Source of the DNA: an uncultured Candidatus Saccharibacteria bacterium
Lineage (GTDB): Bacteria; Patescibacteriota; Minisyncoccia; Phycocordibacterales; SBAW01
Assembly (NCBI GenBank): GCA_964615415.1
Contig: CAZTNI010000003.1
Location: 15,235-79,234, forward strand
Length of the DNA: 64,000 nucleotides
Direction: 5' to 3'
Each line of letters starts with the position of its first letter. The stretch's first letter is position 1. The notes below the pieces were generated by a model. That model was not told the DNA's origin. It searched no databases and worked only from the letters and a program-made list of their open reading frames with translations. The translations under genes and the position numbers were made by a program. This document shows, one piece after another, positions 1 to 64,000 of the stretch.

Positions 1-2
1 TA

Positions 3-686
3 GTGCAGGCAATTTCTACGTACCTTGGCAAGTGGGCACGATCCCGTGGGTTTGTGGGCAAACTTGAAATTATTCCTAATGCGGTAGACACGCAGAAGTT
101 TGCTGGAGAAAAAATTCCACATACAGGGACGGTGCTTATAACCACGTCTCGTTTGGTGCATAAAAACGCAATAGACGATGTTATTCGTGCGCTCCCGTTA
201 TTGCCAGAGGAAGTGACATTTAAGATACTCGGTAGTGGACCGCTCGAAGCTGACCTTAAAGTCCTCACTCAAAAACTTGGATTAGAGTCGCGAGTGGTGT
301 TTGTAGGAAATGTGCCAAACTTCGAGCTCCCACACCATTTACACGCTGCTGATATTTTTATCCGCCCATCGCGCTCCGAAGGTATGGGCAACTCGTTTGT
401 AGAAGCGTTTGCTGCGGAGATCCCAGTCATTGCGACACAGGAGGGAGGTATTGCAGACTTTCTTTTTGACCCTGTACGGAATGTAGATAAAAAACCGACA
501 GGGTTTGCTGTCGATACAAACTCTCCGCAACAAATTGCAGATGCGGTTACTAAGATTATTAGTAACCCAAAGTTGGTGCGGGAGGTTGTAGAGAATGCGC
601 GTGCTTTGGTAACCCAGAAGTACGATTGGAATTTGATCGCAAAAGACATGCGTGAGCGCGTATTTTTACCTTGTTTTAAGCCCTGA
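3..686 (+). CDS. Glycosyltransferase family 4 (GT-B fold), C-terminal fragment; 5' end lies outside the window
   Basis: ORF runs in frame from the window edge to TGA at 684-686. C-terminal GT4 donor-binding motif ...RSEGMGNSFVEAFAAEIPVIAT (E-x7-E). Confidence 0.7.
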   Translation: MQAISTYLGKWARSRGFVGKLEIIPNAVDTQKFAGEKIPHTGTVLITTSRLVHKNAIDDVIRALPLLPEEVTFKILGSGPLEADLKVLTQKLGLESRVVFVGNVPNFELPHHLHAADIFIRPSRSEGMGNSFVEAFAAEIPVIATQEGGIADFLFDPVRNVDKKPTGFAVDTNSPQQIADAVTKIISNPKLVREVVENARALVTQKYDWNLIAKDMRERVFLPCFKP

Positions 687-708
687 AAATTGATACTCTA
701 AGCGCTAC

Positions 709-2679
709 ATGCGAGTACTTGTTCTCTCTACCGACTGGAACGTTTTTAATGAAGAAAGCGCGGTTGCGCGCCGTTTTCGTTTACAGGCTTCGACCATAGA
801 CCGGCTCGATGTGTTTGTACCACACGGACCTTCCCAAACGGTGCAGCTTGCAGGTAATGCAACGATGCGGGGCTTTGGACCTGGTCGTATACGTGGTGCG
901 GTGCGTATGTTTTTCTCGGCACGTAGTATTCCTCGCCCCGATGTTGTGTCAGTACAAGATCCGTTTCTTTTAGGCTTCCTCGGATGGATTATTGCGCGTG
1001 CGCGAGGTTCCCAATTGCATGTACAAGTGCACACTGATCTGTTCCATCAAAATTTTGCTGCACGTTCGCTCGGCAATCGCCTCAAAGTTCGTTTGGCAAA
1101 GTTTATGCTGCGTCGGGCAGATGGTGTACGTGTTGTATCAGAGCGCATTAAGCAATCTATGGAGCATCTCCATCTGCGTGCGCCTATCTCAGTGTTACCC
1201 GTATTTATCGATACGAAAGTTATTAAAGAAGCGCAGCCAATTGATAGACGTGTGCGCTACCCAGTATTTCAAAAAATCATTCTTGTAGTGTCGCGGTTAG
1301 AGCCAGAAAAAAATGTGTCGCTGGCTCTTAAGACATTTGCAGAAGTGCATGCAAAGGAACAACACGCTGGTCTTGTTATCCTTGGTGCTGGGTCGTTGCG
1401 CGGAGAGCTTGAGCAAGAGGTGCGTTCGCTTGGACTTGAAAAGTGGGTGGTGTTTGAAGGGGCCCAGAATCCATTTCCATTTTATAAGGCAGCAGATGCG
1501 TTACTACTCACGTCTCATTTTGAAGGGTACGGTATGGTTGTCGTTGAAGCCCTTACTGCTGGATGTCCTGTGGTGTCGCTCGATGTGGGCATTGCGGGCG
1601 AAGCTGGCGCTGTCGTTGTCGAGAAAAACAAGCTCGCAGAAGCTCTACTTCTTGTGGTACGTAAAGGCGCACGTGCACAATTGGCCTTTTCTCTCCCGTC
1701 AGAATCGGAATACCGTGACTTGTGGCGTACGCAAATAGTGCTTGGTGGAGCTTCTTCTACTTCTTTTTATACAAAACGAGATGCGGCAACCGATGTGCTT
1801 GTTGGATTTATCGGGCAAGGATTTATTGGTAAAAATTATGCCGATGACTTTGAGCGACGCGGGTTTAAAACGGTGCGCTATGCGCTCGAAGAGCCGTATC
1901 GGGCCAATAAAGACAAGATTAAAGACTGTGACATCGTATTTATTGCAGTCCCAACACCAACAACACCGGAAGGTTTTGATGACAGTATTGTGCGCAGCGC
2001 GGTGTCGTTGGTAGGAAAAGGGAAAACGGCAGTGATTAAATCAACAGTATTGCCGGGTACGACTGCAAGCATTCAGGCAGAGTACAAAGATGTTACCGTG
2101 CTGCACTCGCCAGAATTTTTAGCAGAAGTAACTGCCGCCTACGATGCTGCGCACCCGACTCGTAACATTGTCGGTATGCCGACTCCGTCAGAAGAGGCTC
2201 GTACAAAAGCGGAGCAAGTGTTGCGTGTGTTGCCCCAAGCTCCATACGAAATCGTGTGCTCCTCAAAAGAGTCTGAGCTTATTAAGTACATTAATAACAC
2301 AATGCTGACCCAGAAGGTGGTGTACGTAAACTTGATGTACGACCTTGCGAAGAAGCTTGGTACAGACTACGAAACGATTCGCGATGCGGTGGGGGCAGAT
2401 CCACGTATTGGACGCTCACACCTCGACCCAGTGCACAAAAGTGGGCACCCAGGAGCGCCTCTTGGTCGCGGCGCAGGAGGACATTGTTTTATTAAAGACT
2501 TTGAAGCGCTGCGTCGACTCTATAAACAAGAAGTAGGCGACCAGTATGGTTCGCGTCTTATGGATGCGATCGCAGAAGAAAATCTGTATCTGCTTCTGTC
2601 GAGTCAAAAAGATCGGGATTTGGTGGAAGGGGTGTACGGCAAGGACATCGAGAAAGACATTCTCGGTAAACTCTCATGA
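709..2679 (+). CDS. Fusion protein: N-terminal GT4 glycosyltransferase joined to a truncated UDP-glucose/GDP-mannose dehydrogenase-family domain (NAD-binding plus catalytic-Cys region, no C-terminal UDP-binding domain)
   Basis: 656-aa ORF. Residues 1-~330 carry GT4 motifs (EPEKNVSLALKTF..., HFEGYGMVVVEALTAGCPVV). Residues ~350-656 carry a Rossmann GFIGQGFIGKN motif, KSTVLPGTT, and the UDPGDH-type active site GAGGHCFIKD. The stop overlaps the next ATG (ATGA at 2676-2679). Confidence 0.7.
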   Translation: MRVLVLSTDWNVFNEESAVARRFRLQASTIDRLDVFVPHGPSQTVQLAGNATMRGFGPGRIRGAVRMFFSARSIPRPDVVSVQDPFLLGFLGWIIARARGSQLHVQVHTDLFHQNFAARSLGNRLKVRLAKFMLRRADGVRVVSERIKQSMEHLHLRAPISVLPVFIDTKVIKEAQPIDRRVRYPVFQKIILVVSRLEPEKNVSLALKTFAEVHAKEQHAGLVILGAGSLRGELEQEVRSLGLEKWVVFEGAQNPFPFYKAADALLLTSHFEGYGMVVVEALTAGCPVVSLDVGIAGEAGAVVVEKNKLAEALLLVVRKGARAQLAFSLPSESEYRDLWRTQIVLGGASSTSFYTKRDAATDVLVGFIGQGFIGKNYADDFERRGFKTVRYALEEPYRANKDKIKDCDIVFIAVPTPTTPEGFDDSIVRSAVSLVGKGKTAVIKSTVLPGTTASIQAEYKDVTVLHSPEFLAEVTAAYDAAHPTRNIVGMPTPSEEARTKAEQVLRVLPQAPYEIVCSSKESELIKYINNTMLTQKVVYVNLMYDLAKKLGTDYETIRDAVGADPRIGRSHLDPVHKSGHPGAPLGRGAGGHCFIKDFEALRRLYKQEVGDQYGSRLMDAIAEENLYLLLSSQKDRDLVEGVYGKDIEKDILGKLS

Positions 2680-3572
2680 AGCTCCTTATTTGCACACAGG
2701 CGGTCGACAAGCAGGACCCGGTACTCGGGTTCTTTCATCGCTGGATAGAAGAGTTTGCACAACACTGCGAAGAGGTAGTGGTCGTAGCGCAGCGCATTGG
2801 CGACTACTCGCTTCCTGCGAATGTAAAAGTCTATTCTTTGGGGAAAGAAAAAGGTTTGTCGCGACCGGCTCAAGCGGTACATTTTTTTAAACTCATCAGT
2901 AAAGAGCGAAACAATTACGACTCTGTGTTGGTGCATATGAGCCCCGAGTATGTGCTCGCGGGAGGTTTGTTGTGGCGCGTGTTCCGTAAAAGAATCGTCC
3001 TGTGGTATACCCACAAAGATGTGTCTTTGAGACTGCGAATCGCGACTGTATTAGCGGATCGCATTTTAACGGCGTCGAAAGAAAGTTTCCGCTTGCCAAG
3101 CACAAAAGTTCGGGTCATGGGACATGGTATTGATACACGGTTTTTTATTGCGGACACTTCAGTAGAACGCGAAGGTTTTCTCTTGTCGGTAGGAAGGCTT
3201 ATGAAAACAAAACGCCATGACCTTGCGCTCCAGGCTGCAAAAAAAATGGGAAAGCCGCTCCATATTGTCGGTGAAGGGCCCGAACGTGCTCATTTGGAAA
3301 AGATAGCCGACGAAATGGGAGTGGAAACGGTGTTTGTTGGAGGGGTGTCGCAAAGCAGGGTGCGAGACGAGTATCGAAAGGCAGAACTGCTACTGCATTT
3401 TAGCGAGACCGGAAGCCTCGACAAGGTAGTGCTCGAGGCGTTGGCGTGCGGGCTGCCTATCCGCACTACTGACCCGGCATTGCAGTTTCTTGAATCAAAA
3501 GATGCTTCATATGTTGCAGAACACCACTCGCTCTCGCGCTTAATTCCAGCTATTCTTAAGGAACTCGTATGA
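2676..3572 (+). CDS. Glycosyltransferase family 4
   Basis: 298 aa. E-x7-E motif FSETGSLDKVVLEALACGLP. Translationally coupled upstream and downstream by ATGA overlaps. Confidence 0.7.
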   Translation: MKLLICTQAVDKQDPVLGFFHRWIEEFAQHCEEVVVVAQRIGDYSLPANVKVYSLGKEKGLSRPAQAVHFFKLISKERNNYDSVLVHMSPEYVLAGGLLWRVFRKRIVLWYTHKDVSLRLRIATVLADRILTASKESFRLPSTKVRVMGHGIDTRFFIADTSVEREGFLLSVGRLMKTKRHDLALQAAKKMGKPLHIVGEGPERAHLEKIADEMGVETVFVGGVSQSRVRDEYRKAELLLHFSETGSLDKVVLEALACGLPIRTTDPALQFLESKDASYVAEHHSLSRLIPAILKELV

Positions 3573-4198
3573 AAGAACATACAGTACAGGTAGGGAAGGA
3601 ACATTACGGTTTCCGTCGATACTGCTATCCAGATCGATGGGCAAGTTATTATCACCAACTCGAAGAAATTGTTGCTACAAAACCGACGAGCGTACTCGAA
3701 ATAGGCGCTGGAGACGAGACAGTAAAGCGTTATATGCAAAAACTTGGGGTGGGGAAGTATGTCACGATGGACATTGCCGATGACTTGGCACCGGATATAA
3801 AAGGATCTATTACTGCTATCCCGCTAGAAGATAAATCCTTCGACACGGTGTGTGCATTTGAAGTGCTAGAGCATATTCCGTTTGAGGAAGTATCGCAAGC
3901 GCTTTCTGAGCTTGCGCGTGTTGCAAAAAAGTATGTGCTGGTCAGTGTGCCGCACTTCGGTCCCCCGGTACGCGTGCAGATTAAGATTCCTTTTTTGCCT
4001 CAACTGACACTGTTCAAAAAAATCCCATTCCCTAAGACGCATGTATTCAACGGGCAGCATTATTGGGAACTAGGAAAAAAAGGATATCCCGTGCGTCGAC
4101 TGCGTGAACTTATGCGCGACACATTTTCAATTGAGAAAGAGTTTGTGCCTGACGATAACGCCTACCACCACTTCTTTGTACTGCGTCCACTCGTATGA
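3569..4198 (+). CDS. Class I SAM-dependent methyltransferase
   Basis: 209 aa. SAM motif I VLEIGAGDETV and motif II/III region DTVCAFEVLEHIPFEE. Confidence 0.65.
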   Translation: MKEHTVQVGKEHYGFRRYCYPDRWASYYHQLEEIVATKPTSVLEIGAGDETVKRYMQKLGVGKYVTMDIADDLAPDIKGSITAIPLEDKSFDTVCAFEVLEHIPFEEVSQALSELARVAKKYVLVSVPHFGPPVRVQIKIPFLPQLTLFKKIPFPKTHVFNGQHYWELGKKGYPVRRLRELMRDTFSIEKEFVPDDNAYHHFFVLRPLV

Positions 4199-5136
4199 TA
4201 TTGAAACGCTTTCTTTCTCCGACTGCCTACCGCGAGCTGTGGTATTTCTACTATCACTGCATTGTGTATAAAAAGCCGCATGAATATCCGGCTTATTTTT
4301 ATAATCGATTCTTTATAAAAAAGAAGATACGTCGCGTCTCGCACCCTTTTGATCGTGCTCCAGACGATCTGTCGTACTCAATCCATCTCCTCTGTTCGCA
4401 TCGCGATGTAGATTTGCTGTTATGGTCCCTTGCTAGCTGGTATCGAGTAACGCCTGCTTCTGGAAAAGTATATATCCACGAAGATGGAAGTTTTACACCA
4501 GAAGATCGTGCAGTGGTGGCGCGACTCTTGCCGCATGCCCGAATAATTGATTTTGCCTGGGCGACAAGGGAAGCACACGATGTGTGGCTGAAAGATTTTC
4601 CAAAAGCGCGGGCACTTCGTGATAACTACGCGAAGCATGTGCTCATCGTCAAACTTATTGACCAATTATTTGTTAGCACTGCGCCGAAACGGCTTATTCT
4701 TGATACTGATTTGTTATGGTTTAACGAGCCAAAAGAGCTTCTTGAAGCAATCCAGCTCAATAAGGCATCTGTATTTCAGTACGGCGGCGAAATGCCCGAT
4801 CCGTTTCGTTTTGCTAATGGAGAGGTACTCGACTTGAAACTTCAAGTCCTTAACTCGGGCGTTGTGATATATGATCTGAAAAATTTTTCACTGAAAGATG
4901 TGGAAGAATATGCTGCAAAGATAGACCCAACTACGTTCCGGCACTTTGTAGAGCAGGTGGGGTACGGGTGGGTGCTTTCACGTTCTGGCGCGCCTATCAC
5001 AATGCTTTCTAAAGAACAGTACACGGTGTTTGGTGCCGTAACAAAAACGATTACCCTGAAGCACTTTACCGGACCACGTCGAGAAGATTTTTGGCGAGAA
5101 GGTGTGAGTGTGCTTGCTCCCGCATTACTCAAATGA
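4195..5136 (+). CDS. Hypothetical protein, possibly a GT-A-like glycosyltransferase (DXD-like motif LILDTDLLW)
   Basis: 313-aa ORF coupled to both neighbours. No strongly recognisable family. A DTD motif is preceded by hydrophobic beta-strand residues. Confidence 0.35.
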   Translation: MILKRFLSPTAYRELWYFYYHCIVYKKPHEYPAYFYNRFFIKKKIRRVSHPFDRAPDDLSYSIHLLCSHRDVDLLLWSLASWYRVTPASGKVYIHEDGSFTPEDRAVVARLLPHARIIDFAWATREAHDVWLKDFPKARALRDNYAKHVLIVKLIDQLFVSTAPKRLILDTDLLWFNEPKELLEAIQLNKASVFQYGGEMPDPFRFANGEVLDLKLQVLNSGVVIYDLKNFSLKDVEEYAAKIDPTTFRHFVEQVGYGWVLSRSGAPITMLSKEQYTVFGAVTKTITLKHFTGPRREDFWREGVSVLAPALLK

Positions 5137-6248
5137 ATATTGCATACGTAGCAAATATACGCATTCCGACAGAAAAAGCGCATGGGTATCAAATTATGCG
5201 CGTGTGTTCTGAACTTGCACGGCAGGGTCACCAAGTTTCGTTATATGTGCCTACACGCACAAATGCCATACCTGAGGATCCGTTTGCGTTTTATGGAGTA
5301 GAGAAAAATTTCTCGCTTATACTCGTGCCGTGTTTTGACTGGATTCGGTTTGTAAAAGTGTTTGGACCTCTTGCATTTCGTCTACAAATGATTTCTTTCG
5401 TGCGAGCGTTGCGCGCTATGCGTATCGCAAAAGACACGCTGGTGTACACTCGGGATGCAGAAGTAGTTTGGGCACTAGGAGAAGCAGGGTACTCGTGTGT
5501 CTATAATGCGCACAATTGGTCTACAGGAGGACGTGCTCAAAGGCTGCTGGCGCGGGTAAAAGGTGTGGTTTGTAATTCTGCAGGTACAGAGGAAGCAGTG
5601 CGTGCGGACATGTCGGTACCGACTGTTGTGGCTTCGAATGCGTCTGATTCAAATCCATATCTTGGCTACGATAAAACAATTTTACGAAAGGAATTAGGCT
5701 TGCCCCAAGATTCCTTTCTTGTTATGTATGCGGGGCATTTGTATGGATGGAAGGGCGCACACGTGCTTCTTGAGGCGGCAAAAGTAACTTCAGACATGAT
5801 GTTTGTATTCGTAGGCGGAACGATAGAAGATGTAGCATGGGCTCGTAAAGAATATGAAAACGTTTCAAACATACTCATTCTTGGTCATAGACCAAAAACG
5901 GAAGTACCTAAGTATCTTGCAGCGGCGGACGCGCTCGTGTTGCCTAATGTTGGTTCAACAGAAGAGTCAATAAAATTTACCTCGCCGCTTAAATTGTTTG
6001 AATATATTGCGTCAGGAGTACCGGTGGTCGCTTCTGACCTACCTTCAGTACGAAGTGTAATAGGAGAGAACGAAGTGTTCTTTTTTCCTCCTGGTAATGT
6101 GGAAGCGTTAGCGAATGTTCTTGGGTACATACAGACGCATAGCGTAGAGGCGCAGAGTGTGGCAACGCGAGCTCTGGAGGTGTCTGGGCGATATACCTGG
6201 GATGCGCATGTGCGTAACCTTATCACTTTTTTTCAATCCGTACTGTAA
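5133..6248 (+). CDS. Glycosyltransferase family 4
   Basis: ATG at 5133 overlaps the upstream TGA. N-terminus MNIAYVANIRIPTEKAHGYQI is typical of GT4. C-terminal E-x7-E region FEYIASGVPVVASDLPS. Confidence 0.7.
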   Translation: MNIAYVANIRIPTEKAHGYQIMRVCSELARQGHQVSLYVPTRTNAIPEDPFAFYGVEKNFSLILVPCFDWIRFVKVFGPLAFRLQMISFVRALRAMRIAKDTLVYTRDAEVVWALGEAGYSCVYNAHNWSTGGRAQRLLARVKGVVCNSAGTEEAVRADMSVPTVVASNASDSNPYLGYDKTILRKELGLPQDSFLVMYAGHLYGWKGAHVLLEAAKVTSDMMFVFVGGTIEDVAWARKEYENVSNILILGHRPKTEVPKYLAAADALVLPNVGSTEESIKFTSPLKLFEYIASGVPVVASDLPSVRSVIGENEVFFFPPGNVEALANVLGYIQTHSVEAQSVATRALEVSGRYTWDAHVRNLITFFQSVL

Positions 6249-6253
6249 AATCT

Positions 6254-6682
6254 ATGGGACGTATGTTTATACAAACTCTCCTGCGCTCAACGGTGATACG
6301 CTATGCAATTGCGGGCGCAACTGCCTCGATTCTTGATGTTGTCTTGCTCTACGTCTTTACTGAGTTTGCCGGAGTCTACTACCTTTTTTCAGCAGTGTTA
6401 GGTACCACCATTTCTTTTTTTGCACGATTCCTTTTGCAAAAACTGTTTGCGTTTCGAAATCGTTCGGTACGCGTGTTGCCAAGACAAATTGCATTATATG
6501 GGCTTCTATACATAGGAGCTACTCTTGCCACGTTAAGTCTGCTCTATGTATTTACTGAGGTGGTAGGGTGGTGGTACATCGCTTCGCAAGTTGCTGCTAT
6601 ACTAGCTGTTGCATCCGTAAGTTTTTTTATATACCGCTACGTTGTCTTTCCTGCCACTCATGCGCAACCTATTCAGCACTAA
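6254..6682 (+). CDS. GtrA-family small membrane protein (polyprenyl-phosphate-sugar translocation-associated)
   Basis: 142 aa with 4 predicted TM segments. GtrA signature IRYAIAGATASILDVVLLYVFTE...FFARFLLQKLFAFRN. Confidence 0.7.
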   Translation: MGRMFIQTLLRSTVIRYAIAGATASILDVVLLYVFTEFAGVYYLFSAVLGTTISFFARFLLQKLFAFRNRSVRVLPRQIALYGLLYIGATLATLSLLYVFTEVVGWWYIASQVAAILAVASVSFFIYRYVVFPATHAQPIQH

Positions 6683-8072
6683 CGTTTTTCGTATAAGTGT
6701 GGGCATCTTTTTGCTCGCGTTTCTTGCACGAGTTTTACTTTTTGCTATCGATTATCGTGCAAGTAATTATGACCTACGCGCCACTATTGTTGGTGACGAC
6801 GGGTACTATCAGATAACAGAAGGGATATTGTCGGGTAAGGGCTTTAGTGGAGACCCTACTCCTCCGTACGATCCAAACCCATTGCGTACCCCAGGGTATC
6901 CGTATTTTGCCGCTTTGTTGCTCGCAATAACGGGCTCGTACTGGGCGACGATTGTGGTGCAAATGCTTGTGGGGAGTGGTACCGCAGTACTTGCCTTCTT
7001 GCTTGGGCGACGTCTCCTTGGCTCACTTTCATGGTCTGCTGCTATAGGTGTGTTTATGGCACTTGAGCCGTACCATGTGCAGTTTTCTTTTATCTTCTAT
7101 ACAGAAACGTTATTTATTTTCTGTTTCTTGCTATTTGCTTGGCAGTTTGTGCGGTATATCGACCGCCCTTCATTGCAGAATATTTTTTTTGCAGGAGGAC
7201 TCTTGGGTATTGCAACACTTGTTAAAACCACGCCACAGTTTTTACCCCTCCTCCTTGTGCCGTTAGTGCTTTGGCATTTTCGTCGTAATCTGCGAGTAGG
7301 TATGGTACACGCAATGGTGTTTGGTGCAGTATTTCTACTCGTGCTCGCGCCATGGATGTACCGTAACTACCAAACCTTTGGTGTTGTTGGCATGACCGCA
7401 CAGCCAGCCTATAACCTTATTATCTACCTTGTGCCTTCAGTATTGGCTGTAGAGGGAGGGTATCCGATAGGAGAAAGCACCTTTGTTAAAGACAACAACA
7501 TTGATGAAAATGACATTACGCTCGCCACTGCTCAGCGATACAAAGATCAAGCGATTGATATTCTTACGCAGCATCCGGTTGGTATATTCAAAGTTACCCT
7601 TATTAGCATATTCACATTCTTTGCGCATGACGGTATGCTCACCGTCTTGCAGCATGCGGGCTATATACCCGCTACAAAACTTTCTCAACCTGCAGCAGTG
7701 TTGCTCGTAACTAATCCAGGACTGTTGGTTAAAGAAGTCGCGGCCCGATTAATGGGGCCAGAGGGTTTAATTGTTTTTTGGCGCTTGGTAAACCTTGCTA
7801 TTGGAGTGTTGTTTGTAGTGGGGGCGTGCATGGTTGTGTTTCGAAAAAAACACGCAGCGGTATGGATCTTCAGTCTAGTCCTGGTTGCGTATTTTGTTGC
7901 TACTACGCCAATAAATGGTCTCGGTGTCAATGCTCGGTTCCGTATGCCGGTTGAGCCGTTTATATTGGCTGTGGCAGCTTTGCCGGCCATTGTGGTATGG
8001 CGACGCTTAAGGCATACTGGGGGGCGCCATATACCGCATGAACAAACTCTCGATAGTCATCCCTTGCTATAA
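6660..8072 (+). CDS. Polytopic membrane glycosyltransferase with GT-C fold (GT39/PMT- or ArnT/GT83-like)
   Basis: ATG at 6660 (the track start at 6642 is TTG). At least 11 hydrophobic segments. The N-terminal loop DYRASNYDL...[18 protein letters not shown]...PGYPYF resembles the PMT_2/ArnT first periplasmic loop. It is flanked by GtrA and a Dpm1-like GT2. Confidence 0.55.
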
Positions 8073-9540
8073 CGAACGCGCGACCGTAGTAGAGCTATTG
8101 CAAAAAGTACTTGCTGTCTCTTTGCCGAATGGTTGGGAGAAAGAAGTTATTGTGGTGGATGATGCATCTCAAGACGGCACGCGAGATATCCTTGTTGCTG
8201 CGAATCTGCCTGTAAAACTTTTTTTACAGGGGGAAAATGCCGGAAAAGGCGCTGCCTTGCGTCGAGGTTTTGCAGAAGTAACAGGCACGCATGTTCTTAT
8301 TCAAGATGCGGATCTTGAATATGATCCCCAAGACATTCCTGCACTCTTGCGCGCACTGACGCCACAGACACAAGTGGTGTATGGATCGCGCAATTTGCAT
8401 GTACACAAGCGCAAAGGGTTTCTTATTCCACGCATAGGAGTGTGGTTTATAACCAAGCTCATAAATACTCTCTACTGGGTACGACTTACCGATGTGTGGA
8501 CCTGTTACAAGCTATTCCCAGCAAAAGAGGCCTACTTATTTCAAGCAGGGAAGTTCGATTCAGAGCTCCTGTTTACTGCGGCACTTTTGCGTAAAAAATA
8601 TAAAATAGCTGAAGTTCCTATCGCACATTATCCTCGCGATGCGGCGCATGGTAAAAAAATTCGCTATCGCGACGGTGTGTCAGCAATTATCAAAATAGTT
8701 CTCGATTTCCTTGCACATATGCGCTCGCCTGAGGCGTACACAGCGCAAGATGTTTCGAAGTTTCTTATTGCAAAGTATCCAAAAGATGCGCAAGGAAGAG
8801 TGCTTGCGATGCCTGCTGCCTCACTTCAATCCTTTGATGATGAACATCAGAGCGGCATTAACTGGTTGAAGTCTTTTTTAAAGCAGTTTCCGACCCTTTA
8901 CTACGCCATTTGGCATGTGTTCTGTCCGGCATTGATGGTTGTGAACGGCCCAAAACGTATTTTTACATATAGAGAACGCGGAGGGCTCCTCCTTGATGTG
9001 GGTTCTGGTCCTGAGCGTATAGGCAAAGAATTTATAAACATAGACGTAGTGCCGTTTCCGCAAGTTGATGTGGTGGCAGATGCACACAGATTGCCATTTA
9101 AAGATGGAGTGGCAGATGCAGTGGTAAGTGAGTCTGTGTTGGAACACGTTGCGGATGCCCAGGCGGTTGCAAATGAAATGGTGCGGGTGCTCAAGCCGGG
9201 CGGCATACTGTACACGAGTATTCCGTTTATCCACCCGTTCCATGCGTCGCCAGACGATTTTAATCGTCTTACGGTAAGCGGTCTTAAGCACGTGTTCCGT
9301 GACCTGGAGATTATTGAAAGCGGGGTGCGGTCAGGCCCGTGGAGTGCATTTCTTTTATTCTTTGCGTACTGGCTCGGGATCCTATTTTCATTTGGGTCTG
9401 AAAAAGTGGCACCATTCTTGGCGCATATCTTCATGCTTATACTCGGACCGCTCAAGTTTCTTGATATATTGTTTGTATACTTGCCTGGTACGGAAGCGGT
9501 TGCAGCTCATGTGTATGTCATTGGGCGGAAGCGAATGTAA
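8038..9540 (+). CDS. GT2 polyprenyl-phosphate sugar synthase (Dpm1/GtrB-like) fused to a C-terminal class I SAM methyltransferase domain
   Basis: N-terminus [14 protein letters not shown]...[12 protein letters not shown]...[10 protein letters not shown]-terminal half [12 protein letters not shown]...[25 protein letters not shown] (Methyltransf_11-like), followed by hydrophobic segments. Confidence 0.65.
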
Positions 9541-10485
9541 ATGAAAAAAGTAGTATTGCTGGAACACGATGGCGGCGAGCTCGCTAATCAGTTGTGGAAT
9601 TACATAAGCGTGTATGCGTATGCGCTTGAGCGTGGCTACACGTGCGAAAATTGGTCGTTTTTTGAATATCCTGATCATTTTGCCCGTAAACAAGAAGGGC
9701 GAATAATCAGATATCTTTTTGTGCCGTGGTTTAGAGGTTTTACGAAGCGCCGGAGTGCGGTGCGCCGCCGTGTGGCCCGCAAGTTGTACAAACTACTTGT
9801 CTCTAACCCTATGCATGTTCTTTCTCGTCGGGTTGTATATTCGACCGAAGTTGCGGGTGCTGCGTATTACTTGCCGCCAACGGGAGAGGCAAGCGCGCAT
9901 TTGTCCCGTTTGGAAAACTCAAAAGGTCCGATATATCTCGCACAAGTAAGTGGCGCGGTATATCGCAACCCAGACGGTATCATGAAGCATCGAGAAAAAA
10001 TTATAGAAGCGTTTCGTCCTGCTTCAGACATTACATCTACTGTAACGAAAACGACTGAGGCGCTTCGTGCTCGATATACGCACGTGGTGGGTGTGCATAT
10101 TCGTCAGGGAGACTACACAACATTTAAGGGAGGAAAATATTTTATTGAACAACGGCGCGTGCGCCAGATTTTGGATCAATATTTGCTTGAACGGAACCTC
10201 TCGGCGAATGAGGCCTGCTTTTTCATCGCGTCTGATGGGAAAATTGATGAATCATTATTTAATGGTCTTGCTATTCATGTAAGTAAAGCTAGTGCTGGAG
10301 AAGATCTTTTTACCCTTGCAGCGTGCGATGCAGTTATTGGCTCAGACTCTACCTTTGGTCACTTTGCTGCCTACTACGGCAATGTGCCCCATATTGTTAT
10401 GAAAAAAGAGCAAATGGATTGGGGATACTATCAGGGTAAAAATACCTATTTTGTAAATACATACCTCACTATTATGCAGTTCTAG
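9541..10485 (+). CDS. GT11-like glycosyltransferase (putative alpha-1,2-fucosyltransferase)
   Basis: N-terminus VVLLEHDGGELANQLWNY resembles the GT11 GGLGNQMFQY motif. HIRQGDY matches the GT11 HxRRGDY motif. ATG immediately follows the upstream stop. Confidence 0.45.
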   Translation: MKKVVLLEHDGGELANQLWNYISVYAYALERGYTCENWSFFEYPDHFARKQEGRIIRYLFVPWFRGFTKRRSAVRRRVARKLYKLLVSNPMHVLSRRVVYSTEVAGAAYYLPPTGEASAHLSRLENSKGPIYLAQVSGAVYRNPDGIMKHREKIIEAFRPASDITSTVTKTTEALRARYTHVVGVHIRQGDYTTFKGGKYFIEQRRVRQILDQYLLERNLSANEACFFIASDGKIDESLFNGLAIHVSKASAGEDLFTLAACDAVIGSDSTFGHFAAYYGNVPHIVMKKEQMDWGYYQGKNTYFVNTYLTIMQF

Positions 10486-12659
10486 GTTCCAAGTGAGTAC
10501 CCATACAATCTATACGTTCCTGGAGTAAGAAGAACAAGTGAGAAGTCTGTTATGTAAGGAGACAATATGTAGGAATATAGTTGAGATAGATCGACCGTAA
10601 TCACGTATCGTCCTGCCTGGCTCACTGTCTGAGGACTGAATTGGTCTATGCGGACAAGTCCTTGGGGTTGAGGCGAGGCGAATGAGTCCTCGTACGAAAT
10701 ACCTATAAATGTTTTTTCTGTCCCTGAGGGAATTTCTATATCAAGAGTTATATACAGAGGAGGTGTGTGAGCAGAAGAAAAAGCAAGAGGGATGCGAGTG
10801 GTTCCATCGCTTGTGTATGTCAAAGGTTCAGTATCAAACTTCTCTGTGGTACTGAAATCAGACACTACAACTACTGATTTTAAATATATATTATGTAGGG
10901 CGGAATTTTGTGAGAGAGCTTGTATAAAAGAAGGGTGGATATTCTTGGAGTCTATAAATGAAGAAATAGGTATGAATTGTATATGTGGTTCGAGCTTTAA
11001 AAACGGACGGTATATAGATGCAGGTGTGCCTGGAAGAGATGGGTTAATATAATTGCCCTGCAAGTCTGGAACACGAATTATTTCGTTTGAGGTGCTCGCT
11101 AGTGCTGCTAGTGCAGGCGCGAGTGTGTGCTGCAGAAGCTCGACACCTTTTTTGCTTTCGAGTACATCCGCAACATTTTGCGTGTTATAGAACGTATAGA
11201 GATGCTGTGCACCGAACACACATACTATGCCCGCACAGAGTGCTAGTGTTCGTGCCCGGCGCGTCTCAGGAGATGTGTTTGTAACGCTGGTCCATATCGC
11301 AATTGCGACAATACACATAAACCAATAAAACGGCATGATGATTTGTTGTGTGGGGAAATATGCTGCGGGGCGTATGTTTGGTCTTTGAATAGCGGTAAGC
11401 AGTGCTGTACCAAGAAGTAATGCTAAGCAAAATACTATAAAGAACCGAGTTTGGCGGTCGCCTCTGCGGAGAACGTACCACACAACAAACACAAACATCA
11501 AAAACGATATGCCCATTAGTGCGTGCCAAAGGGGAAGGAAGTGTAGGAAGCGTGGTTGATCTATAAGAAAACCAACTCCCGGAACAATAAGCTGTGCCAC
11601 GATTCCGGCGGTGAGCAGATCGTATAAATTTTTTAAAATGCTCAGTATGTTGAAGTTATTTGCTCCTGAAGAAAGAGGTGTGTAACCGGTTTGGAGGTAC
11701 GTGTACCAACCGTATATGACCATGAGTGCTAGTGTGGCAAAAACACTTGCGCCTATGGCTAGGTGGGATCGGAGATATGCAAGAAAGGTTTTTCCCTGAA
11801 ATCCAATACTGTGCAGCAGTGTAAAAAGCACATACGCTCCGGGGATCCAAATGCCTGCAATGTCTACAAACGTGGCCCCCGTAAGACATATCCAAGAGAG
11901 TCCTAAGAAAAGGACACGGTGTGACCGTAAGGTGGCAGTACTCCACGCAAGATATAAAAGAAGTGATGCAAGGAAAAGCGCCAGAATGCGCAAATACATG
12001 GAAAGCATGTAGAATCCTGCCAAAAAGTCGCTCAGCAGTACTGAAGTACCAAGTACGAGAATAAAAACAGCGCTAGTGAGGAATCCAAACTTCAGTTTAC
12101 GCAACAGAAGATGAAAGAAAAAAAGCGTGCTGGCGGCGAGTACTAGCTGAAACATGTTGTAGGGAACAGGGTTAGTTCCAAAAAGATTGTAAAACACAGC
12201 AACCTCTACCCGATACAAAGGAGCTGCGTGTCCGTTTTGGGGGAGAGCAATGAGGTAGGGAAGAGCATGTTCGGTGTTAGCTGCTACGACATGGAAGTCG
12301 TCAGAATGAAAGTACCCATAGAGCACTCCGCTCAAATTGCATATGCTTACAATAAGAAGGCAGATACAAAATATAATTACTTGCTGTACGTAGGAAGGAA
12401 GCCTGTTGTACACTGACCTACTTTTTCTGATGGTAGATAAGAGCGTTTCTCTAAAAGGAGGGAAGTGGGCGTAGAGTAAAAAAGTAAACGCAGCAATGCA
12501 AAAAAACAGCCCTGTTTCATACGAGGTTTTTGAGAAGCCTTCTACATACAAGGCGGCAAGAGGGCTCTCTCCGCTCAAAGAGTAGGAAGATATAAAGGAC
12601 GCAACCAAAAAGCATATACCTGCACTTGCTGCGAAAAAAAGTCCCAGGACGGTAGCCAT
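10482..12659 (-). CDS. Large polytopic membrane protein (~13 TM) with a ~240-aa C-terminal extracytoplasmic domain; possibly a GT-C-type transferase or polymerase
   Basis: 725-aa ORF on the minus strand, ATG at 12657-12659. Extensive hydrophobic N-terminal 480 aa and a Ser/Thr/Pro-rich soluble C-terminus. Confidence 0.5.
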   Translation of the reverse strand: MATVLGLFFAASAGICFLVASFISSYSLSGESPLAALYVEGFSKTSYETGLFFCIAAFTFLLYAHFPPFRETLLSTIRKSRSVYNRLPSYVQQVIIFCICLLIVSICNLSGVLYGYFHSDDFHVVAANTEHALPYLIALPQNGHAAPLYRVEVAVFYNLFGTNPVPYNMFQLVLAASTLFFFHLLLRKLKFGFLTSAVFILVLGTSVLLSDFLAGFYMLSMYLRILALFLASLLLYLAWSTATLRSHRVLFLGLSWICLTGATFVDIAGIWIPGAYVLFTLLHSIGFQGKTFLAYLRSHLAIGASVFATLALMVIYGWYTYLQTGYTPLSSGANNFNILSILKNLYDLLTAGIVAQLIVPGVGFLIDQPRFLHFLPLWHALMGISFLMFVFVVWYVLRRGDRQTRFFIVFCLALLLGTALLTAIQRPNIRPAAYFPTQQIIMPFYWFMCIVAIAIWTSVTNTSPETRRARTLALCAGIVCVFGAQHLYTFYNTQNVADVLESKKGVELLQHTLAPALAALASTSNEIIRVPDLQGNYINPSLPGTPASIYRPFLKLEPHIQFIPISSFIDSKNIHPSFIQALSQNSALHNIYLKSVVVVSDFSTTEKFDTEPLTYTSDGTTRIPLAFSSAHTPPLYITLDIEIPSGTEKTFIGISYEDSFASPQPQGLVRIDQFSPQTVSQAGRYVITVDLSQLYSYILSPYITDFSLVLLTPGTYRLYGYSLGT

Positions 12660-12680
12660 TAGCGGGAGTATATAGGGTCC

Positions 12681-13445
12681 ATGGGAAACGTGCTAGTATG
12701 TGGCCAAATGCCATCGCGAGTTGATTTTGTGGTGCCGGTATATAACGAAAAGGAAAATTTTTCTAATACCTACAAGCTTATACAAGAATACGTACAATCC
12801 GACTGGCATATGTATGTTGTATATGATTTTCCGCAGGATTCCACGTTAGAGTCTGCACGTCCGATCGCTGAAAAAGACCCTCGTGTGACATTGCTGCAAA
12901 ATACTACACGAGGAGCGCTTGCAGCCCTTAAAGTTGGGTTTGCGGCTGCAAAAGCTGATGCGGTGTTGCCGCTTATGGCTGACGATCCACCAGAAGTCAT
13001 ACAAAAAATAGATCTGTTGGTGCGTACTTTGTACGAACAAAACGCCAGTATTGTTGTCGCGTCTCGATACATGAAAGGAGGTGCACATATAGGGGGACCA
13101 TGGTTTAAGGCGTTTTTGTCACGAATGGCGAGTGTTACGTTGCGAATGTTGGTGCGTTTGCCTACCCATGATGCGACGTATGCAACGCGGCTTTATCGGA
13201 AATCATTCCTTGATTCTATCCAGATGGAATCTAAGGAAGGTTTTGAATACACCTTAGAACTCACAATAAAAGCGTTTTTGCGAGGAGAAAAAATTGTAGA
13301 AATACCAGTGGTGTGGCACGACCGTACTATAGGTACTTCGCAGTTTCAATTGCGTGCGTGGCTTACGTCTTACTTGCATTGGTATTTTTACGCAATTCGT
13401 CAGTATTATTTTCCCTCAAAAAATGAGAAGAGTATTGATCGATAG
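12681..13445 (+). CDS. Glycosyltransferase family 2 (Dpm1-like polyprenol-phosphate glycosyltransferase)
   Basis: VDFVVPVYNEKENF, a DxD-like region PLMADDP, and VVASRYMKGG...; 254 aa. Confidence 0.65.
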   Translation: MGNVLVCGQMPSRVDFVVPVYNEKENFSNTYKLIQEYVQSDWHMYVVYDFPQDSTLESARPIAEKDPRVTLLQNTTRGALAALKVGFAAAKADAVLPLMADDPPEVIQKIDLLVRTLYEQNASIVVASRYMKGGAHIGGPWFKAFLSRMASVTLRMLVRLPTHDATYATRLYRKSFLDSIQMESKEGFEYTLELTIKAFLRGEKIVEIPVVWHDRTIGTSQFQLRAWLTSYLHWYFYAIRQYYFPSKNEKSIDR

Positions 13446-13474
13446 AGTAATTTGGATAACTCTTTAACTTTTTT

Positions 13475-13510
13475 AAAAGCCGCTCCCTTAACAGGAAGCG
13501 GCTTTTGCTT
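13475..13510. terminator. Bidirectional intrinsic terminator between convergent genes
   Basis: aaaagccgctccc-ttaaca-ggaagcggctttt: a GC-rich imperfect stem flanked by an A-tract and a T-tract. Confidence 0.45.
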
Positions 13511-13520
13511 TTTGCAAGAT

Positions 13521-14117
13521 TTATTGCAACCGTTGTCGCAATAAGTTGCGTATTTCAAGTATGTCCAGCGGAATAGGGTCAGACGCTATGTAACCAAGCG
13601 CAGGATACGTTTCGAGACGGTCGACCTCTCCTACAAGTTCTTTGACGGTTTCGGCGAGAGGTTGTGTATCGATCGTGCAGGAGTCAGGGAAGAGTAGCCA
13701 GTCAATCTGGGGTGCGTGTAATCGCGCCGCTGCCAGAGTGCGACGAACGTGTGGTGCGTGTGTCACTATTCCTACACGGCTATATATTCCCAATCCCTGC
13801 AAGATCGCAAGACCCTCGATAATGTTTTCGCCCGTGTTGCTTGATTTGGTCTCAAGTACCATATCCTGTTCGGGGACCCCTTTTAAAAGCAGGTGATCGC
13901 GGAATGCCTCGGCTTCTGAGCCGGTAATCGTGCCGGTGAGTCTGCCTCGGCCCCCGAGCAATATCAACTTTTTTCGATACGATCTGTATAATTCTGCAGC
14001 TTTGTCAGCGATAGCAAAATCATCACGACCGAACACGAAAAAAATGTCAGGTGAGTCTTTGCTTGTTCCTATAGACAAGTAGTCCCAAAGTCTTTGAATT
14101 TCTTGCGGGTGTTCCAT
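13521..14117 (-). CDS. DUF218/YdcF-family protein (SanA/ElyC-like)
   Basis: 198 aa. Motifs ...FVFGRDDFAIADKAAELY...LILLGGRGRLTGTITGSEAE...NTGENI are typical of the DUF218 fold. Confidence 0.6.
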   Translation of the reverse strand: MEHPQEIQRLWDYLSIGTSKDSPDIFFVFGRDDFAIADKAAELYRSYRKKLILLGGRGRLTGTITGSEAEAFRDHLLLKGVPEQDMVLETKSSNTGENIIEGLAILQGLGIYSRVGIVTHAPHVRRTLAAARLHAPQIDWLLFPDSCTIDTQPLAETVKELVGEVDRLETYPALGYIASDPIPLDILEIRNLLRQRLQ

Positions 14118-14167
14118 TTAATTTCCTTTGTACAGAGCCAAACTAACAACACCCTACCACGCGAGCT

Positions 14168-15079
14168 TTACCAAGGAAAGATAGTACGGAACGGATTGCG
14201 TATATACATTTTTAAATACGGACCTTCCTTACTGTTAAGGTTTTGGAATGCCACAGACCGATGGCCAAGTTTTTTAAGGAAAGGGATACGTGCCCATATA
14301 CGGTCAGGAATGTTGCGTAGAATAGGCTTAAACCAGCGTAAAATGCGATATAGCTCCATGTACGCCATATCCTTTGTTGAGGCACGTTTGCGCATGTCTT
14401 GGCGTGCTTTAGCGTAGTATCCATAGAACTCGTCCTTGCGGGCGGTCGACATTGCTGAAGGGAGCTTGCGGTAAGCACCCAGGATGGTATTGAGGTGGTA
14501 GAGCTTTGCCTCGAAGAAGAATTTGCGCCACAATCCAGCGTCGAAAGCCCAAGGGTATTCCTCGTCAAATTTGCCCCCTGTGCGTTCCCATAATGAGCGG
14601 CGCCAAAAGGTCGACTCGTGCTGTATTGCCCACGGCACACCGAGTAGGTGTTCATACAAATCTTTTCGCACTGGGATAACGTCGGCTAACACACTGTCGC
14701 GGTCCATAATAAGACCAATCCCGGTGAGCCACTCTATTTCTTTTTTTTGTGTAAAAACTTTTGCGACTGTAAAAAGGCTGCGATGCACCAGTGGATTTTT
14801 ATCGGTAAGAGTTGCAATGATGTCTCCTGTTGATTTTGCAAGACCGTAGTTAAGGGCGTAAATAGGAGAGCTCTTAGGGCCATGAGGCAGCTGCTCGCAC
14901 ACCGCAAGACGATCTTTATATTTTTGAATTATGTCCCAGCTGCCGTCAGTTGAGTTGTCGTCCACGACAATACACTCCAAGTTTGGGTAGCCTTGGTTGA
15001 TGACTGACTCGATTGTTTCTGCAATGTAGTCCTTGCGGTTAAAGCAAGGAATGGCCACCGTAATTTTTGGGTAGTCCAT
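14168..15079 (-). CDS. Glycosyltransferase family 2
   Basis: ITVAIPCFNRKDYIAETIESVINQGYPNLECIVVDDNSTDGS. A paralog of the CDS at 18918-19835. Confidence 0.7.
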   Translation of the reverse strand: MDYPKITVAIPCFNRKDYIAETIESVINQGYPNLECIVVDDNSTDGSWDIIQKYKDRLAVCEQLPHGPKSSPIYALNYGLAKSTGDIIATLTDKNPLVHRSLFTVAKVFTQKKEIEWLTGIGLIMDRDSVLADVIPVRKDLYEHLLGVPWAIQHESTFWRRSLWERTGGKFDEEYPWAFDAGLWRKFFFEAKLYHLNTILGAYRKLPSAMSTARKDEFYGYYAKARQDMRKRASTKDMAYMELYRILRWFKPILRNIPDRIWARIPFLKKLGHRSVAFQNLNSKEGPYLKMYIRNPFRTIFPW

Positions 15080-15092
15080 GAGAGTATGTAAG

Positions 15093-16418
15093 CTACTTTT
15101 CTGGAGCGCCTACTTGAATTACTTTAACCCAATCTTGTTTCGGAATATAGCGCCACGGGTCGATAACCACCGATCCCTTAGGGAATTGCATCTTTGCAAA
15201 TTCAGGGTGCTTGGTGCCAATGAAAAAGACGCTCGGCTCCCATTCCGGAGTTTCGCCACCATCGACAAACGGGTCATAGATAGTTACGTCGTGGCCCATC
15301 TCCTCGATAATATTTTTAAGAAGAATAGAAGGGCTGCCGGTCGTTATGTTTGTTTCAGGCTTAAATGCCTTCCCAAGAATTACTTTCGGAAGGTTGCGAT
15401 GTTGGAGCATTAATGTAGCAAGCCACTCTGTCTGTTTTTCGCGCGCGGTCATCAAGGCGTCAAAAAAGTCGTACGAGAGGTCAAGTTTACGCGAGAGCCA
15501 CGACATAGCGATGTTGTCGCGTGGGTGGCAGCCGCCGCCATCGCCCATACCTGCGCCGAGGTACTTTGGGCTGATAAGGCGCGTGGTAGCGAGCTTCATT
15601 GCGTCGGTAATAGCATCTACGTCCATAGTGCCACCTAGTTTGTGACAGATTTCCATCATCACGTTTGCGTACACAATCTTCATGCCAATAAACGTGTTGT
15701 AGCCAACTTTAATCAGTTCGGCGTTCTCGAGAGTGGTGCGGTAAAACGGTGCATTGTGGAGTGTTTTATAAAACTTCTCCATCACCTTTGCGGCGTTATT
15801 ATCAACAACACCAAAGAGTACAAATTCTGGGTTAAGGAAGTCGCGCATGGTGGTGCCCATGGCAATAAAGAATGGGTTGTAGCAGAGTTTTACGTGCTTG
15901 TTGATGACAGGGAGGATCTGGTTTTTGATGGTGCCCGGAAGAACGGTAGAGATAATCACCACAATTTTATCCTCGCCGGTGCGAGCGATAGCGGCCGAGA
16001 GCTCTTTCATGCCCGACACGAGATGAGCATAGTTAAAGTCGACACGCTCCTGCGGGATACGCGTCGTGCCTTCAAACTTCTCTTCGTGTGGGGTTTGGAT
16101 AGGAACAAAAATAATTTCAGAATGTTTTACAACTTCGTCAATAGAGCCGAACTTGAGGTTGCTGTTGTGGAGGTATGGCTCGATAGGTTCCTCGCCGTCG
16201 GGGCCTGTTTCGCGATAGTTAATCGTCTTCTTCTGCATGCGCGCCGGGTTGATGTCGTAGCCCATAACATCGTGACCTTTCATGTCGATAGCAAGGGCGC
16301 AGGGAAGGCCGAGTTTTCCTATGCCGATAAAGCCTACACGCATTTTGTCAGTATTAGCAGCCGTTTGAGGGGCTTGAGAAGGAAGAACTGGAGCTTCAGG
16401 GATGTTGAGTTTTGCCAT
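15093..16418 (-). CDS. Nucleotide-sugar dehydrogenase (UDP-glucose/GDP-mannose/UDP-ManNAc dehydrogenase family)
   Basis: Rossmann motif MRVGFIGIGKLG after a 25-aa N-terminal extension (alternative start near 16343). Catalytic-Cys motif GGGCHPRDN. Full three-domain length, 441 aa. Confidence 0.8.
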   Translation of the reverse strand: MAKLNIPEAPVLPSQAPQTAANTDKMRVGFIGIGKLGLPCALAIDMKGHDVMGYDINPARMQKKTINYRETGPDGEEPIEPYLHNSNLKFGSIDEVVKHSEIIFVPIQTPHEEKFEGTTRIPQERVDFNYAHLVSGMKELSAAIARTGEDKIVVIISTVLPGTIKNQILPVINKHVKLCYNPFFIAMGTTMRDFLNPEFVLFGVVDNNAAKVMEKFYKTLHNAPFYRTTLENAELIKVGYNTFIGMKIVYANVMMEICHKLGGTMDVDAITDAMKLATTRLISPKYLGAGMGDGGGCHPRDNIAMSWLSRKLDLSYDFFDALMTAREKQTEWLATLMLQHRNLPKVILGKAFKPETNITTGSPSILLKNIIEEMGHDVTIYDPFVDGGETPEWEPSVFFIGTKHPEFAKMQFPKGSVVIDPWRYIPKQDWVKVIQVGAPEK

Positions 16419-16494
16419 ATGTAAATTTTATGATCGCTATTGTAGCAATAAGGTACTAACAAGGTAAGTTGACACGTAATTTAAGCGGTGTTCT

Positions 16495-17805
16495 TTATTT
16501 TCTGCCAATCGCTCGATATGTAATATGCTCGGCGAAGTCCTCTTTTTTAAACATGCCCCACGGGTCAATGACCGTTTTAGGTGCCTCGGTTTTATTAAGA
16601 ATCAACACTAATTCGCTAAAGAGGGTATCTTTGTTAGAAATAAATAGGATGTCGGCAGAAGTAACAAGCTCGGATAAAGAGTCGTGATAGGTTGCTTTGT
16701 TGTTAAATACACGCCGTGCTTCTTCAGTGCCCAAGGGTTCAAATATGCTCAATGCGTAACCTTTTTTTACTAATAGCTCAGCGATAGTTCGAGCCTGAGA
16801 GTCTTCCGTGAGAGTAGTTTTTGGTTTGTAGCTGATGCCGAGCATGCCAATTTTTTTTGTCTGAATTTTTTTTGCATGTTCAGTAATTACCTCGCTCATT
16901 CGTTCCGGGATAGTTTCGTTTGTAGAATGAGTCGCAAGCGCAACAGGTGTATTGACGCCGCGTTTGCGAGCCATATTTGCAAATGCAAAATTGTCTCGTG
17001 GAAAACAGGGACCGCCGTACCCTAATCCTGCTTTTAAATACGCAGAGCCTATACGTTTATCTTTCCCCAAGGCGCCGGTGATACTGTCTACATTTGCGTG
17101 GGGGATTTGCTCTGCGAGCATGCTGAGTGTGTTCGCAAAGGTAATTTTCATGGTGACGTAAGAGTTGAGTGCTATCTTTGCCAACTCAACGCTTTCGACA
17201 GACATGCGCTCGGGAATGATGGTGGGGTAGACTGATGTGTAAATGGTTGCGAGGGTGTCTCCGGATTTTTTATCGAACTCTCCTAAAAATATAAAATCTG
17301 GCTTTTCAAGATTTTCAATAACATCTCCAATTGCGATAAGGCTTGGGTTGTAACAATAGCCGAAATCAACCCCACATATTTTTCCTGAAGCGCTCTCAAG
17401 AGCTGGAATAATATACTCTCGTGAATCTCCGGGAAGTACGGTACTTACAACGCATACCAGATGATAGGTGTCTTTCTTTTGCAGTGCTTTTCCTATCTTT
17501 TTGCATGCCTCTACAACATAGTCTACTGAGAACGATCCGTCTTTCTTACTCGGTGTCGGAACAATAATAAATGTTGCATCAGTAAGTGAAACCGCTTCTG
17601 TAATATTTGTTGTCGCTAGGATTCTTTCTTTGTGTTCAGCTATATATTCCGCTAAGCGTGTTTCTTCAACAGGAGGACGGCCTACCGCAAGAGCTTTTAC
17701 TTTTTTTGCATCAATATCCGTACCAACAAGAGTATGTCCCTTGCTCGCATAAAATGCTGTATAACAGCTTCCTAGTTTGCCGAGTCCTACGACAGATAGT
17801 TTCAT
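16495..17805 (-). CDS. Nucleotide-sugar dehydrogenase (UDP-glucose 6-dehydrogenase-like)
   Basis: MKLSVVGLGKLGSCYTAFYASKGHTLVGTDID; catalytic motif GYGGPCFPRDN; 436 aa. The ATG overlaps the stop of the upstream gene (ATGA). Confidence 0.8.
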   Translation of the reverse strand: MKLSVVGLGKLGSCYTAFYASKGHTLVGTDIDAKKVKALAVGRPPVEETRLAEYIAEHKERILATTNITEAVSLTDATFIIVPTPSKKDGSFSVDYVVEACKKIGKALQKKDTYHLVCVVSTVLPGDSREYIIPALESASGKICGVDFGYCYNPSLIAIGDVIENLEKPDFIFLGEFDKKSGDTLATIYTSVYPTIIPERMSVESVELAKIALNSYVTMKITFANTLSMLAEQIPHANVDSITGALGKDKRIGSAYLKAGLGYGGPCFPRDNFAFANMARKRGVNTPVALATHSTNETIPERMSEVITEHAKKIQTKKIGMLGISYKPKTTLTEDSQARTIAELLVKKGYALSIFEPLGTEEARRVFNNKATYHDSLSELVTSADILFISNKDTLFSELVLILNKTEAPKTVIDPWGMFKKEDFAEHITYRAIGRK

Positions 17806-18857
17806 GCGTGTGCGGTAAGTTTGATAGCGGCTGCTTTTTTCTCAACAAGAGGACGAATCCAGTTATAGGTCTGCGTAAGTCCATACTGTAGAGGGAGTGA
17901 TGGAGCCCAGCTAAGTTTTTCTTTAATAAGGCGGTTGTCTGAGTTGCGGCCGCGCACACCAAGGGGGCCAGGGATGTGGTTAATAGCCACCGTGTTGCCG
18001 CCGCTAATCTGCACCGCCATATGTACAAGTTGGTTGATGGTTACCATCTCGTCGGAGCCAATGTTTACCGGTCCGGTAAAATTTGATTGCATGAGGCGCT
18101 CGACACCCTCAAGACATTCGTCGATGTAGAGGAATGAGCGGGTTTGGTTACCATCACCCCAAATTTCCAGATAGGGGAAAGATTGCGTACGAGTTCCGTT
18201 TTGCCAAACCTCCACAGTGCTGCCGAGCTGAGATTCTGCTACTTTGCGACAAATTGCGGCAGGAGCTTTTTCGCGGCCACCAGTCCATGTGCCTTCCGGT
18301 CCAAAAATGTTGTGAAAGCGTGCAATGCGAACAGCAAGGTTTTTGTTACGAGCATAGGCGAGGTAAATACGCTCGCTAAAAATCTTCTCCCATCCGTATT
18401 CAGAGTCTGGTGCAGCGGGGTAGGCAGAGTCCTCGGCACAGTTTGGGTTGTTTGGGTCCATCTGATTGCGTTCTGGGTAGATACACGCAGAGGAAGAGTA
18501 AAAAATAGTTCCGACGCCTACTTTTGCCGCCTGGTCGACTACATTTAAATTGATGGTTGCCGAATTGTGCATGATGTCGGCATCGTTCGCGCCTGTGAAG
18601 ATGAATCCTGCTCCTCCCATGTCGGCTGCAAGTTGGTAAATACGGTCAAAACGACGATCCACCGCCTTGTCTACTACGGCGCGGTCGCGCAAGTCGCCGA
18701 TAATAAACTCGTCCGCAGCAGTAGCAGAGTATTCCGGATATTTAAGATCTACACCACGTACCCAATAGCCCTCTTTTTTGAGACGTTTCACCAAATGACT
18801 CCCAATAAATCCTCCCGCTCCGCAGACAAGTGCTGTTTTTCTTTCGGTGTTCGGCAT
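17802..18857 (-). CDS. GDP-mannose 3,5-epimerase-like NAD-dependent epimerase (SDR family)
   Basis: ATG at 18857 (the track start at 18899 is TTG). GxxGxxG motif VCGAGGFIGSH. The segment RFHNIFGPEGTWTGGREKAPAAICRK closely matches the plant/bacterial GME signature FHNIYGPFGTWKGGREKAPAAFCRK. Confidence 0.6.
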   Translation of the reverse strand: MPNTERKTALVCGAGGFIGSHLVKRLKKEGYWVRGVDLKYPEYSATAADEFIIGDLRDRAVVDKAVDRRFDRIYQLAADMGGAGFIFTGANDADIMHNSATINLNVVDQAAKVGVGTIFYSSSACIYPERNQMDPNNPNCAEDSAYPAAPDSEYGWEKIFSERIYLAYARNKNLAVRIARFHNIFGPEGTWTGGREKAPAAICRKVAESQLGSTVEVWQNGTRTQSFPYLEIWGDGNQTRSFLYIDECLEGVERLMQSNFTGPVNIGSDEMVTINQLVHMAVQISGGNTVAINHIPGPLGVRGRNSDNRLIKEKLSWAPSLPLQYGLTQTYNWIRPLVEKKAAAIKLTAHA

Positions 18858-18917
18858 ACTAATTGCTCGCCATTGTATATGGTTTACCTGTTTAAACAAG
18901 AGTAGAGGGTCTTGTGG

Positions 18918-19835
18918 TTACGCTGGAAATATTGTCCTAAATGGATTTCTTTTATATCGAATTAAAGTACCTCGATCGTCTTTGAGTGTAGAAAACTTTA
19001 TAGCGTCCTGGCTAAATATCTTTAAAAATGGGAGTTTACTCCAGAGAGGATCTGGAATGTTGCGCAGTAAAGGATGTAATTTCCCTAATACTCGATATAT
19101 AAAAGCAAGCAATAGGTGGTTTTTTGGTGCAGATGCACGCATGACGCTGCGAGCAGCTTTAGCGTATTGCATAAATTCTGCTCTGCGAGCAGTGCTCATT
19201 GCGGCAGAACTCTTACGATAAGCTCCCACTATCGTATTAAGAAATACAAGTTTTCCGTTGTGTGGGAAAAAACGTCCACACCACAACCCGACATCAAACG
19301 CGTTTGGATACGCTTCATCAAATGATCCTCCGCTTCTCTCCCATAAAGAACGTCGGAAGAAAGCGGATTCCTGTTGAATATTTCCGGATTCATTTCCTAA
19401 ATATCCCCAATAATCTTTTCTGTAAGGAACGACATGGATAACCTTGCCGTCCCCGTCGATGGTAAGACCAATGCCCGCTACCCATTCCACATCTTGAAAT
19501 GTATTAAACACTTCTGCAATTGTAAAAAGACTCTTAGGCATTAATACATTTTTTGCATTAAGCCAGGTCATAATTTCACCTGTTGATTTTGAAAAGCCGT
19601 AATTGATTGCAGGAACAGGAGTTTTCCGATCTCCTGGAAGTTGTCCGCAGAAAGTAAGTCGATCTTTGTATTTTTGGATAATTTCCCAACTACCATCGGT
19701 CGAATTGTCGTCTATAACGATGTATTCAAGGTTGGGGTAACCTTGGTTAAGCACCGACTCAATAGTTTCAGCAATGTACTGCGCGCGGTTAAAACATTGC
19801 GTAACAATGGTTATTTTGGGGTATTGGTTCTCCAT
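18918..19835 (-). CDS. Glycosyltransferase family 2 (paralog of 14168-15079)
   Basis: [53 protein letters not shown]; similarity to the other GT2 extends over the whole length. Confidence 0.7.
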   Translation of the reverse strand: [305 protein letters not shown]

Positions 19836-20620
19836 AAGTAGAGGGGAATAGGTACAACGTAACTGTTTCTAAATACTTCAGCAACTTTAAAGTTAAAGTC
19901 TCGGTCGGCACCACGGCCCATAAACGACGGCCATTCTCGATCTGTGAGCTTTCTAAATTGTACCTTGTCTATCACTTCGCGTTTAAACAGAGGACTGTTG
20001 CCCGCTCCGGGGAACGGTGCAAGCGAACCGAAAAAGAATTTATTAATAACAGGTAGGCGTTTGTAGTGAAATGGAATGAGACGGTTCAGGGAAGGGGAAA
20101 TTTTTGCGACGAGCCCTTTTGTTTTTTGCGATAGTGTATAGAGTTCGTTTGGAGTGATGGTGGGTCCTGTTGGCGCGGTGTCGCCTATGGTATGTACGAG
20201 AGCGTCGTCATATTCTTGCCATGCGGTGAGGAGGTGTGTTGCATTAAGTTCCGTAAGTAATCGATACTGCGTCTCGATCCTGTTTAACAGTGACACGTCG
20301 TCTGCGTCTTGGAAGGTAATGAGTTCTCCTCGTGCAATGGCGAATCCTGCGTTCCTGGCAGAGTAGCCAGCATTTACATTCCGCTGCAGTTTGGAGTCAA
20401 AGCGCTCGGGGTCATCTGGTGCTTGTATAACTCGGATGCGCGGATCGCTCTCCTGTAATTGCTCTACAAGACGAGTAACGCTCTGGTCGGTACTGTTGTC
20501 GTCGACAACAATAATCTCCAGGTTTTTATATGTCTGTTTTTGAATAGATTCTATCGCTCGCGGCAGTGTCGCAAGTGCTTTGTGGGTTGGGATAATGACC
20601 GAGATTAGAGGTTCTTTCAT
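19811..20620 (-). CDS. Glycosyltransferase family 2
   Basis: [42 protein letters not shown]; a DxD region FQDADD. Confidence 0.7.
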   Translation of the reverse strand: [269 protein letters not shown]

Positions 20621-21777
20621 AGCTTTACTACATCATCTAAAAACGTGCTGTAAGCAGCGGTAAACGTTTCTTTGGTGTGGTGCGTACGGACCCACTGCCA
20701 CACTTCTTTTGCTTGCTGCTCCAGTTTTAGAGGATCTGTCGATGCAACCATTCGCGCCGTATTCATGATTGTTTCGATGGTGGGTGTGATGATATGTACT
20801 GGAGCATCTTCCGCAATTCCGGTCTCTGTAGTAACAAACGGAATAACGCCGGCGTGCATTGCCTGGATAACCGCGCCCGAGGTTCCCTCTGAGGCGGCTG
20901 GGTATATAAGTGTAGTGCATTGATTTGCGATAGAAAGAAACGTTGCATCTCCCACCATCATTTCACCTTCTTTTGTAAGCTGGGGGCGAGGGTAACGATG
21001 AATATTTGGTAGTGCAAGTTCCGTTGCGTACGCGCGGGCGAATTCTTCTTCAAATGCTGCCGGACCGATTATGTGAAGCGTATACTCTGGAAGTTGTGCA
21101 AATGCTTCGAGTATAAGATCTAGTCCTTTGAGTACTGCTCCTCCGCCTCCGAACCACAAAAAATGAGTTCGTGCTTTTGTAAAATCTTTTTCTGTAGGAA
21201 AGTCGAACTGTGTAGTGACGGAAATCGGGATAGGGAAAATAGGTTTTCCATACGCAGCATAGGTTGCGTGTACGGTTTTGTTGCCGAACCCAGCAAGAAA
21301 ATCTGCGTGGTGTGCGTTGTGTGTAGAAGGTTCCGTGCGACGCGAAGAAAGTGTAATTTTTCGGCGAGCATGCAAAGCGACAAGTCGACCCTGCTCTGCT
21401 TTGTTTTGAAATGTCGGGTCTGATGAAGTGATCTGTAAAATTTTTTTACATGTAGGAGGCAGTTGGGTGTGTAGTCGTTCCAAATTTTGCATCACGTCGA
21501 CACATGCTGCATATGGTTTCCGCGGAGTGAAGGTGGTATTTTTAGAGCTTATAACATCTACAGCGTAGCCCCGCTCAGTAAGTAGGCGAGCAATTTCCGT
21601 ACATTCCCAATAATTGCTATGCGGGTCGGTGAAAAATTCTCCAGGCGCTTGAGTAAAAGGACCTGTCATATAGGAAAGGAGAACATCGCCTTTCTTTTTC
21701 CCTTGATACGGGAGGTGCACAACACCAAACAATTTGTTTGATATTTTATTTTTGTATGCCCGTAGTGTATTACGCAT
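20617..21777 (-). CDS. Glycosyltransferase family 4 (GT-B fold)
   Basis: C-terminal GT1/GT4 region ...PAASEGTSGAVIQAMHAGVIPFVT. The start is moved to ATG 21777 to limit overlap with the asnB 3' end, and is uncertain. Confidence 0.55.
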   Translation of the reverse strand: MRNTLRAYKNKISNKLFGVVHLPYQGKKKGDVLLSYMTGPFTQAPGEFFTDPHSNYWECTEIARLLTERGYAVDVISSKNTTFTPRKPYAACVDVMQNLERLHTQLPPTCKKILQITSSDPTFQNKAEQGRLVALHARRKITLSSRRTEPSTHNAHHADFLAGFGNKTVHATYAAYGKPIFPIPISVTTQFDFPTEKDFTKARTHFLWFGGGGAVLKGLDLILEAFAQLPEYTLHIIGPAAFEEEFARAYATELALPNIHRYPRPQLTKEGEMMVGDATFLSIANQCTTLIYPAASEGTSGAVIQAMHAGVIPFVTTETGIAEDAPVHIITPTIETIMNTARMVASTDPLKLEQQAKEVWQWVRTHHTKETFTAAYSTFLDDVVKL

Positions 21778-23533
21778 GGGAGTGTTGTGAGAGCCAAATT
21801 TCAAGACAGAGCAATACCCATAGACGGTAATAGCCTTTTGCGTCTTGAGAGTTATACACGTCTTGTGTAAACCGTTGTAGTTCTTTTTCGCGCAGAAAAG
21901 CATACACCTGCGCTCCTTTGCCTAATTTTTTCTCTACGTAGGCACGCATCTGTGGTTCTTGGAGCCAGAGGCGTACCGGGGCGCCGAAGCCTTGTTTTTT
22001 ACGATGTACGAATTCTTTGGGCATAATCTCCTCCAAGATATCTTTAAGAATTATTTTGCCCGTAGAGTTCTTTACTTTGTATTCTTCTGGCAAATTAAAG
22101 ACATACTCTGCAAGTTTATAGTCGAGGAAGGGTGCGCGTACTTCAAGTCCGTGCATCATGCTTGTCTGGTCTGCTTTCGACAGGAGCTGTCCTGGTAAGT
22201 ATGTAGTAAGGTCGAAGTAGTTCATCTTTTGCATGCCGTTACCAGGGAAGTGTGCTGCCAGTTGGCCGATGTTGCCGTCTGTAGCGTGTGCGCGATCTAT
22301 AAACAGTTTTCGGCGCATTGAAAGAGGGAATACCGTTGCGTTGCGCAAATGTTCTTTGTATTGGTTCGAAAATAATATGTTTTTTAATCGTACAATTTTG
22401 CGCGTGTTGAAGTAGCTCCAGTACCATCCATAGCCTAAAAATAGCTCGTCTGCGCCATCGCCGGAGAGTGCTACTTTGACATGCTTTGCAGCCATCTCTG
22501 AAAGCATGTGCTGTGCGAAGTCGGAAGAGTCGGCATGTGGTTCGTCAAAGTAGGCGAGTGTCTTTTCGAGCTCGCCTATAAGGTCGCCGGTCACTTGGAG
22601 TGTGTGGTGGTCGGTGCCAATAGCATCTGAAGCTTGTTTTGCAAATGGAAGTTCGTTGATATATTCACCGTAGCCGACGGAAAAAGTTTTAAGCGGATGG
22701 GTAGAAATACGTTGTGCATACGCGGTAACAAGAGTAGAGTCGACACCGCCAGAAAGGAATGATCCGACCTCGACGTCGGCGATCATGCGCTTACGTATCG
22801 ATTCGCTAAACAGACGTTTGATCTCTTCTTTTGCCTCATCATAAGAAGGATGAATAGGAGAGTTAGGAAGATCCCAATAGCGGCGCGACGTAAGTGTGCC
22901 GTTTATCGCAACAGCGTAGTGTGCCGGCAAAATAACGTGTACGTTTTTGTAGACGCTGCGCCAGGGTGGCATGTACATAAGAGTAAGGTAGTCATTGATA
23001 GCGTTAAGGTCGAGTTCACCTTGCACTCCCATAGCTAAGAGAGCTTTAATTTCTGAAGCAATTAAAATATTTCCTGCTGCATCATGGGTCCAATAGAGCG
23101 GCTTTTTGCCAAAGCGATCGCGCGCTGCGTACATGAGTTGCTTTTCGTTATCCCATAGCGCGAACGCAAACATGCCGTCTAAGTGCTGCGCACAATCCTC
23201 CCCGTATTCTATATAGGCCTTAAGAATTACTTCTGTGTCTGATTGTGTGCGGAAGTGATGCCCTTTCTGCTCCATCTCCTTGCGGAGTTCTTTATAGTTA
23301 TAAATCTCGCCATTAAACACTACGGCAATGTCGCGCTCGGTGTCTTTCATTGGCTGCGTACCACCGGTAATGTCGATGATTGAAAGGCGAGTGTGTCCAA
23401 GGACACATGCTGCAAAACGCATGGTGCCGCTGCCATCCGGGCCACGATGAGAAAGAGCCCGGAGTCCTGCCTCAAGCGTAGGAGAAGACACGTCTGGGGC
23501 GCGCTTTCCGGTTATGGCAAATATGCCGCACAT
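21770..23533 (-). CDS. asnB: Asparagine synthetase (glutamine-hydrolysing) family amidotransferase
   Basis: Begins MCGIFAITGKR (Ntn Cys2 glutaminase). The synthetase domain has SGGVDST; 587 aa. Confidence 0.8.
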   Translation of the reverse strand: MCGIFAITGKRAPDVSSPTLEAGLRALSHRGPDGSGTMRFAACVLGHTRLSIIDITGGTQPMKDTERDIAVVFNGEIYNYKELRKEMEQKGHHFRTQSDTEVILKAYIEYGEDCAQHLDGMFAFALWDNEKQLMYAARDRFGKKPLYWTHDAAGNILIASEIKALLAMGVQGELDLNAINDYLTLMYMPPWRSVYKNVHVILPAHYAVAINGTLTSRRYWDLPNSPIHPSYDEAKEEIKRLFSESIRKRMIADVEVGSFLSGGVDSTLVTAYAQRISTHPLKTFSVGYGEYINELPFAKQASDAIGTDHHTLQVTGDLIGELEKTLAYFDEPHADSSDFAQHMLSEMAAKHVKVALSGDGADELFLGYGWYWSYFNTRKIVRLKNILFSNQYKEHLRNATVFPLSMRRKLFIDRAHATDGNIGQLAAHFPGNGMQKMNYFDLTTYLPGQLLSKADQTSMMHGLEVRAPFLDYKLAEYVFNLPEEYKVKNSTGKIILKDILEEIMPKEFVHRKKQGFGAPVRLWLQEPQMRAYVEKKLGKGAQVYAFLREKELQRFTQDVYNSQDAKGYYRLWVLLCLEIWLSQHSHA

Positions 23534-23545
23534 AATGCCTATATA

Positions 23546-24712
23546 TTATCGTTTCGAGAACGTTTCGACGAGTGCGCGAATCTCTTCTTTAGTTAGTTCC
23601 GGATTGTTTCCAAAGTAAAATCCAAGTTCGTGTATCGCGGTTGCGTTAGGGAGATCATAAGTACGAGTGTTGTGTTTTTTATGGAAAGGCTGTGCGGTCA
23701 TGTTGCCACCGACAATAGGACGTATTTCGATCCCTGCGTGATGTGCTTTGTGCATGTAATGAGTTTTTAACTCCTTTGTTTTAGCGATCAGAGGAAACGC
23801 AAAGTTAGACATCAAAGACATTTTATTCACCAAAGGGAAGAAGTCTTTGTTTTTATATATCTTCTCGAGTGCTTTATAATTTTTCTCTCTGGTTTTGATT
23901 GTCTTGGAAAGGTATTGCAATTGGTTCACACCCAAAAAACCCTGGATCTCCATAGGACGAAGGTTGTACCCCAAGTCATAAAAAGTGTATTTTGAATAAA
24001 AATCTTCAATACCGTGTTGTGTGCGCACCAGCACTTGTTCTTCGGTAGTGAGATGTCTGTCCCAGCCATGCGAGCGCACCATGCGCAATGCTCTGTTTAG
24101 TTCAGGATCGTCAGTACACACAGCTCCTCCTTCAATCGTAGACATATGATGTCCTACAAAGAAGGAAAACGTAGATGCAAAACCAAAGTTTCCCAATTTT
24201 TCGCCTTTATATTCTGAACCGAGTCCTTCGCAATTGTCTTCAATCAAAAAAATGCTGTTCTTTTTGCAGAAACTCTGAATAGCGCGCATGTCGTCTGCAA
24301 AACCAAGAAGGTTAGTAAGAAAAAGGCAGGAAAATTTTTCTTTTTTATACGCTTCTGCAAGTATTTTAGGTGAGACGTTAAGAGTTTTTTCGCTTACATC
24401 AAGTGGGATAGCCTGGAGACCAAGCTGTATGAGCGGCATAACGTTTGTAGACCAGGTGATGCCGGAAAACGCCACTTTCTGCCCCTTGGTGAGCCTCCCT
24501 GTGTTAATCAGTGCCTGTATAAGGGCTAGGTTTGCAGAGCTGCCGCTGTTGTACATGACCGTATAGGTCCTGCCTTGCCATTTTGAAAATTGTTTTTCAA
24601 ACAATGCGCAATAATCACCAATACTTAATTGCTTCGCTTTTCGGATAAAACTAATAAGCTCTCTCTTGGTGTGAGCCTCGTTAAAGAAGGTTGATTTAAT
24701 AAGTTTAATCAT
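23546..24712 (-). CDS. DegT/DnrJ/EryC1/StrS-family PLP-dependent sugar aminotransferase
   Basis: 388 aa. N-terminus ...FEKQFSKWQGRTYTVMYNSGSSANLALIQAL; a C-terminus typical of the DegT family. Confidence 0.8.
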   Translation of the reverse strand: MIKLIKSTFFNEAHTKRELISFIRKAKQLSIGDYCALFEKQFSKWQGRTYTVMYNSGSSANLALIQALINTGRLTKGQKVAFSGITWSTNVMPLIQLGLQAIPLDVSEKTLNVSPKILAEAYKKEKFSCLFLTNLLGFADDMRAIQSFCKKNSIFLIEDNCEGLGSEYKGEKLGNFGFASTFSFFVGHHMSTIEGGAVCTDDPELNRALRMVRSHGWDRHLTTEEQVLVRTQHGIEDFYSKYTFYDLGYNLRPMEIQGFLGVNQLQYLSKTIKTREKNYKALEKIYKNKDFFPLVNKMSLMSNFAFPLIAKTKELKTHYMHKAHHAGIEIRPIVGGNMTAQPFHKKHNTRTYDLPNATAIHELGFYFGNNPELTKEEIRALVETFSKR

Positions 24713-24715
24713 GTG

Positions 24716-25693
24716 TTAGGAAAATTTTGAAATGTCTGCTATCCAGGCGTTCAACAGAGTAAGCTCCTCTGGTGGCACAAACTTCTTCTCGACAAAGGCT
24801 GTATACACAGCGACCATCTGTTCTTTTGCAGACAGTCCCGGTTGTGCTGCTGCCGCTGCAGTTTGTACCATATCTTGCGCGTAAAGATAAATAGGCATCT
24901 CCGCCTCAAAATCTTTCAGATACTCATGAGGATTGCGCTCTTGTCGCACAAGAGGCGATGTAAAACCCAGTGTGTATCCTAGATTGTTGAGGATCGGCTG
25001 TGCGACAAAACTACGCATAATGTCGCTCACGCGAGGGTGTACAAACGCAGGTAAGTATAAGAGAGGAAATACCTCTTTTCTAAACGTAGTGCTTTGGCAA
25101 TTGAAGGGGCACCATGTGCCTGGTGCCAACGTAATAGGTTCTCGCTGTGAGAATGTAACCAGTTTATTTTTGGTGAGTCTAAATATGGCGTCAACGTCGG
25201 TGTCTTGGTCTGCTAAATGCTGCCACACTCCTACGCGTGTCTGTTCTGTTTTTTCGGTAGAGGCGTCCTCGGCTGTTACAAGCGGAAGGGGATACCCGCG
25301 AGGCCATATATCTGTAGCGCCAAAGTGGCGATACATATTAACGAACGGGCTGTTGCTTAGTTGCGTGTAGCTGCCATCAAACGCAGGAATAGCAAAGCGT
25401 GGGTAGGGAATATTATCGTCATCGATCTGAGTGATGCTGTCTGCTCCTTGGCGCATTGCTTCTAAAAAACCAACCATTGCACGTGCGGGAGTATTCCAAG
25501 GCAGATGTGTAATAAGAGCGTAGGGAAGCGATTCTTGCGTTGTTGGTCCGAAGTAGGTGGTCGAGGCAAGGTTCCAGTCTGCGGGTGTTTTTTTGTCGCC
25601 AATCACTATTCGATGCCACTCTGGTAGCGTTGCAAGTAGGGTAACTGCCTCGGTTGGAGGGTTGATGGTTGTGGTTATGAGAAATTTTTTCAT
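24716..25693 (-). CDS. Hypothetical protein, DUF288/STELLO-like putative glycosyltransferase
   Basis: N-terminal LITTTINPPTEA motif and a later DDDN (DXD) motif resemble STELLO/DUF288 nucleotide-sugar transferases. Tentative. Confidence 0.4.
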   Translation of the reverse strand: MKKFLITTTINPPTEAVTLLATLPEWHRIVIGDKKTPADWNLASTTYFGPTTQESLPYALITHLPWNTPARAMVGFLEAMRQGADSITQIDDDNIPYPRFAIPAFDGSYTQLSNSPFVNMYRHFGATDIWPRGYPLPLVTAEDASTEKTEQTRVGVWQHLADQDTDVDAIFRLTKNKLVTFSQREPITLAPGTWCPFNCQSTTFRKEVFPLLYLPAFVHPRVSDIMRSFVAQPILNNLGYTLGFTSPLVRQERNPHEYLKDFEAEMPIYLYAQDMVQTAAAAAQPGLSAKEQMVAVYTAFVEKKFVPPEELTLLNAWIADISKFS

Positions 25694-26640
25694 ACAGTGG
25701 ATGACTTTCCGATAAGGTAATGATTGCCGGGGTAGTGTGTGAGTGGTGCAGTCAGCCAGGTGTGCCCGGGGTTGCGGGCAGTGTATGCATTAAAATACAC
25801 GGTATTGTCTATTCCTCCAAAAACCTCTTGATAGCCAAACAAGAAATAGGTACTGCGGTGTGTGGTGCGTTCAAATATGGTGCGTAGATCGAGAGGGATT
25901 TCGCTGACTGACCACGTTGCAATCGTTATGTCTATTTTAGATTTTTGTAAAAATGTCTCGAGTGTAGAAATGTCTGATATAAGGACGACTGTTTGTTTTT
26001 CGTGTGTAGGAAGGTACGTTACTGATGGTGGAGTTGGAAGAGAGGTTAGAAAATATTCTTGCAGTGCAGAAAATTCAGGCAAATCGAATATGATGTATGT
26101 TCCAGAAAATCCTCTTTGATATGCGAGACGAGTCATGCTGCCGTATCCGCCGCCAAACTCAAAAATCGTGTCTATTTTTCGCAGGTCAATCTGATATGTG
26201 TCAATAAGTTGCGAGAGGTGGTATGCATGGTGCACAAGGTTGCCGCTACTAGTAGGAAGTTCTGGATACGGTAGTGCGCCACCGGTTCCAGTTTCAACCA
26301 GTGCTGCCTTCCATGCGTCTTTTGTAGACAGAGAAAGCAAATACTCAAGTTCAAGTGCGGGCGGAATAGTATTCATTGTCGAAATAATGTCGGGCCAGTA
26401 CAAGAAAGAACGCGGATCTTTTGTAAGGATGTTGTTGCGCATGGTGTGGAGCCTTCCTAACCATTTAGGACTTGTGTGTTCATCAAATGATGGGAGCGGA
26501 GGTAGAGCTATGATCCTACTACGGAGTGTGTCTATACGTGCCTGTTCCTCTTGCGTGGGCAAGGGCAGCGCAGGAGTGATTTCTTGTACGGTCTTCGGAC
26601 GGGCAATTATCTTCTGTTTCAGGCGAGAGAGTAAATACAT
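25690..26640 (-). CDS. Hypothetical protein, possible SAM-dependent methyltransferase
   Basis: Gly-rich motif FEFGGGYGSMTRLA followed by an acidic residue after a beta-strand (IIFDLPE). No firm family assignment. Confidence 0.35.
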   Translation of the reverse strand: MYLLSRLKQKIIARPKTVQEITPALPLPTQEEQARIDTLRSRIIALPPLPSFDEHTSPKWLGRLHTMRNNILTKDPRSFLYWPDIISTMNTIPPALELEYLLSLSTKDAWKAALVETGTGGALPYPELPTSSGNLVHHAYHLSQLIDTYQIDLRKIDTIFEFGGGYGSMTRLAYQRGFSGTYIIFDLPEFSALQEYFLTSLPTPPSVTYLPTHEKQTVVLISDISTLETFLQKSKIDITIATWSVSEIPLDLRTIFERTTHRSTYFLFGYQEVFGGIDNTVYFNAYTARNPGHTWLTAPLTHYPGNHYLIGKSSTV

Positions 26641-26643
26641 ATT

Positions 26644-27525
26644 TTAAAATTGTATCCAAGTCTTTGGCATCAAATCGGAAAGGTCCAGGTTTTTAGCGAA
26701 CCACTTTTTAGGAGCGATCGTGATACTTTTCCGTTCGTTGGGTCGAGACAGCCATGCACCCCACCACCCAAACGTGCTGTTGGAGAGTATGTGGTGTTTG
26801 CAGAGGCGCATCAGTTCTAAATCTTCGTAGTTCCGGTCTGCGCCTTGGCCAATAAACTCCGTTGGGTGTCCCGTTTGTACATTGGCTTTTGCCCATTCGA
26901 TATCATCAGAAAAAACAAAATATTGTGGCGATGATACGCGCTCGTTCATGTAGTTCATTGCGGAGTCGTAATACTCCGGAGGACAGGTGCCGTGGTATTT
27001 GCTTACGGAAGGGTTGTTTGCAAAATCGCCTCTACGGATATGGAGCGACACAGACTCAGGTGCGGCGGCAATCCTGTCGCTCGCACTTTTTGTAAAATCA
27101 CTCAGTGGAGTTTTGATTGCGAACTCGGTGTGGAGTGTTTCTGCAATGTCGGTAAAATACTTTTCTGTTTGCCAGTAGCCATCGAGATAGCATGGAGGAG
27201 TGGCAGCAGCAGCTTTTGCGTCGTATGTGTATGATCCTTCGCGCACGTACCGAGCGTCGTTTGCAAAAAGAATATTGTAGGGGATCCATGCTTTGCCTAG
27301 TCTGCGTCGACGCAATTTAAACGGCGCAAGTTGTTTCTTGGTTGCGTAGGATTCTTGTATAGAAAGATGATTGAGGCTGTAGGAGTGAAATTCGTACCCT
27401 GCAAAGTCGGTAATGTCTAACAAAAGGGGAGCGCCTGTTTTGTGTGCCACGGCACGACCCATTGCGTATTGAAACATTTGGTTCCCGAGACCTCCGATTA
27501 TTTTTACTATGATTGCGTTGGTCAT
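26644..27525 (-). CDS. GT11 alpha-1,2-fucosyltransferase
   Basis: N-terminus IVKIIGGLGNQMFQYAMGRAVA; HIRRGDF motif; 293 aa. Confidence 0.7.
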   Translation of the reverse strand: MTNAIIVKIIGGLGNQMFQYAMGRAVAHKTGAPLLLDITDFAGYEFHSYSLNHLSIQESYATKKQLAPFKLRRRRLGKAWIPYNILFANDARYVREGSYTYDAKAAAATPPCYLDGYWQTEKYFTDIAETLHTEFAIKTPLSDFTKSASDRIAAAPESVSLHIRRGDFANNPSVSKYHGTCPPEYYDSAMNYMNERVSSPQYFVFSDDIEWAKANVQTGHPTEFIGQGADRNYEDLELMRLCKHHILSNSTFGWWGAWLSRPNERKSITIAPKKWFAKNLDLSDLMPKTWIQF

Positions 27526-27531
27526 CGAGGT

Positions 27532-28800
27532 CTAGAGTGTCCGTGTCTCCCAGGTGCCATCAAGAGTTACTACGGCGCGTGCTTTATTTTTAGCAAAGTC
27601 TGCATCCTCAGTTGTAGGAATGATAGAAAACATCACCTCTTTTTGATCGAAAGCATACCCTGTAATTTCCAAATTCATTCGCAGCGTGTACAACCCGTGA
27701 GTAAGTTGGAATGCAGTGCTGGAGTTACATGCAAACGTTGTTTTGTAGGTTCCGGGAGATCGTTTGCGCAATAGTTCTGGATTATTTTCAGTATCTGCCG
27801 AAAGAAAGACGGAGGTGTTGTTATGGTCAAGACAAATAAGGCCAACGTGAGCACCCGCCACTTCTTCGTTTACGTCGTACTCTAAATCGACTGAAAATGA
27901 TTCGCCTGTGTGTATTTTTGCTGTTAGTTCTCCCTTTTCATTTCGGATCGAGACGCTCCGTAACTGCATTTTCTTTCCAGATTCTTTAGGGTAGGTAGTT
28001 ACCGGTTGAGCAGTTTCTAATGTTGAGGATAGATACTGTTCAACCACTTTTTCTGTACTATCAAACATAGCCACTTTTCCCTTTTTAAGAAACAGAGTTC
28101 GTTTGCAGAGTCCTTGAATTGCAGACATGTTGTGGCTCACGAACAAAATCGTGCGCCCTTCTGTGCGGGTTACTTCCTCCATTTTACCGAGGCACTTCTT
28201 TTGGAATTCGGCATCGCCTACAGCGAGCACTTCGTCCACAATCAAAATGTCTGGCTCCATGTGCGCGGCAACCGAAAAGGCGAGGCGTACGTACATGCCG
28301 CTCGAGTAATATTTAACCGGTGTGTCCAAAAATTGTGCGACACCAGCAAACTCAACAATCTCATCAAACTTCCGTGCAATTTCCTTCCGCGTCATGCCCA
28401 ATATTGCACCGTTAAGGAAAATATTTTCGCGACCAGTGAGTTCCGGATGGAAGCCAGTGCCCACTTCCAGAAGGGAAGAGACGCGGCCTCGCATAATAAC
28501 CTCGCCCTCGGTAGGTGGTGTAATACCGGTTAAAATTTTAAGTAGGGTAGATTTACCTGCGCCGTTGTGACCAATGATGCCGATCACCTCGCCTTTGTTA
28601 ACCGAGAAGGAGACATTTTTAACGGCCCAAAATTCTTCTTTTGTTGCAAGACCTACTGCGTGTTTTGCTTTTGCTTTAAGAAATGAGAATGGTTTTTTTA
28701 CGATGTAGGTAAGTACGTCACGCAGGGCAACGTAGCCGCCTTGTTGGTGGGTGATGTTGTATCGCTTGCCCAGGTTGTTTACTTCTACGATGGGTTGCAT
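27532..28800 (-). CDS. wzt: Polysaccharide ABC exporter ATP-binding protein (Wzt/TagH type) with a C-terminal beta-rich extension
   Basis: Walker A GHNGAGKST, signature YSSGMYVRLAF, Walker B ILIVDEVLAVGD. A ~170-aa C-terminal extension is typical of substrate-binding Wzt. Confidence 0.75.
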   Translation of the reverse strand: MQPIVEVNNLGKRYNITHQQGGYVALRDVLTYIVKKPFSFLKAKAKHAVGLATKEEFWAVKNVSFSVNKGEVIGIIGHNGAGKSTLLKILTGITPPTEGEVIMRGRVSSLLEVGTGFHPELTGRENIFLNGAILGMTRKEIARKFDEIVEFAGVAQFLDTPVKYYSSGMYVRLAFSVAAHMEPDILIVDEVLAVGDAEFQKKCLGKMEEVTRTEGRTILFVSHNMSAIQGLCKRTLFLKKGKVAMFDSTEKVVEQYLSSTLETAQPVTTYPKESGKKMQLRSVSIRNEKGELTAKIHTGESFSVDLEYDVNEEVAGAHVGLICLDHNNTSVFLSADTENNPELLRKRSPGTYKTTFACNSSTAFQLTHGLYTLRMNLEITGYAFDQKEVMFSIIPTTEDADFAKNKARAVVTLDGTWETRTL

Positions 28801-28802
28801 AA

Positions 28803-29618
28803 CTAGATGATATCGGCGAAGAAGCGCTCTGTCTTTTTGAAGATAATGGTGCCCACGATAAGGAGAATGATGACTGCAATTGCAGAGAGGCCAATAAGAG
28901 TCCAGTTAATCGGTTCGGTGCCTAAAAGAGCGCCGCGAGCAGCTTTGATGACGCCGGTCATAGGGTTGAGCGCGAGGATCCACGAGTATGCGCCGGCCAA
29001 GCTTGCAGGATAAATAACAGGCGTAATAAAAAGAAGCATCTGGATAAAGTAGGGAAGCACGTAGCGTACATCGCGATATTTAACGTTGATAGCGCCAAGA
29101 AAAAGTCCGCCACCGAGCGCTGCTGCAAACGTGATCAGAAGTAAAAGGGGAAGGATGAGTAGGCCAGAAAGGTGTGGGGTATAACCGTAGTAAAACATCA
29201 ATCCAACAAGCACCAGAGAGGCAACCAAAAAGTCGACCAAATGCGTTAGTACTGCAGAGATAGGAAGTAAGAGTCGAGGGAAGTACACTTTCGTTACAAT
29301 CGATTGATTGCCAATAAGGCTGCCGCTTGCAGAGCCAAGTGCCGAGGAGAAAAACTGCCAAAACAGAAGTCCTACGTACACGAAAATAGGGTAGGGCACG
29401 CCGTCGGACGGCATTTTTGCGAGCGTGCCAAAAAAGATAGTGAACACAACCATCGCCATAAATGGTTGAAAGACGGCCCATGCAACCCCGACAAAGGTTT
29501 GCTTGTAGCGGATCTTGAGGTCGCGCCATGTAAAAAAGTACAACAGCTCTCTGTATTTCCAGATTTCTTCCAGGTCTCGCCAGGAGAAGGTTTTTTTAGG
29601 TCGAATAACAGTCTCCAT
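28803..29618 (-). CDS. wzm: ABC-2 type polysaccharide exporter permease (Wzm/TagG)
   Basis: 271 aa with 6 TM segments. Adjacent to the Wzt gene. Confidence 0.7.
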   Translation of the reverse strand: METVIRPKKTFSWRDLEEIWKYRELLYFFTWRDLKIRYKQTFVGVAWAVFQPFMAMVVFTIFFGTLAKMPSDGVPYPIFVYVGLLFWQFFSSALGSASGSLIGNQSIVTKVYFPRLLLPISAVLTHLVDFLVASLVLVGLMFYYGYTPHLSGLLILPLLLLITFAAALGGGLFLGAINVKYRDVRYVLPYFIQMLLFITPVIYPASLAGAYSWILALNPMTGVIKAARGALLGTEPINWTLIGLSAIAVIILLIVGTIIFKKTERFFADII

Positions 29619-29620
29619 GG

Positions 29621-31022
<1,402 letters not shown>

Positions 31023-31110
31023 ATAAACCTATAACTTAAGTGCAACTAGTAGAAGTGTCAAAAAGTTACTGAGTTGAGTAGTGCGGGGGTTACAAGCTAT
31101 ACTCGGCACT

Positions 31111-32109
31111 ATGAAAAAGGCAGTCATAACGGGGATTACAGGACAAGACGGGAGTTATCTGGCAGAACTGCTTCTTAATAAAGGATACGAAGTGCACGGG
31201 GTGATCCGCCGTTCCTCTACTTTTAATACGTCGCGCATCGATCACCTCTATAAAGATCCTCATTTAACCGGAGTTAAATTATTTTTCCACTACGGTGATA
31301 TTGCAGATGGAAATACGATTCGCAAACTCTTGTATCAAGTGCAGCCGGATGAATTTTACAATCTTGCCGCACAATCCCATGTGCGCGTTTCGTTTGATGT
31401 GCCTGAATATACTGCTGAGGTGACGGGGGTCGGGGTGCTGCGCGCACTTGAGGCTATTAAAGATTATCAAGAAAATACAGGTAAGAAAGTAAAGTTCTAC
31501 CAAGCATCTTCAAGTGAAATGTTCGGTTCTACTCCTCCTCCGCAGTCGGAACTCACGCCGTTTCATCCACGGAGTCCGTATGGTGTTGCAAAAGTGTTTG
31601 CATTCCATACGGTGGTAAATTATCGCGAGGCGTATAACCTGTTTGCAGTAAACGGTATTTTGTTTAATCACGAATCAGAGCGGCGAGGCGAAACGTTTGT
31701 GACGCGCAAGATCGCTCGCGGTGTTGCGCGTATTAAAGCAGGGCTTGATCAGAAATTATATTTAGGCAATTTGGAGGCGAAGCGCGATTGGGGCTACGCT
31801 CCGGAATATGTCGAAGCGATGTGGCTCATGTTGCAGCACGACACCCCTGAAGATTTTGTTATTGGTACAGGCGAAGCCTATAGTGTAGGAGAATTTACAA
31901 AAGAGGCGTTTGGGTACGCGGGCATTTTAGATTGGGAGAATTATGTTGAGATTGATCCACGGTACTATCGGCCTACTGAGGTAGATCATCTGGTGGCAGA
32001 CCCGCGTAAGGCGCAGGAAAAGCTAGGATGGAAGCCTACAACAACCGCGCCCGGCTTAATGCGGATTATGGTGCAACACGAGCTTGATCAGCTTGGGGTA
32101 CCGCGGTAA
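31111..32109 (+). CDS. gmd: GDP-mannose 4,6-dehydratase
   Basis: [47 protein letters not shown] is the canonical Gmd N-terminus. ATG at 31111. Confidence 0.85.
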
Positions 32110-32121
32110 AAGAGATGCTTC

Positions 32122-34401
32122 TTGTGCTATAGTAGTGCCCATATGCAGTATGCAAGTTACCTTCGTTGGGCGATTATTGGCGGGTTGTGTCTCGTTCCGT
32201 TCCTTGCGTTTTTGGTTGCCGATGGTGGCGTATTGCCGAGCATGTTCTTCCCGTACATTACGGGCAAAAACTTTGCATTCCGCTTTCTTATAGAAATTTT
32301 GCTCGGGCTCTATATCATCCTTGCAATACGAGAACCAAAATATCGTCCGCGATCGTCATGGATTTTGTATGCAGTGGGCGGCTTTGTTGCCTGGATGGGT
32401 ATTGCAACGCTTACCAGCGTTGACCCAGTAAAGAGTTTCTGGAGCAATTTTGAGCGCATGGAAGGGTACATAACACTCCTGCACTACCTCATGCTCTTTG
32501 TGGTTGCTGGAGCAGTACTTACTGCAGAAAAATGGTGGGACCGCTTTTTCCAGGTCTCTATTTCTTCCGGTGTACTCATGGCGCTCTACAGTATTGCACA
32601 GGCGCTCCAATGGTTCGGCCTCTCTCCTTCGTCACAGTCGGGTACGCGTGCGGATGCAACGTTCGGTAATGCTACCTACTTGGCAGTCTTTATGCTCCTC
32701 AATGCCTTCTTGGCGTTGTTTATGGCGGCACGAGTGCTGAGTGGCGGTAAGGACGAAGTTCGTCGCTCCCGAGAAGTCCTCATCTTCTATGGCGTAGCAT
32801 TTGTACTCCAGGTTGCGGCGCTCTTCTTTACTGAAACTCGCGGTGCCGCGCTCGGTCTCGTAGGTGGTCTTATAGTTGCAGCGGGTTATATAGCACTGCG
32901 TGGACAAGGTGGGCAGTGGGCGCTGTTGCGTAAAATCTCCATCGGCACGTTGGTGGGTATTGTTGCGCTTGCAGGGATCTTCTTTGCGCTTCGCGACACT
33001 TCGCTTATTCGCAATACACCAATGCTTGGCCGTCTTGCGTCTATCTCTCTTAACGACCCAACGACGATGTCGCGCTTCTCGCACATATGGCCTATGGCAA
33101 TCAATGGCGCGATGGAACGTCCTATTACCGGTTGGGGTCAGGAAAACTTTAACTTTATCTTCAACAAGTACTACTCGCCGGAGATGTACGCGCAGGAACA
33201 GTGGTTTGACCGCGCACACAATCAGTTCCTCGACTGGCTCGTTGCAGGCGGTATTCCTGCATTCCTGCTCTACACCTCGTTGTATCTGCTTGCAGCGCTC
33301 GCGATTATTCGTTCCCGCACGCTCTCGGTAGCAGAATCAGGCGTACTCCTCGGTTTGTTGGCGGGGTATGCGTTTAACAACCTCTTCGTGTTCGACAATG
33401 TCATGAGCGGCGTCTACTTCTTCCTCCTCTTGGCGTACGCACATGGGCTTTCTCGGAAAGAACTTCCAGGTTCCGTATTCCTGACACGTCCAGGGAGTGA
33501 CCAGATGGTTGCGATTGTGGCGCCTATTGTTCTTGTATTCGTTATCGGCAGCGCGTACACGCTTAACGTGCCTGGTGTCGCGCGTGCAATAACGATGATT
33601 GATGGTCTGCAATCAGTGAATCAAGATACGGGTCAACAGAAAGATCCGAAGGAAAATCTTGAAGCATTCAAGCGTGCGCTTACGTACGGCAACTTGGGTC
33701 GCCAAGAAAATGTTGAACAGCTGTACCAGTTTGCTTCAAATGCGATAGCTCCTTCCACTGCAATTTCTCCAGAATTAAAACAAGATGTGTATGCTACTGC
33801 GCGTACAGCAGGAGATGCTCTTATGGCGCAACGTAAGGATGATGCGCGTCTTGAACTCTTCTCTGCGGTGTTCTTGGCACAGTTTGGTCAGTATGATGGC
33901 GCGGTAGCGGCACTGACGAAGGCAGCTGAACACTCGCCGAATAAACAACAAATCCTCTTCCAGCTTGGTGCGACGTATCTGCAAAAAGGAGATACGGCAA
34001 ATGCGCTTGTACAGTTTAAGAAAGCGTACGACCTAGAGCCGAACTACAACGACGCGCGTATCTTCTATGCGATGGGCTACTACTACGCAGGACAGACCGC
34101 GCAGGGCGACGCATTGTTAAACGAAAAATTCGGCACAACCTTAGTAGATGATGCGCGCTTGCTTCAGACATATCAGAACTTGAAGATGTTTGACCGTGCG
34201 GTCGGCATTTGGAATAAGCGCATCGAACAGAATCCGAACGACGCGCAGCTCCATCTTGGACTTGCAACGGTCTACTTCCAGGCAAATAACATGACTGCGA
34301 CCGTTGCAACGCTTCGCAAGGTGGCTCAGCTTGACCCGTCGCTTGCCGCACAAATGCAGCAGCTCATAACGCAAATTGAAAACGGCACATTAAAGCCGTA
34401 G
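32122..34401 (+). CDS. O-antigen ligase (Wzy_C) family polytopic membrane protein with C-terminal TPR repeats
   Basis: Wzy_C motif FTETRGAALGL...AHNQFLDWLVAGGIPAF. The C-terminal ~270 aa hold TPR-like helical repeats (YDGAVAALTKAAEHSPN..., GDTANALVQFKKAYDLEPNYNDA...). Confidence 0.65.
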   Translation: MCYSSAHMQYASYLRWAIIGGLCLVPFLAFLVADGGVLPSMFFPYITGKNFAFRFLIEILLGLYIILAIREPKYRPRSSWILYAVGGFVAWMGIATLTSVDPVKSFWSNFERMEGYITLLHYLMLFVVAGAVLTAEKWWDRFFQVSISSGVLMALYSIAQALQWFGLSPSSQSGTRADATFGNATYLAVFMLLNAFLALFMAARVLSGGKDEVRRSREVLIFYGVAFVLQVAALFFTETRGAALGLVGGLIVAAGYIALRGQGGQWALLRKISIGTLVGIVALAGIFFALRDTSLIRNTPMLGRLASISLNDPTTMSRFSHIWPMAINGAMERPITGWGQENFNFIFNKYYSPEMYAQEQWFDRAHNQFLDWLVAGGIPAFLLYTSLYLLAALAIIRSRTLSVAESGVLLGLLAGYAFNNLFVFDNVMSGVYFFLLLAYAHGLSRKELPGSVFLTRPGSDQMVAIVAPIVLVFVIGSAYTLNVPGVARAITMIDGLQSVNQDTGQQKDPKENLEAFKRALTYGNLGRQENVEQLYQFASNAIAPSTAISPELKQDVYATARTAGDALMAQRKDDARLELFSAVFLAQFGQYDGAVAALTKAAEHSPNKQQILFQLGATYLQKGDTANALVQFKKAYDLEPNYNDARIFYAMGYYYAGQTAQGDALLNEKFGTTLVDDARLLQTYQNLKMFDRAVGIWNKRIEQNPNDAQLHLGLATVYFQANNMTATVATLRKVAQLDPSLAAQMQQLITQIENGTLKP

Positions 34402-34517
34402 CGGAAGGAGAAACAAAATACTGCTAGCCAAATGGTCTGGCCCGAGAGGCTTTAGAAGCCGATACGGGAGAACCGAGGACCTTTGGGGAGCAGTTTTTGT
34501 TTCTCTTGCACTTCTGC

Positions 34518-34545
34518 TTGACGCTCAAAAGGAGGGGACTATAAT
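34518..34545 (+). promoter_or_regulatory. Near-consensus sigma70-type promoter (TTGACG, 16-nt spacer, TATAAT)
   Basis: -35 TTGACG at 34518-34523 and -10 TATAAT at 34540-34545. Predicted TSS near 34552. Confidence 0.4.
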
Positions 34546-34551
34546 TACAGA

Positions 34552-34620
34552 TGTGAGTGCTAGTAGATGCTAGCCTAACAAAACACAGTCCACGAAAACA
34601 CCCGCCTCGGCGGGTATTTT
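34552..34620 (+). ncRNA. Candidate ~70-nt small RNA (unknown family)
   Basis: Bounded by the promoter at 34518-34545 and the intrinsic terminator at 34600-34620. An internal hairpin gctag-tagat-gctagc. No ORF. Confidence 0.3.
34600..34620 (+). terminator. Intrinsic terminator hairpin (cccgcc-tc-ggcggg followed by tattttcg)
   Basis: 6-bp GC stem followed by a T-rich tract. Confidence 0.45.
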
Positions 34621-34650
34621 CGTACCCGGAAGGGGAGTATACTAGTTCGT

Positions 34651-34746
34651 ATGAAGACCCTTATCATTTTGATAGCACTTGCAGCGTTTGCTGCATTGCT
34701 CTGGATCATCTTCAATCCGACTCTTAACGAGTTCGGATTGCTCTAA
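34651..34746 (+). CDS. 31-aa hydrophobic micro-protein (single TM)
   Basis: ATG 34651, TAA 34744-34746. Peptide MKTLIILIALAAFAALLWIIFNPTLNEFGLL. GGGGAG lies 13 nt upstream. Its own terminator follows. Confidence 0.35.
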   Translation: MKTLIILIALAAFAALLWIIFNPTLNEFGLL

Positions 34747-34756
34747 AAAGTGTCGC

Positions 34757-34785
34757 GCCGCCCCACCCTAGGGGCGGCTTTTGAT
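34757..34785 (+). terminator. Intrinsic terminator
   Basis: gccgcccc-acccta-ggggcggc followed by TTTT. Confidence 0.5.
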
Positions 34786-34889
34786 GTTGCTGTGTAAGGC
34801 TAGAAATACTATTGACTTTTACACTAAAATATGATACAATTGTAAATGGAGGCTGCCTGCATGTCGTGGGCACAAAATCGGAGGTTTGC

Positions 34890-35237
34890 ATGCTTTCTAG
34901 AACTCAGAAGATTTTTCTCCTCACTGTGGGCGGACTGATCATTGCGTGGGCGATTGGCATGTTCGTCTTCAACCTCAACTCGTTGTGGTGGGCGGTCGTT
35001 CCGATGATCATGGTCATCGGCGCGTTCGTCCTCTTCCTGCTGCCGGCAGCAGGCGAAGCTGTGCGTTCGGTCGCCGGTGTGAACCGTGACCTCAAGGAGC
35101 AGTGGCCAGGAATGTCGATCGGGCACAAGCTCGCTATCGTCGGCATCGTCGTCGCTGCTTTCGTGTTCCTCTACGTTCTCGTTGTCGTCGACCCGCTTCA
35201 GCTCAATGTGCTTGAGCTGATCGGTCTCGGTAACTGA
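34890..35237 (+). CDS. Small membrane protein (3 TM), hypothetical
   Basis: ATG 34890 with GGAGG 8 nt upstream; 115 aa, strongly hydrophobic. Confidence 0.55.
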   Translation: MLSRTQKIFLLTVGGLIIAWAIGMFVFNLNSLWWAVVPMIMVIGAFVLFLLPAAGEAVRSVAGVNRDLKEQWPGMSIGHKLAIVGIVVAAFVFLYVLVVVDPLQLNVLELIGLGN

Positions 35238-35253
35238 ACCCTTCAGGGGTCCC

Positions 35254-35290
35254 GAGCCGCTCCCTCTTGGAGCGGCTCTTTCTTTTGTTA
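35254..35290 (+). terminator. Intrinsic terminator
   Basis: 10-bp stem gagccgctcc/ggagcggctc with loop ctctt, followed by tttcttttgtt. Confidence 0.6.
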
Positions 35291-35392
35291 TACTGCACGT
35301 AGTGCGCCTCGAGCGGGGAGCGCTGCACTCACATTTGGACAATGTTTTGGAGCTCGCATCCGCTTCCCGCTCGGGTCACACTTTTTTCTGCT

Positions 35393-36403
35393 ATGGAGTT
35401 ACGAGAGAACGCGCCCCTTGCGCCACTTACGACATTTAAGATTGGCGGTCAGGCGCGTTTTTTGTTGCGTATCTATGACGCGCGCGAAATACCGAAAGCA
35501 CTGACGTTCGCTCGCTCGCAAAAACTTCCCGTCATGATACTCGGTGGTGGTTCTAATATGCTCATAGACGACGCTGGCTTTGAAGGAGTGGTGCTTAAAA
35601 TCGAAATTCGAGGAGCAGAACTCACCGATGCGCTTCTTGTTGCGGGTGCAGGAGAGGAATGGGACCCGCTTGTTGCGCAAGTGGTGGAGGCAGGGTATTG
35701 GGGTATAGAAAATCTCGCGGGTATCCCAGGCACTATTGGTGGCGCTGCAGTGCAAAATATCGGCGCGTACGGTACAGCGCTTTCAGAAGTGGTGGAATGG
35801 GTGGAGGTGTTTGATATGCGTACCGATATGGTGAAGCGTTTTACAAATGTCGACTGTGCGTTCGGCTATCGCACCAGTGCGATGAAGCGCGGGTTAGATC
35901 GTTTTATTGTGTTGCGTGTAGCACTACGCCTTACAAAAGAAGCCGCGCCAAATCTTTCTTATAAAGATTTAACAGAAACATTTGCAGCGAACCCTACACC
36001 GTCCCTTCAAGAAATTCGTAGGGCAGTGCTCGCAATTCGTGCTAAAAAATTTCCTAATCTTTCTCAAGAGGGGACCGCGGGTTCATTTTTTATGAATCCT
36101 GTCGTCTCGACTGAAGACGCCGCAACACTCCAAGCAAAATATCCTACGATGCCGGTCTTTCCGCTTCCGGAAGCAGGAGGGAGAGTAAAAATTCCTCTTG
36201 CGTGGCTGCTTGATAACGTACTGCATGCGCGTGGCATGCGCCACGGCAACGCACGATTATTTGAAGCGCAGCCTCTTGTGATTGCTGTTACGTGGCCCGC
36301 ATCATCGAGCGATGTTGTTGCACTTGCGAAAGAAGTACAAGAAAAAATTTTTTCTACATGCGGAATTACGATCGAACCAGAAGTTTGTATTATCCACAGA
36401 TAG
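35393..36403 (+). CDS. murB: UDP-N-acetylenolpyruvoylglucosamine reductase
   Basis: LTTFKIGGQARFLLRIYDAREIPKALTFARSQKLPVMILGGGSNML is the MurB FAD-binding N-terminus. ATG 35393 chosen within the longer ORF. Confidence 0.85.
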   Translation: MELRENAPLAPLTTFKIGGQARFLLRIYDAREIPKALTFARSQKLPVMILGGGSNMLIDDAGFEGVVLKIEIRGAELTDALLVAGAGEEWDPLVAQVVEAGYWGIENLAGIPGTIGGAAVQNIGAYGTALSEVVEWVEVFDMRTDMVKRFTNVDCAFGYRTSAMKRGLDRFIVLRVALRLTKEAAPNLSYKDLTETFAANPTPSLQEIRRAVLAIRAKKFPNLSQEGTAGSFFMNPVVSTEDAATLQAKYPTMPVFPLPEAGGRVKIPLAWLLDNVLHARGMRHGNARLFEAQPLVIAVTWPASSSDVVALAKEVQEKIFSTCGITIEPEVCIIHR

Positions 36404-36548
36404 AAAATTATTTTCATTGTATATATAGGTGCAATACTGAATAATGAACTACAGAGCATCGAGATGTGTTTTTTGTTTGCTCCTAGGGTAAACACTAAAC
36501 AAGGTCGAACGATGTGCAACCAAATGTGCGACTCCTGTCGCAACTAAC

Positions 36549-36611
36549 ATGGCAGCAAAAAAGAAAAAGAAAGCAACAAAGAAGAAGAAGGCAACTAAGA
36601 AGCGCCGTTAA
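36549..36611 (+). CDS. 20-aa poly-lysine micro-ORF (MAAKKKKKATKKKKATKKRR), possible leader peptide upstream of secA
   Basis: ATG 36549 to TAA 36609-36611. A-rich codons (aaaaaagaaaaagaaa). Hairpins follow. No clear Shine-Dalgarno sequence. Confidence 0.2.
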   Translation: MAAKKKKKATKKKKATKKRR

Positions 36612-36655
36612 CTTCTCGCCGCGAGTTCGCTTGCGGCATCCTCTCGATAGAAAAG

Positions 36656-36690
36656 TCCCCTCCGCCTCAGTGTGTAGGGGATTTTTCTTT
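36656..36690 (+). terminator. Terminator- or attenuator-like hairpin
   Basis: tcccct...agggga stem with a 14-nt loop, followed by tttttcttt. A second hairpin gccgcgag-ttcgc-ttgcggc lies just upstream. Confidence 0.35.
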
Positions 36691-36704
36691 GCTTTCCTGA
36701 ATGA

Positions 36705-39212
36705 GTGAAAAATGATACTATGCGAGCCATGCTTTCGCTCAAAAAACTCTTCGGGGACCCTGCGCAAAAAATGCTCAAGGGCACGGATGCTGTTGTTGCG
36801 TCAATTAATGCGCTTGAGTCAGCGTATCAAGCGCTTTCTGATGAAGAGTTACGCGCCAAGACTCATGCGCTGCGTAATAAACTCGCTGCGGGGGATACGC
36901 TCGATGATGTACTTCCAGACGCGTTTGCTGCGGTGCGCGAGTCTGCGCGTCGCACGGTAAAGCTGCGCCACTTCGATGTGCAGCTTGTGGGCGGTATGGT
37001 GCTTCATAAGCGCGGTATTGCTGAGATGAAAACCGGTGAAGGTAAGACGCTGGTAGCAACACTGCCGACGTATCTCAACGCTCTTATGAACAAGGGTGTG
37101 CATGTGGTAACTGTTAACGACTATCTTGCTCGCCGCGACGCAGTGTGGATGGGTCAGGTCTATCACGCACTCGGTATGTCAGTTGGTGTCATCAATAACA
37201 ATCAGTCGTTTCGCTATGATCCGTCACACAAAGAGCTTGATGAAGAACGTGACAAGGAAGGAAGTTTTAAAGTAGTGCATGAATTTTTGCGTCCGGTGTC
37301 GCGCCGCGAAGCGTACGAAGCCGATATTACCTACGGTACTAACTCGGAATTTGGCTTCGACTATTTGCGTGACAATATTGAATACGATCCGAAGAATCTC
37401 CGTCAGCGCGGGCACGCATTCGCTATTGTCGACGAAATTGACTCTATCTTGATCGACGAAGCACGTACTCCGCTCATTATCTCTGCTCCTGCACAAGAGT
37501 CAGAAGATCTCTATCGCACGTTTGCGAAGCTTGCGACCCAGCTCCAAAAAGATACGGACTACACGGTCGACGAAAAACTCAAAGCGATTCAGCTTACTGA
37601 TGCGGGTATTACACGCGCGGAAAAACTGCTTGGTATCGACAATTTGTACACAGAAGCCGGTATTAAATATGTGCACCACCTTGAAACTGCAGTGCGTGCA
37701 AAAGCACTCTTTGAGCGCGACAAAGCGTATGTGGTACGCAATGGGGAAGTGGTTATAGTCGATGAATTTACGGGTCGTATGCAGCCGGGTCGTCGTTGGT
37801 CTGAAGGTCTGCACCAAGCAGTAGAAGCGAAGGAAGGTGTGCCGGTACAAAAAGAGTCTCGTACCTACGCGTCTATTACGTATCAAAATTACTTCCGACT
37901 TTACGACAAGCTTGCAGGTATGACGGGTACGGCTAAAACCTCAAGCGAAGAGTTTTATAAAGTATACGGACTCGAAGTCGTTGAAATTCCGACCAATAAA
38001 CCTGTGGTCCGTAAAGACCTCACCGACCTTATTTTCCAAACCGAAAAAGGCAAGTTCCAAGCACTCGCTCGTGCAGTAAAAGAACGTCATCAAAAAGGTC
38101 AGCCAGTATTGGTGGGTACTGTTTCCATTGAAAAGAACGAGCTCTTGAGTGCATTTCTTAAACGTGAGGGCGTGCCGCACGAGATTTTGAACGCAAAGAA
38201 TCACGAACGAGAAGGCGAAATTGTTGCAGAAGCAGGTAAAAAGGGAAGAGTGACTGTCGCAACAAACATGGCTGGTCGCGGTGTCGACATCAAGCTTGGC
38301 GGTGCACTTGCAACGCCTGAGCAAGCGGATGAAATCCGTGCTTTGGGAGGTTTGGCAGTTATAGGTACTGAGCGCCACGAAGCGCGTCGTATCGACAACC
38401 AGCTGCGCGGTCGCTCGGGCCGCCAGGGTGACCCCGGCGAAACACAATTTTATGTGTCTCTTGAAGACACGCTCATGCGCGTCTTTGCGTCAGACATGAT
38501 CAAGAAGATGATGGGTCGCTTCGGTATTCCTGAAGATGAGCCCATCGCAAACGGTCTTGTCTCGCGCGCGCTTGAAACCGCGCAAACGAAGATTGAAGGA
38601 TTCCACTTCGACTCTCGTAAACACGTGCTCGAGTTCGACAATGTGCTTAACTTGCAGCGTCGTGCTGTCTACGACAAGCGTTACAAGATGCTCGTTGGCA
38701 GTAAAGAAGACGTAGAGGCAGTACTTACAGAACTTGCGAGCGAAAATGCTGAAGTACTCGCTATTCTTGCTAAGAAAGAAGAAGAACTGGGTAAAGACGC
38801 GCTCCTTGCTGCTGCTCGTACGATTGTGCTCCAAGTAATAGACATGCTTTGGATCGAGCACTTGGAATCGATGGAGTACTTGCGCGGCTCGGTAAATCTT
38901 CGTGCGTACGGCCAGCGCGATCCGCTGACGGAATACAAAAAAGAGGGTACGCGCCTCTATCGTGACATGGAGTTGATGCTGAAGTCCCGCGTATTTGAAC
39001 TTATTGAAGCGCTAACGCCCGACAAAGCCCCAACATCTTCGCTCGCTGCAACTCCTAAACCTGTAATTACTATCCCAGCCGCACTGCAGCAGGGCGATGG
39101 AGTAGAAATAGGACGTAATGACCCATGCCCTTGTGGCTCAGGAAAAAAGTGGAAGAATTGCGGGCTCATCAATAGTCAGGAACACCAGCAAAACTTGGCA
39201 AAGGTGAAGTAA
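36705..39212 (+). CDS. secA: Preprotein translocase ATPase SecA
   Basis: DEAD-like motor motifs (GEGKTLVATLP, VDEIDSILIDEARTPLIIS, TNMAGRGVDI) and the C-terminal zinc finger CPCGSGKKWKNCG; 835 aa. Start could instead be ATG 36729. Confidence 0.9.
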   Translation: MKNDTMRAMLSLKKLFGDPAQKMLKGTDAVVASINALESAYQALSDEELRAKTHALRNKLAAGDTLDDVLPDAFAAVRESARRTVKLRHFDVQLVGGMVLHKRGIAEMKTGEGKTLVATLPTYLNALMNKGVHVVTVNDYLARRDAVWMGQVYHALGMSVGVINNNQSFRYDPSHKELDEERDKEGSFKVVHEFLRPVSRREAYEADITYGTNSEFGFDYLRDNIEYDPKNLRQRGHAFAIVDEIDSILIDEARTPLIISAPAQESEDLYRTFAKLATQLQKDTDYTVDEKLKAIQLTDAGITRAEKLLGIDNLYTEAGIKYVHHLETAVRAKALFERDKAYVVRNGEVVIVDEFTGRMQPGRRWSEGLHQAVEAKEGVPVQKESRTYASITYQNYFRLYDKLAGMTGTAKTSSEEFYKVYGLEVVEIPTNKPVVRKDLTDLIFQTEKGKFQALARAVKERHQKGQPVLVGTVSIEKNELLSAFLKREGVPHEILNAKNHEREGEIVAEAGKKGRVTVATNMAGRGVDIKLGGALATPEQADEIRALGGLAVIGTERHEARRIDNQLRGRSGRQGDPGETQFYVSLEDTLMRVFASDMIKKMMGRFGIPEDEPIANGLVSRALETAQTKIEGFHFDSRKHVLEFDNVLNLQRRAVYDKRYKMLVGSKEDVEAVLTELASENAEVLAILAKKEEELGKDALLAAARTIVLQVIDMLWIEHLESMEYLRGSVNLRAYGQRDPLTEYKKEGTRLYRDMELMLKSRVFELIEALTPDKAPTSSLAATPKPVITIPAALQQGDGVEIGRNDPCPCGSGKKWKNCGLINSQEHQQNLAKVK

Positions 39213-39291
39213 GCAGGGAAGAGCTTGCCTTGTGGATAACCTTTGTGGTATAGTTTTTGCGGTTCTCTTTACATAGGAAAGGAGTAGAGCC

Positions 39292-39588
39292 ATGAAGACT
39301 GCTGATGAAGTGATTCGGGAGATCAACGAGATCGACCCGAATTCTCCACTGGCGCCGTTCGCTCTCGACGTAGCTGCCGATACTGTTGGCCAGCTCGTCA
39401 AGAACAAGAAGCGGCGTCTCTCTCTGGGTGATCGTCGGCGACTTGCGGAAGCTCTTGAGAACAAGGAGATCGAGATTGACCAGGGCCTTGGCCTTGGCGA
39501 CATTGATGACTTGCTCGCCGAAAGTGTGCAGCGCCAGGAACTGATCGGTATGCTGCGTCAGTCTCGCGTTTCGACGCAAGCAGCCTAG
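39292..39588 (+). CDS. Hypothetical 98-aa acidic protein
   Basis: AGGAAAGGAG RBS 7 nt upstream of ATG 39292. A strong terminator follows. Confidence 0.5.
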   Translation: MKTADEVIREINEIDPNSPLAPFALDVAADTVGQLVKNKKRRLSLGDRRRLAEALENKEIEIDQGLGLGDIDDLLAESVQRQELIGMLRQSRVSTQAA

Positions 39589-39615
39589 CGAGGCTTCAGT
39601 GCGCTACAAACTCTA

Positions 39616-39665
39616 ACGGCACGGTTTTCTCTTACACGAGGGACCCGTGCCGTTTTTCTTTTTAT
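39616..39665 (+). terminator. Intrinsic terminator
   Basis: 10-bp stem aacggcacgg/ccgtgccgtt followed by tttttcttttt. Confidence 0.6.
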
Positions 39666-39680
39666 ATACATACACAACAC

Positions 39681-39710
39681 AAAACCCGCTCTCGAGAGCG
39701 GGTTTTGTGT
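39681..39710. terminator. Bidirectional intrinsic terminator
   Basis: Perfect palindrome aaaacccgctctcgagagcgggtttt flanked by an A-tract and a T-tract. It serves the minus-strand KGG gene and acts as a backup for the plus-strand gene. Confidence 0.5.
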
Positions 39711-39738
39711 ATGGGAATGAAAGAACCATCAAAAGAAC

Positions 39739-40005
39739 TTAAAATCGTTCATCTGTTTCGAGCGCATCTGACTCTATTGAGTCAAGTTTGCCGTTTTCAG
39801 TATTGTTTTGCTGGTTCTGTGCGCGAGCCTGGCCTCCTTTGCGACCCGCTTCGCGAGCCTCAGCAGAGTCAAACTCGTGTGCAGTACCTTTCTCGTGAGC
39901 AGCTTTGCCACCCTGAGAGGCAATTTCGCGACGCTTCTCTTCATCCATAGAAGCGAAGCCTCGTTTGCTGCTATTGTTTTCGTTGTCTTCAAAGTTTTGC
40001 CACAT
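39739..40005 (-). CDS. KGG-repeat general stress protein (YciG/Con-10 family)
   Basis: ATG at 40005. Repeats SQGGKAAHEKG and GRKGGQA. Confidence 0.65.
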   Translation of the reverse strand: MWQNFEDNENNSSKRGFASMDEEKRREIASQGGKAAHEKGTAHEFDSAEAREAGRKGGQARAQNQQNNTENGKLDSIESDALETDERF

Positions 40006-40092
40006 AGTAGTGTGTTTAGTTAATTTTAAAACGCCCGTGCACACATTCACTCTACTGAGCTGTACCTTAAATTCAGGTTAAGAAGCGGGACT

Positions 40093-40713
40093 TTACTCCA
40101 GTATTCCGTCAACTAACCCAAGGGAATACAGCTCACGAGGAGTGAGAATAGTGTTTTCTTGCATCATAGAAAGCACTTCATGAGTAGTTATGTTTCGTCC
40201 TCGATCAGAAAGTATATAGGCATACTGTTCGTCTTTAATACGATCTTCTTTCGCCATAGATTCCATCTCGCTTGCGGTATATTTGCGCCCACTGTCAAAA
40301 CTTCTGCTGGCAAGATGAAGGAGTACTGTAGTATTTTTTGTTACAAATCGTTTTTGTCCTGCAAGGAGCAGTAACATGCTCGATGTGTCCACCTCGCCTG
40401 AACCGATAGTAATTAAATTAGGCCGAAGTACGTATTGCATCGTGTCATAAAAACTCATGGCGCACCCTGTTGCGCCTCCGTTCGATGTGACGATCATATA
40501 TAACTCCTTTTCAGGAGCAATATGCATGCGCGTTTTAATTTCGTCGAATACATGCTCGTTGTTTGATGCGTTTACCTGCCCAAAATATTGAATAGTCTGT
40601 TCCGGTAAAAAGAGCGGTCGAGCGATAACCGGAGATTTAGAAGTGAAAGACTGTTCAAGAGATTTATCTTCAACAATAAATCGTGGAGTGTGGCGGTGTT
40701 TATTAGAACGCAT
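40093..40713 (-). CDS. ClpP-family (peptidase S14) serine protease, divergent
   Basis: Aligns to ClpP across GGATGCAMSFYDTMQYV (GGxxxxGxxIYDTMQ) and LGLVDGILE (GLVDSILT). Ser, His and Asp sit at the catalytic-triad positions (DTSSM, LLHLA, SDRGR), but the surrounding motifs are atypical. Confidence 0.6.
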   Translation of the reverse strand: MRSNKHRHTPRFIVEDKSLEQSFTSKSPVIARPLFLPEQTIQYFGQVNASNNEHVFDEIKTRMHIAPEKELYMIVTSNGGATGCAMSFYDTMQYVLRPNLITIGSGEVDTSSMLLLLAGQKRFVTKNTTVLLHLASRSFDSGRKYTASEMESMAKEDRIKDEQYAYILSDRGRNITTHEVLSMMQENTILTPRELYSLGLVDGILE

Positions 40714-40899
40714 AGATGCTAAGAATTACTATGAATAAGTGATAATGATTCATTGTAGGAGGTAGGGAAGAAGCTTCAAGCTGAGCAATATCTGCAAACA
40801 AGTGTCAACAGTGGTGGAGAGGGACAAACGCGCGCTACACTACAAGGTATTAACCGTAGCTACAGCACACGTGTACGATTCATACACCGTGCATAACGT

Positions 40900-41109
40900 A
40901 TGACAGAAGTAGGAAAGAAATATCGTCACTATAAAGGGCATCCGTATCTCGTTATTGCAATAGCGAAGCATAGCGAAACGGAAGAAGACATGGTGATTTA
41001 TCAAGACATAGAATTTCCAGAAAAAATCTGGGCTCGCCCAAAAGGGATGTTTGAGGAAACGGTGGAGTGGGAAGGGAAGACAGTGTTGCGTTTTGCGCCG
41101 ATAGAGTAA
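40900..41109 (+). CDS. DUF1653-family small protein
   Basis: 69 aa. YRHYKGHPYLV...EEDMVIYQDIEF...WARPKGMFEE pattern. Confidence 0.55.
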   Translation: MTEVGKKYRHYKGHPYLVIAIAKHSETEEDMVIYQDIEFPEKIWARPKGMFEETVEWEGKTVLRFAPIE

Positions 41110-41137
41110 TTAAAAATTGAGAGAGCGAGTATACTAA

Positions 41138-41608
41138 GTGTATATGGAGAAAAAACGCATTGTGGCAGTCTCGGGCGGCTTCGACCCTTTGCATATTGGG
41201 CACGTGCGTATGTTTCAAGAGGCAAAGAAGCTTGGCGACCACTTGGTAGTGATTTTAAATAATGATAATTGGCTACGAACGAAGAAGGGTTTTGCATTTA
41301 TGCCCGAACACGAACGTAAAGAAATTATTCAAGCTATCCACTGTGTCGACGAGGTGATTATTACGTCGCACACAGAAGGCGATATGGACCGTAGTGTCTG
41401 TCGGGAGCTGTCCGTGGTTCGTCCACACGTGTTTGCAAACGGTGGCGACCGCAAGCCTGACGGTGATCCTGTGCCCGAAGTGGCGCTCTGTACGCAGCTT
41501 GGTATTGAGGTGATCTATAACATCGGCCATGGCGGCAAAGTGCAGTCCTCTTCGTGGCTTATTGATGCTGCACGTAAGCATGAAAAGAAGGGTACGATGA
41601 AGTCATGA
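41138..41608 (+). CDS. Cytidylyltransferase-like nucleotidyltransferase (HIGH-motif family; HldE domain II / TagD-like)
   Basis: VAVSGGFDPLHIGHVRMFQEAKKLGDHLVVIL. Confidence 0.6.
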   Translation: MYMEKKRIVAVSGGFDPLHIGHVRMFQEAKKLGDHLVVILNNDNWLRTKKGFAFMPEHERKEIIQAIHCVDEVIITSHTEGDMDRSVCRELSVVRPHVFANGGDRKPDGDPVPEVALCTQLGIEVIYNIGHGGKVQSSSWLIDAARKHEKKGTMKS

Positions 41609-42336
41609 CCCCGCTTGATCCTCTATTGTTAATTCCTGCCGCGTTTCTCGCAGGAGTCCTCATGTTTTTAGCGCCCTGCACGTTACCGCTCGTGCCAGCG
41701 TATCTTGCGTTCATTGCGGGCGGAGGGAAAGAGCGAGGCGCCATACTTAAAAATGCGGTAGCGTACGTCTTTGGCTTCTCTATTATTTTCATACTGCTCG
41801 GCATGTTTGCTGGGTCTCTTGGGGCGCTTCTTGGTCCGTGGAAAAGTTTACTCGGTCAGATCGCGGGCGGCATCATCATGCTCTTCGGCGTAACGATGCT
41901 TGGGATATTTAAAATCCCCTTGTTAACGACAGAGCGCCATATTCGCTTGCCGAAATTTTTAGTATTAGGGCATCCCCAGAGCTCCTTTTTGATAGGCGTG
42001 CTGTTTGCGCTCGGGTGGAGTCCGTGCATTGGTCCTATTCTTGGTACTGTCCTCCTGTTTGCCTCTACGTCTGCGACTGCGCTGCAGGGGGCAATCCTGC
42101 TCGCAGTTTTTTCCTTCGGACTCGGGCTCCCGTTTTTGCTAACTGCACTTCTTGTGCGAGAAGCAGGGGACACGTTCGCAAAATTTGCTCTCATTGCTCG
42201 TGCGCTCTCAATTGTGGGCGGACTCATACTGCTGTTCCTCGGTTTTCTTATGCTCACTAATCAGATGGGACTACTGCTCGTATGGGGCGAAGCGTTTCTT
42301 GAGGGTCCATACAACCTCTTGTTGCAGTACATGTAG
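41605..42336 (+). CDS. ccdA: Cytochrome c-type biogenesis / thiol-disulfide transmembrane electron transfer protein CcdA (DsbD_2 family)
   Basis: 6 TM segments. Cys motifs FLAPCTLPLVPAYL and GWSPCIGPILG. Confidence 0.7.
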   Translation: MTPLDPLLLIPAAFLAGVLMFLAPCTLPLVPAYLAFIAGGGKERGAILKNAVAYVFGFSIIFILLGMFAGSLGALLGPWKSLLGQIAGGIIMLFGVTMLGIFKIPLLTTERHIRLPKFLVLGHPQSSFLIGVLFALGWSPCIGPILGTVLLFASTSATALQGAILLAVFSFGLGLPFLLTALLVREAGDTFAKFALIARALSIVGGLILLFLGFLMLTNQMGLLLVWGEAFLEGPYNLLLQYM

Positions 42337-42377
42337 GGCTTTGTTTTTAGGCTCTCTCCGTGGTCTAATGCATCTAT

Positions 42378-42713
42378 ATGATGAAATTGGTCGCCCATAT
42401 AGTGGTTATTGCTCTTGCCGTGCTCCTCATTCCTAATGTCATTCCAGGAATCTCGGTAGACGGCTTCGGCACAGCGCTTATAGTCTCAATCGTGTGGGGG
42501 GTTATAGGTATTACCGTTAAGCCACTCCTGAACCTTTTGGCTCTTCCTATAAATCTGCTCACTTTCGGGCTGTTCTCTTTTGTTATAAACGCGCTCTTGT
42601 TCTGGCTTGTGGGGGCGTTTGTCCCAGATTTCTCGGTTGCAGGTTTCGTACCTGCGCTCCAAGGCTCACTTATTTTGGCTGTGGTTACGTGGCTTCTCCA
42701 CGCAATCTTTTAA
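42378..42713 (+). CDS. Small membrane protein, DUF360/phage_holin_4_2-like (YvlD family)
   Basis: 111 aa with 4 TM segments. A GFLxAL-type pattern. Confidence 0.5.
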   Translation: MMKLVAHIVVIALAVLLIPNVIPGISVDGFGTALIVSIVWGVIGITVKPLLNLLALPINLLTFGLFSFVINALLFWLVGAFVPDFSVAGFVPALQGSLILAVVTWLLHAIF

Positions 42714-42736
42714 TAAACCTCTCTTAGAGTAGATAT

Positions 42737-43711
42737 ATGGCTTTTGTTGATGAACTAACACTCCACGCGCGGGCAGGAAATGGCGGTACTGGGGTAACAC
42801 GCTGGCTCCACCTTAAAGGGAAGGAATTCTCGGGTCCTGCAGGAGGAAATGGCGGCGATGGTGGCGACGTATACATTCGCGCAGTACGCGATATCGGCCT
42901 CCTTGCACGCTATCGTGGCGAGAAAAAGTTCCATGCCGAGGACGGGCAACCGGGTCAGAGCTTTACCATGCACGGCAAACGAGGCGAGGATCTCGTTATC
43001 GACCTTCCTGTAGGCTCTTTTGTGCGCAATACGCAAACAGGCGAGACGTATGAACTGCTTGAAGAGGGCGAACAGAAAATGGTCTTAAAAGGGGGTCGGG
43101 GAGGTGCAGGTAACGCTGTATTTAAATCCTCGGTTAACCGAAGTCCTGAAGAAAGTATGCCAGGTGGCGTAGGCGAGGCTGCCGACCTTGTGGTCGAGCT
43201 TCGGTTGTTTGCTGACGCGGGATTTATCGGGTTTCCGAATGCCGGGAAAACGTCTCTGTTGAATGCGCTTACCGGAGCGGTAGGAAAAGTCGCTTCCTAT
43301 GCTTTCACCACTCTCGATCCGAACCTCGGGGTGTTGTATGGATACGTGCTGGCAGATATCCCAGGTCTCATCGAAGGTGCGGCGGACGGGAAAGGACTCG
43401 GTTTTAAATTTTTGCGTCACATTGCGCGTACGAAACTTCTCATTCACTGCATCTCACTAGAATCAGAGAGTCAACTACACGATTATAAGGCTATACGTAA
43501 GGAGCTTTCTAAGTTTGAAGGAGGTATCTTAGACACCAAACCAGAGATCATTTTGCTTTCCAAATCGGACATGAAAACTCCTGAAGAGGTTGAGAAAGTA
43601 AAAGAATTATTCCAACAAGAAGGGAAGGAGGTCTACTCAGTTACCATTCTTGATGACGCATCACTTAAGGCGCTTCAGGACGTGCTTGTAAAGAAGTTAG
43701 CGGTACACTAG
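42737..43711 (+). CDS. obg: GTPase Obg/CgtA
   Basis: FVDELTLHARAGNGGTGVTRW...GGNGGDGGDVY in the Obg fold; G motifs GFPNAGKTSLLNAL and DIPGLIEGA. Confidence 0.85.
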   Translation: MAFVDELTLHARAGNGGTGVTRWLHLKGKEFSGPAGGNGGDGGDVYIRAVRDIGLLARYRGEKKFHAEDGQPGQSFTMHGKRGEDLVIDLPVGSFVRNTQTGETYELLEEGEQKMVLKGGRGGAGNAVFKSSVNRSPEESMPGGVGEAADLVVELRLFADAGFIGFPNAGKTSLLNALTGAVGKVASYAFTTLDPNLGVLYGYVLADIPGLIEGAADGKGLGFKFLRHIARTKLLIHCISLESESQLHDYKAIRKELSKFEGGILDTKPEIILLSKSDMKTPEEVEKVKELFQQEGKEVYSVTILDDASLKALQDVLVKKLAVH

Positions 43712-43724
43712 AGTTACTATTTGT

Positions 43725-45140
43725 ATGGCAACGTATCGACCGACTATAGGTCTCGAGATTCATGCAGAGCTTAAAACGCGCACCAAAATGTTTTGCGCGT
43801 GCCTGAACAATCCTGACGAGGAGACTCCGAACCTCAACATTTGCCCTGTGTGCATGGCGCACCCAGGTGCGCTCCCAGTTATTAATAAGGAAGCAGTCCA
43901 TAAAGTACTTCTTGTTGGGACAGCGCTTGGTGGAGTGTTGGCGGACGACACGGAGTTTGACCGGAAAAACTATTTTTACCCAGATATTCCGAAAGGGTAT
44001 CAGATCAGCCAATATAAGCGCCCGCTTATTTCGGGAGGGCAGCTTGCTGGGGTAGCTATTACCCGTATTCACTTGGAAGAAGACACAGCTCGCTCACAGC
44101 ATGTAGGCGACAAAAGCCTTGTTGATTACAACCGTGCGGGCGTGCCTTTGATGGAATTGGTAACGGAGCCAGTTATTCATGATCCCGAGACTGCAGGGGT
44201 GTTTGCCAAAGAATTGCAGCTGATGCTGCGCTACTTAGGGGCAGGGGAGGCAAACATGGAAAAGGGCGAGATGCGCGTTGAGGCAAACATATCCATTAGT
44301 CCGGATGACACCCTGGGAACTAAGGTAGAGGTTAAGAACCTAAACTCGTTTAAAAGTGTCGAGAAAGCCATTGCCTACGAGGTTTCTCGGCAATCCAAGC
44401 TCCTCGATAAGGGAGAAAAAGTGGTCCAAGAGACGAGAGGATGGGACGATGCAAAACAAGTGACCTTCTCCCAGCGTAAAAAGGAGTCTAGTCACGACTA
44501 CCGCTACTTCCCAGACCCAGACCTTCCTAAGCTCGCTATTTCGGAGCTCCCTGAGTTTTCAAAAGTAGCCCTTGCGGCAGAGTTGCCAGAGCTCCCTCAG
44601 GCCCGTCGCGAACGCTATATCAAGCTTGGCCTTAAGCCAGAAGATGCAGACATGTTAACCCGGTCTACACAATTCGGAACTTTTTTTGATGCGTTCTTAC
44701 AAGAGGCTGTACAAGGTACGGAACTTTTAGGAGCTAACTACCTTGTAAGTGATGTGGCGGGTAAGATTGAAAAAGGGGAAATGAATGTAGAGTGGATCAC
44801 TGTACTTGCAAACGCTGCGCGGTTTGCGAAGCTCATGACCTTGTCTCAAAAGGGAACACTCTCGTCTCGGGGAATAAAAGATACGCTTTCATTAATGAAT
44901 GCTGACGGGGGAGATCCAGAAGAGATCGCAAAAAATGCAGGTCTTATACAACAGAGCGACGCAGGAGCTATTGATGCCATTGTACAGAAAATTATTGCAG
45001 CAAACGAAGGAGTGGTTGCTGACTACAAAGCAGGGAAAGAAGCAGCGCTGCAGTTTCTTGTAGGGCAAGGAATGAAGGAATCTCGCGGCTCTGCTAACCC
45101 GGGTATATTGAGAGAACGCATTATCTCGGCACTAAAGTAA
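43725..45140 (+). CDS. gatB: Asp-tRNA(Asn)/Glu-tRNA(Gln) amidotransferase subunit B
   Basis: YRPTIGLEIHAELKTRTKMFCAC...NICPVCMAHPGALPV; 471 aa. Confidence 0.9.
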   Translation: MATYRPTIGLEIHAELKTRTKMFCACLNNPDEETPNLNICPVCMAHPGALPVINKEAVHKVLLVGTALGGVLADDTEFDRKNYFYPDIPKGYQISQYKRPLISGGQLAGVAITRIHLEEDTARSQHVGDKSLVDYNRAGVPLMELVTEPVIHDPETAGVFAKELQLMLRYLGAGEANMEKGEMRVEANISISPDDTLGTKVEVKNLNSFKSVEKAIAYEVSRQSKLLDKGEKVVQETRGWDDAKQVTFSQRKKESSHDYRYFPDPDLPKLAISELPEFSKVALAAELPELPQARRERYIKLGLKPEDADMLTRSTQFGTFFDAFLQEAVQGTELLGANYLVSDVAGKIEKGEMNVEWITVLANAARFAKLMTLSQKGTLSSRGIKDTLSLMNADGGDPEEIAKNAGLIQQSDAGAIDAIVQKIIAANEGVVADYKAGKEAALQFLVGQGMKESRGSANPGILRERIISALK

Positions 45141-45176
45141 AGGTCAATTCTCGGAGCCCTATGCTATACTAATGGC

Positions 45177-45998
45177 ATGGACGAACTAGAAATATCGGGA
45201 AAGCGGTATATATCGACACGCCGTGCTGGGCGTGAGCATCAGTATCATGCTGACTATATAGGCCAGCTTATCCGTGGCGGTAAGATACAAGCTCAAAAGG
45301 TGGGCCGTTCTTGGTATGTTGATGAAGATTCTCTTGCCGAGTATCTCGGTAAAGAGCCTACTAAGCGAGAGCGTTTGGTTGAAGAGGCTCCTGTGTTGGC
45401 CTCAGAACCTATTATTGCCCCAGATCCTGTAAAGGAGGTTGAAGAAGCCCCTGTGGAAAAACAGGCGCGCGTTACTCCTTGGAAAAAAATCCCCGAAGTA
45501 TCTGCTCCTGTGGTGTCTCAAAAAGTTGCAGTAGCAAGCGATGAAGCGGAAGCTCCTGTTTCAGTCCGCATGAGTGCGGTTACGGAAGTTGGATCGCCAG
45601 CGGAGGAGCGGGAAGAGACTGGAGAGGAAAAGGAAGTCCTCGATCAAAAAGAAATAACGAATGAAGAGTTGGGCACACCAGTCACGATACGAACGTCTTC
45701 AAAAGAAGAAAAGAAAAATGTTACGTATGTGGAAGAATCGACCCCAGTCTTTCCAGTAAAGATGCGTAAAGCAAAAAAAATTGCACCCGTCGCAGCTTCA
45801 GAAGTTGTTGCAGCAGAAGAACAAAAAGATGTAGTTGTTCCAAACGACCGTGCAGTTGCTCGTCCGCTGCAATACGGTCTCGTGGCAATGCTCGGCGTCT
45901 TTGCTTTCATTGTAGTAGGAGGTATGTCCTACCTGCTTTCATATAAAGCCACTGTCGAAGGTGACCAAATGAGCGCCTCTATCACGGTAGGCAAATAA
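45177..45998 (+). CDS. Membrane-anchored protein: N-terminal excisionase-type HTH_17-like domain, Glu/Pro/Val-rich linker, C-terminal TM helix
   Basis: YISTRRAGREHQYHADYIGQLIRGGKIQAQKVGRSWYVDEDSLAEYL matches the HTH_17 consensus (...LIRsGkLpavkvGrrWrIpeedLeefL). The C-terminal TM is LVAMLGVFAFIVVGGMSYLL. The same N-terminal domain opens the downstream giant gene. Confidence 0.6.
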   Translation: MDELEISGKRYISTRRAGREHQYHADYIGQLIRGGKIQAQKVGRSWYVDEDSLAEYLGKEPTKRERLVEEAPVLASEPIIAPDPVKEVEEAPVEKQARVTPWKKIPEVSAPVVSQKVAVASDEAEAPVSVRMSAVTEVGSPAEEREETGEEKEVLDQKEITNEELGTPVTIRTSSKEEKKNVTYVEESTPVFPVKMRKAKKIAPVAASEVVAAEEQKDVVVPNDRAVARPLQYGLVAMLGVFAFIVVGGMSYLLSYKATVEGDQMSASITVGK

Positions 45999-46070
45999 AA
46001 GAGGGAAGTCTGAAAATTGCCAAAAGTCGTCAAGCTTTTATACATTCGGGATCATATTAAAAATATGTCA

Positions 46071-46100
46071 AAACCGCTCTGAAGACGAGCGGTTTTTACG
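46071..46100 (+). terminator. Intrinsic terminator
   Basis: aaaccgctc-tgaagac-gagcggttt followed by tttacgtttctt. Confidence 0.55.
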
Positions 46101-46524
46101 TTTCTTCGAAAATATAGTAGGGAGTTACTAATACAGGCTGCGAAAATTCAGGAAAATTTCTTCCGAGATTTACTATCTGCTGGACGAGATATCGATACGG
46201 CAAGACGATATACCTTTTATTTTCAACATTTATCGTTTTGAAAATATTTTACTGTATATCCGATAAAGCCTTGTTCTTGCGTTGATACAGATTTTTATAT
46301 TTTTTGAATAAATTTTCCCTTCAATAAGTGAAATAGAAATTTTTAGCAGTAGAAAAATAAACCTCAGTGAGGCCGTAGAAACGTTTTTAAGAAAGGGGCT
46401 AGTAGCCTCATTCTATCCACATATTTCCTTCAAAAAATACTCATAAATTTGAAAGTTGGCTCTACAATATTTTGTAGGGGAATAACCCGAACTCATTGTA
46501 AAACCAAAAGTTTTTTCGGATCGT

Positions 46525-49500
46525 ATGACGTCACCTAGTAAAATAATTTCAGACTCTGGGAAGCCTATGCTTCCAGCGCGCAAGGTGGCGCAGCGTCTTT
46601 CGTGCGCACAAGACTACGTTGGCAAGCTTTGTCGCGAAGGAAAACTGAAGGGCACACAGGTTCGAAATGCTTGGTTTGTTGAAGAAGATTCTATTGCTGC
46701 TTTTGAGGCTGCTCGCGAGGCTGCCCGTGAAGCCCGCTCAAAGGATCTCGCCGAATTGCGTCGTAAAGAAAGTGCGCAGTACCGCAAGACACACCCAACT
46801 CTGGATGGAATTGCGTCTTCGTGGGTAGGTCGGGGCGCTGTAGCGGCATTAGGAGCAGTATTGCTGCTGTGCTCTGTTGCGTTTGCTGGCGAGATGAACG
46901 GAACGCTTAATCTTTTTGCAGGCAAGCAGGAACAATCAGCGGCTATTGCTCAAGTTGAGTCACCATTTTTCGGCTCACATGCGTTTTCTGTTACTGTGCC
47001 GACACTTCCTACTTCAAATCTTGCAAAAGATTTTATTTCAGGAGCACTTTCATTTTTCTTTGGTAAAAAAGATACGTCACTTGCAGAGAAAACACCTACA
47101 GAGGCTCCGGTGGTGACTGATGAACAAAATGGTCTGGCCTCGCCAAGCGAGGAGAACCGAGGACCTTTTGTGCAGCAGACACCATCGGAGACTCCTGCTC
47201 GACCTGTTGTGCAGAATACGTACCCGGTTATTGAGCGCACCGTCGAGCGCGTTACTACCGTATCTGGGGTATCCGAGGAATATCTTGCGCAGCGTTTGAG
47301 TGAACTTACAAATTCTCTTAAGTCAGAAATCTTTTCTGCAATAAATTCTGTTAGCACGTCATATTCGTCAGGTGGTCCTACCAACAATATCGCACTCACG
47401 CAGCGCATCGATCGCCTTGATGGAGTGACACTTTCGAACGTGTCGGTAAACGGCATTTCTGGCTTAACTGCAAGCGATATTCCTGTACTTGCATATCTGC
47501 CGACCGCTGGTGGAATTGTGACTGGCTCGACTACTGTCGCGGCTGACTTTACTGTTTCGGGAGCACTCAGTGTTACCGGCGCAACCTCAACTTTTGCAGG
47601 TATTACTATCGCAAGTCTCGACTGTACTGCGTATGGTAACGACGGAAAGCTCACCACCGATGCGTCAGGTAACATAGTCTGCGCAGACGACTATGGAGCT
47701 GCAGGAGGCGCAGGGTCTCCAGGGGGCGCAAACACATATGTGCAGTTTAACGACAGCGGTAACTTTGGTGGCGATGCAGGTTTTGTATATAACAAGACAC
47801 TCGACCGTCTTACTGTTGTAAACGCTTCAACGACGAACTTTACTTCAGACAATGCAACGTCAACGAATCTCTTTGCAACACTTGCACGCCTCACTACTGC
47901 GACAATTTCCTCGCTTACAGTAGGTTCTCTGAACGGTCCGCTCCAGGCAAACAACGGAGTCGTCTCTGCAACGACATCGGTTGGTGTGCTCTATGGCGGA
48001 ACAGGTCTAACCACTGCACCAAGTTATGGCCAACTCCTCTTGGGTAATGCGTCAGGCGGATACGACCTTGTTGCAACATCGTCACTGGGTATTACCAGTG
48101 CGCAGTGGGGAAATATTACCGGCACTTTGTCTGACCAGACGGACCTCCAAAATGCGTTGAATGCAAAATTCTCACTTTCTGCATGGTACGCAACGACGAC
48201 TGATGGACTTGCACAAGGTGTAACGAATAAGTATTACAACGATAGTTTGGTTCTGACATACCTCGACACACTTTCAAAGGGATATTTCTTCTCAACTTCG
48301 TCGGCACAGTATTTTGTACACGCCTCTACGACAATCCCAAAGACATATACGGCGAATACATTCACTGGTTCACAAACATTTACAGGCGGCGTTACAGTAG
48401 GTTCTCTGAACGGTCCGCTCCAGGCAAACAACGGCGTCGTCTCTGCAACGACATCGGTTGGTGTGCTCTATGGCGGTACTGGGCTCACGACTGCACCAAC
48501 GTATGGTCAAGTGCTTCTTGGAAATGCCTCGGGTGGCTACGACTTGGTTGCCACGTCGTCGCTTGGTATTACGGGCGGTGGCGACCTTTCAAACTACCTC
48601 TCGCTCGCTGCGTGGTATGCAACGACGACCGACGGTCTTGCGCAGGGTTCAACAAATCGCTACTACTCAGACACACTCGTGGGCACATATATTTCAGGCT
48701 CGTCAACAGTTCCACATATTGGTGGTTCAGCATACGGTGACCTGTTGTACTGGACTGGTACGGCATGGTCAACGATCGCTACGTCATCGCTTGGAATTAC
48801 GAGCGGTTCGCTTGCGTTTAGCTATCCATTCCCAAATGCAGCAACATCAACACTTATTGCGTTTGATGGCGGACTCACTGCGTACGCATCGTCAACGATC
48901 GGCACTGGTACACAGGCGGGCGGCCTCACTATTCGCGGTGGCGCAACAACGACTGGCAATGCATATATTGCAGGTTCGTTGAATGCAGGCGCTACCACAC
49001 TTACGTCGCTTACTCTTACAAACGTCTTAACGCCAGCAAATGGCGGCACTGGTACCTCAACACCAGGTGTGTGGGGCGATGTGCTTACCTGGAACGGCAC
49101 TAACTGGCAGGGAACTGCAACGTCGTCACTTGGGTTGCCGACACTTTCTACGCTGTCATCATACGCACTTGCCTCACAAACCTTTGGCAAGGCGTGGGAG
49201 ATCACCAACGGCTATCTTGCACCAACATCAACGCTCGGCATTATTGTCGCAGCATCTTCAACAATTGGTAACGGTACTGCAGCAGGAGGACTCACTGTTA
49301 ACGGTACCGCAACAACAACATTGCTTGCTATTACAGGTCCTGGCACTTCGACGATCGCAAGTAACATCCGCATGAGTGGAGATATTATTCCTTCGGTAGA
49401 CAATACGTATTCATTGGGTAGCGAACTGTACTCATGGAAAGAAGTATTTATCGGTCCAGGCTCGCTCTACGTTAATGGTCAGCAAGTTATCTCAACGAAC

Positions 49501-52500
49501 GGATCGAACGACGTTGTCGTTAGTACCGATCCAGGAGAAAACCTGGTGCTTCAAACCAGCGGCTCTTCAAACATCGAATTTAATCCAACGGGCGGCCAGA
49601 TTTTGTTTAAAAATACGGTTAACGTAACAGCGGGTAAGAGTATTACCACTACTGACCTGTCTGCACTTTCGATACCAAACGGTGTTGCGGCAGGAAATAT
49701 CACTGTTTCGGGTAATGCAATTACTGCAACAAACCTTAACGGTGGCATTTCTATTACTCCAACGGGCACCGGCGGTACGTATGTCACTGCGGGCAACTTT
49801 GGTATTGCAACAACATCGCCACTCGCAAAGCTCGATGTGTATGGCAACATGATCCTTTCTGGTACGGGTCGTTACATTAACTTCGACTACACCACAGGCT
49901 CGTCTGGCTACGGATTCCGCGACAATAGCGGCGTTCTTGAATTTAAAAACGCAAACGGTGCATGGGCGCCGTTTGCGTCATCAACTGGATACTTGGCACT
50001 CTCAAGTTGGTATGCAACCACGACAGATGGTCTTGATGAGGGGTCAACAAACCAGTACTACACCAATGAGCGTGTCGATGATCGTGTAGGGACTCTTTTG
50101 CAAGCAGGTTCAGGCGTCACGCTTAACTACAACGACGGTTCTGACACGCTTACCATCAGCGCAACGGGCGGCGGTGGCGGCGGAACCGACGTAAACTGGA
50201 CCTATTTCAACGGCTCAGGGTTATACCCATCGACCTCTACAAACCAGGTGTTAGTGGGCGGCACGTCGACGTCGTCGCTTCAGTCGCCACTCGCAAAACT
50301 CGGCGTCATTGGTGGTGCGTCTATCGACTACGCATCAACAACGGGTATCACCTCAAGTTATGCATCTTCAACAGCGGCATACTTTGGCAGTTTGTCAGTA
50401 GGAAATTTGACCGGCATTTTGCAGGCAATTAATGGCACAGTGTCTGCATCGTCATCAGTGTCGGTAGCGTTTGGCGGTACAGGACTTACCACAGCACCAA
50501 CGTACGGCCAACTTCTTATGGGTACTGCAGCGGGGGGATACTCGCTTGTTGCAACATCGTCACTTGGCATAACCGGCACTACGTACACATTTAATTATCC
50601 GCTTACAGAGTCTGCTGGGGTTGTGTCGCTTGCGTTTGGTACCACAACAGCAAACACCTGGAGCGCACACAACAGTTACTCAAGTCTTTTTGCAACAAAT
50701 GCATCAACAACAAATGCAACAACAACCAATTTTGCGGTAACCGGGCTTACAAACACACTGGTTAAGACAAATGCTTTGGGGCAGCTTGTTGCTGCAATTG
50801 CCGGTACGGACTACCAAACCTTTGCATACCCATTCCCATCAAACGCAACCACCACCTCTATCGCATTTAACGGCGGCCTTACCACAACCGGCGCAACGAT
50901 CGGTACATTGAACGGCCCATTGCAGGCAAACAACGGTGTCGTATCAGCAACCACATCTGTTGGCGTCCTCTATGGCGGTACAGGTCTTACTTCAATTGCA
51001 TCATCATCTATCTTGATCGGTAATGCGCAAGGCGGGTTTACTGCAGTTGCTACTTCGACACTTGGTTTTGCATCTGCTTCGTCTCTCTCAAACTACCTTT
51101 CGATCTCGGCATGGTATGCAACCACAACCGACGGGCTTGCGCAGGGCGTAACCAACCGCTACTACAGTGACACCCTTGTTGCTGCATACATTTCAGCATC
51201 ATCAACCATTCCGCATATTGGCGGCTCGGCATATGGCGATATGTTGTACTGGACGGGTACGGCATGGTCGACCCTTGCGACGTCGACACTCGGTCTTCCA
51301 ACATTTGCATCACTTGCAAGCTACCTCGCACTTGATGCGTGGTATGCAACAACAACTGATGGCTTGGATGAAGGTTCAAACAACCAGTACTTTACGCAGC
51401 AGCGTGCAACCGACAACTTCATTGCAAACCTTGCAGCAACAACGTCAGTTGCATCAATCACGACACTTCAAAATCTTTCAATTACTTCGTCACAAGTCTC
51501 TAACTTCAACACAAGTCTTAACTCATACATTCACTCTTCTACAACTATTCCAAAAACCTACACTGCAAATACGTTCACTGGGGCGCAGACATTTAGTGGT
51601 GGTCTCAGTATCTCAACCCTTAACGGTCCACTCCAGGCAAACAATGGGGTAGTATCAGCAACTACATCGGTCGGTGTGCTCTACGGAGGCACTGGCCTTA
51701 CCTCTACTCCAACCTACGGTCAGCTCCTTGTTGGCAACGGCACGGGCTACACCCTTACATCTACTTCATCACTTGGTCTTCTTTCATCAACATCGATCCA
51801 AGCTGTAGCACCGCTGTCATGGAACGCAAACACCGGCGCACTTTCTATCGCACAGGCAACAGCGTCAACTGATGGGTACCTTGCCTCAGCAGACTTCACC
51901 ACCTTCAACAATAAAGTTTCCTCATCGTCACTCATTGCCTTCAACAACACCTTCCGTGAATGGAGTCTTGTAAACGGTGTTCTCGTTCCGACCTCAACTG
52001 TAGGTGTCATTGTATCCGCATCGTCCACTATTAGTGGGGGTCTCACCGTTGTAGGCAACGCAACCTCAACTTCAGCGGCAATCACTTCAATTACCTCAAG
52101 CCTCCTCAAGACCAACTCTTTGGGGCAGCTTGTTGCTGCAGTAGCCGGAACCGACTACCTTACCTCTGCAAGTCTCGAGCCGAGCTTCACTTTTGCAACA
52201 AACTTCGGAGTACTTACTGCGGCTACATCATCAACCATCTGGGCACAGTCTGGTTTGTTTGCGTCTTCTACGTCACGTTTTGCAAACATCATTGCTGCTA
52301 ATGCAACCACCACCTCTCTATATATTGCATCGCTCACGGGCCCGCTCCAGGCAGTTAATGGCCAAGTGTCGGCAACCTCAACACTTTCAGTCGCATACGG
52401 CGGTACCGGCGCAACTACGTTGAATGACCTTATTACGCTCGGCACGCACACGACTGGCAACTTCCTTGCAACACTTGCAAATGGTGGAGGTCTTACAGTA

Positions 52501-55500
52501 AGTGGTTCAGGTTCTGAAAATGCAGGAGTAACCGTAGCACTCGACCTTACGAATCAAAACAATTGGACGGGTCTCCAGCGCTTTGTAAACGCATCATCAA
52601 GTGCGCTTTCTGGAACAATCGCCTCGTTTGGTGGCACTGCAACGTCATCATTCGGCGTTGATGGTGCATTAACGCTCGCGGGTGGGCTTAACGGTCCGCT
52701 CCAAGCAAACAACGGTGTGGTATCTGCAACGACTTCTATAGGTGTGAAGTATGGCGGTACTGGTCTTACAACAGCGCCGTCATACGGTAACGTGCTTGTG
52801 GGTGATGGCTTGGGTGGGTACACACTCACTTCAACATCATCACTCGGTCTTGGCGGTGGTGGTTCACAGTGGATCACTAATGCTGCAGACTTGTACTACA
52901 CGACTGGCAATGTCGGTATCGGCACAACATCTCCAAGTGGCAAACTCACCATCGCTGGTGGCAGCATTATTCATACAGCTTCGAGCTCTCCGGTTATCGC
53001 AAGTAGTACTAATACTGCGAGTGTGACGTACGGAAGTTATGTAGTTGGTAAGTACGCATATGTTGCAGACTTTGCGAGCGGTTTGCGCATTTTCGACATC
53101 ACCAGTCCGAAGAACCCGGTGCAAGTGGGCGCATACACAGGCATTAGTGGCGCAGTCTCAGTTGTGGTTGCAGGGAAGTATGCGTTCGTGAGCGACAACA
53201 CCGTTGGCCTTAACGTCATCGATGTTTCAAGTCCTGCGGCGCCGGTGCGTGTTGGTCAGCTTTCGACTGCAGGCCGCGCGTTTACGATGGAGCTTTCGGG
53301 TAAATACATCTACTACCCAGACATTTTGAGCGGTTTGGTAAAAGTAATTGATATTAGTAACCCAGAGTCGCCGGTCGTTGCAGGTACATTCGACACTGGC
53401 GGCGAGCCGTACGGCATTGCGCTTTCGGGCAAGTACCTCTTTGTTGGTGACCAGTTGAACGCAGTTATCGACATTCTCGATATTTCGAACCCAGTCTCAC
53501 CACTTTTGGTGCAGCAGTACTCTCCGATGGGTAGCCCAACAGGTATGTACGCCTCGGGTCGGTACCTCTATGCAGCAGATGCCACCGCAGGCCTCACCAT
53601 CTTCGATATTTCTGACCCGGCAGACATTACTGAAGTAGGGAATTATGGCGGCAACTTCTTTAGTGTCCAAGTAGCGGGCGAGTATGCATACGTAGGTAGC
53701 AGCGCAGGTGTTGTGTCAGTACTCGACATCCACGCTCCAGAGAGTCCAAAGTTTGTCGGCAGCTATTCTGCAGGTGCAAACGCTCGTAACATCTTCCTTT
53801 CTGGTAAGTATGCATACGTTGCAGCATCGGCAAACGGCTACCGCATCCTCGACATAAACGGTACACAAACGCCGTCAGCGACCATCGGCTCGCTCGAGGC
53901 AGATGTTGCAGTCGTAAATGACAACCTCCGTGTCGGAGGAAATATTTTGGCGCAAGGCGGTCTCGATGTTGGTATCTCAGGTATCTTCTCGCGCGGTGCA
54001 CTCGGCGTGTTTGTTGCATCATCAACACAAACGAACGCAGTCGCAGCAACCTTTATGGGTGGGTACGTCGGCATCGGCACCACGACTCCAGGCCGTGCAC
54101 TCGCAATAGAAGGTGCGTCACTCCTCGGCAACAGTGCAACTGCAGGGTATTTCACTGCTACAACGACAACTGCATCACAATTCCCATACGCATCGACAAC
54201 CGCTATCACTGCAACAACAGCGTCAACAACCAACCTCTATATCTCTGGCGTCCTTTCATCACTCCTTAAGACAAATGCATCAGGCCAGGTGGTTGCAGCA
54301 GTCGCCGGCACTGACTACGCAAACTTCGCATACCCATTCATCAACAGTGCAACCTCATCACTCCTTACATTCTCTGGCGGTCTCACTGTCTCAGCAGGCA
54401 ACCTGACGCTTGGTTCTCTTAATGGCCCACTCCAGGCAAACAACGGTGTCGTATCAGCAACCACATCTGTTGGGGTACTCTACGGCGGCACTGGCCTTAC
54501 CTCTACTCCAACCTACGGCCAGCTCCTCTTAGGCAACGGCACAGGCTACACACTTACCTCAACCTCATCACTCGGTCTTCTCTCAGCACTCACTCGTGAC
54601 TGGAACATGACGAATGGCTACCTTGCTCCTACAACGACCGTGGGCATCATTGTTGCTGCATCTTCGACTATTGGTTCTGGTTCACAAACTGGTGGTCTTA
54701 CCATTAACGGTGGTGCAACAACAACGGGCAACGCTTACTTTGCAGGGAATGTAGGAATTGGCACGTCGAACCCTAGTGCAAAATTAACGGTAGAAACTTC
54801 GTCGGCAAATCCCGCATTGGTGATTAATGGCACTGATGCTAACGACTGGATTAGTTGGCACTTCCAGCGACAGGGAACTGCAAAAGCAGGATTTGCGATA
54901 TCGAACCTCGGCACATATGGCGGCAATGCGTTTACCATCTCTACACATAACGGTGTAGGGTGGCAAGATTCAGCTGTGTTTGAAAGCGGTGCTCCTACCG
55001 GTACGTTGTATGCAACAGCAGCTGGCAACCTTGGTGTCGGCACCACGGCCCCAGCTTACAAACTCGATGTAGCAGGCTCTATAAATGTAGACGAATATTC
55101 GGGTTACAAGTTGGGTGGCAATACAGTGTTGTACGCTTCAACTACAAACACGTCGCTTGCGGTGGGGGCGTCAGCAGCTGCTTCATGGATGGCTGCATCG
55201 TCAACTGTGTGGAATAGTGTTGCAATCGGTTCTGGTGCTCTTGCCACAGCCCCTGTTAATGCAAATGCAATCAATAACATGGCGATTGGCACGAATGCGC
55301 TTCGCAACCTTACGACGGGCACAAACAACGTGGGTATTGGTAAGGACACGCTGTACACCAACACTTCTGGTTCAGAAAACTTCGCACTTGGTACCGGAGC
55401 TTTGTACTACAATAATGGCGACTATAACGTTGGTATTGGCGCTGGTGTGCTCCAAAACAACACGACTGCAAGTTACAACATCGGTATTGGCCGCCTCTCG

Positions 55501-58500
55501 CTCCAAAACAACACAACTGGCGCTAACAACATCGGCATTGGCGGCGCAACGCTTAACCAGGCAACATCTTCAAGCAACAACACTGCTATCGGTCACTACG
55601 CAGGGTACTCAATTTCTGGAGCAACAGGAGATGTGGGAGCAGGCAACACACTTATTGGTTATCAGGCAGGTACGGACATTACAACCGGTAGCTACAACAC
55701 GATCCTCGGGTACTTCACTGGCAGTGGCAGTTCAGTAACGACCGGCAGCAACAATATCCTTATTGGCCAGGATGTCCGCGCAGGTCTTACTCAAACAGGG
55801 TCTAACCAACTTAATATTGGTAACCTCCTCTTTGGTACCGGCCTTGGGAGTGGAACGACTGGTGCGTCGGGCAACATTGGTATCGGCACATCATCACCAT
55901 ACGCAAAACTTTCTGTAGCGGGGGACATTGTTGGTACAAACATAACCGCAACAGGCACATTGTCAGTTGCTGGCAACACCACACTTGCAAACGCAACATC
56001 ATCAGCGTTTGCTATCACTTCAATTGCGTCAGCATTGTTGAAGACAGATGCGTCAGGAAATATCATCCCAGCAGTTGCAGGCACTGACTACGTTGCTGGT
56101 TCGTCATACTTCTCATACCCATTCCCGTCAAACGCAACAACAACTGCAATTGCGTTCAACGGAGGTCTTTCAGCAAGTGCATTTACACTCGGTACACTCA
56201 ACGGCCCACTGCAGGCAAACAACGGGGTAGTGTCAGCAACAACATCTGTTGGTGTTCTCTATGGCGGCACAGGACTTACCTCAATCGCATCTTCAACCCT
56301 CATTATCGGCAACGCACAGGGCGGCTTCTCACCAATCGCAACCTCATCACTTGGTCTTGTTGCATTTGCTGACCTCACACCATACGCACTTGCGTCACAA
56401 ACCTTCGGCAAAGCATGGGAGATTACGAACGGCTACCTTGCTCCAACTTCAACGCTCGGCATCATTGTTGCGGCTTCATCAACGATCGGTGGTGGTACAC
56501 AGACTACAGGTCTTACCGTTAATGGTGGTGCGACGACGACTGGTAACTTAATAGTGCAGGGAAGTGGCACATCAACTATTGCTACTGCGCTTGCTATCGG
56601 CGGCGATGGTTCGGGCGCATATCAAGATGCTATGGACTTTGTTGTCGGTTCTCTTACAGGAGCAAACGGTATGACTATCCGCTCAGGCACCGCAGGTGTT
56701 GGAAACATCTTCTTCTCTGATGGTGTTTCTGGCTCTGCACAATATGCAGGAATGATCTCATACAGTCATTCGTTCGACCGGTTCCAAATCACTACCGGTG
56801 GTTCGGGCTACAGCGGCTCAAACGGTATGTACATTACCTCAAACGGCAACACTGCTATCGGTACCACAACCCCATACAGCAAGCTCACCACCTGGGGCAC
56901 CGGCTCACTCTTCGAAGCAGTTACAAACGCATCAACAACTATCTTCAAGATCGGCCAAGCAGGTGCAACCACAACAGCTCTCGCAATCTCGTCGATCACC
57001 TCATCACTCCTCAAGACCGACGCAAACGGTAATGTTATTCCAGCAGTCGCCGGCACTGACTACGCAAACTTCGCATACCCATTCATCAACAGTGCAACCT
57101 CATCACTCCTTACATTCTCTGGCGGTCTCACTGTCTCAGCAGGCAACCTGACGCTTGGTTCTCTTAATGGCCCACTCCAGGCAAACAACGGTGTCGTATC
57201 AGCAACCACATCTGTTGGGGTACTCTACGGCGGCACTGGCCTTACCTCTACTCCAACCTACGGCCAGCTCCTCTTAGGCAACGGCACAGGCTACACACTT
57301 ACCTCAACCTCATCACTCGGTCTTCTCTCAGCACTCACTCGTGACTGGAACATGACGAATGGCTACCTTGCTCCTACAACGACCGTGGGCATCATTGTTG
57401 CTGCATCTTCGACTATTGGTTCTGGTTCACAAACTGGTGGCCTGACCATCAACGGCGGCGCAACGACGACGGGGAATGGGTATGTTGCAGGAACTTTCGG
57501 AGTTGGCACGACAACACCGGTCGGTACTTTTGGCGTAAATGGCACTTTGAAAGTCTTCTCGTCTACTTGGGCAACAAGTAGTATTTCCGGTCCGTTTGAA
57601 ATTATGGGTCCCGACACTGGCGACAGTACACTCCTTCGTCTTGCGGGAACGCGTCCGTGGGAATTTAAAGAAAATGGATCAGGCGCAGGTAGTGGGCTCG
57701 GCTTGTACAGCTTGAATGCTGACGGATCTCAGGGTAATAAATGGTTCACCATCTTCACCTCGCGCACTAACTTGGCGGGTCAGGATGGAACACAACGTTT
57801 TACCTTTAATCACGACTCTGGTGCTATGACGGGAGGCAATGTTTCTCTCGAGTCATGGGCAGCGACATCAGTTGGGTTGAAAATCACTGCAACCACAACT
57901 CAAACAGCAGACCTTACGCAGTGGTTGAATGAAAGTAATGCTCTGGTGGCGAACGTAACTGCTGCGGGTAACTTTGGTCTCGGCACCTCTTCTCCATACG
58001 CAAAACTTTCTGTCGCAAGTAGTACTGGTACGCTCATTGCGGCGGATGCGCCGTCAGCCTTTAGCGGCACCCTTCTTGACCTTAAGGTTGCATCATCATC
58101 AGTCTTTACAGTAGGTGCAGCAGGTGCAACCACTACCAACCTTGCAGTCACGGGCATCACCTCAAGTCTCCTCAAGACAAACGCACTCGGCCAGCTTGTT
58201 GCAGCAGTAGCAAACACCGATTACTCAGCATTTGGCTACCTCTTCCCAGCAAATGCAACGACAACAGGTCTTGGCCTCTACGCTTCAACAACAATCGGTG
58301 CAGGCACTCAAACAACAGGCCTCACCATTTCTGGCGGCGCGACGACGACTGGCAACTTGTATATTGCGGGGAATGTAGGTGTTGCTTCAACTACTCCATG
58401 GGCACGTCTCTCGGTAGATACTTCAAGTTTGGCAGTAGGTGTTCCTGCATTTGCAGTAGGATCATCAACACGCACTGACTTTGTTGTTACCCAGGCAGGC

Positions 58501-61500
58501 CAAGTGGGCATAGGCACCTCCACACCAAGCGCATCTAGCCTCCTCCATATAGTTGGCGAAACGACTGGTAATAACACGGCGGTGATGGCAACGATCCAAA
58601 ACTACAACGCACAGGGGAGAGCAACCTTCTCTGCGGCGAATAATCAAGGCGACACCGCAGGTTTTCAAGTGACTGGGCCAAGCTTGTCTGGTCTTAGTTT
58701 GGACCGCAGCGCCATCGTCTTTGGAACAGGCACTCGCCAGATGGTATTGATGCCTGACGGTAATGTTGGAGCGACGGGCACGTCCTCGATTCTCTTCCGT
58801 CTCGGTGGGTACAACGCGTCTCGCGATCTTATTGCCTTTACCTACCAGGGGTACCAGGGCATTGGCACAACGTCGCCGTTTGCAAAATTGCAGGTGGCAT
58901 CAAGTTCTGCAAATGCATCAAATTTTGGACAACTTGCGCTGACTGATACAAATGCAGGGACTAACCTTAAACATTGGTTAGTGTCTTCTCTCGGAGGCTC
59001 TCTCTTTATCGGCACAACGACTGATACATATGCAACATCAACTGTTGCTGCGCTTGCTATAAATCAAAATGGCCGCGTCACGATCGGAAATGATCTCACT
59101 GTTAACGGTAGTGCAACAACAACGGGCAACGCATACTTTGCAGGCAATGTTGCTATAGCTACTTCCTCGCCGTTTGGAAATGGGTGGCTGACTATAGGCA
59201 CATCTTCTCCACGTTTCTATGTAGACAATACAACTGGCAGTATTGGTATTGGCACTACAACACCAACCTCTACGTTGCATATAGTTGGTCGTTTGAGTGT
59301 CGGTTCTCCTTCAACTAACTCTACTGCGGAGAGAAATCTTTTCATTTCAGACTCTGGCGCAGCAGTTGCACGCGGCTCAAGCACAGTCTTGATCGGTAAC
59401 AATATAAACACCAACTCATCGGATCTTTCTACTTCGGGCACGGACTGCAGCGTGGTTGTTGGTAACAGTGCATCTACTCCGGGCGGCAACAACGATTATT
59501 GTCAGGTAGTTATCGGAGCAAGTGCCAAGGTTGCAATCTCTGTCTTAAGCGCGGCAGAGCCAAAAAACACAGTTATTGGTGCATCGGCGCTCTCACGAGA
59601 TGGTGCTGACAACGTTGCAATTGGTTATACAGCATCAACACGTGGATACAACGCAGTTGCAATTGGCTCAGGCGCGCTTGCTTCAAGTACTGGCGCAATT
59701 GCAATTGGTATGGGCACGCTTGCCTCAAGTACAAATTCTTTAGGTATCGGCAGAAATGCAGATGTTAGCGGAAATTCTTCGGGCAATATTGGCGGGACAA
59801 GTCTGACGGTTACTCAAGACAATACCTTCTCATACGGCATTACTTCAACAAAGCATGGTTTCGGCACAGTAAGTCCATCAGCACAACTCCATATCGCTTC
59901 CACTACTGGGTGGGGAGACATGTTTAAAATTACGGCAGGGAACCAACTCCTTGTTGTTAGTCAGCCAGGCAATCTTGGGTTGGGAACTTCTTCTCCGTAT
60001 GCGCGTCTTTCAGTCGCAAGCAGCACCGGTACGCTCATTGCGGCGGATGCTCCAAGTGGTTTCTCTGGCAAGCTTCTTGATCTTAAGGTTGCGTCGTCAA
60101 CAATCTTTAGTGTGGGCCCAGCAGGCGCAACCACAACCGCACTCGCTATTGCAAACCTTACGGCAGCAGACTGCGATGTGAAATCGACCACCGATGGCTC
60201 GCTCTACTGCGGTACAGACGCAACTGGTTCTGGGTCTGCATTCCCATTCATCACTACTTCGTACGGTGTTTCAACTTCGACCTTGGTTGGATTTACTAAC
60301 GGCATCCTCTCACTTGCATCAACAACAATTGGTGGCGGCACACAGACAACAGGCCTCACTATTTCTGGTGGCGCAACAACAACAGGCAATGCTTACTTTG
60401 CAGGAAATATTGGTGTTGGCACAATCTCTCCTGAAGTAAGTCTCCATGTTACAGCTCTGACCTCTTCGCCGCAGACATCTGGAACCACTGCAGCTGGAAG
60501 TCTTGCGCTTGAGACGACAAACGACAATGGCTTGTACTTCGGCTCGTACGGCACAACTCCATTTGGTTCATGGATCCAGGCAAGCAACCGTGCAGACCTT
60601 TCTATCTCGTACCCAATTATCCTTAACCCGAATGGTGGCAATGTTGGTATCGGCACCACCTCGCCATACGCAAAACTTTCTGTTGTTGGTTCTGTAGTGG
60701 CAGACAGCTTTGCTGCAACATCAACGACTGCAACGTCAACCTTTGCTGGCGGTCTTTCGGTAGGTAATGGCTCACTCCAGTACGACTTCTCAAGTGGAGT
60801 AACATCAATCGACAACCTGTCGCTCGGTGCACTTAACTTCGACACCGACGCAGGCATTCTTTCTTGGATAGACATGCCAGTTACTTCAAACGCATCGCAG
60901 GGGACTGTTATGAGCTACACAGCGCAGCTTGATGGCAACCCGCTTCTTACTGTCTACGGCGAGTCTAATGGGTCGGGCGGTATACAAAATACTGCGATTG
61001 GTATTGGCACCACCTCTCCATACGCAAAACTTTCTGTCTCTGGTGCAGTTGTTGCTGCAAACTTTGTTGCAACTACGACAAGTATCTCAAGCTTTACGTA
61101 CGCATCTACGACAGCGCTTTCTGCAGACACGCTCTGTCTTGCGGGCGACTGCCGTACCTCATGGCCATCGGGCGGCGCGGGGGCATATCCGTTTACTGTT
61201 TCTGGCAACGCAACCTCAACATTAACGCAATTTAACGCCGGCCTTACCGCATATGCATCGTCAACTATTGGCGCAGGTGCACGCGCTACTGGCCTTACAA
61301 TACACGGTGGTGCAACGACAACAGGTATTGCTTACTTTGCAGCAAATGTTGGTATTGGCACCACGTCGCCGTTCCGTCCACTTTCAATCTCTTCTGCAAC
61401 TGATGCAAATATTGAAATCTACAACTCTGCAAATGCGCGTGGTATGAAAATAGGTCTACTCGATGGCTTTAACGCGGGTATCGACTCTACAGGTGGTGCA

Positions 61501-63900
61501 ACTGTTATTAACGGCAACGGTACGACATATCTCACCGTTGGTTCTGGTGGCAACACCTACTTTAACGATCTTGGCGGGACCTTTGGCAAGGTGGGCATTG
61601 CCTCAAGTACCCCGTGGGGTCTGTTGTCAGTGAACGGAAACGCTCTCACGTCCGGAGCTCCACAATTTGTTGTCGGCTCTTCAACCAAAACAGACTTCAT
61701 TGTTACCAATGCGGGCAATGTGGGCATCGGCACTACTTCTCCATACGCAAAACTTTCAGTTATTGGTGGTGGCAACAACGGCGTCTACCCATCGTTTGTT
61801 GTTGCAACAACATCAGATTGGTTGAGTAGAGGTACGGGCGGTCAGGCGCCACTCTTCTACGTAACTGCAACCACAACCGGCGACCTCGACTATGCTCGTG
61901 TGGCTATCGGTACTACAACCACGTTGGGTAGTCCGGCTGGTTTGCGCGACCAGTTTACCGTTGCGGGCCGTATTTACTCAACCTGGGGTTACATGTCCTG
62001 CGATGTGCCAGGTGTTGCCACAACCCTTACGGCCGACACGCCAAACGCCTGCGGCGACTTTGCACTCGACGAGTTGACCGACGGCGACCTTATCAACCAA
62101 GCGTCAGTCTACCCACCGCTTGCACGTCTTGCGCCGGGTACTGGTACTGGCCTTGCGGCAAACGAAGGTGCAGTGATTCGTGGCAACAACTCTATGCCAG
62201 CTACGACGAGCCCTGTGATGGAAGTAACGTCGCGCATTGTTGCAGCAAACTCAACCAGTACCCTCTACCTTATCGGCTTTGCAGACGTAAACTTTGGTAC
62301 TGGCACCATCGCTATCCCACAAAACGGTGCATTCTTTGCGGCATCATCAACTGACAGTACGTGGAAGGCTATCGTTCGCTCAAACAATGTTGAAACTCGC
62401 GTCGACACCAACATCGCTACAACATCTACTGCGGGCACGCTCCATCGCTTCCGTATCGAAGTTTCTTCTTCATCTGTTGTCTTTATGATGAATGGCAATA
62501 TTGTTGCAAACATTGCGCCAGCTGCAGCGCCGCGTCGCCCTATGGCACCGATGCTCTTGGTAGGTCGTTTTACCGGCGCAACTGCGGGCACCATTAACAC
62601 CAGTGGTAACGTAAGCAGTCTCGACTTTGGTAGTTTGCGTGTGTGGGTGGACGACCCGCCTGCAACCGCTGCTGCGCCGGACACTATCATTACTGCTGAA
62701 GATATTGCCTATAGTGCAGTTGAAGGTGCAGACATTGCGGAAGCAGAGTTGGTGCATGATGCGGGTCAATATCTCCCAGGTCTTATAGTGACGCACGCAA
62801 CAACGACTGGTGTAGATATGGTGAGCCTCTCGCAGGGTCGCTACGCATCGTCGGTGCTTGGTGTTGTTTCAACCGCACCGCACACAACACTTGGCCAGGA
62901 AACTGCTTCTACGGTGCGTGTTGGTCTTGTGGGTCGCGTGCCAGTTATTGTCTCGCTTGAAAATGGTCCTATTGCAAAGGGTGATGTAATTGCGCCGTCA
63001 TCAATCCCAGGCGTTGGTATGCGCGCAACGCGTCCTGGTTCTACGGTAGGTACTGCGTTTGAGAGCTTTGCAACGTCAACCGAGCAGAGCGAACCTATGT
63101 GCGATCCTGCACTTAGACAGCAGCTTGTAGACGTAGGTATTGCAGTCCCAACAGATGCTTGTCTCTCGACAGTGCTGGTTGCACTGAACCCGGGCACAAA
63201 CATGAGTATCGGCGACGTGTTGCAAGATGCAGGCAACCCAATAACCGACTTTGCAGGTGCGATGCTTGAGCTTGCAAATGCTGCGTACGGCAAGGGAGCA
63301 GAGTTGTTGAAGATGGTTGTAGGAGAGTTGGTAGCAAAGGTTGCGGTTATAGGAGATTTGTTTGCAGACAATATTACCGCAACAGTGATAAATGCTGACA
63401 CTGTTAATACTAAGACACTGTGTCTCGACGGACTCTGTGTCACTAAGGATCAACTCCAGAGTCTTCTCGATGGAGCTGGGGTAGAGAGCGCTCCGCAAAA
63501 TAATCCACCATCACCAGATGCTGGCACAACAACCCCTGACGCAGAGGCCCCGGTAGTAACTGTTAATGGCAACAATCCTGCAACTATCTCTGTTGGTGCG
63601 ACATACAGCGACCTTGGGGTAACGGTCACGGACAACAACGATAGTAATATTGGCTACACGTTGACGCTTAATGGAGGCGCGTCTATGACTCAAGACCAGC
63701 TCGTTATCGATACGTCGGTCGCTGGTGAACATACTATTGTATATACCGCTGCAGACACCGAGGGAAATGTAAGTACGGCAACTCGTATTGTTATCGTTGA
63801 AGCGCCTGCTGCTCCTGAAGCTCCAGAAGCACCTGTAGTAGTTGTAGAAGAAGGAAGTGGTGACGGTTCAGAATCTGCTTCTAGTACTCCACAAGAGTAA
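46525..63900 (+). CDS. Giant (5,791-aa) membrane-anchored multi-domain surface fibre / adhesin-like protein. It has an N-terminal HTH_17-like domain plus a TM anchor, tail-fibre-like Thr/Ser/Gly-rich repeats, a 7-blade LVIVD beta-propeller, two YadA-head (Hep_Hag)-like beta-roll regions, a ConA/LamG-like region and a C-terminal DUF5011/Ig-like domain
   Basis: A single stop-free 17,376-nt ORF. An alternative start at ATG 46567 puts the HTH at the extreme N-terminus. A TM helix AVAALGAVLLLCSVAFAG sits at ~aa 100-120. Repeats recur: LNGPLQANNGVVSATTSVGVLYGGTGLT (at least 9 times) and GNVGIGTTSPYAKLSV (at least 12 times). LVIVD repeats at nt ~53040-53880 (GKYAYVADFASGLRIFDITSPKNPVQVGAY, 7 times). 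Hep_Hag-like NSVAIGSGALA...NNMAIGTNAL... at ~55170-55800 and ~59380-59830. The C-terminal segment PVVTVNGNNPATISVGATYSDLGVTVTDN...TIVYTAADTEGNVSTATRIVIV is DUF5011-like. Confidence 0.85.
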   Translation: MTSPSKIISDSGKPMLPARKVAQRLSCAQDYVGKLCREGKLKGTQVRNAWFVEEDSIAAFEAAREAAREARSKDLAELRRKESAQYRKTHPTLDGIASSWVGRGAVAALGAVLLLCSVAFAGEMNGTLNLFAGKQEQSAAIAQVESPFFGSHAFSVTVPTLPTSNLAKDFISGALSFFFGKKDTSLAEKTPTEAPVVTDEQNGLASPSEENRGPFVQQTPSETPARPVVQNTYPVIERTVERVTTVSGVSEEYLAQRLSELTNSLKSEIFSAINSVSTSYSSGGPTNNIALTQRIDRLDGVTLSNVSVNGISGLTASDIPVLAYLPTAGGIVTGSTTVAADFTVSGALSVTGATSTFAGITIASLDCTAYGNDGKLTTDASGNIVCADDYGAAGGAGSPGGANTYVQFNDSGNFGGDAGFVYNKTLDRLTVVNASTTNFTSDNATSTNLFATLARLTTATISSLTVGSLNGPLQANNGVVSATTSVGVLYGGTGLTTAPSYGQLLLGNASGGYDLVATSSLGITSAQWGNITGTLSDQTDLQNALNAKFSLSAWYATTTDGLAQGVTNKYYNDSLVLTYLDTLSKGYFFSTSSAQYFVHASTTIPKTYTANTFTGSQTFTGGVTVGSLNGPLQANNGVVSATTSVGVLYGGTGLTTAPTYGQVLLGNASGGYDLVATSSLGITGGGDLSNYLSLAAWYATTTDGLAQGSTNRYYSDTLVGTYISGSSTVPHIGGSAYGDLLYWTGTAWSTIATSSLGITSGSLAFSYPFPNAATSTLIAFDGGLTAYASSTIGTGTQAGGLTIRGGATTTGNAYIAGSLNAGATTLTSLTLTNVLTPANGGTGTSTPGVWGDVLTWNGTNWQGTATSSLGLPTLSTLSSYALASQTFGKAWEITNGYLAPTSTLGIIVAASSTIGNGTAAGGLTVNGTATTTLLAITGPGTSTIASNIRMSGDIIPSVDNTYSLGSELYSWKEVFIGPGSLYVNGQQVISTNGSNDVVVSTDPGENLVLQTSGSSNIEFNPTGGQILFKNTVNVTAGKSITTTDLSALSIPNGVAAGNITVSGNAITATNLNGGISITPTGTGGTYVTAGNFGIATTSPLAKLDVYGNMILSGTGRYINFDYTTGSSGYGFRDNSGVLEFKNANGAWAPFASSTGYLALSSWYATTTDGLDEGSTNQYYTNERVDDRVGTLLQAGSGVTLNYNDGSDTLTISATGGGGGGTDVNWTYFNGSGLYPSTSTNQVLVGGTSTSSLQSPLAKLGVIGGASIDYASTTGITSSYASSTAAYFGSLSVGNLTGILQAINGTVSASSSVSVAFGGTGLTTAPTYGQLLMGTAAGGYSLVATSSLGITGTTYTFNYPLTESAGVVSLAFGTTTANTWSAHNSYSSLFATNASTTNATTTNFAVTGLTNTLVKTNALGQLVAAIAGTDYQTFAYPFPSNATTTSIAFNGGLTTTGATIGTLNGPLQANNGVVSATTSVGVLYGGTGLTSIASSSILIGNAQGGFTAVATSTLGFASASSLSNYLSISAWYATTTDGLAQGVTNRYYSDTLVAAYISASSTIPHIGGSAYGDMLYWTGTAWSTLATSTLGLPTFASLASYLALDAWYATTTDGLDEGSNNQYFTQQRATDNFIANLAATTSVASITTLQNLSITSSQVSNFNTSLNSYIHSSTTIPKTYTANTFTGAQTFSGGLSISTLNGPLQANNGVVSATTSVGVLYGGTGLTSTPTYGQLLVGNGTGYTLTSTSSLGLLSSTSIQAVAPLSWNANTGALSIAQATASTDGYLASADFTTFNNKVSSSSLIAFNNTFREWSLVNGVLVPTSTVGVIVSASSTISGGLTVVGNATSTSAAITSITSSLLKTNSLGQLVAAVAGTDYLTSASLEPSFTFATNFGVLTAATSSTIWAQSGLFASSTSRFANIIAANATTTSLYIASLTGPLQAVNGQVSATSTLSVAYGGTGATTLNDLITLGTHTTGNFLATLANGGGLTVSGSGSENAGVTVALDLTNQNNWTGLQRFVNASSSALSGTIASFGGTATSSFGVDGALTLAGGLNGPLQANNGVVSATTSIGVKYGGTGLTTAPSYGNVLVGDGLGGYTLTSTSSLGLGGGGSQWITNAADLYYTTGNVGIGTTSPSGKLTIAGGSIIHTASSSPVIASSTNTASVTYGSYVVGKYAYVADFASGLRIFDITSPKNPVQVGAYTGISGAVSVVVAGKYAFVSDNTVGLNVIDVSSPAAPVRVGQLSTAGRAFTMELSGKYIYYPDILSGLVKVIDISNPESPVVAGTFDTGGEPYGIALSGKYLFVGDQLNAVIDILDISNPVSPLLVQQYSPMGSPTGMYASGRYLYAADATAGLTIFDISDPADITEVGNYGGNFFSVQVAGEYAYVGSSAGVVSVLDIHAPESPKFVGSYSAGANARNIFLSGKYAYVAASANGYRILDINGTQTPSATIGSLEADVAVVNDNLRVGGNILAQGGLDVGISGIFSRGALGVFVASSTQTNAVAATFMGGYVGIGTTTPGRALAIEGASLLGNSATAGYFTATTTTASQFPYASTTAITATTASTTNLYISGVLSSLLKTNASGQVVAAVAGTDYANFAYPFINSATSSLLTFSGGLTVSAGNLTLGSLNGPLQANNGVVSATTSVGVLYGGTGLTSTPTYGQLLLGNGTGYTLTSTSSLGLLSALTRDWNMTNGYLAPTTTVGIIVAASSTIGSGSQTGGLTINGGATTTGNAYFAGNVGIGTSNPSAKLTVETSSANPALVINGTDANDWISWHFQRQGTAKAGFAISNLGTYGGNAFTISTHNGVGWQDSAVFESGAPTGTLYATAAGNLGVGTTAPAYKLDVAGSINVDEYSGYKLGGNTVLYASTTNTSLAVGASAAASWMAASSTVWNSVAIGSGALATAPVNANAINNMAIGTNALRNLTTGTNNVGIGKDTLYTNTSGSENFALGTGALYYNNGDYNVGIGAGVLQNNTTASYNIGIGRLSLQNNTTGANNIGIGGATLNQATSSSNNTAIGHYAGYSISGATGDVGAGNTLIGYQAGTDITTGSYNTILGYFTGSGSSVTTGSNNILIGQDVRAGLTQTGSNQLNIGNLLFGTGLGSGTTGASGNIGIGTSSPYAKLSVAGDIVGTNITATGTLSVAGNTTLANATSSAFAITSIASALLKTDASGNIIPAVAGTDYVAGSSYFSYPFPSNATTTAIAFNGGLSASAFTLGTLNGPLQANNGVVSATTSVGVLYGGTGLTSIASSTLIIGNAQGGFSPIATSSLGLVAFADLTPYALASQTFGKAWEITNGYLAPTSTLGIIVAASSTIGGGTQTTGLTVNGGATTTGNLIVQGSGTSTIATALAIGGDGSGAYQDAMDFVVGSLTGANGMTIRSGTAGVGNIFFSDGVSGSAQYAGMISYSHSFDRFQITTGGSGYSGSNGMYITSNGNTAIGTTTPYSKLTTWGTGSLFEAVTNASTTIFKIGQAGATTTALAISSITSSLLKTDANGNVIPAVAGTDYANFAYPFINSATSSLLTFSGGLTVSAGNLTLGSLNGPLQANNGVVSATTSVGVLYGGTGLTSTPTYGQLLLGNGTGYTLTSTSSLGLLSALTRDWNMTNGYLAPTTTVGIIVAASSTIGSGSQTGGLTINGGATTTGNGYVAGTFGVGTTTPVGTFGVNGTLKVFSSTWATSSISGPFEIMGPDTGDSTLLRLAGTRPWEFKENGSGAGSGLGLYSLNADGSQGNKWFTIFTSRTNLAGQDGTQRFTFNHDSGAMTGGNVSLESWAATSVGLKITATTTQTADLTQWLNESNALVANVTAAGNFGLGTSSPYAKLSVASSTGTLIAADAPSAFSGTLLDLKVASSSVFTVGAAGATTTNLAVTGITSSLLKTNALGQLVAAVANTDYSAFGYLFPANATTTGLGLYASTTIGAGTQTTGLTISGGATTTGNLYIAGNVGVASTTPWARLSVDTSSLAVGVPAFAVGSSTRTDFVVTQAGQVGIGTSTPSASSLLHIVGETTGNNTAVMATIQNYNAQGRATFSAANNQGDTAGFQVTGPSLSGLSLDRSAIVFGTGTRQMVLMPDGNVGATGTSSILFRLGGYNASRDLIAFTYQGYQGIGTTSPFAKLQVASSSANASNFGQLALTDTNAGTNLKHWLVSSLGGSLFIGTTTDTYATSTVAALAINQNGRVTIGNDLTVNGSATTTGNAYFAGNVAIATSSPFGNGWLTIGTSSPRFYVDNTTGSIGIGTTTPTSTLHIVGRLSVGSPSTNSTAERNLFISDSGAAVARGSSTVLIGNNINTNSSDLSTSGTDCSVVVGNSASTPGGNNDYCQVVIGASAKVAISVLSAAEPKNTVIGASALSRDGADNVAIGYTASTRGYNAVAIGSGALASSTGAIAIGMGTLASSTNSLGIGRNADVSGNSSGNIGGTSLTVTQDNTFSYGITSTKHGFGTVSPSAQLHIASTTGWGDMFKITAGNQLLVVSQPGNLGLGTSSPYARLSVASSTGTLIAADAPSGFSGKLLDLKVASSTIFSVGPAGATTTALAIANLTAADCDVKSTTDGSLYCGTDATGSGSAFPFITTSYGVSTSTLVGFTNGILSLASTTIGGGTQTTGLTISGGATTTGNAYFAGNIGVGTISPEVSLHVTALTSSPQTSGTTAAGSLALETTNDNGLYFGSYGTTPFGSWIQASNRADLSISYPIILNPNGGNVGIGTTSPYAKLSVVGSVVADSFAATSTTATSTFAGGLSVGNGSLQYDFSSGVTSIDNLSLGALNFDTDAGILSWIDMPVTSNASQGTVMSYTAQLDGNPLLTVYGESNGSGGIQNTAIGIGTTSPYAKLSVSGAVVAANFVATTTSISSFTYASTTALSADTLCLAGDCRTSWPSGGAGAYPFTVSGNATSTLTQFNAGLTAYASSTIGAGARATGLTIHGGATTTGIAYFAANVGIGTTSPFRPLSISSATDANIEIYNSANARGMKIGLLDGFNAGIDSTGGATVINGNGTTYLTVGSGGNTYFNDLGGTFGKVGIASSTPWGLLSVNGNALTSGAPQFVVGSSTKTDFIVTNAGNVGIGTTSPYAKLSVIGGGNNGVYPSFVVATTSDWLSRGTGGQAPLFYVTATTTGDLDYARVAIGTTTTLGSPAGLRDQFTVAGRIYSTWGYMSCDVPGVATTLTADTPNACGDFALDELTDGDLINQASVYPPLARLAPGTGTGLAANEGAVIRGNNSMPATTSPVMEVTSRIVAANSTSTLYLIGFADVNFGTGTIAIPQNGAFFAASSTDSTWKAIVRSNNVETRVDTNIATTSTAGTLHRFRIEVSSSSVVFMMNGNIVANIAPAAAPRRPMAPMLLVGRFTGATAGTINTSGNVSSLDFGSLRVWVDDPPATAAAPDTIITAEDIAYSAVEGADIAEAELVHDAGQYLPGLIVTHATTTGVDMVSLSQGRYASSVLGVVSTAPHTTLGQETASTVRVGLVGRVPVIVSLENGPIAKGDVIAPSSIPGVGMRATRPGSTVGTAFESFATSTEQSEPMCDPALRQQLVDVGIAVPTDACLSTVLVALNPGTNMSIGDVLQDAGNPITDFAGAMLELANAAYGKGAELLKMVVGELVAKVAVIGDLFADNITATVINADTVNTKTLCLDGLCVTKDQLQSLLDGAGVESAPQNNPPSPDAGTTTPDAEAPVVTVNGNNPATISVGATYSDLGVTVTDNNDSNIGYTLTLNGGASMTQDQLVIDTSVAGEHTIVYTAADTEGNVSTATRIVIVEAPAAPEAPEAPVVVVEEGSGDGSESASSTPQE
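54296..54695 (+). repeat. 400-bp perfect direct repeat, copy 1 (inside the giant gene)
   Basis: Nucleotide-identical to 57041-57440 by manual line-by-line comparison. Confidence 0.8.
57041..57440 (+). repeat. 400-bp perfect direct repeat, copy 2 (inside the giant gene)
   Basis: Identical to 54296-54695. The two copies are separated by 2,745 bp, in the same reading frame. Confidence 0.8.
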
Positions 63901-63930
63901 AAGGTGTATACTGCTCGCATACTGCATAGT

Positions 63931-64000
63931 ATGAAGCTGAACAAGACAGTGGTTGTAGGCGGAGTTGCCTTCTTGGTGGGGGCAGGGCTCGGAGTGTCTA
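63931..64000 (+). CDS. 5' fragment of a downstream gene encoding a protein with an N-terminal signal/TM segment (MKLNKTVVVGGVAFLVGAGLGV...)
   Basis: ATG at 63931, 30 nt after the giant-gene stop. The ORF continues beyond the window end. Confidence 0.3.
   Translation, partial: MKLNKTVVVGGVAFLVGAGLGVS

Follow-up and report, generated by a model that had tools for sequence, protein, structure and literature searches.

The locus studied here raises the question of what kind of protein is specified by a single open reading frame of 17.4 kb in the chromosome of a Patescibacteria (CPR) bacterium of Paceibacteria/Parcubacteria type, ultra-small and uncultivated, and how such a protein could be anchored, folded and used. 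The window, i.e., the whole stretch of 64,000 nucleotides that was analysed, carries this gene on the + strand at 46525..63900; it begins with an ATG and has no internal stop codon in 5,791 codons, for which a hand estimate of chance occurrence gives (61/64)^5791 ~ 1e-121. A real, uninterrupted giant ORF had been claimed from the sequence alone, and the frame is intact over its entire length. The protein is dominated by T (14.0%), G (13.3%), S (11.6%) and A (11.5%). We consider it probable that this is a type-II membrane-anchored, most likely homotrimeric adhesin built like a phage fibre, carrying a lectin tip and folded by means of a C-terminal chaperone, and its most likely role is to grip sugars on the surface of host cells. 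The features of the gene and its surroundings are as follows.

45177..45998, + strand: adjacent 273-aa paralog, in which an acidic linker joins the same HTH to a TM helix at the C-terminus
46070..46096, + strand: terminator-like hairpin and T-run in the gap that separates the 273-aa and giant genes
46525..63900, + strand: whole giant gene, 5,791 codons plus stop
46567..46734, + strand: predicted cytoplasmic HTH_17/MerR-like helix-turn-helix (aa ~15-70), then a Lys/Arg/Glu-rich linker (aa ~70-99)
46822..46890, + strand: single TM helix/signal anchor (aa ~100-122), Kyte-Doolittle 2.21
46891..47514, + strand: membrane-proximal, non-repetitive linker (aa 123-330), collinear with P0050 at 45-57% identity
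47515..61794, + strand: mosaic repeat shaft (aa ~331-5090) with unique inserts between repeats
49399..49449, + strand: 'DNTYSLGSELYSWKEVF' motif (aa 959-975), tblastn against phages
53032..53868, + strand: seven LVIVD repeats (aa ~2170-2448), presumed 7-bladed beta-propeller within the shaft, Pfam PF08309
54296..54695, + strand: 400-nt exact direct repeat, copy 1, in frame
55102..55854, + strand: region of ~17-residue 'N-x-x-A-I-G' repeats (aa 2860-3110), YadA-like only by eye
57041-57440, + strand: 400-nt exact direct repeat, copy 2, 2,745 nt from copy 1, in frame
59350..59949, + strand: YadA-head-like repeat segment (aa 4276-4475), Pfam YadA_head
61981..62664, + strand: ConA-like lectin/glucanase-fold beta-sandwich (aa ~5153-5380), putative glycan-binding tip, AF2 and Foldseek
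62725..62742, + strand: G-A-D-I-A-E motif (aa 5401-5406) with predicted cleavage A5402/D5403, aligned with phi29 gp12
62731..63210, + strand: phi29-gp12-type auto-chaperone (beta-tulip) domain (aa 5403-5562), with conserved Cys pair C5526/C5546
63247..63438, + strand: long helix predicted with low model confidence at aa ~5575-5606, then C-x4-C motif KTLCLDGLCVTKDQLQSLL (C5633/C5638)
63559..63798, + strand: Bact_surface_Ig-like (DUF5011) domain (aa 5679-5758), PF16403
63799..63897, + strand: Pro/Glu-rich acidic tail (aa 5759-5791), net charge -8

A copy of the protein is already present in the public databases (P0043, a 5,777-aa call). We prefer a start at 46525 over the database call at Met15 (46567), because P0050, the syntenic ortholog of 4,660 aa in a second genome, has no equivalent of Met15 yet conserves residues upstream of it. 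The hairpin 5' of the giant gene resembles a terminator, and therefore the gene probably has its own AT-rich leader or promoter region of ~430 nt; this leader holds blocks conserved with the ortholog locus, as are the ~45 nt immediately 5' of the ATG. The 273-aa paralog (HTH_17, 25 bits) is also kept at the syntenic locus (E 2e-39). It carries one of the only two copies of this HTH in the window and is a possible partner of the giant protein.

The N-terminal anchor of the sequence-only reading is indeed present as the TM helix, the sole strongly hydrophobic 19-mer in the protein on the Kyte-Doolittle scale, but the HTH domain ahead of it had been missed. The net charge is +6 before the helix and -2 after it, and therefore an N-in orientation is predicted. 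The giant protein's own HTH_17 score is below threshold (21 bits, E 4e-4, against a Pfam cutoff of 27). Among the N-termini of seven family members scanned, HTH_17 was the top family in six; that of P0159 scores 38.3 bits, above the cutoff, while in P0099 MerR leads with 55.6 bits and HTH_17 ranks third, both above cutoff. The PHROG match of the N-terminus is a DNA-binding protein (E 1e-3). Of the 77 relatives with 2,500 aa or more, 34 have an HTH, and in 25 of those 34 a TM segment follows; 19 giant relatives have an N-terminal hydrophobic segment without any HTH, so that the domain appears dispensable for making the fibre. The order cytoplasmic HTH, one TM helix, extracytoplasmic domain recalls the ToxR/CadC regulators and RodZ, whose HTH domains are of the OmpR or Xre type. 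This is a functional analogy only; the giant protein differs by its HTH_17/MerR-like HTH and by an external domain of ~5,670 aa. The HTH of RodZ binds MreB, and in bitopic membrane proteins such a domain can serve as a protein-docking module. The membrane-proximal linker that follows is nearly free of internal repeats.

Repeats had initially been assigned to ~1,800 aa; instead, repeated modules reach across aa ~300-5100, with unique inserts between them. In terms of units, the shaft comprises 13 'LNGPLQANNGVV..YGGTGLT', five 'AWYATTTDGL', seven 'FAYPFPSNATTT', seven 'LLKTN..AGTDY', 24 'ASSTIG..GGATTTGNAY' and 22 'GNVGIGTTSPxAKLxV'. The recurrence of many motifs, as noticed before, is evident from the counts for LNGPLQA (eight exact copies, 13 by HMM), AWYATTTDGL (4-5 copies) and GGATTTG (seven exact, 24 by HMM). 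Pfam and self-comparison show that Ig or cadherin-like domains arranged in tandem are not what the shaft is made of.

A profile of 'ASSTIG..GGATTTGNAY' plus 'GNVGIGTTSPxAKLxV' matches the structures of Bdellovibrio MAT fibres (Bd2133/8OND, E 4e-5; 8OL4, E 2e-3), as well as the MAT chains 8OML, 8OJN and 8ON4. The phage-tail-fibre-like build that had been proposed is upheld by this match and by the gp12 fold described below, but direct sequence similarity to phages is confined to a motif of ~50 aa. This stretch (aa ~942-998) is the only one in the shaft with tblastn matches in phage genomes (E 6e-11 to 1e-4), namely in Marine virus AG-345-D19, in Xanthomonas jumbo phages (tail fiber domain-containing protein) and in phage C48C1 (structural protein). 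For the A, B, C and D motif families, which make up most of the shaft (well over 1,000 aa in total), neither the PDB nor phage genomes gave a sequence match, and the PHROGs search of the giant protein gave no structural-protein match.

In PMC10769870, MAT fibres are described as intertwined trimers resembling phage tail fibres, with a capping-loop motif, displayed at the surface and binding prey glycans. Their capping loop (V-G-G/N-pi-x-x-P-x-x-x-L) is found in the giant shaft as the 22 'GNVGIGTTSPxAKLxV' copies; with the Bdellovibrio bacteriovorus MATs, e.g., Bd2133 and Bd3182, the giant protein shares the recurring loop 'GNVGIGT(T/A)xPxAKLxV', and the profile-to-sequence match is significant. 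Both are mosaics with a conserved cell-proximal end, a distinct distal tip for which a lectin type is one option, and a C-terminal chaperone-type domain, and each occurs in a bacterium living on other cells. [quoted passage not shown] The MAT chaperone described there is of S74 type or lacking, whereas that of the giant protein is of phi29-gp12 (G2) type. A variable C-terminal tip, with or without S74, is a mark of MATs that the giant protein shares; Pfam finds no Peptidase_S74 (SDxxxK) in it, and it would therefore count as a non-S74 type, one whose tip has a lectin fold and whose chaperone is of another kind. LVIVD propellers and YadA-like inserts go unmentioned for MATs in the text available (PMC10769870), and the host lineages differ, i.e., Patescibacteria versus Bdellovibrionota.

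Two kinds of inserts interrupt the shaft. The seven LVIVD repeats recognised earlier, which presumably form a 7-blade propeller, are confirmed by Pfam (PF08309; E 5.5e-48; 160.5 bits against a cutoff of 20.2; seven stretches), with blades starting at aa 2177, 2219, 2261, 2304, 2347, 2387 and 2429, a spacing of ~42 aa, and the block is collinear with ortholog P0050. Of two proposed YadA-head/Hep_Hag-like segments, only one stands. When scanned alone, aa 4276-4475 reach 26.9 bits for YadA_head (cutoff 25), and phmmer against the PDB retrieves AtaA (3wp8, E 0.003) and YadA (1p9h, E 0.0095). The other segment, aa 2860-3110, has eight 'N-x-x-A-I-G' copies spaced 16-20 aa apart and a marginal BLAST similarity to P0028, but no Pfam or PDB match, and is missing from P0050. 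Trimeric autotransporter adhesins (TAAs) such as YadA and AtaA, which are obligately trimeric, share with the giant protein the YadA-head-type segment and the build of a long fibre projecting adhesive heads. We have nevertheless rejected a TAA identity, because the whole-protein Pfam scan finds no C-terminal 12-stranded beta-barrel translocator/anchor; what stands at the C-terminus instead is a chaperone-like domain with an Ig domain and an acidic tail behind it. The polarity is opposite, with an N-terminal TM-helix anchor, and the organism is expected to be monoderm, without an outer membrane.

For the C-terminus we relied on AlphaFold models from monomer runs. The domain at aa ~5153-5380 is modelled with a pLDDT of ~75-88, and Foldseek assigns it a ConA-like fold with a probability of 1.0 and target TM-scores of 0.5-0.65 for single-domain targets; its PDB matches include the L-lectin module of SraP (4m00, E 2e-8), ERGIC-53/VIP36, GH16 enzymes and BoNT Hc. 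The ConA/LamG-like jelly roll of the sequence-only reading thus holds as a ConA-like fold, but Pfam Laminin_G does not match the giant protein, its relative P0010 showing only a weak Laminin_G_3. Nor is the whole region a jelly roll: aa 5403-5562 form a separate domain, which is highly conserved. SraP is itself a monomeric, LPXTG-anchored serine-rich-repeat glycoprotein, exported by an accessory Sec system. The top Foldseek match of the tip cassette, SraP (PDB 4M00) is likewise a huge surface protein, in which beta-sandwich domains come after a ConA-like lectin domain; the Pfam scan of the giant protein finds no LPXTG-anchor or SRR-type families.

The separate domain has the beta-tulip fold of the C-terminal auto-chaperone of the phi29 gp12 tailspike. 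A5402/D5403-I-A-E5406 aligns with S691/D692-F-A-E695 of gp12; D692 and E695, just behind the scissile bond, are the catalytic residues of the gp12 auto-chaperone (MEROPS G2; Pfam Peptidase_G2, PF11962), and D5403 and E5406 line up with them. D-[ILV]-A-E recurs in 8/8 of the distant giants in which the domain was located by motif search and, by eye, in P0047. The residue preceding the conserved Asp is Ala in the giant protein, variable in relatives and Ser691 in gp12, of which the mature form, gp12*, ends at residue 691 (PMC6542822). A Pfam scan of aa 5386-5642 gave no family at E<=1, Peptidase_G2 included; tblastn of the domain against phage genomes found nothing, and hhalign with the single gp12 sequence yielded a probability of 4%, so that homology to gp12 rests on fold and motifs. 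Compared with the phi29 pre-neck appendage (PDB 3GQH/3GQ7/3SUC), the giant protein has a body ~8 times as long and is held in a membrane instead of being attached to a virion, P1 is Ala instead of Ser, Pfam Peptidase_G2 does not match, a helix, a C-x4-C motif and an Ig domain come after the chaperone domain, and cleavage is only predicted. Whether A5402/D5403 is autocleaved as in gp12 is uncertain: the Ig domain and acidic tail lie downstream of the putative site, which would be odd for a discarded pro-peptide, and the chaperone domain may, like that of the P22 tailspike, be retained rather than shed.

A CxxC-containing end-cap had been proposed for this region. The motif is C-x4-C (CLDGLC, C5633/C5638), C-x-x-C occurs nowhere in the giant protein, and a second C-x4-C is at 4871/4876; by analogy with gp12, the beta-tulip domain is more likely to be the trimer-capping element. 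The helix with its C-x4-C is one of two alternative endings in the family, the other resembling K1-lyase_C. The DUF5011 Ig-like domain and the acidic tail were both called correctly: PF16403 scores 34.6-35.7 bits against a cutoff of 27, and the domain is modelled as a confident beta-sandwich (pLDDT ~93).

The giant protein is not unique. By sequence similarity, it is one of a family of thousands of members (3,343 cluster representatives at E<1e-30), of which we found no description in the literature searched. Patescibacteria lineage titles are carried by 42 of 44 related genome loci, and relatives with a named source likewise belong to Patescibacteria/CPR; some relatives have S74 or S74-like motifs. 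N-terminus, propeller and C-terminal cassette recur in P0050 in collinear order, while its shaft is reshuffled. Conserved ends and a reshuffled shaft fit a design in which the anchor and the chaperone/tip cassette are constant, and reach and decoration vary. Very large surface-targeted proteins with adhesion-type domains also occur in Absconditicoccaceae (PMC13059738), Omnitrophota (10.1101/2023.11.21.568195) and Aureispira (GhpA, 5,898 aa, PDB 9FLP), and these giants have been proposed to mediate contact with host or prey. Their domain sets, as described there, are different (FN3, integrin and Ca-adhesin repeats; in Omnitrophota, many TM helices and SecA-like domains), and the match between GhpA and the giant protein is insignificant (E 2).

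Several other explanations have to be weighed against a trimeric adhesin. It is unlikely that the ORF is partly chimeric, or assembled with a wrong repeat copy number, so that the true protein would be shorter, longer or interrupted. The suspicion arises from the 400-nt exact, in-frame repeat that flanks a 2,745-nt unit; all remaining exact repeats are <=43 nt. P0050 has one copy of this module, and the first repeat copy is where an independent k=31 assembly breaks off. Moreover, P0043 lies on a single 229,972-nt NCBI contig that also carries the 273-aa neighbour; it is therefore very likely the same assembly and not independent evidence. Against this, the frame remains open throughout, the first 5.4 kb of the locus are identical in the independent assembly, both ends and the propeller are collinear with the ortholog, and A-R-B-R-C is the sole linear traversal that uses every segment. 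The copy number of the 915-aa block flanked by the repeat is uncertain, and the worst case would be a change in length by 915 aa, with the nature of the protein unchanged. That the gene belongs to a phage, prophage or tailocin and encodes a tail fibre instead of a cellular surface organelle is extremely improbable. The gp12-like fold, the one motif in common with jumbo-phage tail-fibre and structural proteins and a small Phage_holin_4_2 gene ~4 kb upstream speak for it; however, the Pfam-annotated neighbours are all housekeeping or glycan-synthesis genes (SecA, MurB, ClpP, Obg and GatB define a cellular context), with no capsid, portal, terminase or tail gene among them. The same synteny exists in the second genome, housekeeping genes likewise surround three further relatives besides the ortholog, which makes four other family members in such a setting, PHROGs offers no structural protein, and a cytoplasmic domain with a TM anchor is unlike a virion protein.

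Compatible with adhesion, though on balance rather doubtful, is a contact sensor or membrane-tethered regulator, in which signalling would be the main role: the fibre would sense host contact or tension, and the HTH would bind DNA in the manner of ToxR/CadC or be released by proteolysis, with a change in transcription as the outcome. The HTH in 34 of 77 giant relatives, the second HTH-TM protein immediately upstream, kept at the ortholog locus, and the long AT-rich leader with its conserved blocks are in line with this; no operator or target site was identified, however, 19 giant relatives do without the HTH, the giant protein's own score is sub-threshold, and the domain could be a docking module as in RodZ-MreB. 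We regard it as improbable that the protein is a monomeric 'beads-on-a-string' adhesin like SiiE, MpIBP or SraP, with phage-like elements serving as stalk modules and no trimer or chaperone assembly. Monomers are frequent among giant bacterial adhesins, the tip cassette finds its best Foldseek match in the binding region of monomeric SraP, and an Ig-like domain and a beta-propeller are typical of such adhesins; but the shaft is not an Ig/cadherin-like array, and the closest solved relatives of its motif, the MAT fibres, are described as trimers (PMC10769870), as are the gp12-bearing appendage of phi29 and the YadA adhesin (PMC6542822, PMC3357383). By analogy with these, we infer a trimeric state for the giant protein. 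An enzymatic weapon, with the ConA-like domain acting as a GH16-type glycanase and the fibre delivering cell-wall degradation to prey, as proposed for the Omnitrophota giants, seems very improbable: the Foldseek matches do include GH16 glucanases, carrageenases and alginate lyases, and giant proteins of predatory ultra-small bacteria have been tied to cell-wall degradation (10.1101/2023.11.21.568195), but lectin/receptor-binding domains score equal to or above the enzymes, the catalytic motif (ExDxxE/ExDxE) is absent from the domain, and the giant protein has no glycoside-hydrolase Pfam match anywhere.

The earlier core reading, a tethered and uncharacterised surface mega-protein of host-attached type with a tail-fibre-like shaft and adhesin domains, is thus supported, and for the trimeric adhesin we propose the following mechanism. 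The first ~99 residues (HTH_17/MerR-like domain and basic linker) would stay in the cytoplasm and the TM helix would anchor the chain, as hydrophobicity and charge suggest; the remaining ~5,670 residues would be exported. As in phi29 gp12, the beta-tulip would fold, trimerise and set three chains in register, so that the shaft would zip up from the tip to the membrane. The shaft itself would be a mosaic of beta-helix-type modules, punctuated by the 22 capping loops as in MAT fibres, with the LVIVD propeller and the YadA-head-like roll as lateral or globular inserts. Autocleavage at D-x-A-E (A5402/D5403) may remove the C-terminal 389 residues, so that the distal tip, which would bind glycans, would be the ConA-like lectin domain. 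Scaled from Bd3182 (922 aa for ~55 nm), the fibre would be ~0.2-0.3 um long, a length expected to be comparable to that of the ultra-small cell, and would capture or hold a host cell via its surface glycans.

In the descriptions consulted, an HTH-TM anchor, a MAT-type shaft or a gp12-type chaperone is mentioned for none of the CPR, Omnitrophota and Aureispira giants compared here. A further, rather tentative and doubtful suggestion is that it represents an unrecognised class of 'contact-to-genome' devices, in which a trimeric fibre of ~0.2-0.3 um is wired via a TM helix to a MerR/HTH_17 DNA-binding domain. If true, host engagement or fibre tension would be relayed directly to DNA, either for transcriptional control or as a tether linking the nucleoid to the site of attachment, and the adjacent small HTH-TM paralog would be a partner.

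The giant gene is a single uninterrupted ORF (46525-63900, plus strand, ATG start) encoding 5,791 aa, as the sequence-only reading had proposed; by a hand estimate, the probability that 5,791 codons would lack a stop by chance is about 1e-121. The public copy, P0043 (on an NCBI contig of 229,972 nt), is a 5,777-aa call starting at Met15 (46567). Because the ortholog P0050 (4,660 aa) does not have the internal Met15, yet the 14 residues upstream are conserved, we prefer the start at 46525, and the 5,791-aa reading is the more likely to be correct. An independent Logan assembly agrees with the window (0 mismatches over 5.4 kb) across GatB, the 273-aa gene and codons 1-473 of the giant gene, and it breaks off within the first repeat. 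Thr, Gly, Ser and Ala make up 50% of the protein. GC skew is negative (C>G) over most of the gene (48000-62000) and positive in the remainder of the window, a pattern that the codon make-up of the Thr/Ser/Ala-rich repeats probably explains.

Features of the window, with coordinates, strand where applicable, and description
1-34400: surface-glycan synthesis cluster, with many GT1/GT2/GT4 glycosyltransferases, UDP-glucose/GDP-mannose dehydrogenases, epimerases, GDP-mannose dehydratase, GtrA, a PMT_2-type transferase, asparagine synthase and a Wzy_C O-antigen-ligase-TPR protein
4195-5136, plus: 313-aa ORF in the glycan cluster, no Pfam match at E<=1e-5
10482-12659, minus: 725-aa ORF in the glycan cluster, no Pfam match at E<=1e-5
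42381-42713, plus: 110-aa gene between the DsbD-like gene and obg, with a Phage_holin_4_2 Pfam match in the Logan annotation
45177-45998, plus: 273-aa HTH-TM paralog, with an HTH of the giant type, then an acidic linker, then a C-terminal TM helix
45999-46524: AT-rich intergenic region of 526 nt preceding the giant gene
46070-46096: terminator-like hairpin separating the 273-aa gene from the giant gene
46525-63900, plus: giant gene
54296-54695 and 57041-57440: 400-nt exact direct repeat, in frame, spacing 2,745 nt (915 codons)

The leader of the giant gene is AT-rich and about 430 nt long; the ~45 nt directly before the start are conserved with the ortholog, a block CGAGATATCG near 46190 in the intergenic region is also conserved, and there is no obvious Shine-Dalgarno sequence ahead of the ATG. 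In the encoded protein, the expected N-terminal anchor was recovered as the sole strongly hydrophobic 19-mer, at aa 100-122. The net charge is +6 over the 99 residues before this segment and -2 after it, and its sequence therefore fits an N-in signal anchor. Ahead of it lies an HTH-like domain, which the sequence-only reading had not mentioned. HTH_17 is the top Pfam family both for aa ~15-70 of the giant protein (21 bits) and for the 273-aa upstream gene product (25 bits), each under the cutoff of 27, and it is the best match for the N-termini of the relatives P0050, P0047, P0067 and P0159 (38.3 bits in P0159); the N-terminus of another relative, P0099, matches MerR (55.6 bits) and HTH_17 (34.7 bits), each over its cutoff.

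An HMM built from the family N-termini was run on those of the top 150 family hits that reach 2,500 aa or more, 77 relatives in all. An N-terminal HTH domain occurs in 34 of the 77, followed by a clear hydrophobic segment in 25 of these 34, while 19 of the 77 have an N-terminal hydrophobic segment without HTH. On these counts of HTH and hydrophobic segments, the fusion of a cytoplasmic HTH, a TM helix and a giant fibre is recurrent and no accident of one gene. The ortholog locus has the 273-aa paralog in the corresponding place (33% overall, with HTH and TM near-identical); it was not found upstream of the giant genes at three distant loci, and was thus rejected as a universal partner.

Internal repeats were mapped by self-comparison of chopped protein fragments. 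The recurring motifs named from the sequence are present in the counts originally given, and the repeats, put then at ~1,800 aa, instead extend from aa ~300 to ~5100 with unique inserts interleaved. The grammar of a repeat is roughly LLKTN..AGTDY, followed in order by FAYPFPSNATTT, LNGPLQANNGVV..YGGTGLT, AWYATTTDGL or WEITNGYL, ASSTIG..GGATTTGNAY, GNVGIGTTSPxAKLxV and a variable insert. A profile of these ASSTIG and GNVGIG elements (14 internal copies) matches Bd2133 of Bdellovibrio bacteriovorus in the PDB (8OND, E 4e-5), along with four "cell wall surface anchor family protein" chains of B. bacteriovorus, linking the shaft to the mosaic adhesive trimer (MAT) fibres. The other shaft motif families have no PDB match; the PDB matches of the LNGPLQANNGVV..YGGTGLT profile were beta-lactamases only, judged chance. 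Phmmer searches of three protein thirds against the PDB gave only marginal matches to trimeric autotransporter adhesins (TAAs). The three-dimensional fold of the shaft is one that we infer.

In tblastn searches of 50,697 phage genomes, aa ~942-998 (DNTYSLGSxxxxWKxVF) matches tail-fibre and structural proteins of jumbo phages, and aa 401-1000 gave nothing beyond this one ~50-aa motif. The earlier description of the protein as phage-tail-fibre-like is consequently right in kind, with its support coming from MAT fibres and a gp12-type domain and not from general sequence similarity to phage fibres. Amongst the inserts, the seven LVIVD repeats are confirmed by Pfam (E 5.5e-48) and presumably form a beta-propeller. 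Two YadA-like segments had been proposed: the one at aa 4276-4475 stands (26.9 against a Pfam cutoff of 25 bits when scanned alone; weak PDB matches to AtaA and YadA), and aa 2860-3110 was rejected as a YadA head, having a period of ~17 residues and no Pfam or PDB match.

The last ~700 residues are non-repetitive, with clear homologs at 38-48% identity, and an AlphaFold model on the homolog alignment yields three confident domains. AlphaFold and Foldseek place the anticipated ConA-like jelly roll at aa ~5153-5380, with the SraP L-lectin module, the ERGIC-53/VIP36 lectins, GH16 enzymes and the botulinum toxin receptor-binding domain as best matches. Since the GH16 ExDxxE motif is not present in this domain, identity with a GH16 enzyme was rejected, and the modelled fold is more likely to serve as a lectin than as an enzyme.

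The next domain (aa 5403-5562) is a beta-tulip with the fold of the C-terminal domain of phi29 gp12, the sequence of which we took from the phi29 genome for comparison. In phi29, the domain begins W-S691/D692-F-A-E695-Y, followed by IIGVISETAGFVLGES and VVGLLGQIAVRI; the counterpart in the giant protein is G-A5402/D5403-I-A-E5406-A, followed by VLGVVSTAPHTTLGQE and VGLVGRVPVIV. Residue 691 is the end of mature gp12* (PMC6542822), and the gp12 domain is described as an auto-chaperone that is cleaved off after tailspike folding (PMC3357383, PMC4690869). D-[ILV]-A-E occurs in every distant giant where the gp12-like domain was located; a D-x-A-E/GRVPV regex matched 24 of the 77 giant relatives, an undercount. 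The domain was identified through fold search and went undetected by sequence-only methods: it has no Pfam Peptidase_G2 match, tblastn of the beta-tulip against phage genomes gave no match, hhalign against single-sequence gp12 gave a probability of 4%, and a C-terminal mid-domain profile retrieved only insignificant PDB sequences (portal protein, E 0.04; Aureispira grappling hook, E 2). Fold plus motifs thus suggest kinship to gp12.

From the gp12-like to the Ig-like domain, the chain runs through a conserved Cys pair (C5526/C5546), a long helix predicted at low confidence, and a C-x4-C motif; the latter had been misread as a CxxC end-cap, and the whole protein contains zero C-x-x-C. The DUF5011 Ig-like domain was found as predicted (Bact_surface_Ig-like, aa 5679-5758; 34.6 bits against a cutoff of 27). 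Two alternative endings follow the beta-tulip and helix among relatives (last ~150 columns of an alignment of P0001-P0024): "KLCxGxxCVT" plus the DUF5011 Ig domain, which is the type of the giant protein, and a "LPGGxIxVPxGxNQIxG...FDW" beta-module that matches Pfam K1-lyase_C (PF24146), the C-terminal domain of phage K1 capsule lyase. K1-lyase_C was ruled out for the giant protein, as the matches map to the relatives' other ending. An S74-like SDxRxK motif lies near the C-terminus in 13 of the 77 giant relatives (among P0039-P0169), so the family may, judging by motifs, use both known tailspike chaperone classes.

P0050, on a JGI contig of 651 kb, shares gene order with the giant locus (SecA, cytidylyltransferase, DsbD, Obg, GatB, the small HTH-TM gene and the giant gene). 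The two proteins are collinear over aa 1-450, the LVIVD block and the last ~770 residues; between these blocks the shaft is reshuffled, and both YadA-like segments are absent from P0050. At three of four relatives' loci examined, multi-domain Laminin_G_3 (ConA-like) proteins of ~680 to >1,340 aa are encoded downstream of the giant gene (L046, the ortholog locus, 20474-23725; L049, 15390-18866; L050, 17132-20654); the window stops 100 nt past the giant gene's stop codon, and that position falls outside it.

Searched exhaustively with a profile of the C-terminal cassette, a set of 1.84 billion cluster representatives yielded 3,343 proteins at E<1e-30, many of the best matches being 3,000-7,900 aa long, and ~100,000 at E<1e-3, many of which probably arise from the shaft motif alone. 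Patescibacteria lineages account for 42 of the 44 related loci in GTDB species-representative genomes, and for the relatives carrying names: Paceibacterota, Parcubacteria, Minisyncoccia, Sungii-, Zambryskii-, Taylor- and Magasanikbacteria, and bins labelled Saccharibacteria. The other two loci, L035 and L045, lie on contigs of 4.3 kb and 18 kb in bins that carry the titles Gammaproteobacteria and Pseudomonadales; mis-binned CPR contigs seem a likelier origin than true occurrence outside Patescibacteria.

We propose that the giant protein is a membrane-anchored homotrimeric adhesion fibre, the assembly of which would start at the C-terminus. The proposal builds on domain identities, motif conservation, synteny and taxonomic range, which the analysis shows directly. 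During export the chain would leave its N-terminus behind; outside the cell, the gp12-like domain would fold and trimerise, setting the register of the three chains, and shaft folding would then proceed back toward the membrane. Self-cleavage may occur at the D-x-A-E site and would leave the lectin-fold domain as an exposed tip that could bind glycans and capture hosts, although the Ig domain downstream of the putative site casts doubt on cleavage. Scaled from Bd3182 (922 aa for about 55 nm), the fibre would measure ~0.2-0.3 µm. For the HTH, candidate roles are those of a tether to DNA, of a regulator like ToxR and of a docking module like RodZ.

Other readings deserve weighing. That the protein is a contact-sensing regulator, which would be compatible with adhesion, seems rather unlikely. 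Somewhat less likely is an assembly copy-number artefact, which would affect length alone. The 400-nt repeat exceeds short-read length, its flanks are only ~93-96% identical, and all remaining exact repeats are <=43 nt; P0050 has a single copy of the module. For the 915-aa block between the copies there are two possible origins, a recent duplication with gene conversion and an error in resolving the repeat; neither affects the reading frame or the protein ends.

Less likely again is a monomeric beads-on-a-string adhesin, to be set beside the match of the shaft to trimeric fibres. An enzymatic weapon is very improbable, the ConA-like domain being devoid of the catalytic motif. We give least credence of all to a phage or prophage gene: in PHROGs, the whole protein matches no tail-fibre family (the sole match being N-terminal DNA-binding), its gene lies among housekeeping ones (MurB, SecA, ClpP, a DsbD-like protein, Obg and GatB), and no virion genes are among those in the window. 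The 110-aa Phage_holin_4_2 gene is the sole phage-flavoured neighbour; the window holds no tRNA genes or Rfam families. That the glycan cluster in its first ~35 kb glycosylates the Ser/Thr-rich fibre is pure speculation.

The adhesion fibre that we propose has known counterparts. MAT fibres are intertwined beta-helix trimers displayed on the cell surface; they have a capping-loop motif and tips that vary (S74 chaperone, beta-sandwiches, TNF-like and C-type-lectin folds), and their binding of prey glycans is demonstrated (PMC10769870). We call the giant protein MAT-like, not MAT, because it does not begin with the signal peptide and beta-rich domain that are one defining feature of MATs; its MAT-type shaft is five to eight times the length of known MATs. 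Neither is it a TAA family member, since it lacks the beta-barrel anchor of that family. MAT fibres and tailspike auto-chaperones are each already known, and giant surface-targeted proteins of CPR bacteria are in the literature (PMC13059738); our searches on Patescibacteria/Parcubacteria/CPR giant proteins, adhesins, tail fibres, HTH and LVIVD found no paper describing this family. It represents a variant combination of HTH-TM anchor, MAT-type shaft, propeller and YadA-like inserts, lectin tip and gp12-type chaperone.

On how Paceibacteria/Parcubacteria-type CPR find and hold their hosts, the literature emphasises type IV pili and unnamed "adhesins". The giant fibre is a concrete and very widespread candidate organelle; its tip has a defined lectin fold, and its assembly would follow a predictable logic taken over from phage tailspikes. 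With HTH plus TM helix it would give the MAT/phage-fibre design a third way of anchoring, and with the gp12-type domain a chaperone other than the S74 type; the recurrent fusion of a cytoplasmic HTH domain with giant extracellular fibres we flag as unexplained. Like the Bdellovibrio MAT tips, the tip alone could serve as a probe, on glycan arrays or environmental cells, to identify the hosts.

What the first reader, a model, noticed from the sequence alone, without database searches (positions are those of the whole stretch)
54296..57440. 400-bp nucleotide-perfect direct repeat inside the giant gene (54296-54695 = 57041-57440)
Manual comparison shows two 400-bp stretches identical at every position, 2,745 bp apart, in frame within the same ORF. 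This indicates very recent duplication or ongoing gene conversion. Homologous recombination between the copies would delete or duplicate a 916-aa block in frame, a plausible length or antigenic variation mechanism for a surface fibre. It is also a classic source of short-read misassembly, so the true copy number of the intervening modules may differ. Many shorter near-identical repeats also occur (for example ~85 bp at 47921 and 48401).
Basis: seen in the sequence. Interest (0 to 1): 0.65.

Follow-up and report, generated by a model that had tools for sequence, protein, structure and literature searches.

The report
Gene-conversion tract in giant surface gene
Two 400-base stretches inside one giant bacterial surface-fibre gene are letter-for-letter identical because one repeat module was recently copied over another, which is a real but ordinary event in repetitive surface-protein genes.

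Summary
Window 54296-54695 equals 57041-57440 at 400 of 400 positions, with a mismatch directly on each side. The copies lie 2,745 nt (915 codons, not 916) apart, in frame in a 5,791-aa ORF (46525-63900). The next-longest exact repeat in the 64 kb is 43 nt.

The tract sits in register inside two of ten old, diverged paralogous modules. Other module pairs differ at 39-71% of codons that encode the same amino acid. Right of the tract the protein stays identical for 12 more codons, and 9 of them differ synonymously. A third module of the same type lies between the copies and is only 67% identical. This pattern indicates a sharp-edged intragenic gene-conversion tract. It is not a recent 2.7-kb duplication and not selection on the protein.

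An independent k=31 assembly of public reads (Logan, SRR14271366) starts a contig exactly 30 nt before the end of copy 2, so the right-hand junction exists in raw reads. Distant homologues in Patescibacteria carry similar sharp-edged exact tracts of 92-212 nt.

Recombination between the copies would give in-frame 4,876-aa or 6,706-aa variants. That is plausible but untested, and the copy number of the intervening block is unverified. I rate this an ordinary mechanism in a new setting, of low to moderate interest.

The parts
46525..63900 (+). Giant ORF of 5,791 aa, rich in Thr, Gly, Ser and Ala. It has an N-terminal HTH_17-like segment, one hydrophobic helix (aa 101-122), and a long modular, presumably extracellular region.
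   Evidence: ORF list; translation; composition and hydropathy; Pfam LVIVD and Bact_surface_Ig-like; HTH_17 below threshold at 18.9 bits; 1,296 homologues, the named ones mostly Patescibacteria
54296..54695 (+). Copy 1 of the 400-nt perfect repeat (R), spanning codons 2591-2724, inside module M2632
   Evidence: 400 of 400 identity with 57041-57440 and mismatches immediately outside
57041..57440 (+). Copy 2 of the 400-nt perfect repeat (R), spanning codons 3506-3639, inside module M3547
   Evidence: Logan contig L004 starts at window 57411, which is 30 nt (k-1) before the end of this copy, and shows 0 mismatches over 6,590 nt
54696..57040 (+). Intervening block B. B plus one copy of R makes the 2,745-nt (915-codon) unit that recombination between the copies would delete or duplicate. 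B is not similar to the sequence 2,745 nt downstream.
   Evidence: Identity on the diagonal is 17-41% per 100 nt
54220..54765 (+). Approximate full extent of paralogous module M2632 (motifs LLKT..AGTDY, YPF, LNGPLQANNGVVSATTS, SSLGL, TNGYLAPT, GGATTTGN). Its flanks outside R are only about 57-75% identical to those of M3547.
   Evidence: the repeat finder families D4, D6, D7 and D11; diagonal alignment; module alignment
56965..57510 (+). Approximate full extent of paralogous module M3547, the partner of M2632
55993..56600 (+). Module M3225, a third module of the same architecture lying between the two converted modules. It is 67% nt identical to them, and 39-40% of same-amino-acid codons differ.
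54696..54731 (+). Right flank of copy 1. These 12 codons encode the same amino acids as 57441-57476, but 9 of them differ at synonymous positions. This marks the DNA-level edge of the tract.
47915..47999 (+). Older or shorter homogenised patch, 84 of 85 identical to 48392-48476 (modules M469 and M628, 477 nt apart)
48392..48476 (+). Partner of the 85-nt patch
   Evidence: Logan contig L001 ends at 47944, 30 nt into the 43-mer shared by these two patches

Best explanation
The 400-nt identity is a recent, non-reciprocal homologous-recombination (gene conversion) tract. It lies between two anciently diverged paralogous modules of one giant, membrane-anchored, fibre-like surface-protein gene of a Patescibacteria (CPR) bacterium.

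Shown:
- The identity is perfect and bounded by mismatches.
- It is in register with a module that occurs ten times in the gene.
- Its flanks, and every other module pair, are saturated with synonymous differences.
- A diverged module of the same type lies between the two copies.
- The right-hand junction is present in raw reads.

Inferred:
- A break or gap in one module was repaired from the other, through RecA-type strand invasion seeded in short conserved-motif islands. The islands include the AVAGTDY motif at the left edge and GGLTINGGATTTGN at the right edge; other paralogue pairs share exact runs of 32-43 nt. The repair overwrote about 400 nt.
- Consequence: the gene now holds two 400-nt perfect direct repeats, more than enough for RecA-dependent unequal exchange. 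That exchange would remove or add a 915-aa block in frame, giving 4,876 or 6,706 aa. This second step is possible, not demonstrated.
- Similar tracts in distant homologues suggest that patchy homogenisation is a general property of this gene family.
For: - Exact identity 400 of 400 with no extension; the next-longest exact repeat in the window is 43 nt.
- The offset is a multiple of 3 and both copies lie inside ORF 46525-63900.
- There are ten LNGPLQANNG-type modules. Excluding the converted pair, pairwise nt identity is 36-67% and 39-71% of same-amino-acid codons differ. The pair M2632/M3547 has 0 differences in the 400 nt.
- Within the 28-aa motif that is invariant in seven modules, other pairs differ at 10-17 of 28 codons (6 of 28 for M469/M628). 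The pair differs at 0 of 28.
- Amino-acid identity runs for 146 aa, 12 codons past the nucleotide identity, and 9 of those 12 codons differ synonymously.
- The chance of 132 codons with no synonymous difference is about 5e-29 at the lowest background rate.
- The rest of the 2,745-nt diagonal is at random identity, so there is no large duplication.
- Logan contigs from SRR14271366 break exactly k-1 = 30 nt into or before repeats. L001 ends at 47944. L004 starts at 57411 and was found by predicting its partial product. It shows 0 mismatches, and three contigs carry that same partial product.
- Homologous giant genes show the same kind of sharp-edged, in-frame exact tracts: L002 with 212, 146, 143 and 113 nt, L005 with 147 nt, L006 with 92 nt.
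- A 400-nt tract is within the range measured for bacterial gene conversion. The average unrestricted walk was about 1,000 nt in the Salmonella tuf genes (PMC5485169).
Against: - No outgroup strain with an unconverted copy was found, so non-reciprocity and donor direction are not shown. Genome and metagenome scans gave only 39-50% identical relatives or nothing.
- If the pre-conversion modules were as diverged as their flanks (about 60-75% nt), RecA-mediated exchange across them would be inefficient.
- The interior identity of the two copies rests on the window assembly alone. Only the right-hand junction is independently confirmed.
- Whether Logan's reads are independent of those used for the window is unknown.
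- recA is not in the window.
Confidence: 0.8

Rival explanations
1. Assembly artefact. The A-R-B-R-C layout, or the perfect identity, was produced by the assembler or by polishing. The true gene would then have a different copy number of the B-R loop, or two non-identical copies.
For: A 400-nt exact repeat exceeds short-read k-mers, and the de Bruijn graph is a loop whose multiplicity the graph alone cannot give. Logan contigs do break at this repeat. The interior of R is not independently confirmed.
Against: The k=31 graph of raw reads branches exactly at the right edge of R, at window 57411. That requires the last 30 nt of R in two contexts. Assemblers collapse repeats rather than homogenise segments that are about 70% identical. 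Mis-polishing needs copies that are already near-identical. The tract is in register and in frame with old paralogous modules. Similar tracts occur in independent SPAdes and nanopore assemblies of relatives.
Confidence: 0.07
2. A recent segmental (tandem) duplication of a 2,745-nt unit, of which only the 400 nt remain identical.
For: It is a direct, in-frame repeat at a fixed spacing.
Against: Outside about 54.2-54.8 kb the 2,745-nt diagonal is at random identity, 17-41% per 100 nt. The immediate flanks are synonymously saturated (9 of 12 codons), which is incompatible with a duplication young enough to leave 400 nt untouched.
Confidence: 0.02
3. The identity is maintained by selection on the nucleotide sequence itself, through an embedded RNA, a regulatory element, or a diversity-generating retroelement template/variable repeat pair.
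For: Identity at every synonymous site could in principle reflect constraint at the nucleotide level.
Against: There is no Rfam match at E<=1 in 54000-57700. The 400 nt fold no better than shuffles (z = +1.39). The Pfam scans of the main ORFs of at least 150 aa in the window returned no reverse-transcriptase family. DGR repeats are shorter and differ at adenines, whereas this pair has no differences at all. The other eight modules with the same protein motif are free to vary synonymously.
Confidence: 0.02
4. A selected variation device. The perfect repeats are kept identical because recombination between them switches the fibre between length forms, in the manner of Periscope Proteins, or serves as part of an antigenic-variation system. 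This is compatible with the best explanation as the origin of the repeat, but adds a function.
For: 400 nt of perfect in-frame direct repeat is an efficient recombination substrate, and the products stay in frame. Surface proteins with DNA-identical repeats are known to vary in length (PMC8201768). Several relatives also carry exact tracts.
Against: No length variant was observed. There are only two dispersed copies rather than a tandem array of near-identical domains. The tracts in relatives differ in place and length, as expected for sporadic conversion rather than a conserved switch.
Confidence: 0.09

Closest known systems
Intragenic or ectopic gene conversion driving concerted evolution of repeated sequences in bacteria (for example the duplicate tuf genes of Salmonella, PMC5485169)
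   Same: Both involve non-allelic homologous sequences in one genome, a continuous identity block with sharp ends, and a tract length of hundreds of nt. Both homogenise synonymous as well as non-synonymous sites.
   Different: Here the partners are two modules of one 17-kb ORF whose flanks are 25-40% diverged, not two nearly identical genes. The event was inferred from sequence and not observed. Donor and recipient are unknown.
Periscope Proteins and other variable-length repeat adhesins (SasG, Rib, Sgo_0707; PMC8201768)
   Same: Both are long repetitive surface proteins in which DNA-level identity between repeats provides a substrate for intragenic recombination that changes length in frame.
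   Different: Periscope Proteins have tandem arrays of many highly identical folded domains and documented length variation between strains. This gene has one dispersed pair 2.7 kb apart among modules that are otherwise 36-67% identical, and no variant is documented.
Patescibacteria 'tail fiber domain-containing' or 'trimeric autotransporter adhesin'-annotated large proteins (PF13884- or PF16403-bearing homologues)
   Same: They share the motif modules (SSLGI/L, NGPLQANNG, GNVGIGTTSPxAKL), the C-terminal Bact_surface_Ig-like domain and, in some, an HTH_17-like N-terminus.
   Different: No PF13884 hit was found in this protein. The YadA_head hit is below threshold (24.5 versus 25 bits). No YadA-type membrane anchor was detected. 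The function of the family is untested.

Membership tests
Gene-conversion tract between paralogous repeats | A continuous block of identity between paralogous sequences, bounded by clearly more divergent homologous flanks | tested here: met
   400 of 400 identical. The adjacent 30-nt windows show 17/30 identity on the left and 25/30 then 22/30 on the right, falling to random beyond.
Gene-conversion tract between paralogous repeats | Synonymous-site identity inside the block far above the paralogue background, which excludes protein-level selection | tested here: met
   0 synonymous differences in 132 codons, against 39-71% of same-amino-acid codons differing in other pairs. 9 of 12 differ just outside the tract. 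P is about 5e-29.
Gene-conversion tract between paralogous repeats | Non-reciprocal transfer, with donor and recipient identified by comparison with an unconverted orthologue | not testable with these tools
   No close relative was found. The best are 50% and 39% identical loci, and there were no JGI metagenome hits.
Periscope Proteins (variable-length surface stalks) | A tandem array of highly identical (at DNA level) folded domain repeats | tested here: not met
   Only one identical pair, 2,745 nt apart. Other module pairs are 36-67% nt identical.
Periscope Proteins (variable-length surface stalks) | Repeat-number or length variation between strains | not testable with these tools
   There is no strain series or read-level data. 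The Logan k=31 graph cannot resolve it.
Diversity-generating retroelement (TR/VR pair) | A nearby reverse transcriptase, and a TR/VR pair that differs mainly at adenines | tested here: not met
   No reverse-transcriptase family was returned by the Pfam scans of the main ORFs of at least 150 aa in the window. The copies are identical and both lie in the same ORF.
Trimeric autotransporter adhesin | YadA-type head repeats together with a C-terminal YadA membrane-anchor barrel | tested here: not met
   YadA_head reaches only 24.5 bits against a cut-off of 25. There is no anchor-domain hit in the C-terminal 899 aa at E<=1.
Tail fiber domain-containing protein (Peptidase_S74, PF13884) | A PF13884 intramolecular-chaperone domain | tested here: not met
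   PF13884 is absent from the Pfam results for this protein, although it is precomputed for many homologues.
Mobile-element insertion flanked by direct repeats | The intervening DNA encodes transposition or integration functions, and the repeats are non-coding or are target duplications | tested here: not met
   The intervening 2,345 nt continue the same ORF and contain a paralogous module.

The most novel reading that the evidence does not exclude
The perfect 400-nt pair is kept by selection as an in-frame recombination switch. It would let a CPR/Patescibacteria cell population toggle its giant surface fibre between forms of about 4,876, 5,791 and 6,706 aa. Repeated patchy conversion among modules would be the family's way of generating and renewing such switches. 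This would be a dispersed-repeat analogue of Periscope Proteins in episymbiotic ultra-small bacteria.
Probability: 0.12. Interest if true: 0.5.

Novelty: new member of a known kind. Interest (0 to 1): 0.25.

Why it matters
The practical value is threefold.
- It flags a place where the assembly's block copy number should be verified before the 5,791-aa length is quoted.
- It shows that modules of these very large, uncharacterised Patescibacteria surface proteins exchange sequence with each other. Module trees will therefore not reflect history.
- It provides a concrete, PCR-testable candidate for length variation of a probable attachment fibre in an uncultivated episymbiont lineage.

The underlying mechanism, gene conversion among repeats of a surface-protein gene, is well known.

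Tried and rejected
- **Segmental duplication:** rejected, because the 2,745-nt diagonal is random outside the module and the flanks are synonymously saturated.
- **Embedded RNA or nucleotide-level element:** no Rfam hit and fold z = +1.39.
- **DGR:** no reverse-transcriptase family in the Pfam scans of the window's main ORFs, and the copies show no differences.
- **Mobile element:** the intervening DNA is the same ORF.
- **Search for the source genome or close relatives to polarise the event:**
  - The genome-contig scan gave only two distant loci, 50% and 39% identical.
  - The exact 41-mer scan of the JGI metagenomes gave 0 hits.
  - The protein scan of the metagenomes gave 0 confirmed hits.
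  - The protein database gave 1,296 homologues, none above 76% identical even locally.
- **Read-graph confirmation of the left junction and of block B:** Exact-sequence lookups of the predicted A, B and C fragments were not in that collection.
- **Module phylogeny against L002:** L002 holds only one module matching the motif, so there was no orthology test.
- **Structure of aa 2550-2800 with a 25-sequence alignment:** pLDDT 64, pTM 0.34, almost all coil. This is uninformative, as may be expected for a fibrous or oligomeric protein modelled as a monomer. No fold search was run on it.
- **Family searches on the module:** the PDB sequence search gave no hit at E<=1, PHROGs gave none, and NCBIfam gave only a sub-threshold choice_anch_B hit over the LVIVD region.
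- **Donor direction from GC3 of the flanks:** values of 0.42-0.55 against 0.48 in R are not discriminating.
Full report
**Observation.** Window 54296-54695 and 57041-57440 are identical at all 400 positions, and the bases immediately outside differ on both sides. Both copies begin at the second position of a codon of one ORF, 46525-63900, encoding 5,791 aa. The next-longest exact direct repeat in the whole 64-kb window is 43 nt.

**Where the repeat sits.** The ORF product is rich in Thr, Gly, Ser and Ala (50% in total).
- It has a weak HTH_17-like N-terminus, a single strongly hydrophobic helix at aa 101-122, seven LVIVD repeats, a sub-threshold YadA_head hit and a C-terminal Bact_surface_Ig-like domain.
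- It has 1,296 database homologues. The named ones are almost all from Patescibacteria (Paceibacterota, Parcubacteria, Minisyncoccia) and are labelled 'tail fiber domain-containing protein' or 'trimeric autotransporter adhesin'.
- The neighbouring genes are housekeeping genes (SecA, Obg, GatB, MurB, ClpP). Upstream lies a 34-kb glycan-synthesis cluster.
- I therefore read this as a chromosomal gene for a membrane-anchored, fibre-like surface protein of a CPR bacterium. The localisation and the adhesin role are inferred, not shown.

**Modules.** The gene contains ten copies of a module built around LNGPLQANNGVVSATTS...SSLGL. The 400-nt repeat lies in register in two of them, M2632 and M3547. 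A third module with the same full architecture, M3225, lies between them.

**Why this is gene conversion and not duplication or protein-level selection.**
- Excluding the converted pair, module pairs are 36-67% identical in nucleotides, and 39-71% of codons encoding the same amino acid differ synonymously.
- In the 28-residue motif that is invariant in seven modules, other pairs differ at 10-17 of 28 codons (6 of 28 for the neighbouring pair M469/M628). M2632 and M3547 differ at 0 of 28.
- The amino-acid identity of the pair runs for 146 residues, 12 codons past the right end of the nucleotide identity. Nine of those 12 codons differ at synonymous positions. The edge is therefore a DNA-level edge inside a stretch where the proteins were already the same.
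- At the lowest background rate (0.39), 132 codons without a synonymous difference has a probability of about 5e-29.
- The rest of the 2,745-nt diagonal is at random identity. M3225, lying between the copies, is only 67% identical to them. This excludes a young 2.7-kb duplication.
- Both ends of the tract fall at conserved motifs: AVAGTDY on the left and GGLTINGGATTTGN on the right. These are places where diverged paralogues retain enough local identity to seed or resolve exchange, and other paralogue pairs share exact runs of 32-43 nt.
- A 400-nt tract is well within the measured range for bacterial gene conversion. The mean unrestricted walk was about 1,000 nt in the Salmonella tuf genes (PMC5485169).

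**Is it real in reads?**
- The neighbouring 273-aa and GatB proteins led to a Logan (k=31) contig from run SRR14271366. It equals window 39681-47944 with no mismatch and ends exactly 30 nt into the 43-nt repeat at 47915.
- Using that rule, I predicted that a Logan contig should start at 57411, 30 nt before the end of copy 2, with a partial product beginning at 57412. Looking up that predicted 2,162-aa product returned a 20.5-kb contig starting exactly there. It is identical to the window over 6,590 nt, and three contigs carry the same partial product.
- The raw-read graph therefore branches at the right edge of the repeat, which requires the last 30 nt of R in two contexts.
- The left junction, the interior identity and the number of B-R loops could not be checked.

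**Generality.** No close relative exists in the collections searched, so the donor and recipient cannot be assigned. Distant homologous giant genes do show the same signature. These are in-frame exact tracts with sharp edges among diverged flanks:
- 212, 146, 143 and 113 nt in a SPAdes MAG (L002);
- 147 nt in L005;
- 92 nt in L006, whose contig name points to a nanopore-based assembly.

Patchy homogenisation among modules thus looks like a family trait. The 400-nt tract is the longest one seen here.

**Alternatives tested.**
- No Rfam family matches, and the RNA fold is no better than shuffles.
- The Pfam scans of the window's main ORFs returned no reverse-transcriptase family, and there are no adenine-specific differences, so this is not a DGR.
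- The intervening DNA is coding sequence of the same gene, so it is not a mobile element.
- A monomer AlphaFold model of the module was of low confidence (pLDDT 64). The PDB, PHROGs and NCBIfam searches gave nothing useful for the module.

**Consequence.** Two perfect 400-nt direct repeats in frame are an ample substrate for RecA-type unequal exchange. The products would be 4,876 or 6,706 aa. This resembles the logic proposed for variable-length 'Periscope' surface proteins (PMC8201768). This gene, however, fails that class's defining feature of a tandem array of near-identical domains, and no length variant has been observed.

**Verdict.** The best explanation is a recent intragenic gene-conversion tract (confidence about 0.8). 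The length-variation idea is plausible but untested. The phenomenon is a new instance of a well-known process, of low to moderate interest.

Noticed in passing
window 1-34401: A large surface-glycan biosynthesis cluster. It holds more than a dozen GT1, GT2, GT4 and GT11 glycosyltransferases, a PMT_2-type transferase (6642-8072), a Wzm/Wzt ABC exporter (27532-29618, minus strand), GDP-mannose dehydratase, DegT aminotransferase, AsnB-like amidotransferase and a Wzy_C+TPR protein (32122-34401). Given the Ser/Thr-rich giant protein nearby, protein glycosylation is a thought, but it was not tested.
   Followed up: partly
window 709-2679: A 656-aa ORF that fuses a GT4 glycosyltransferase to partial UDP-glucose/GDP-mannose dehydrogenase domains (the N-domain match starts at profile position 71). 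It is either an unusual fusion or a remnant.
   Followed up: no
window 45177-45998 and 46525-46720: The 273-aa ORF just upstream and the giant ORF share an HTH_17-like N-terminal segment: 34% identity over 59 aa, with Pfam HTH_17 below threshold in both. Some homologues of the giant protein also carry PF12728. A cytoplasmic HTH-like head on membrane-anchored giant proteins appears recurrent in this lineage.
   Followed up: partly
window ~52970-54020 (aa ~2150-2500 of the giant ORF): Seven LVIVD repeats (probably a beta-propeller) are embedded in the fibre-like protein, directly upstream of repeat copy 1. NCBIfam gives a sub-threshold choice-of-anchor B match there.
   Followed up: no
window 47915-47999 and 48392-48476: A second, smaller homogenised patch, 84 of 85 identical, between adjacent modules 477 nt apart. 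The two modules differ at only 6 of 28 codons in the invariant motif, against 10-17 for other pairs. This suggests an older or shorter conversion.
   Followed up: partly
L002 18767-21456 (CAYNRJ010000002.1, MAG labelled Ca. Saccharibacteria): An open frame of at least 6,526 aa that runs off the end of the locus. It carries in-frame exact repeats of 212, 146, 143 and 113 nt with sharp edges.
   Followed up: partly
L010-L013 (IMG/VR contigs): Contigs classed as viral encode proteins with a hydrophobic, signal-peptide-like N-terminus that carry the same short motifs (SSLGI/L, YGQxLxGN, GNAYFAGNVGIGT), at 55-65% identity over 33-67 aa. These modules are therefore shared with putative phage fibre proteins, or the contigs are misclassified.
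   Followed up: partly
L006 4666-25769 (ENA contig_133285_np1212): Five large homologous ORFs (1,787, 1,922, 1,647, 1,389 and 1,777 aa), with one small 147-aa ORF among them, lie on one strand in what looks from the contig name like a nanopore-based assembly. They may be one much larger gene broken by indel errors.
   Followed up: no
L007-L009 (JGI contigs carrying P0014): A 1,916-aa homologue with Peptidase_S74 and an Ig-like domain sits next to genes typical of an integrated or conjugative element (HTH_17, Phage_AlpA, TrwB-like, methyltransferases, PemK toxin). Some family members may therefore be carried on mobile DNA.
   Followed up: no
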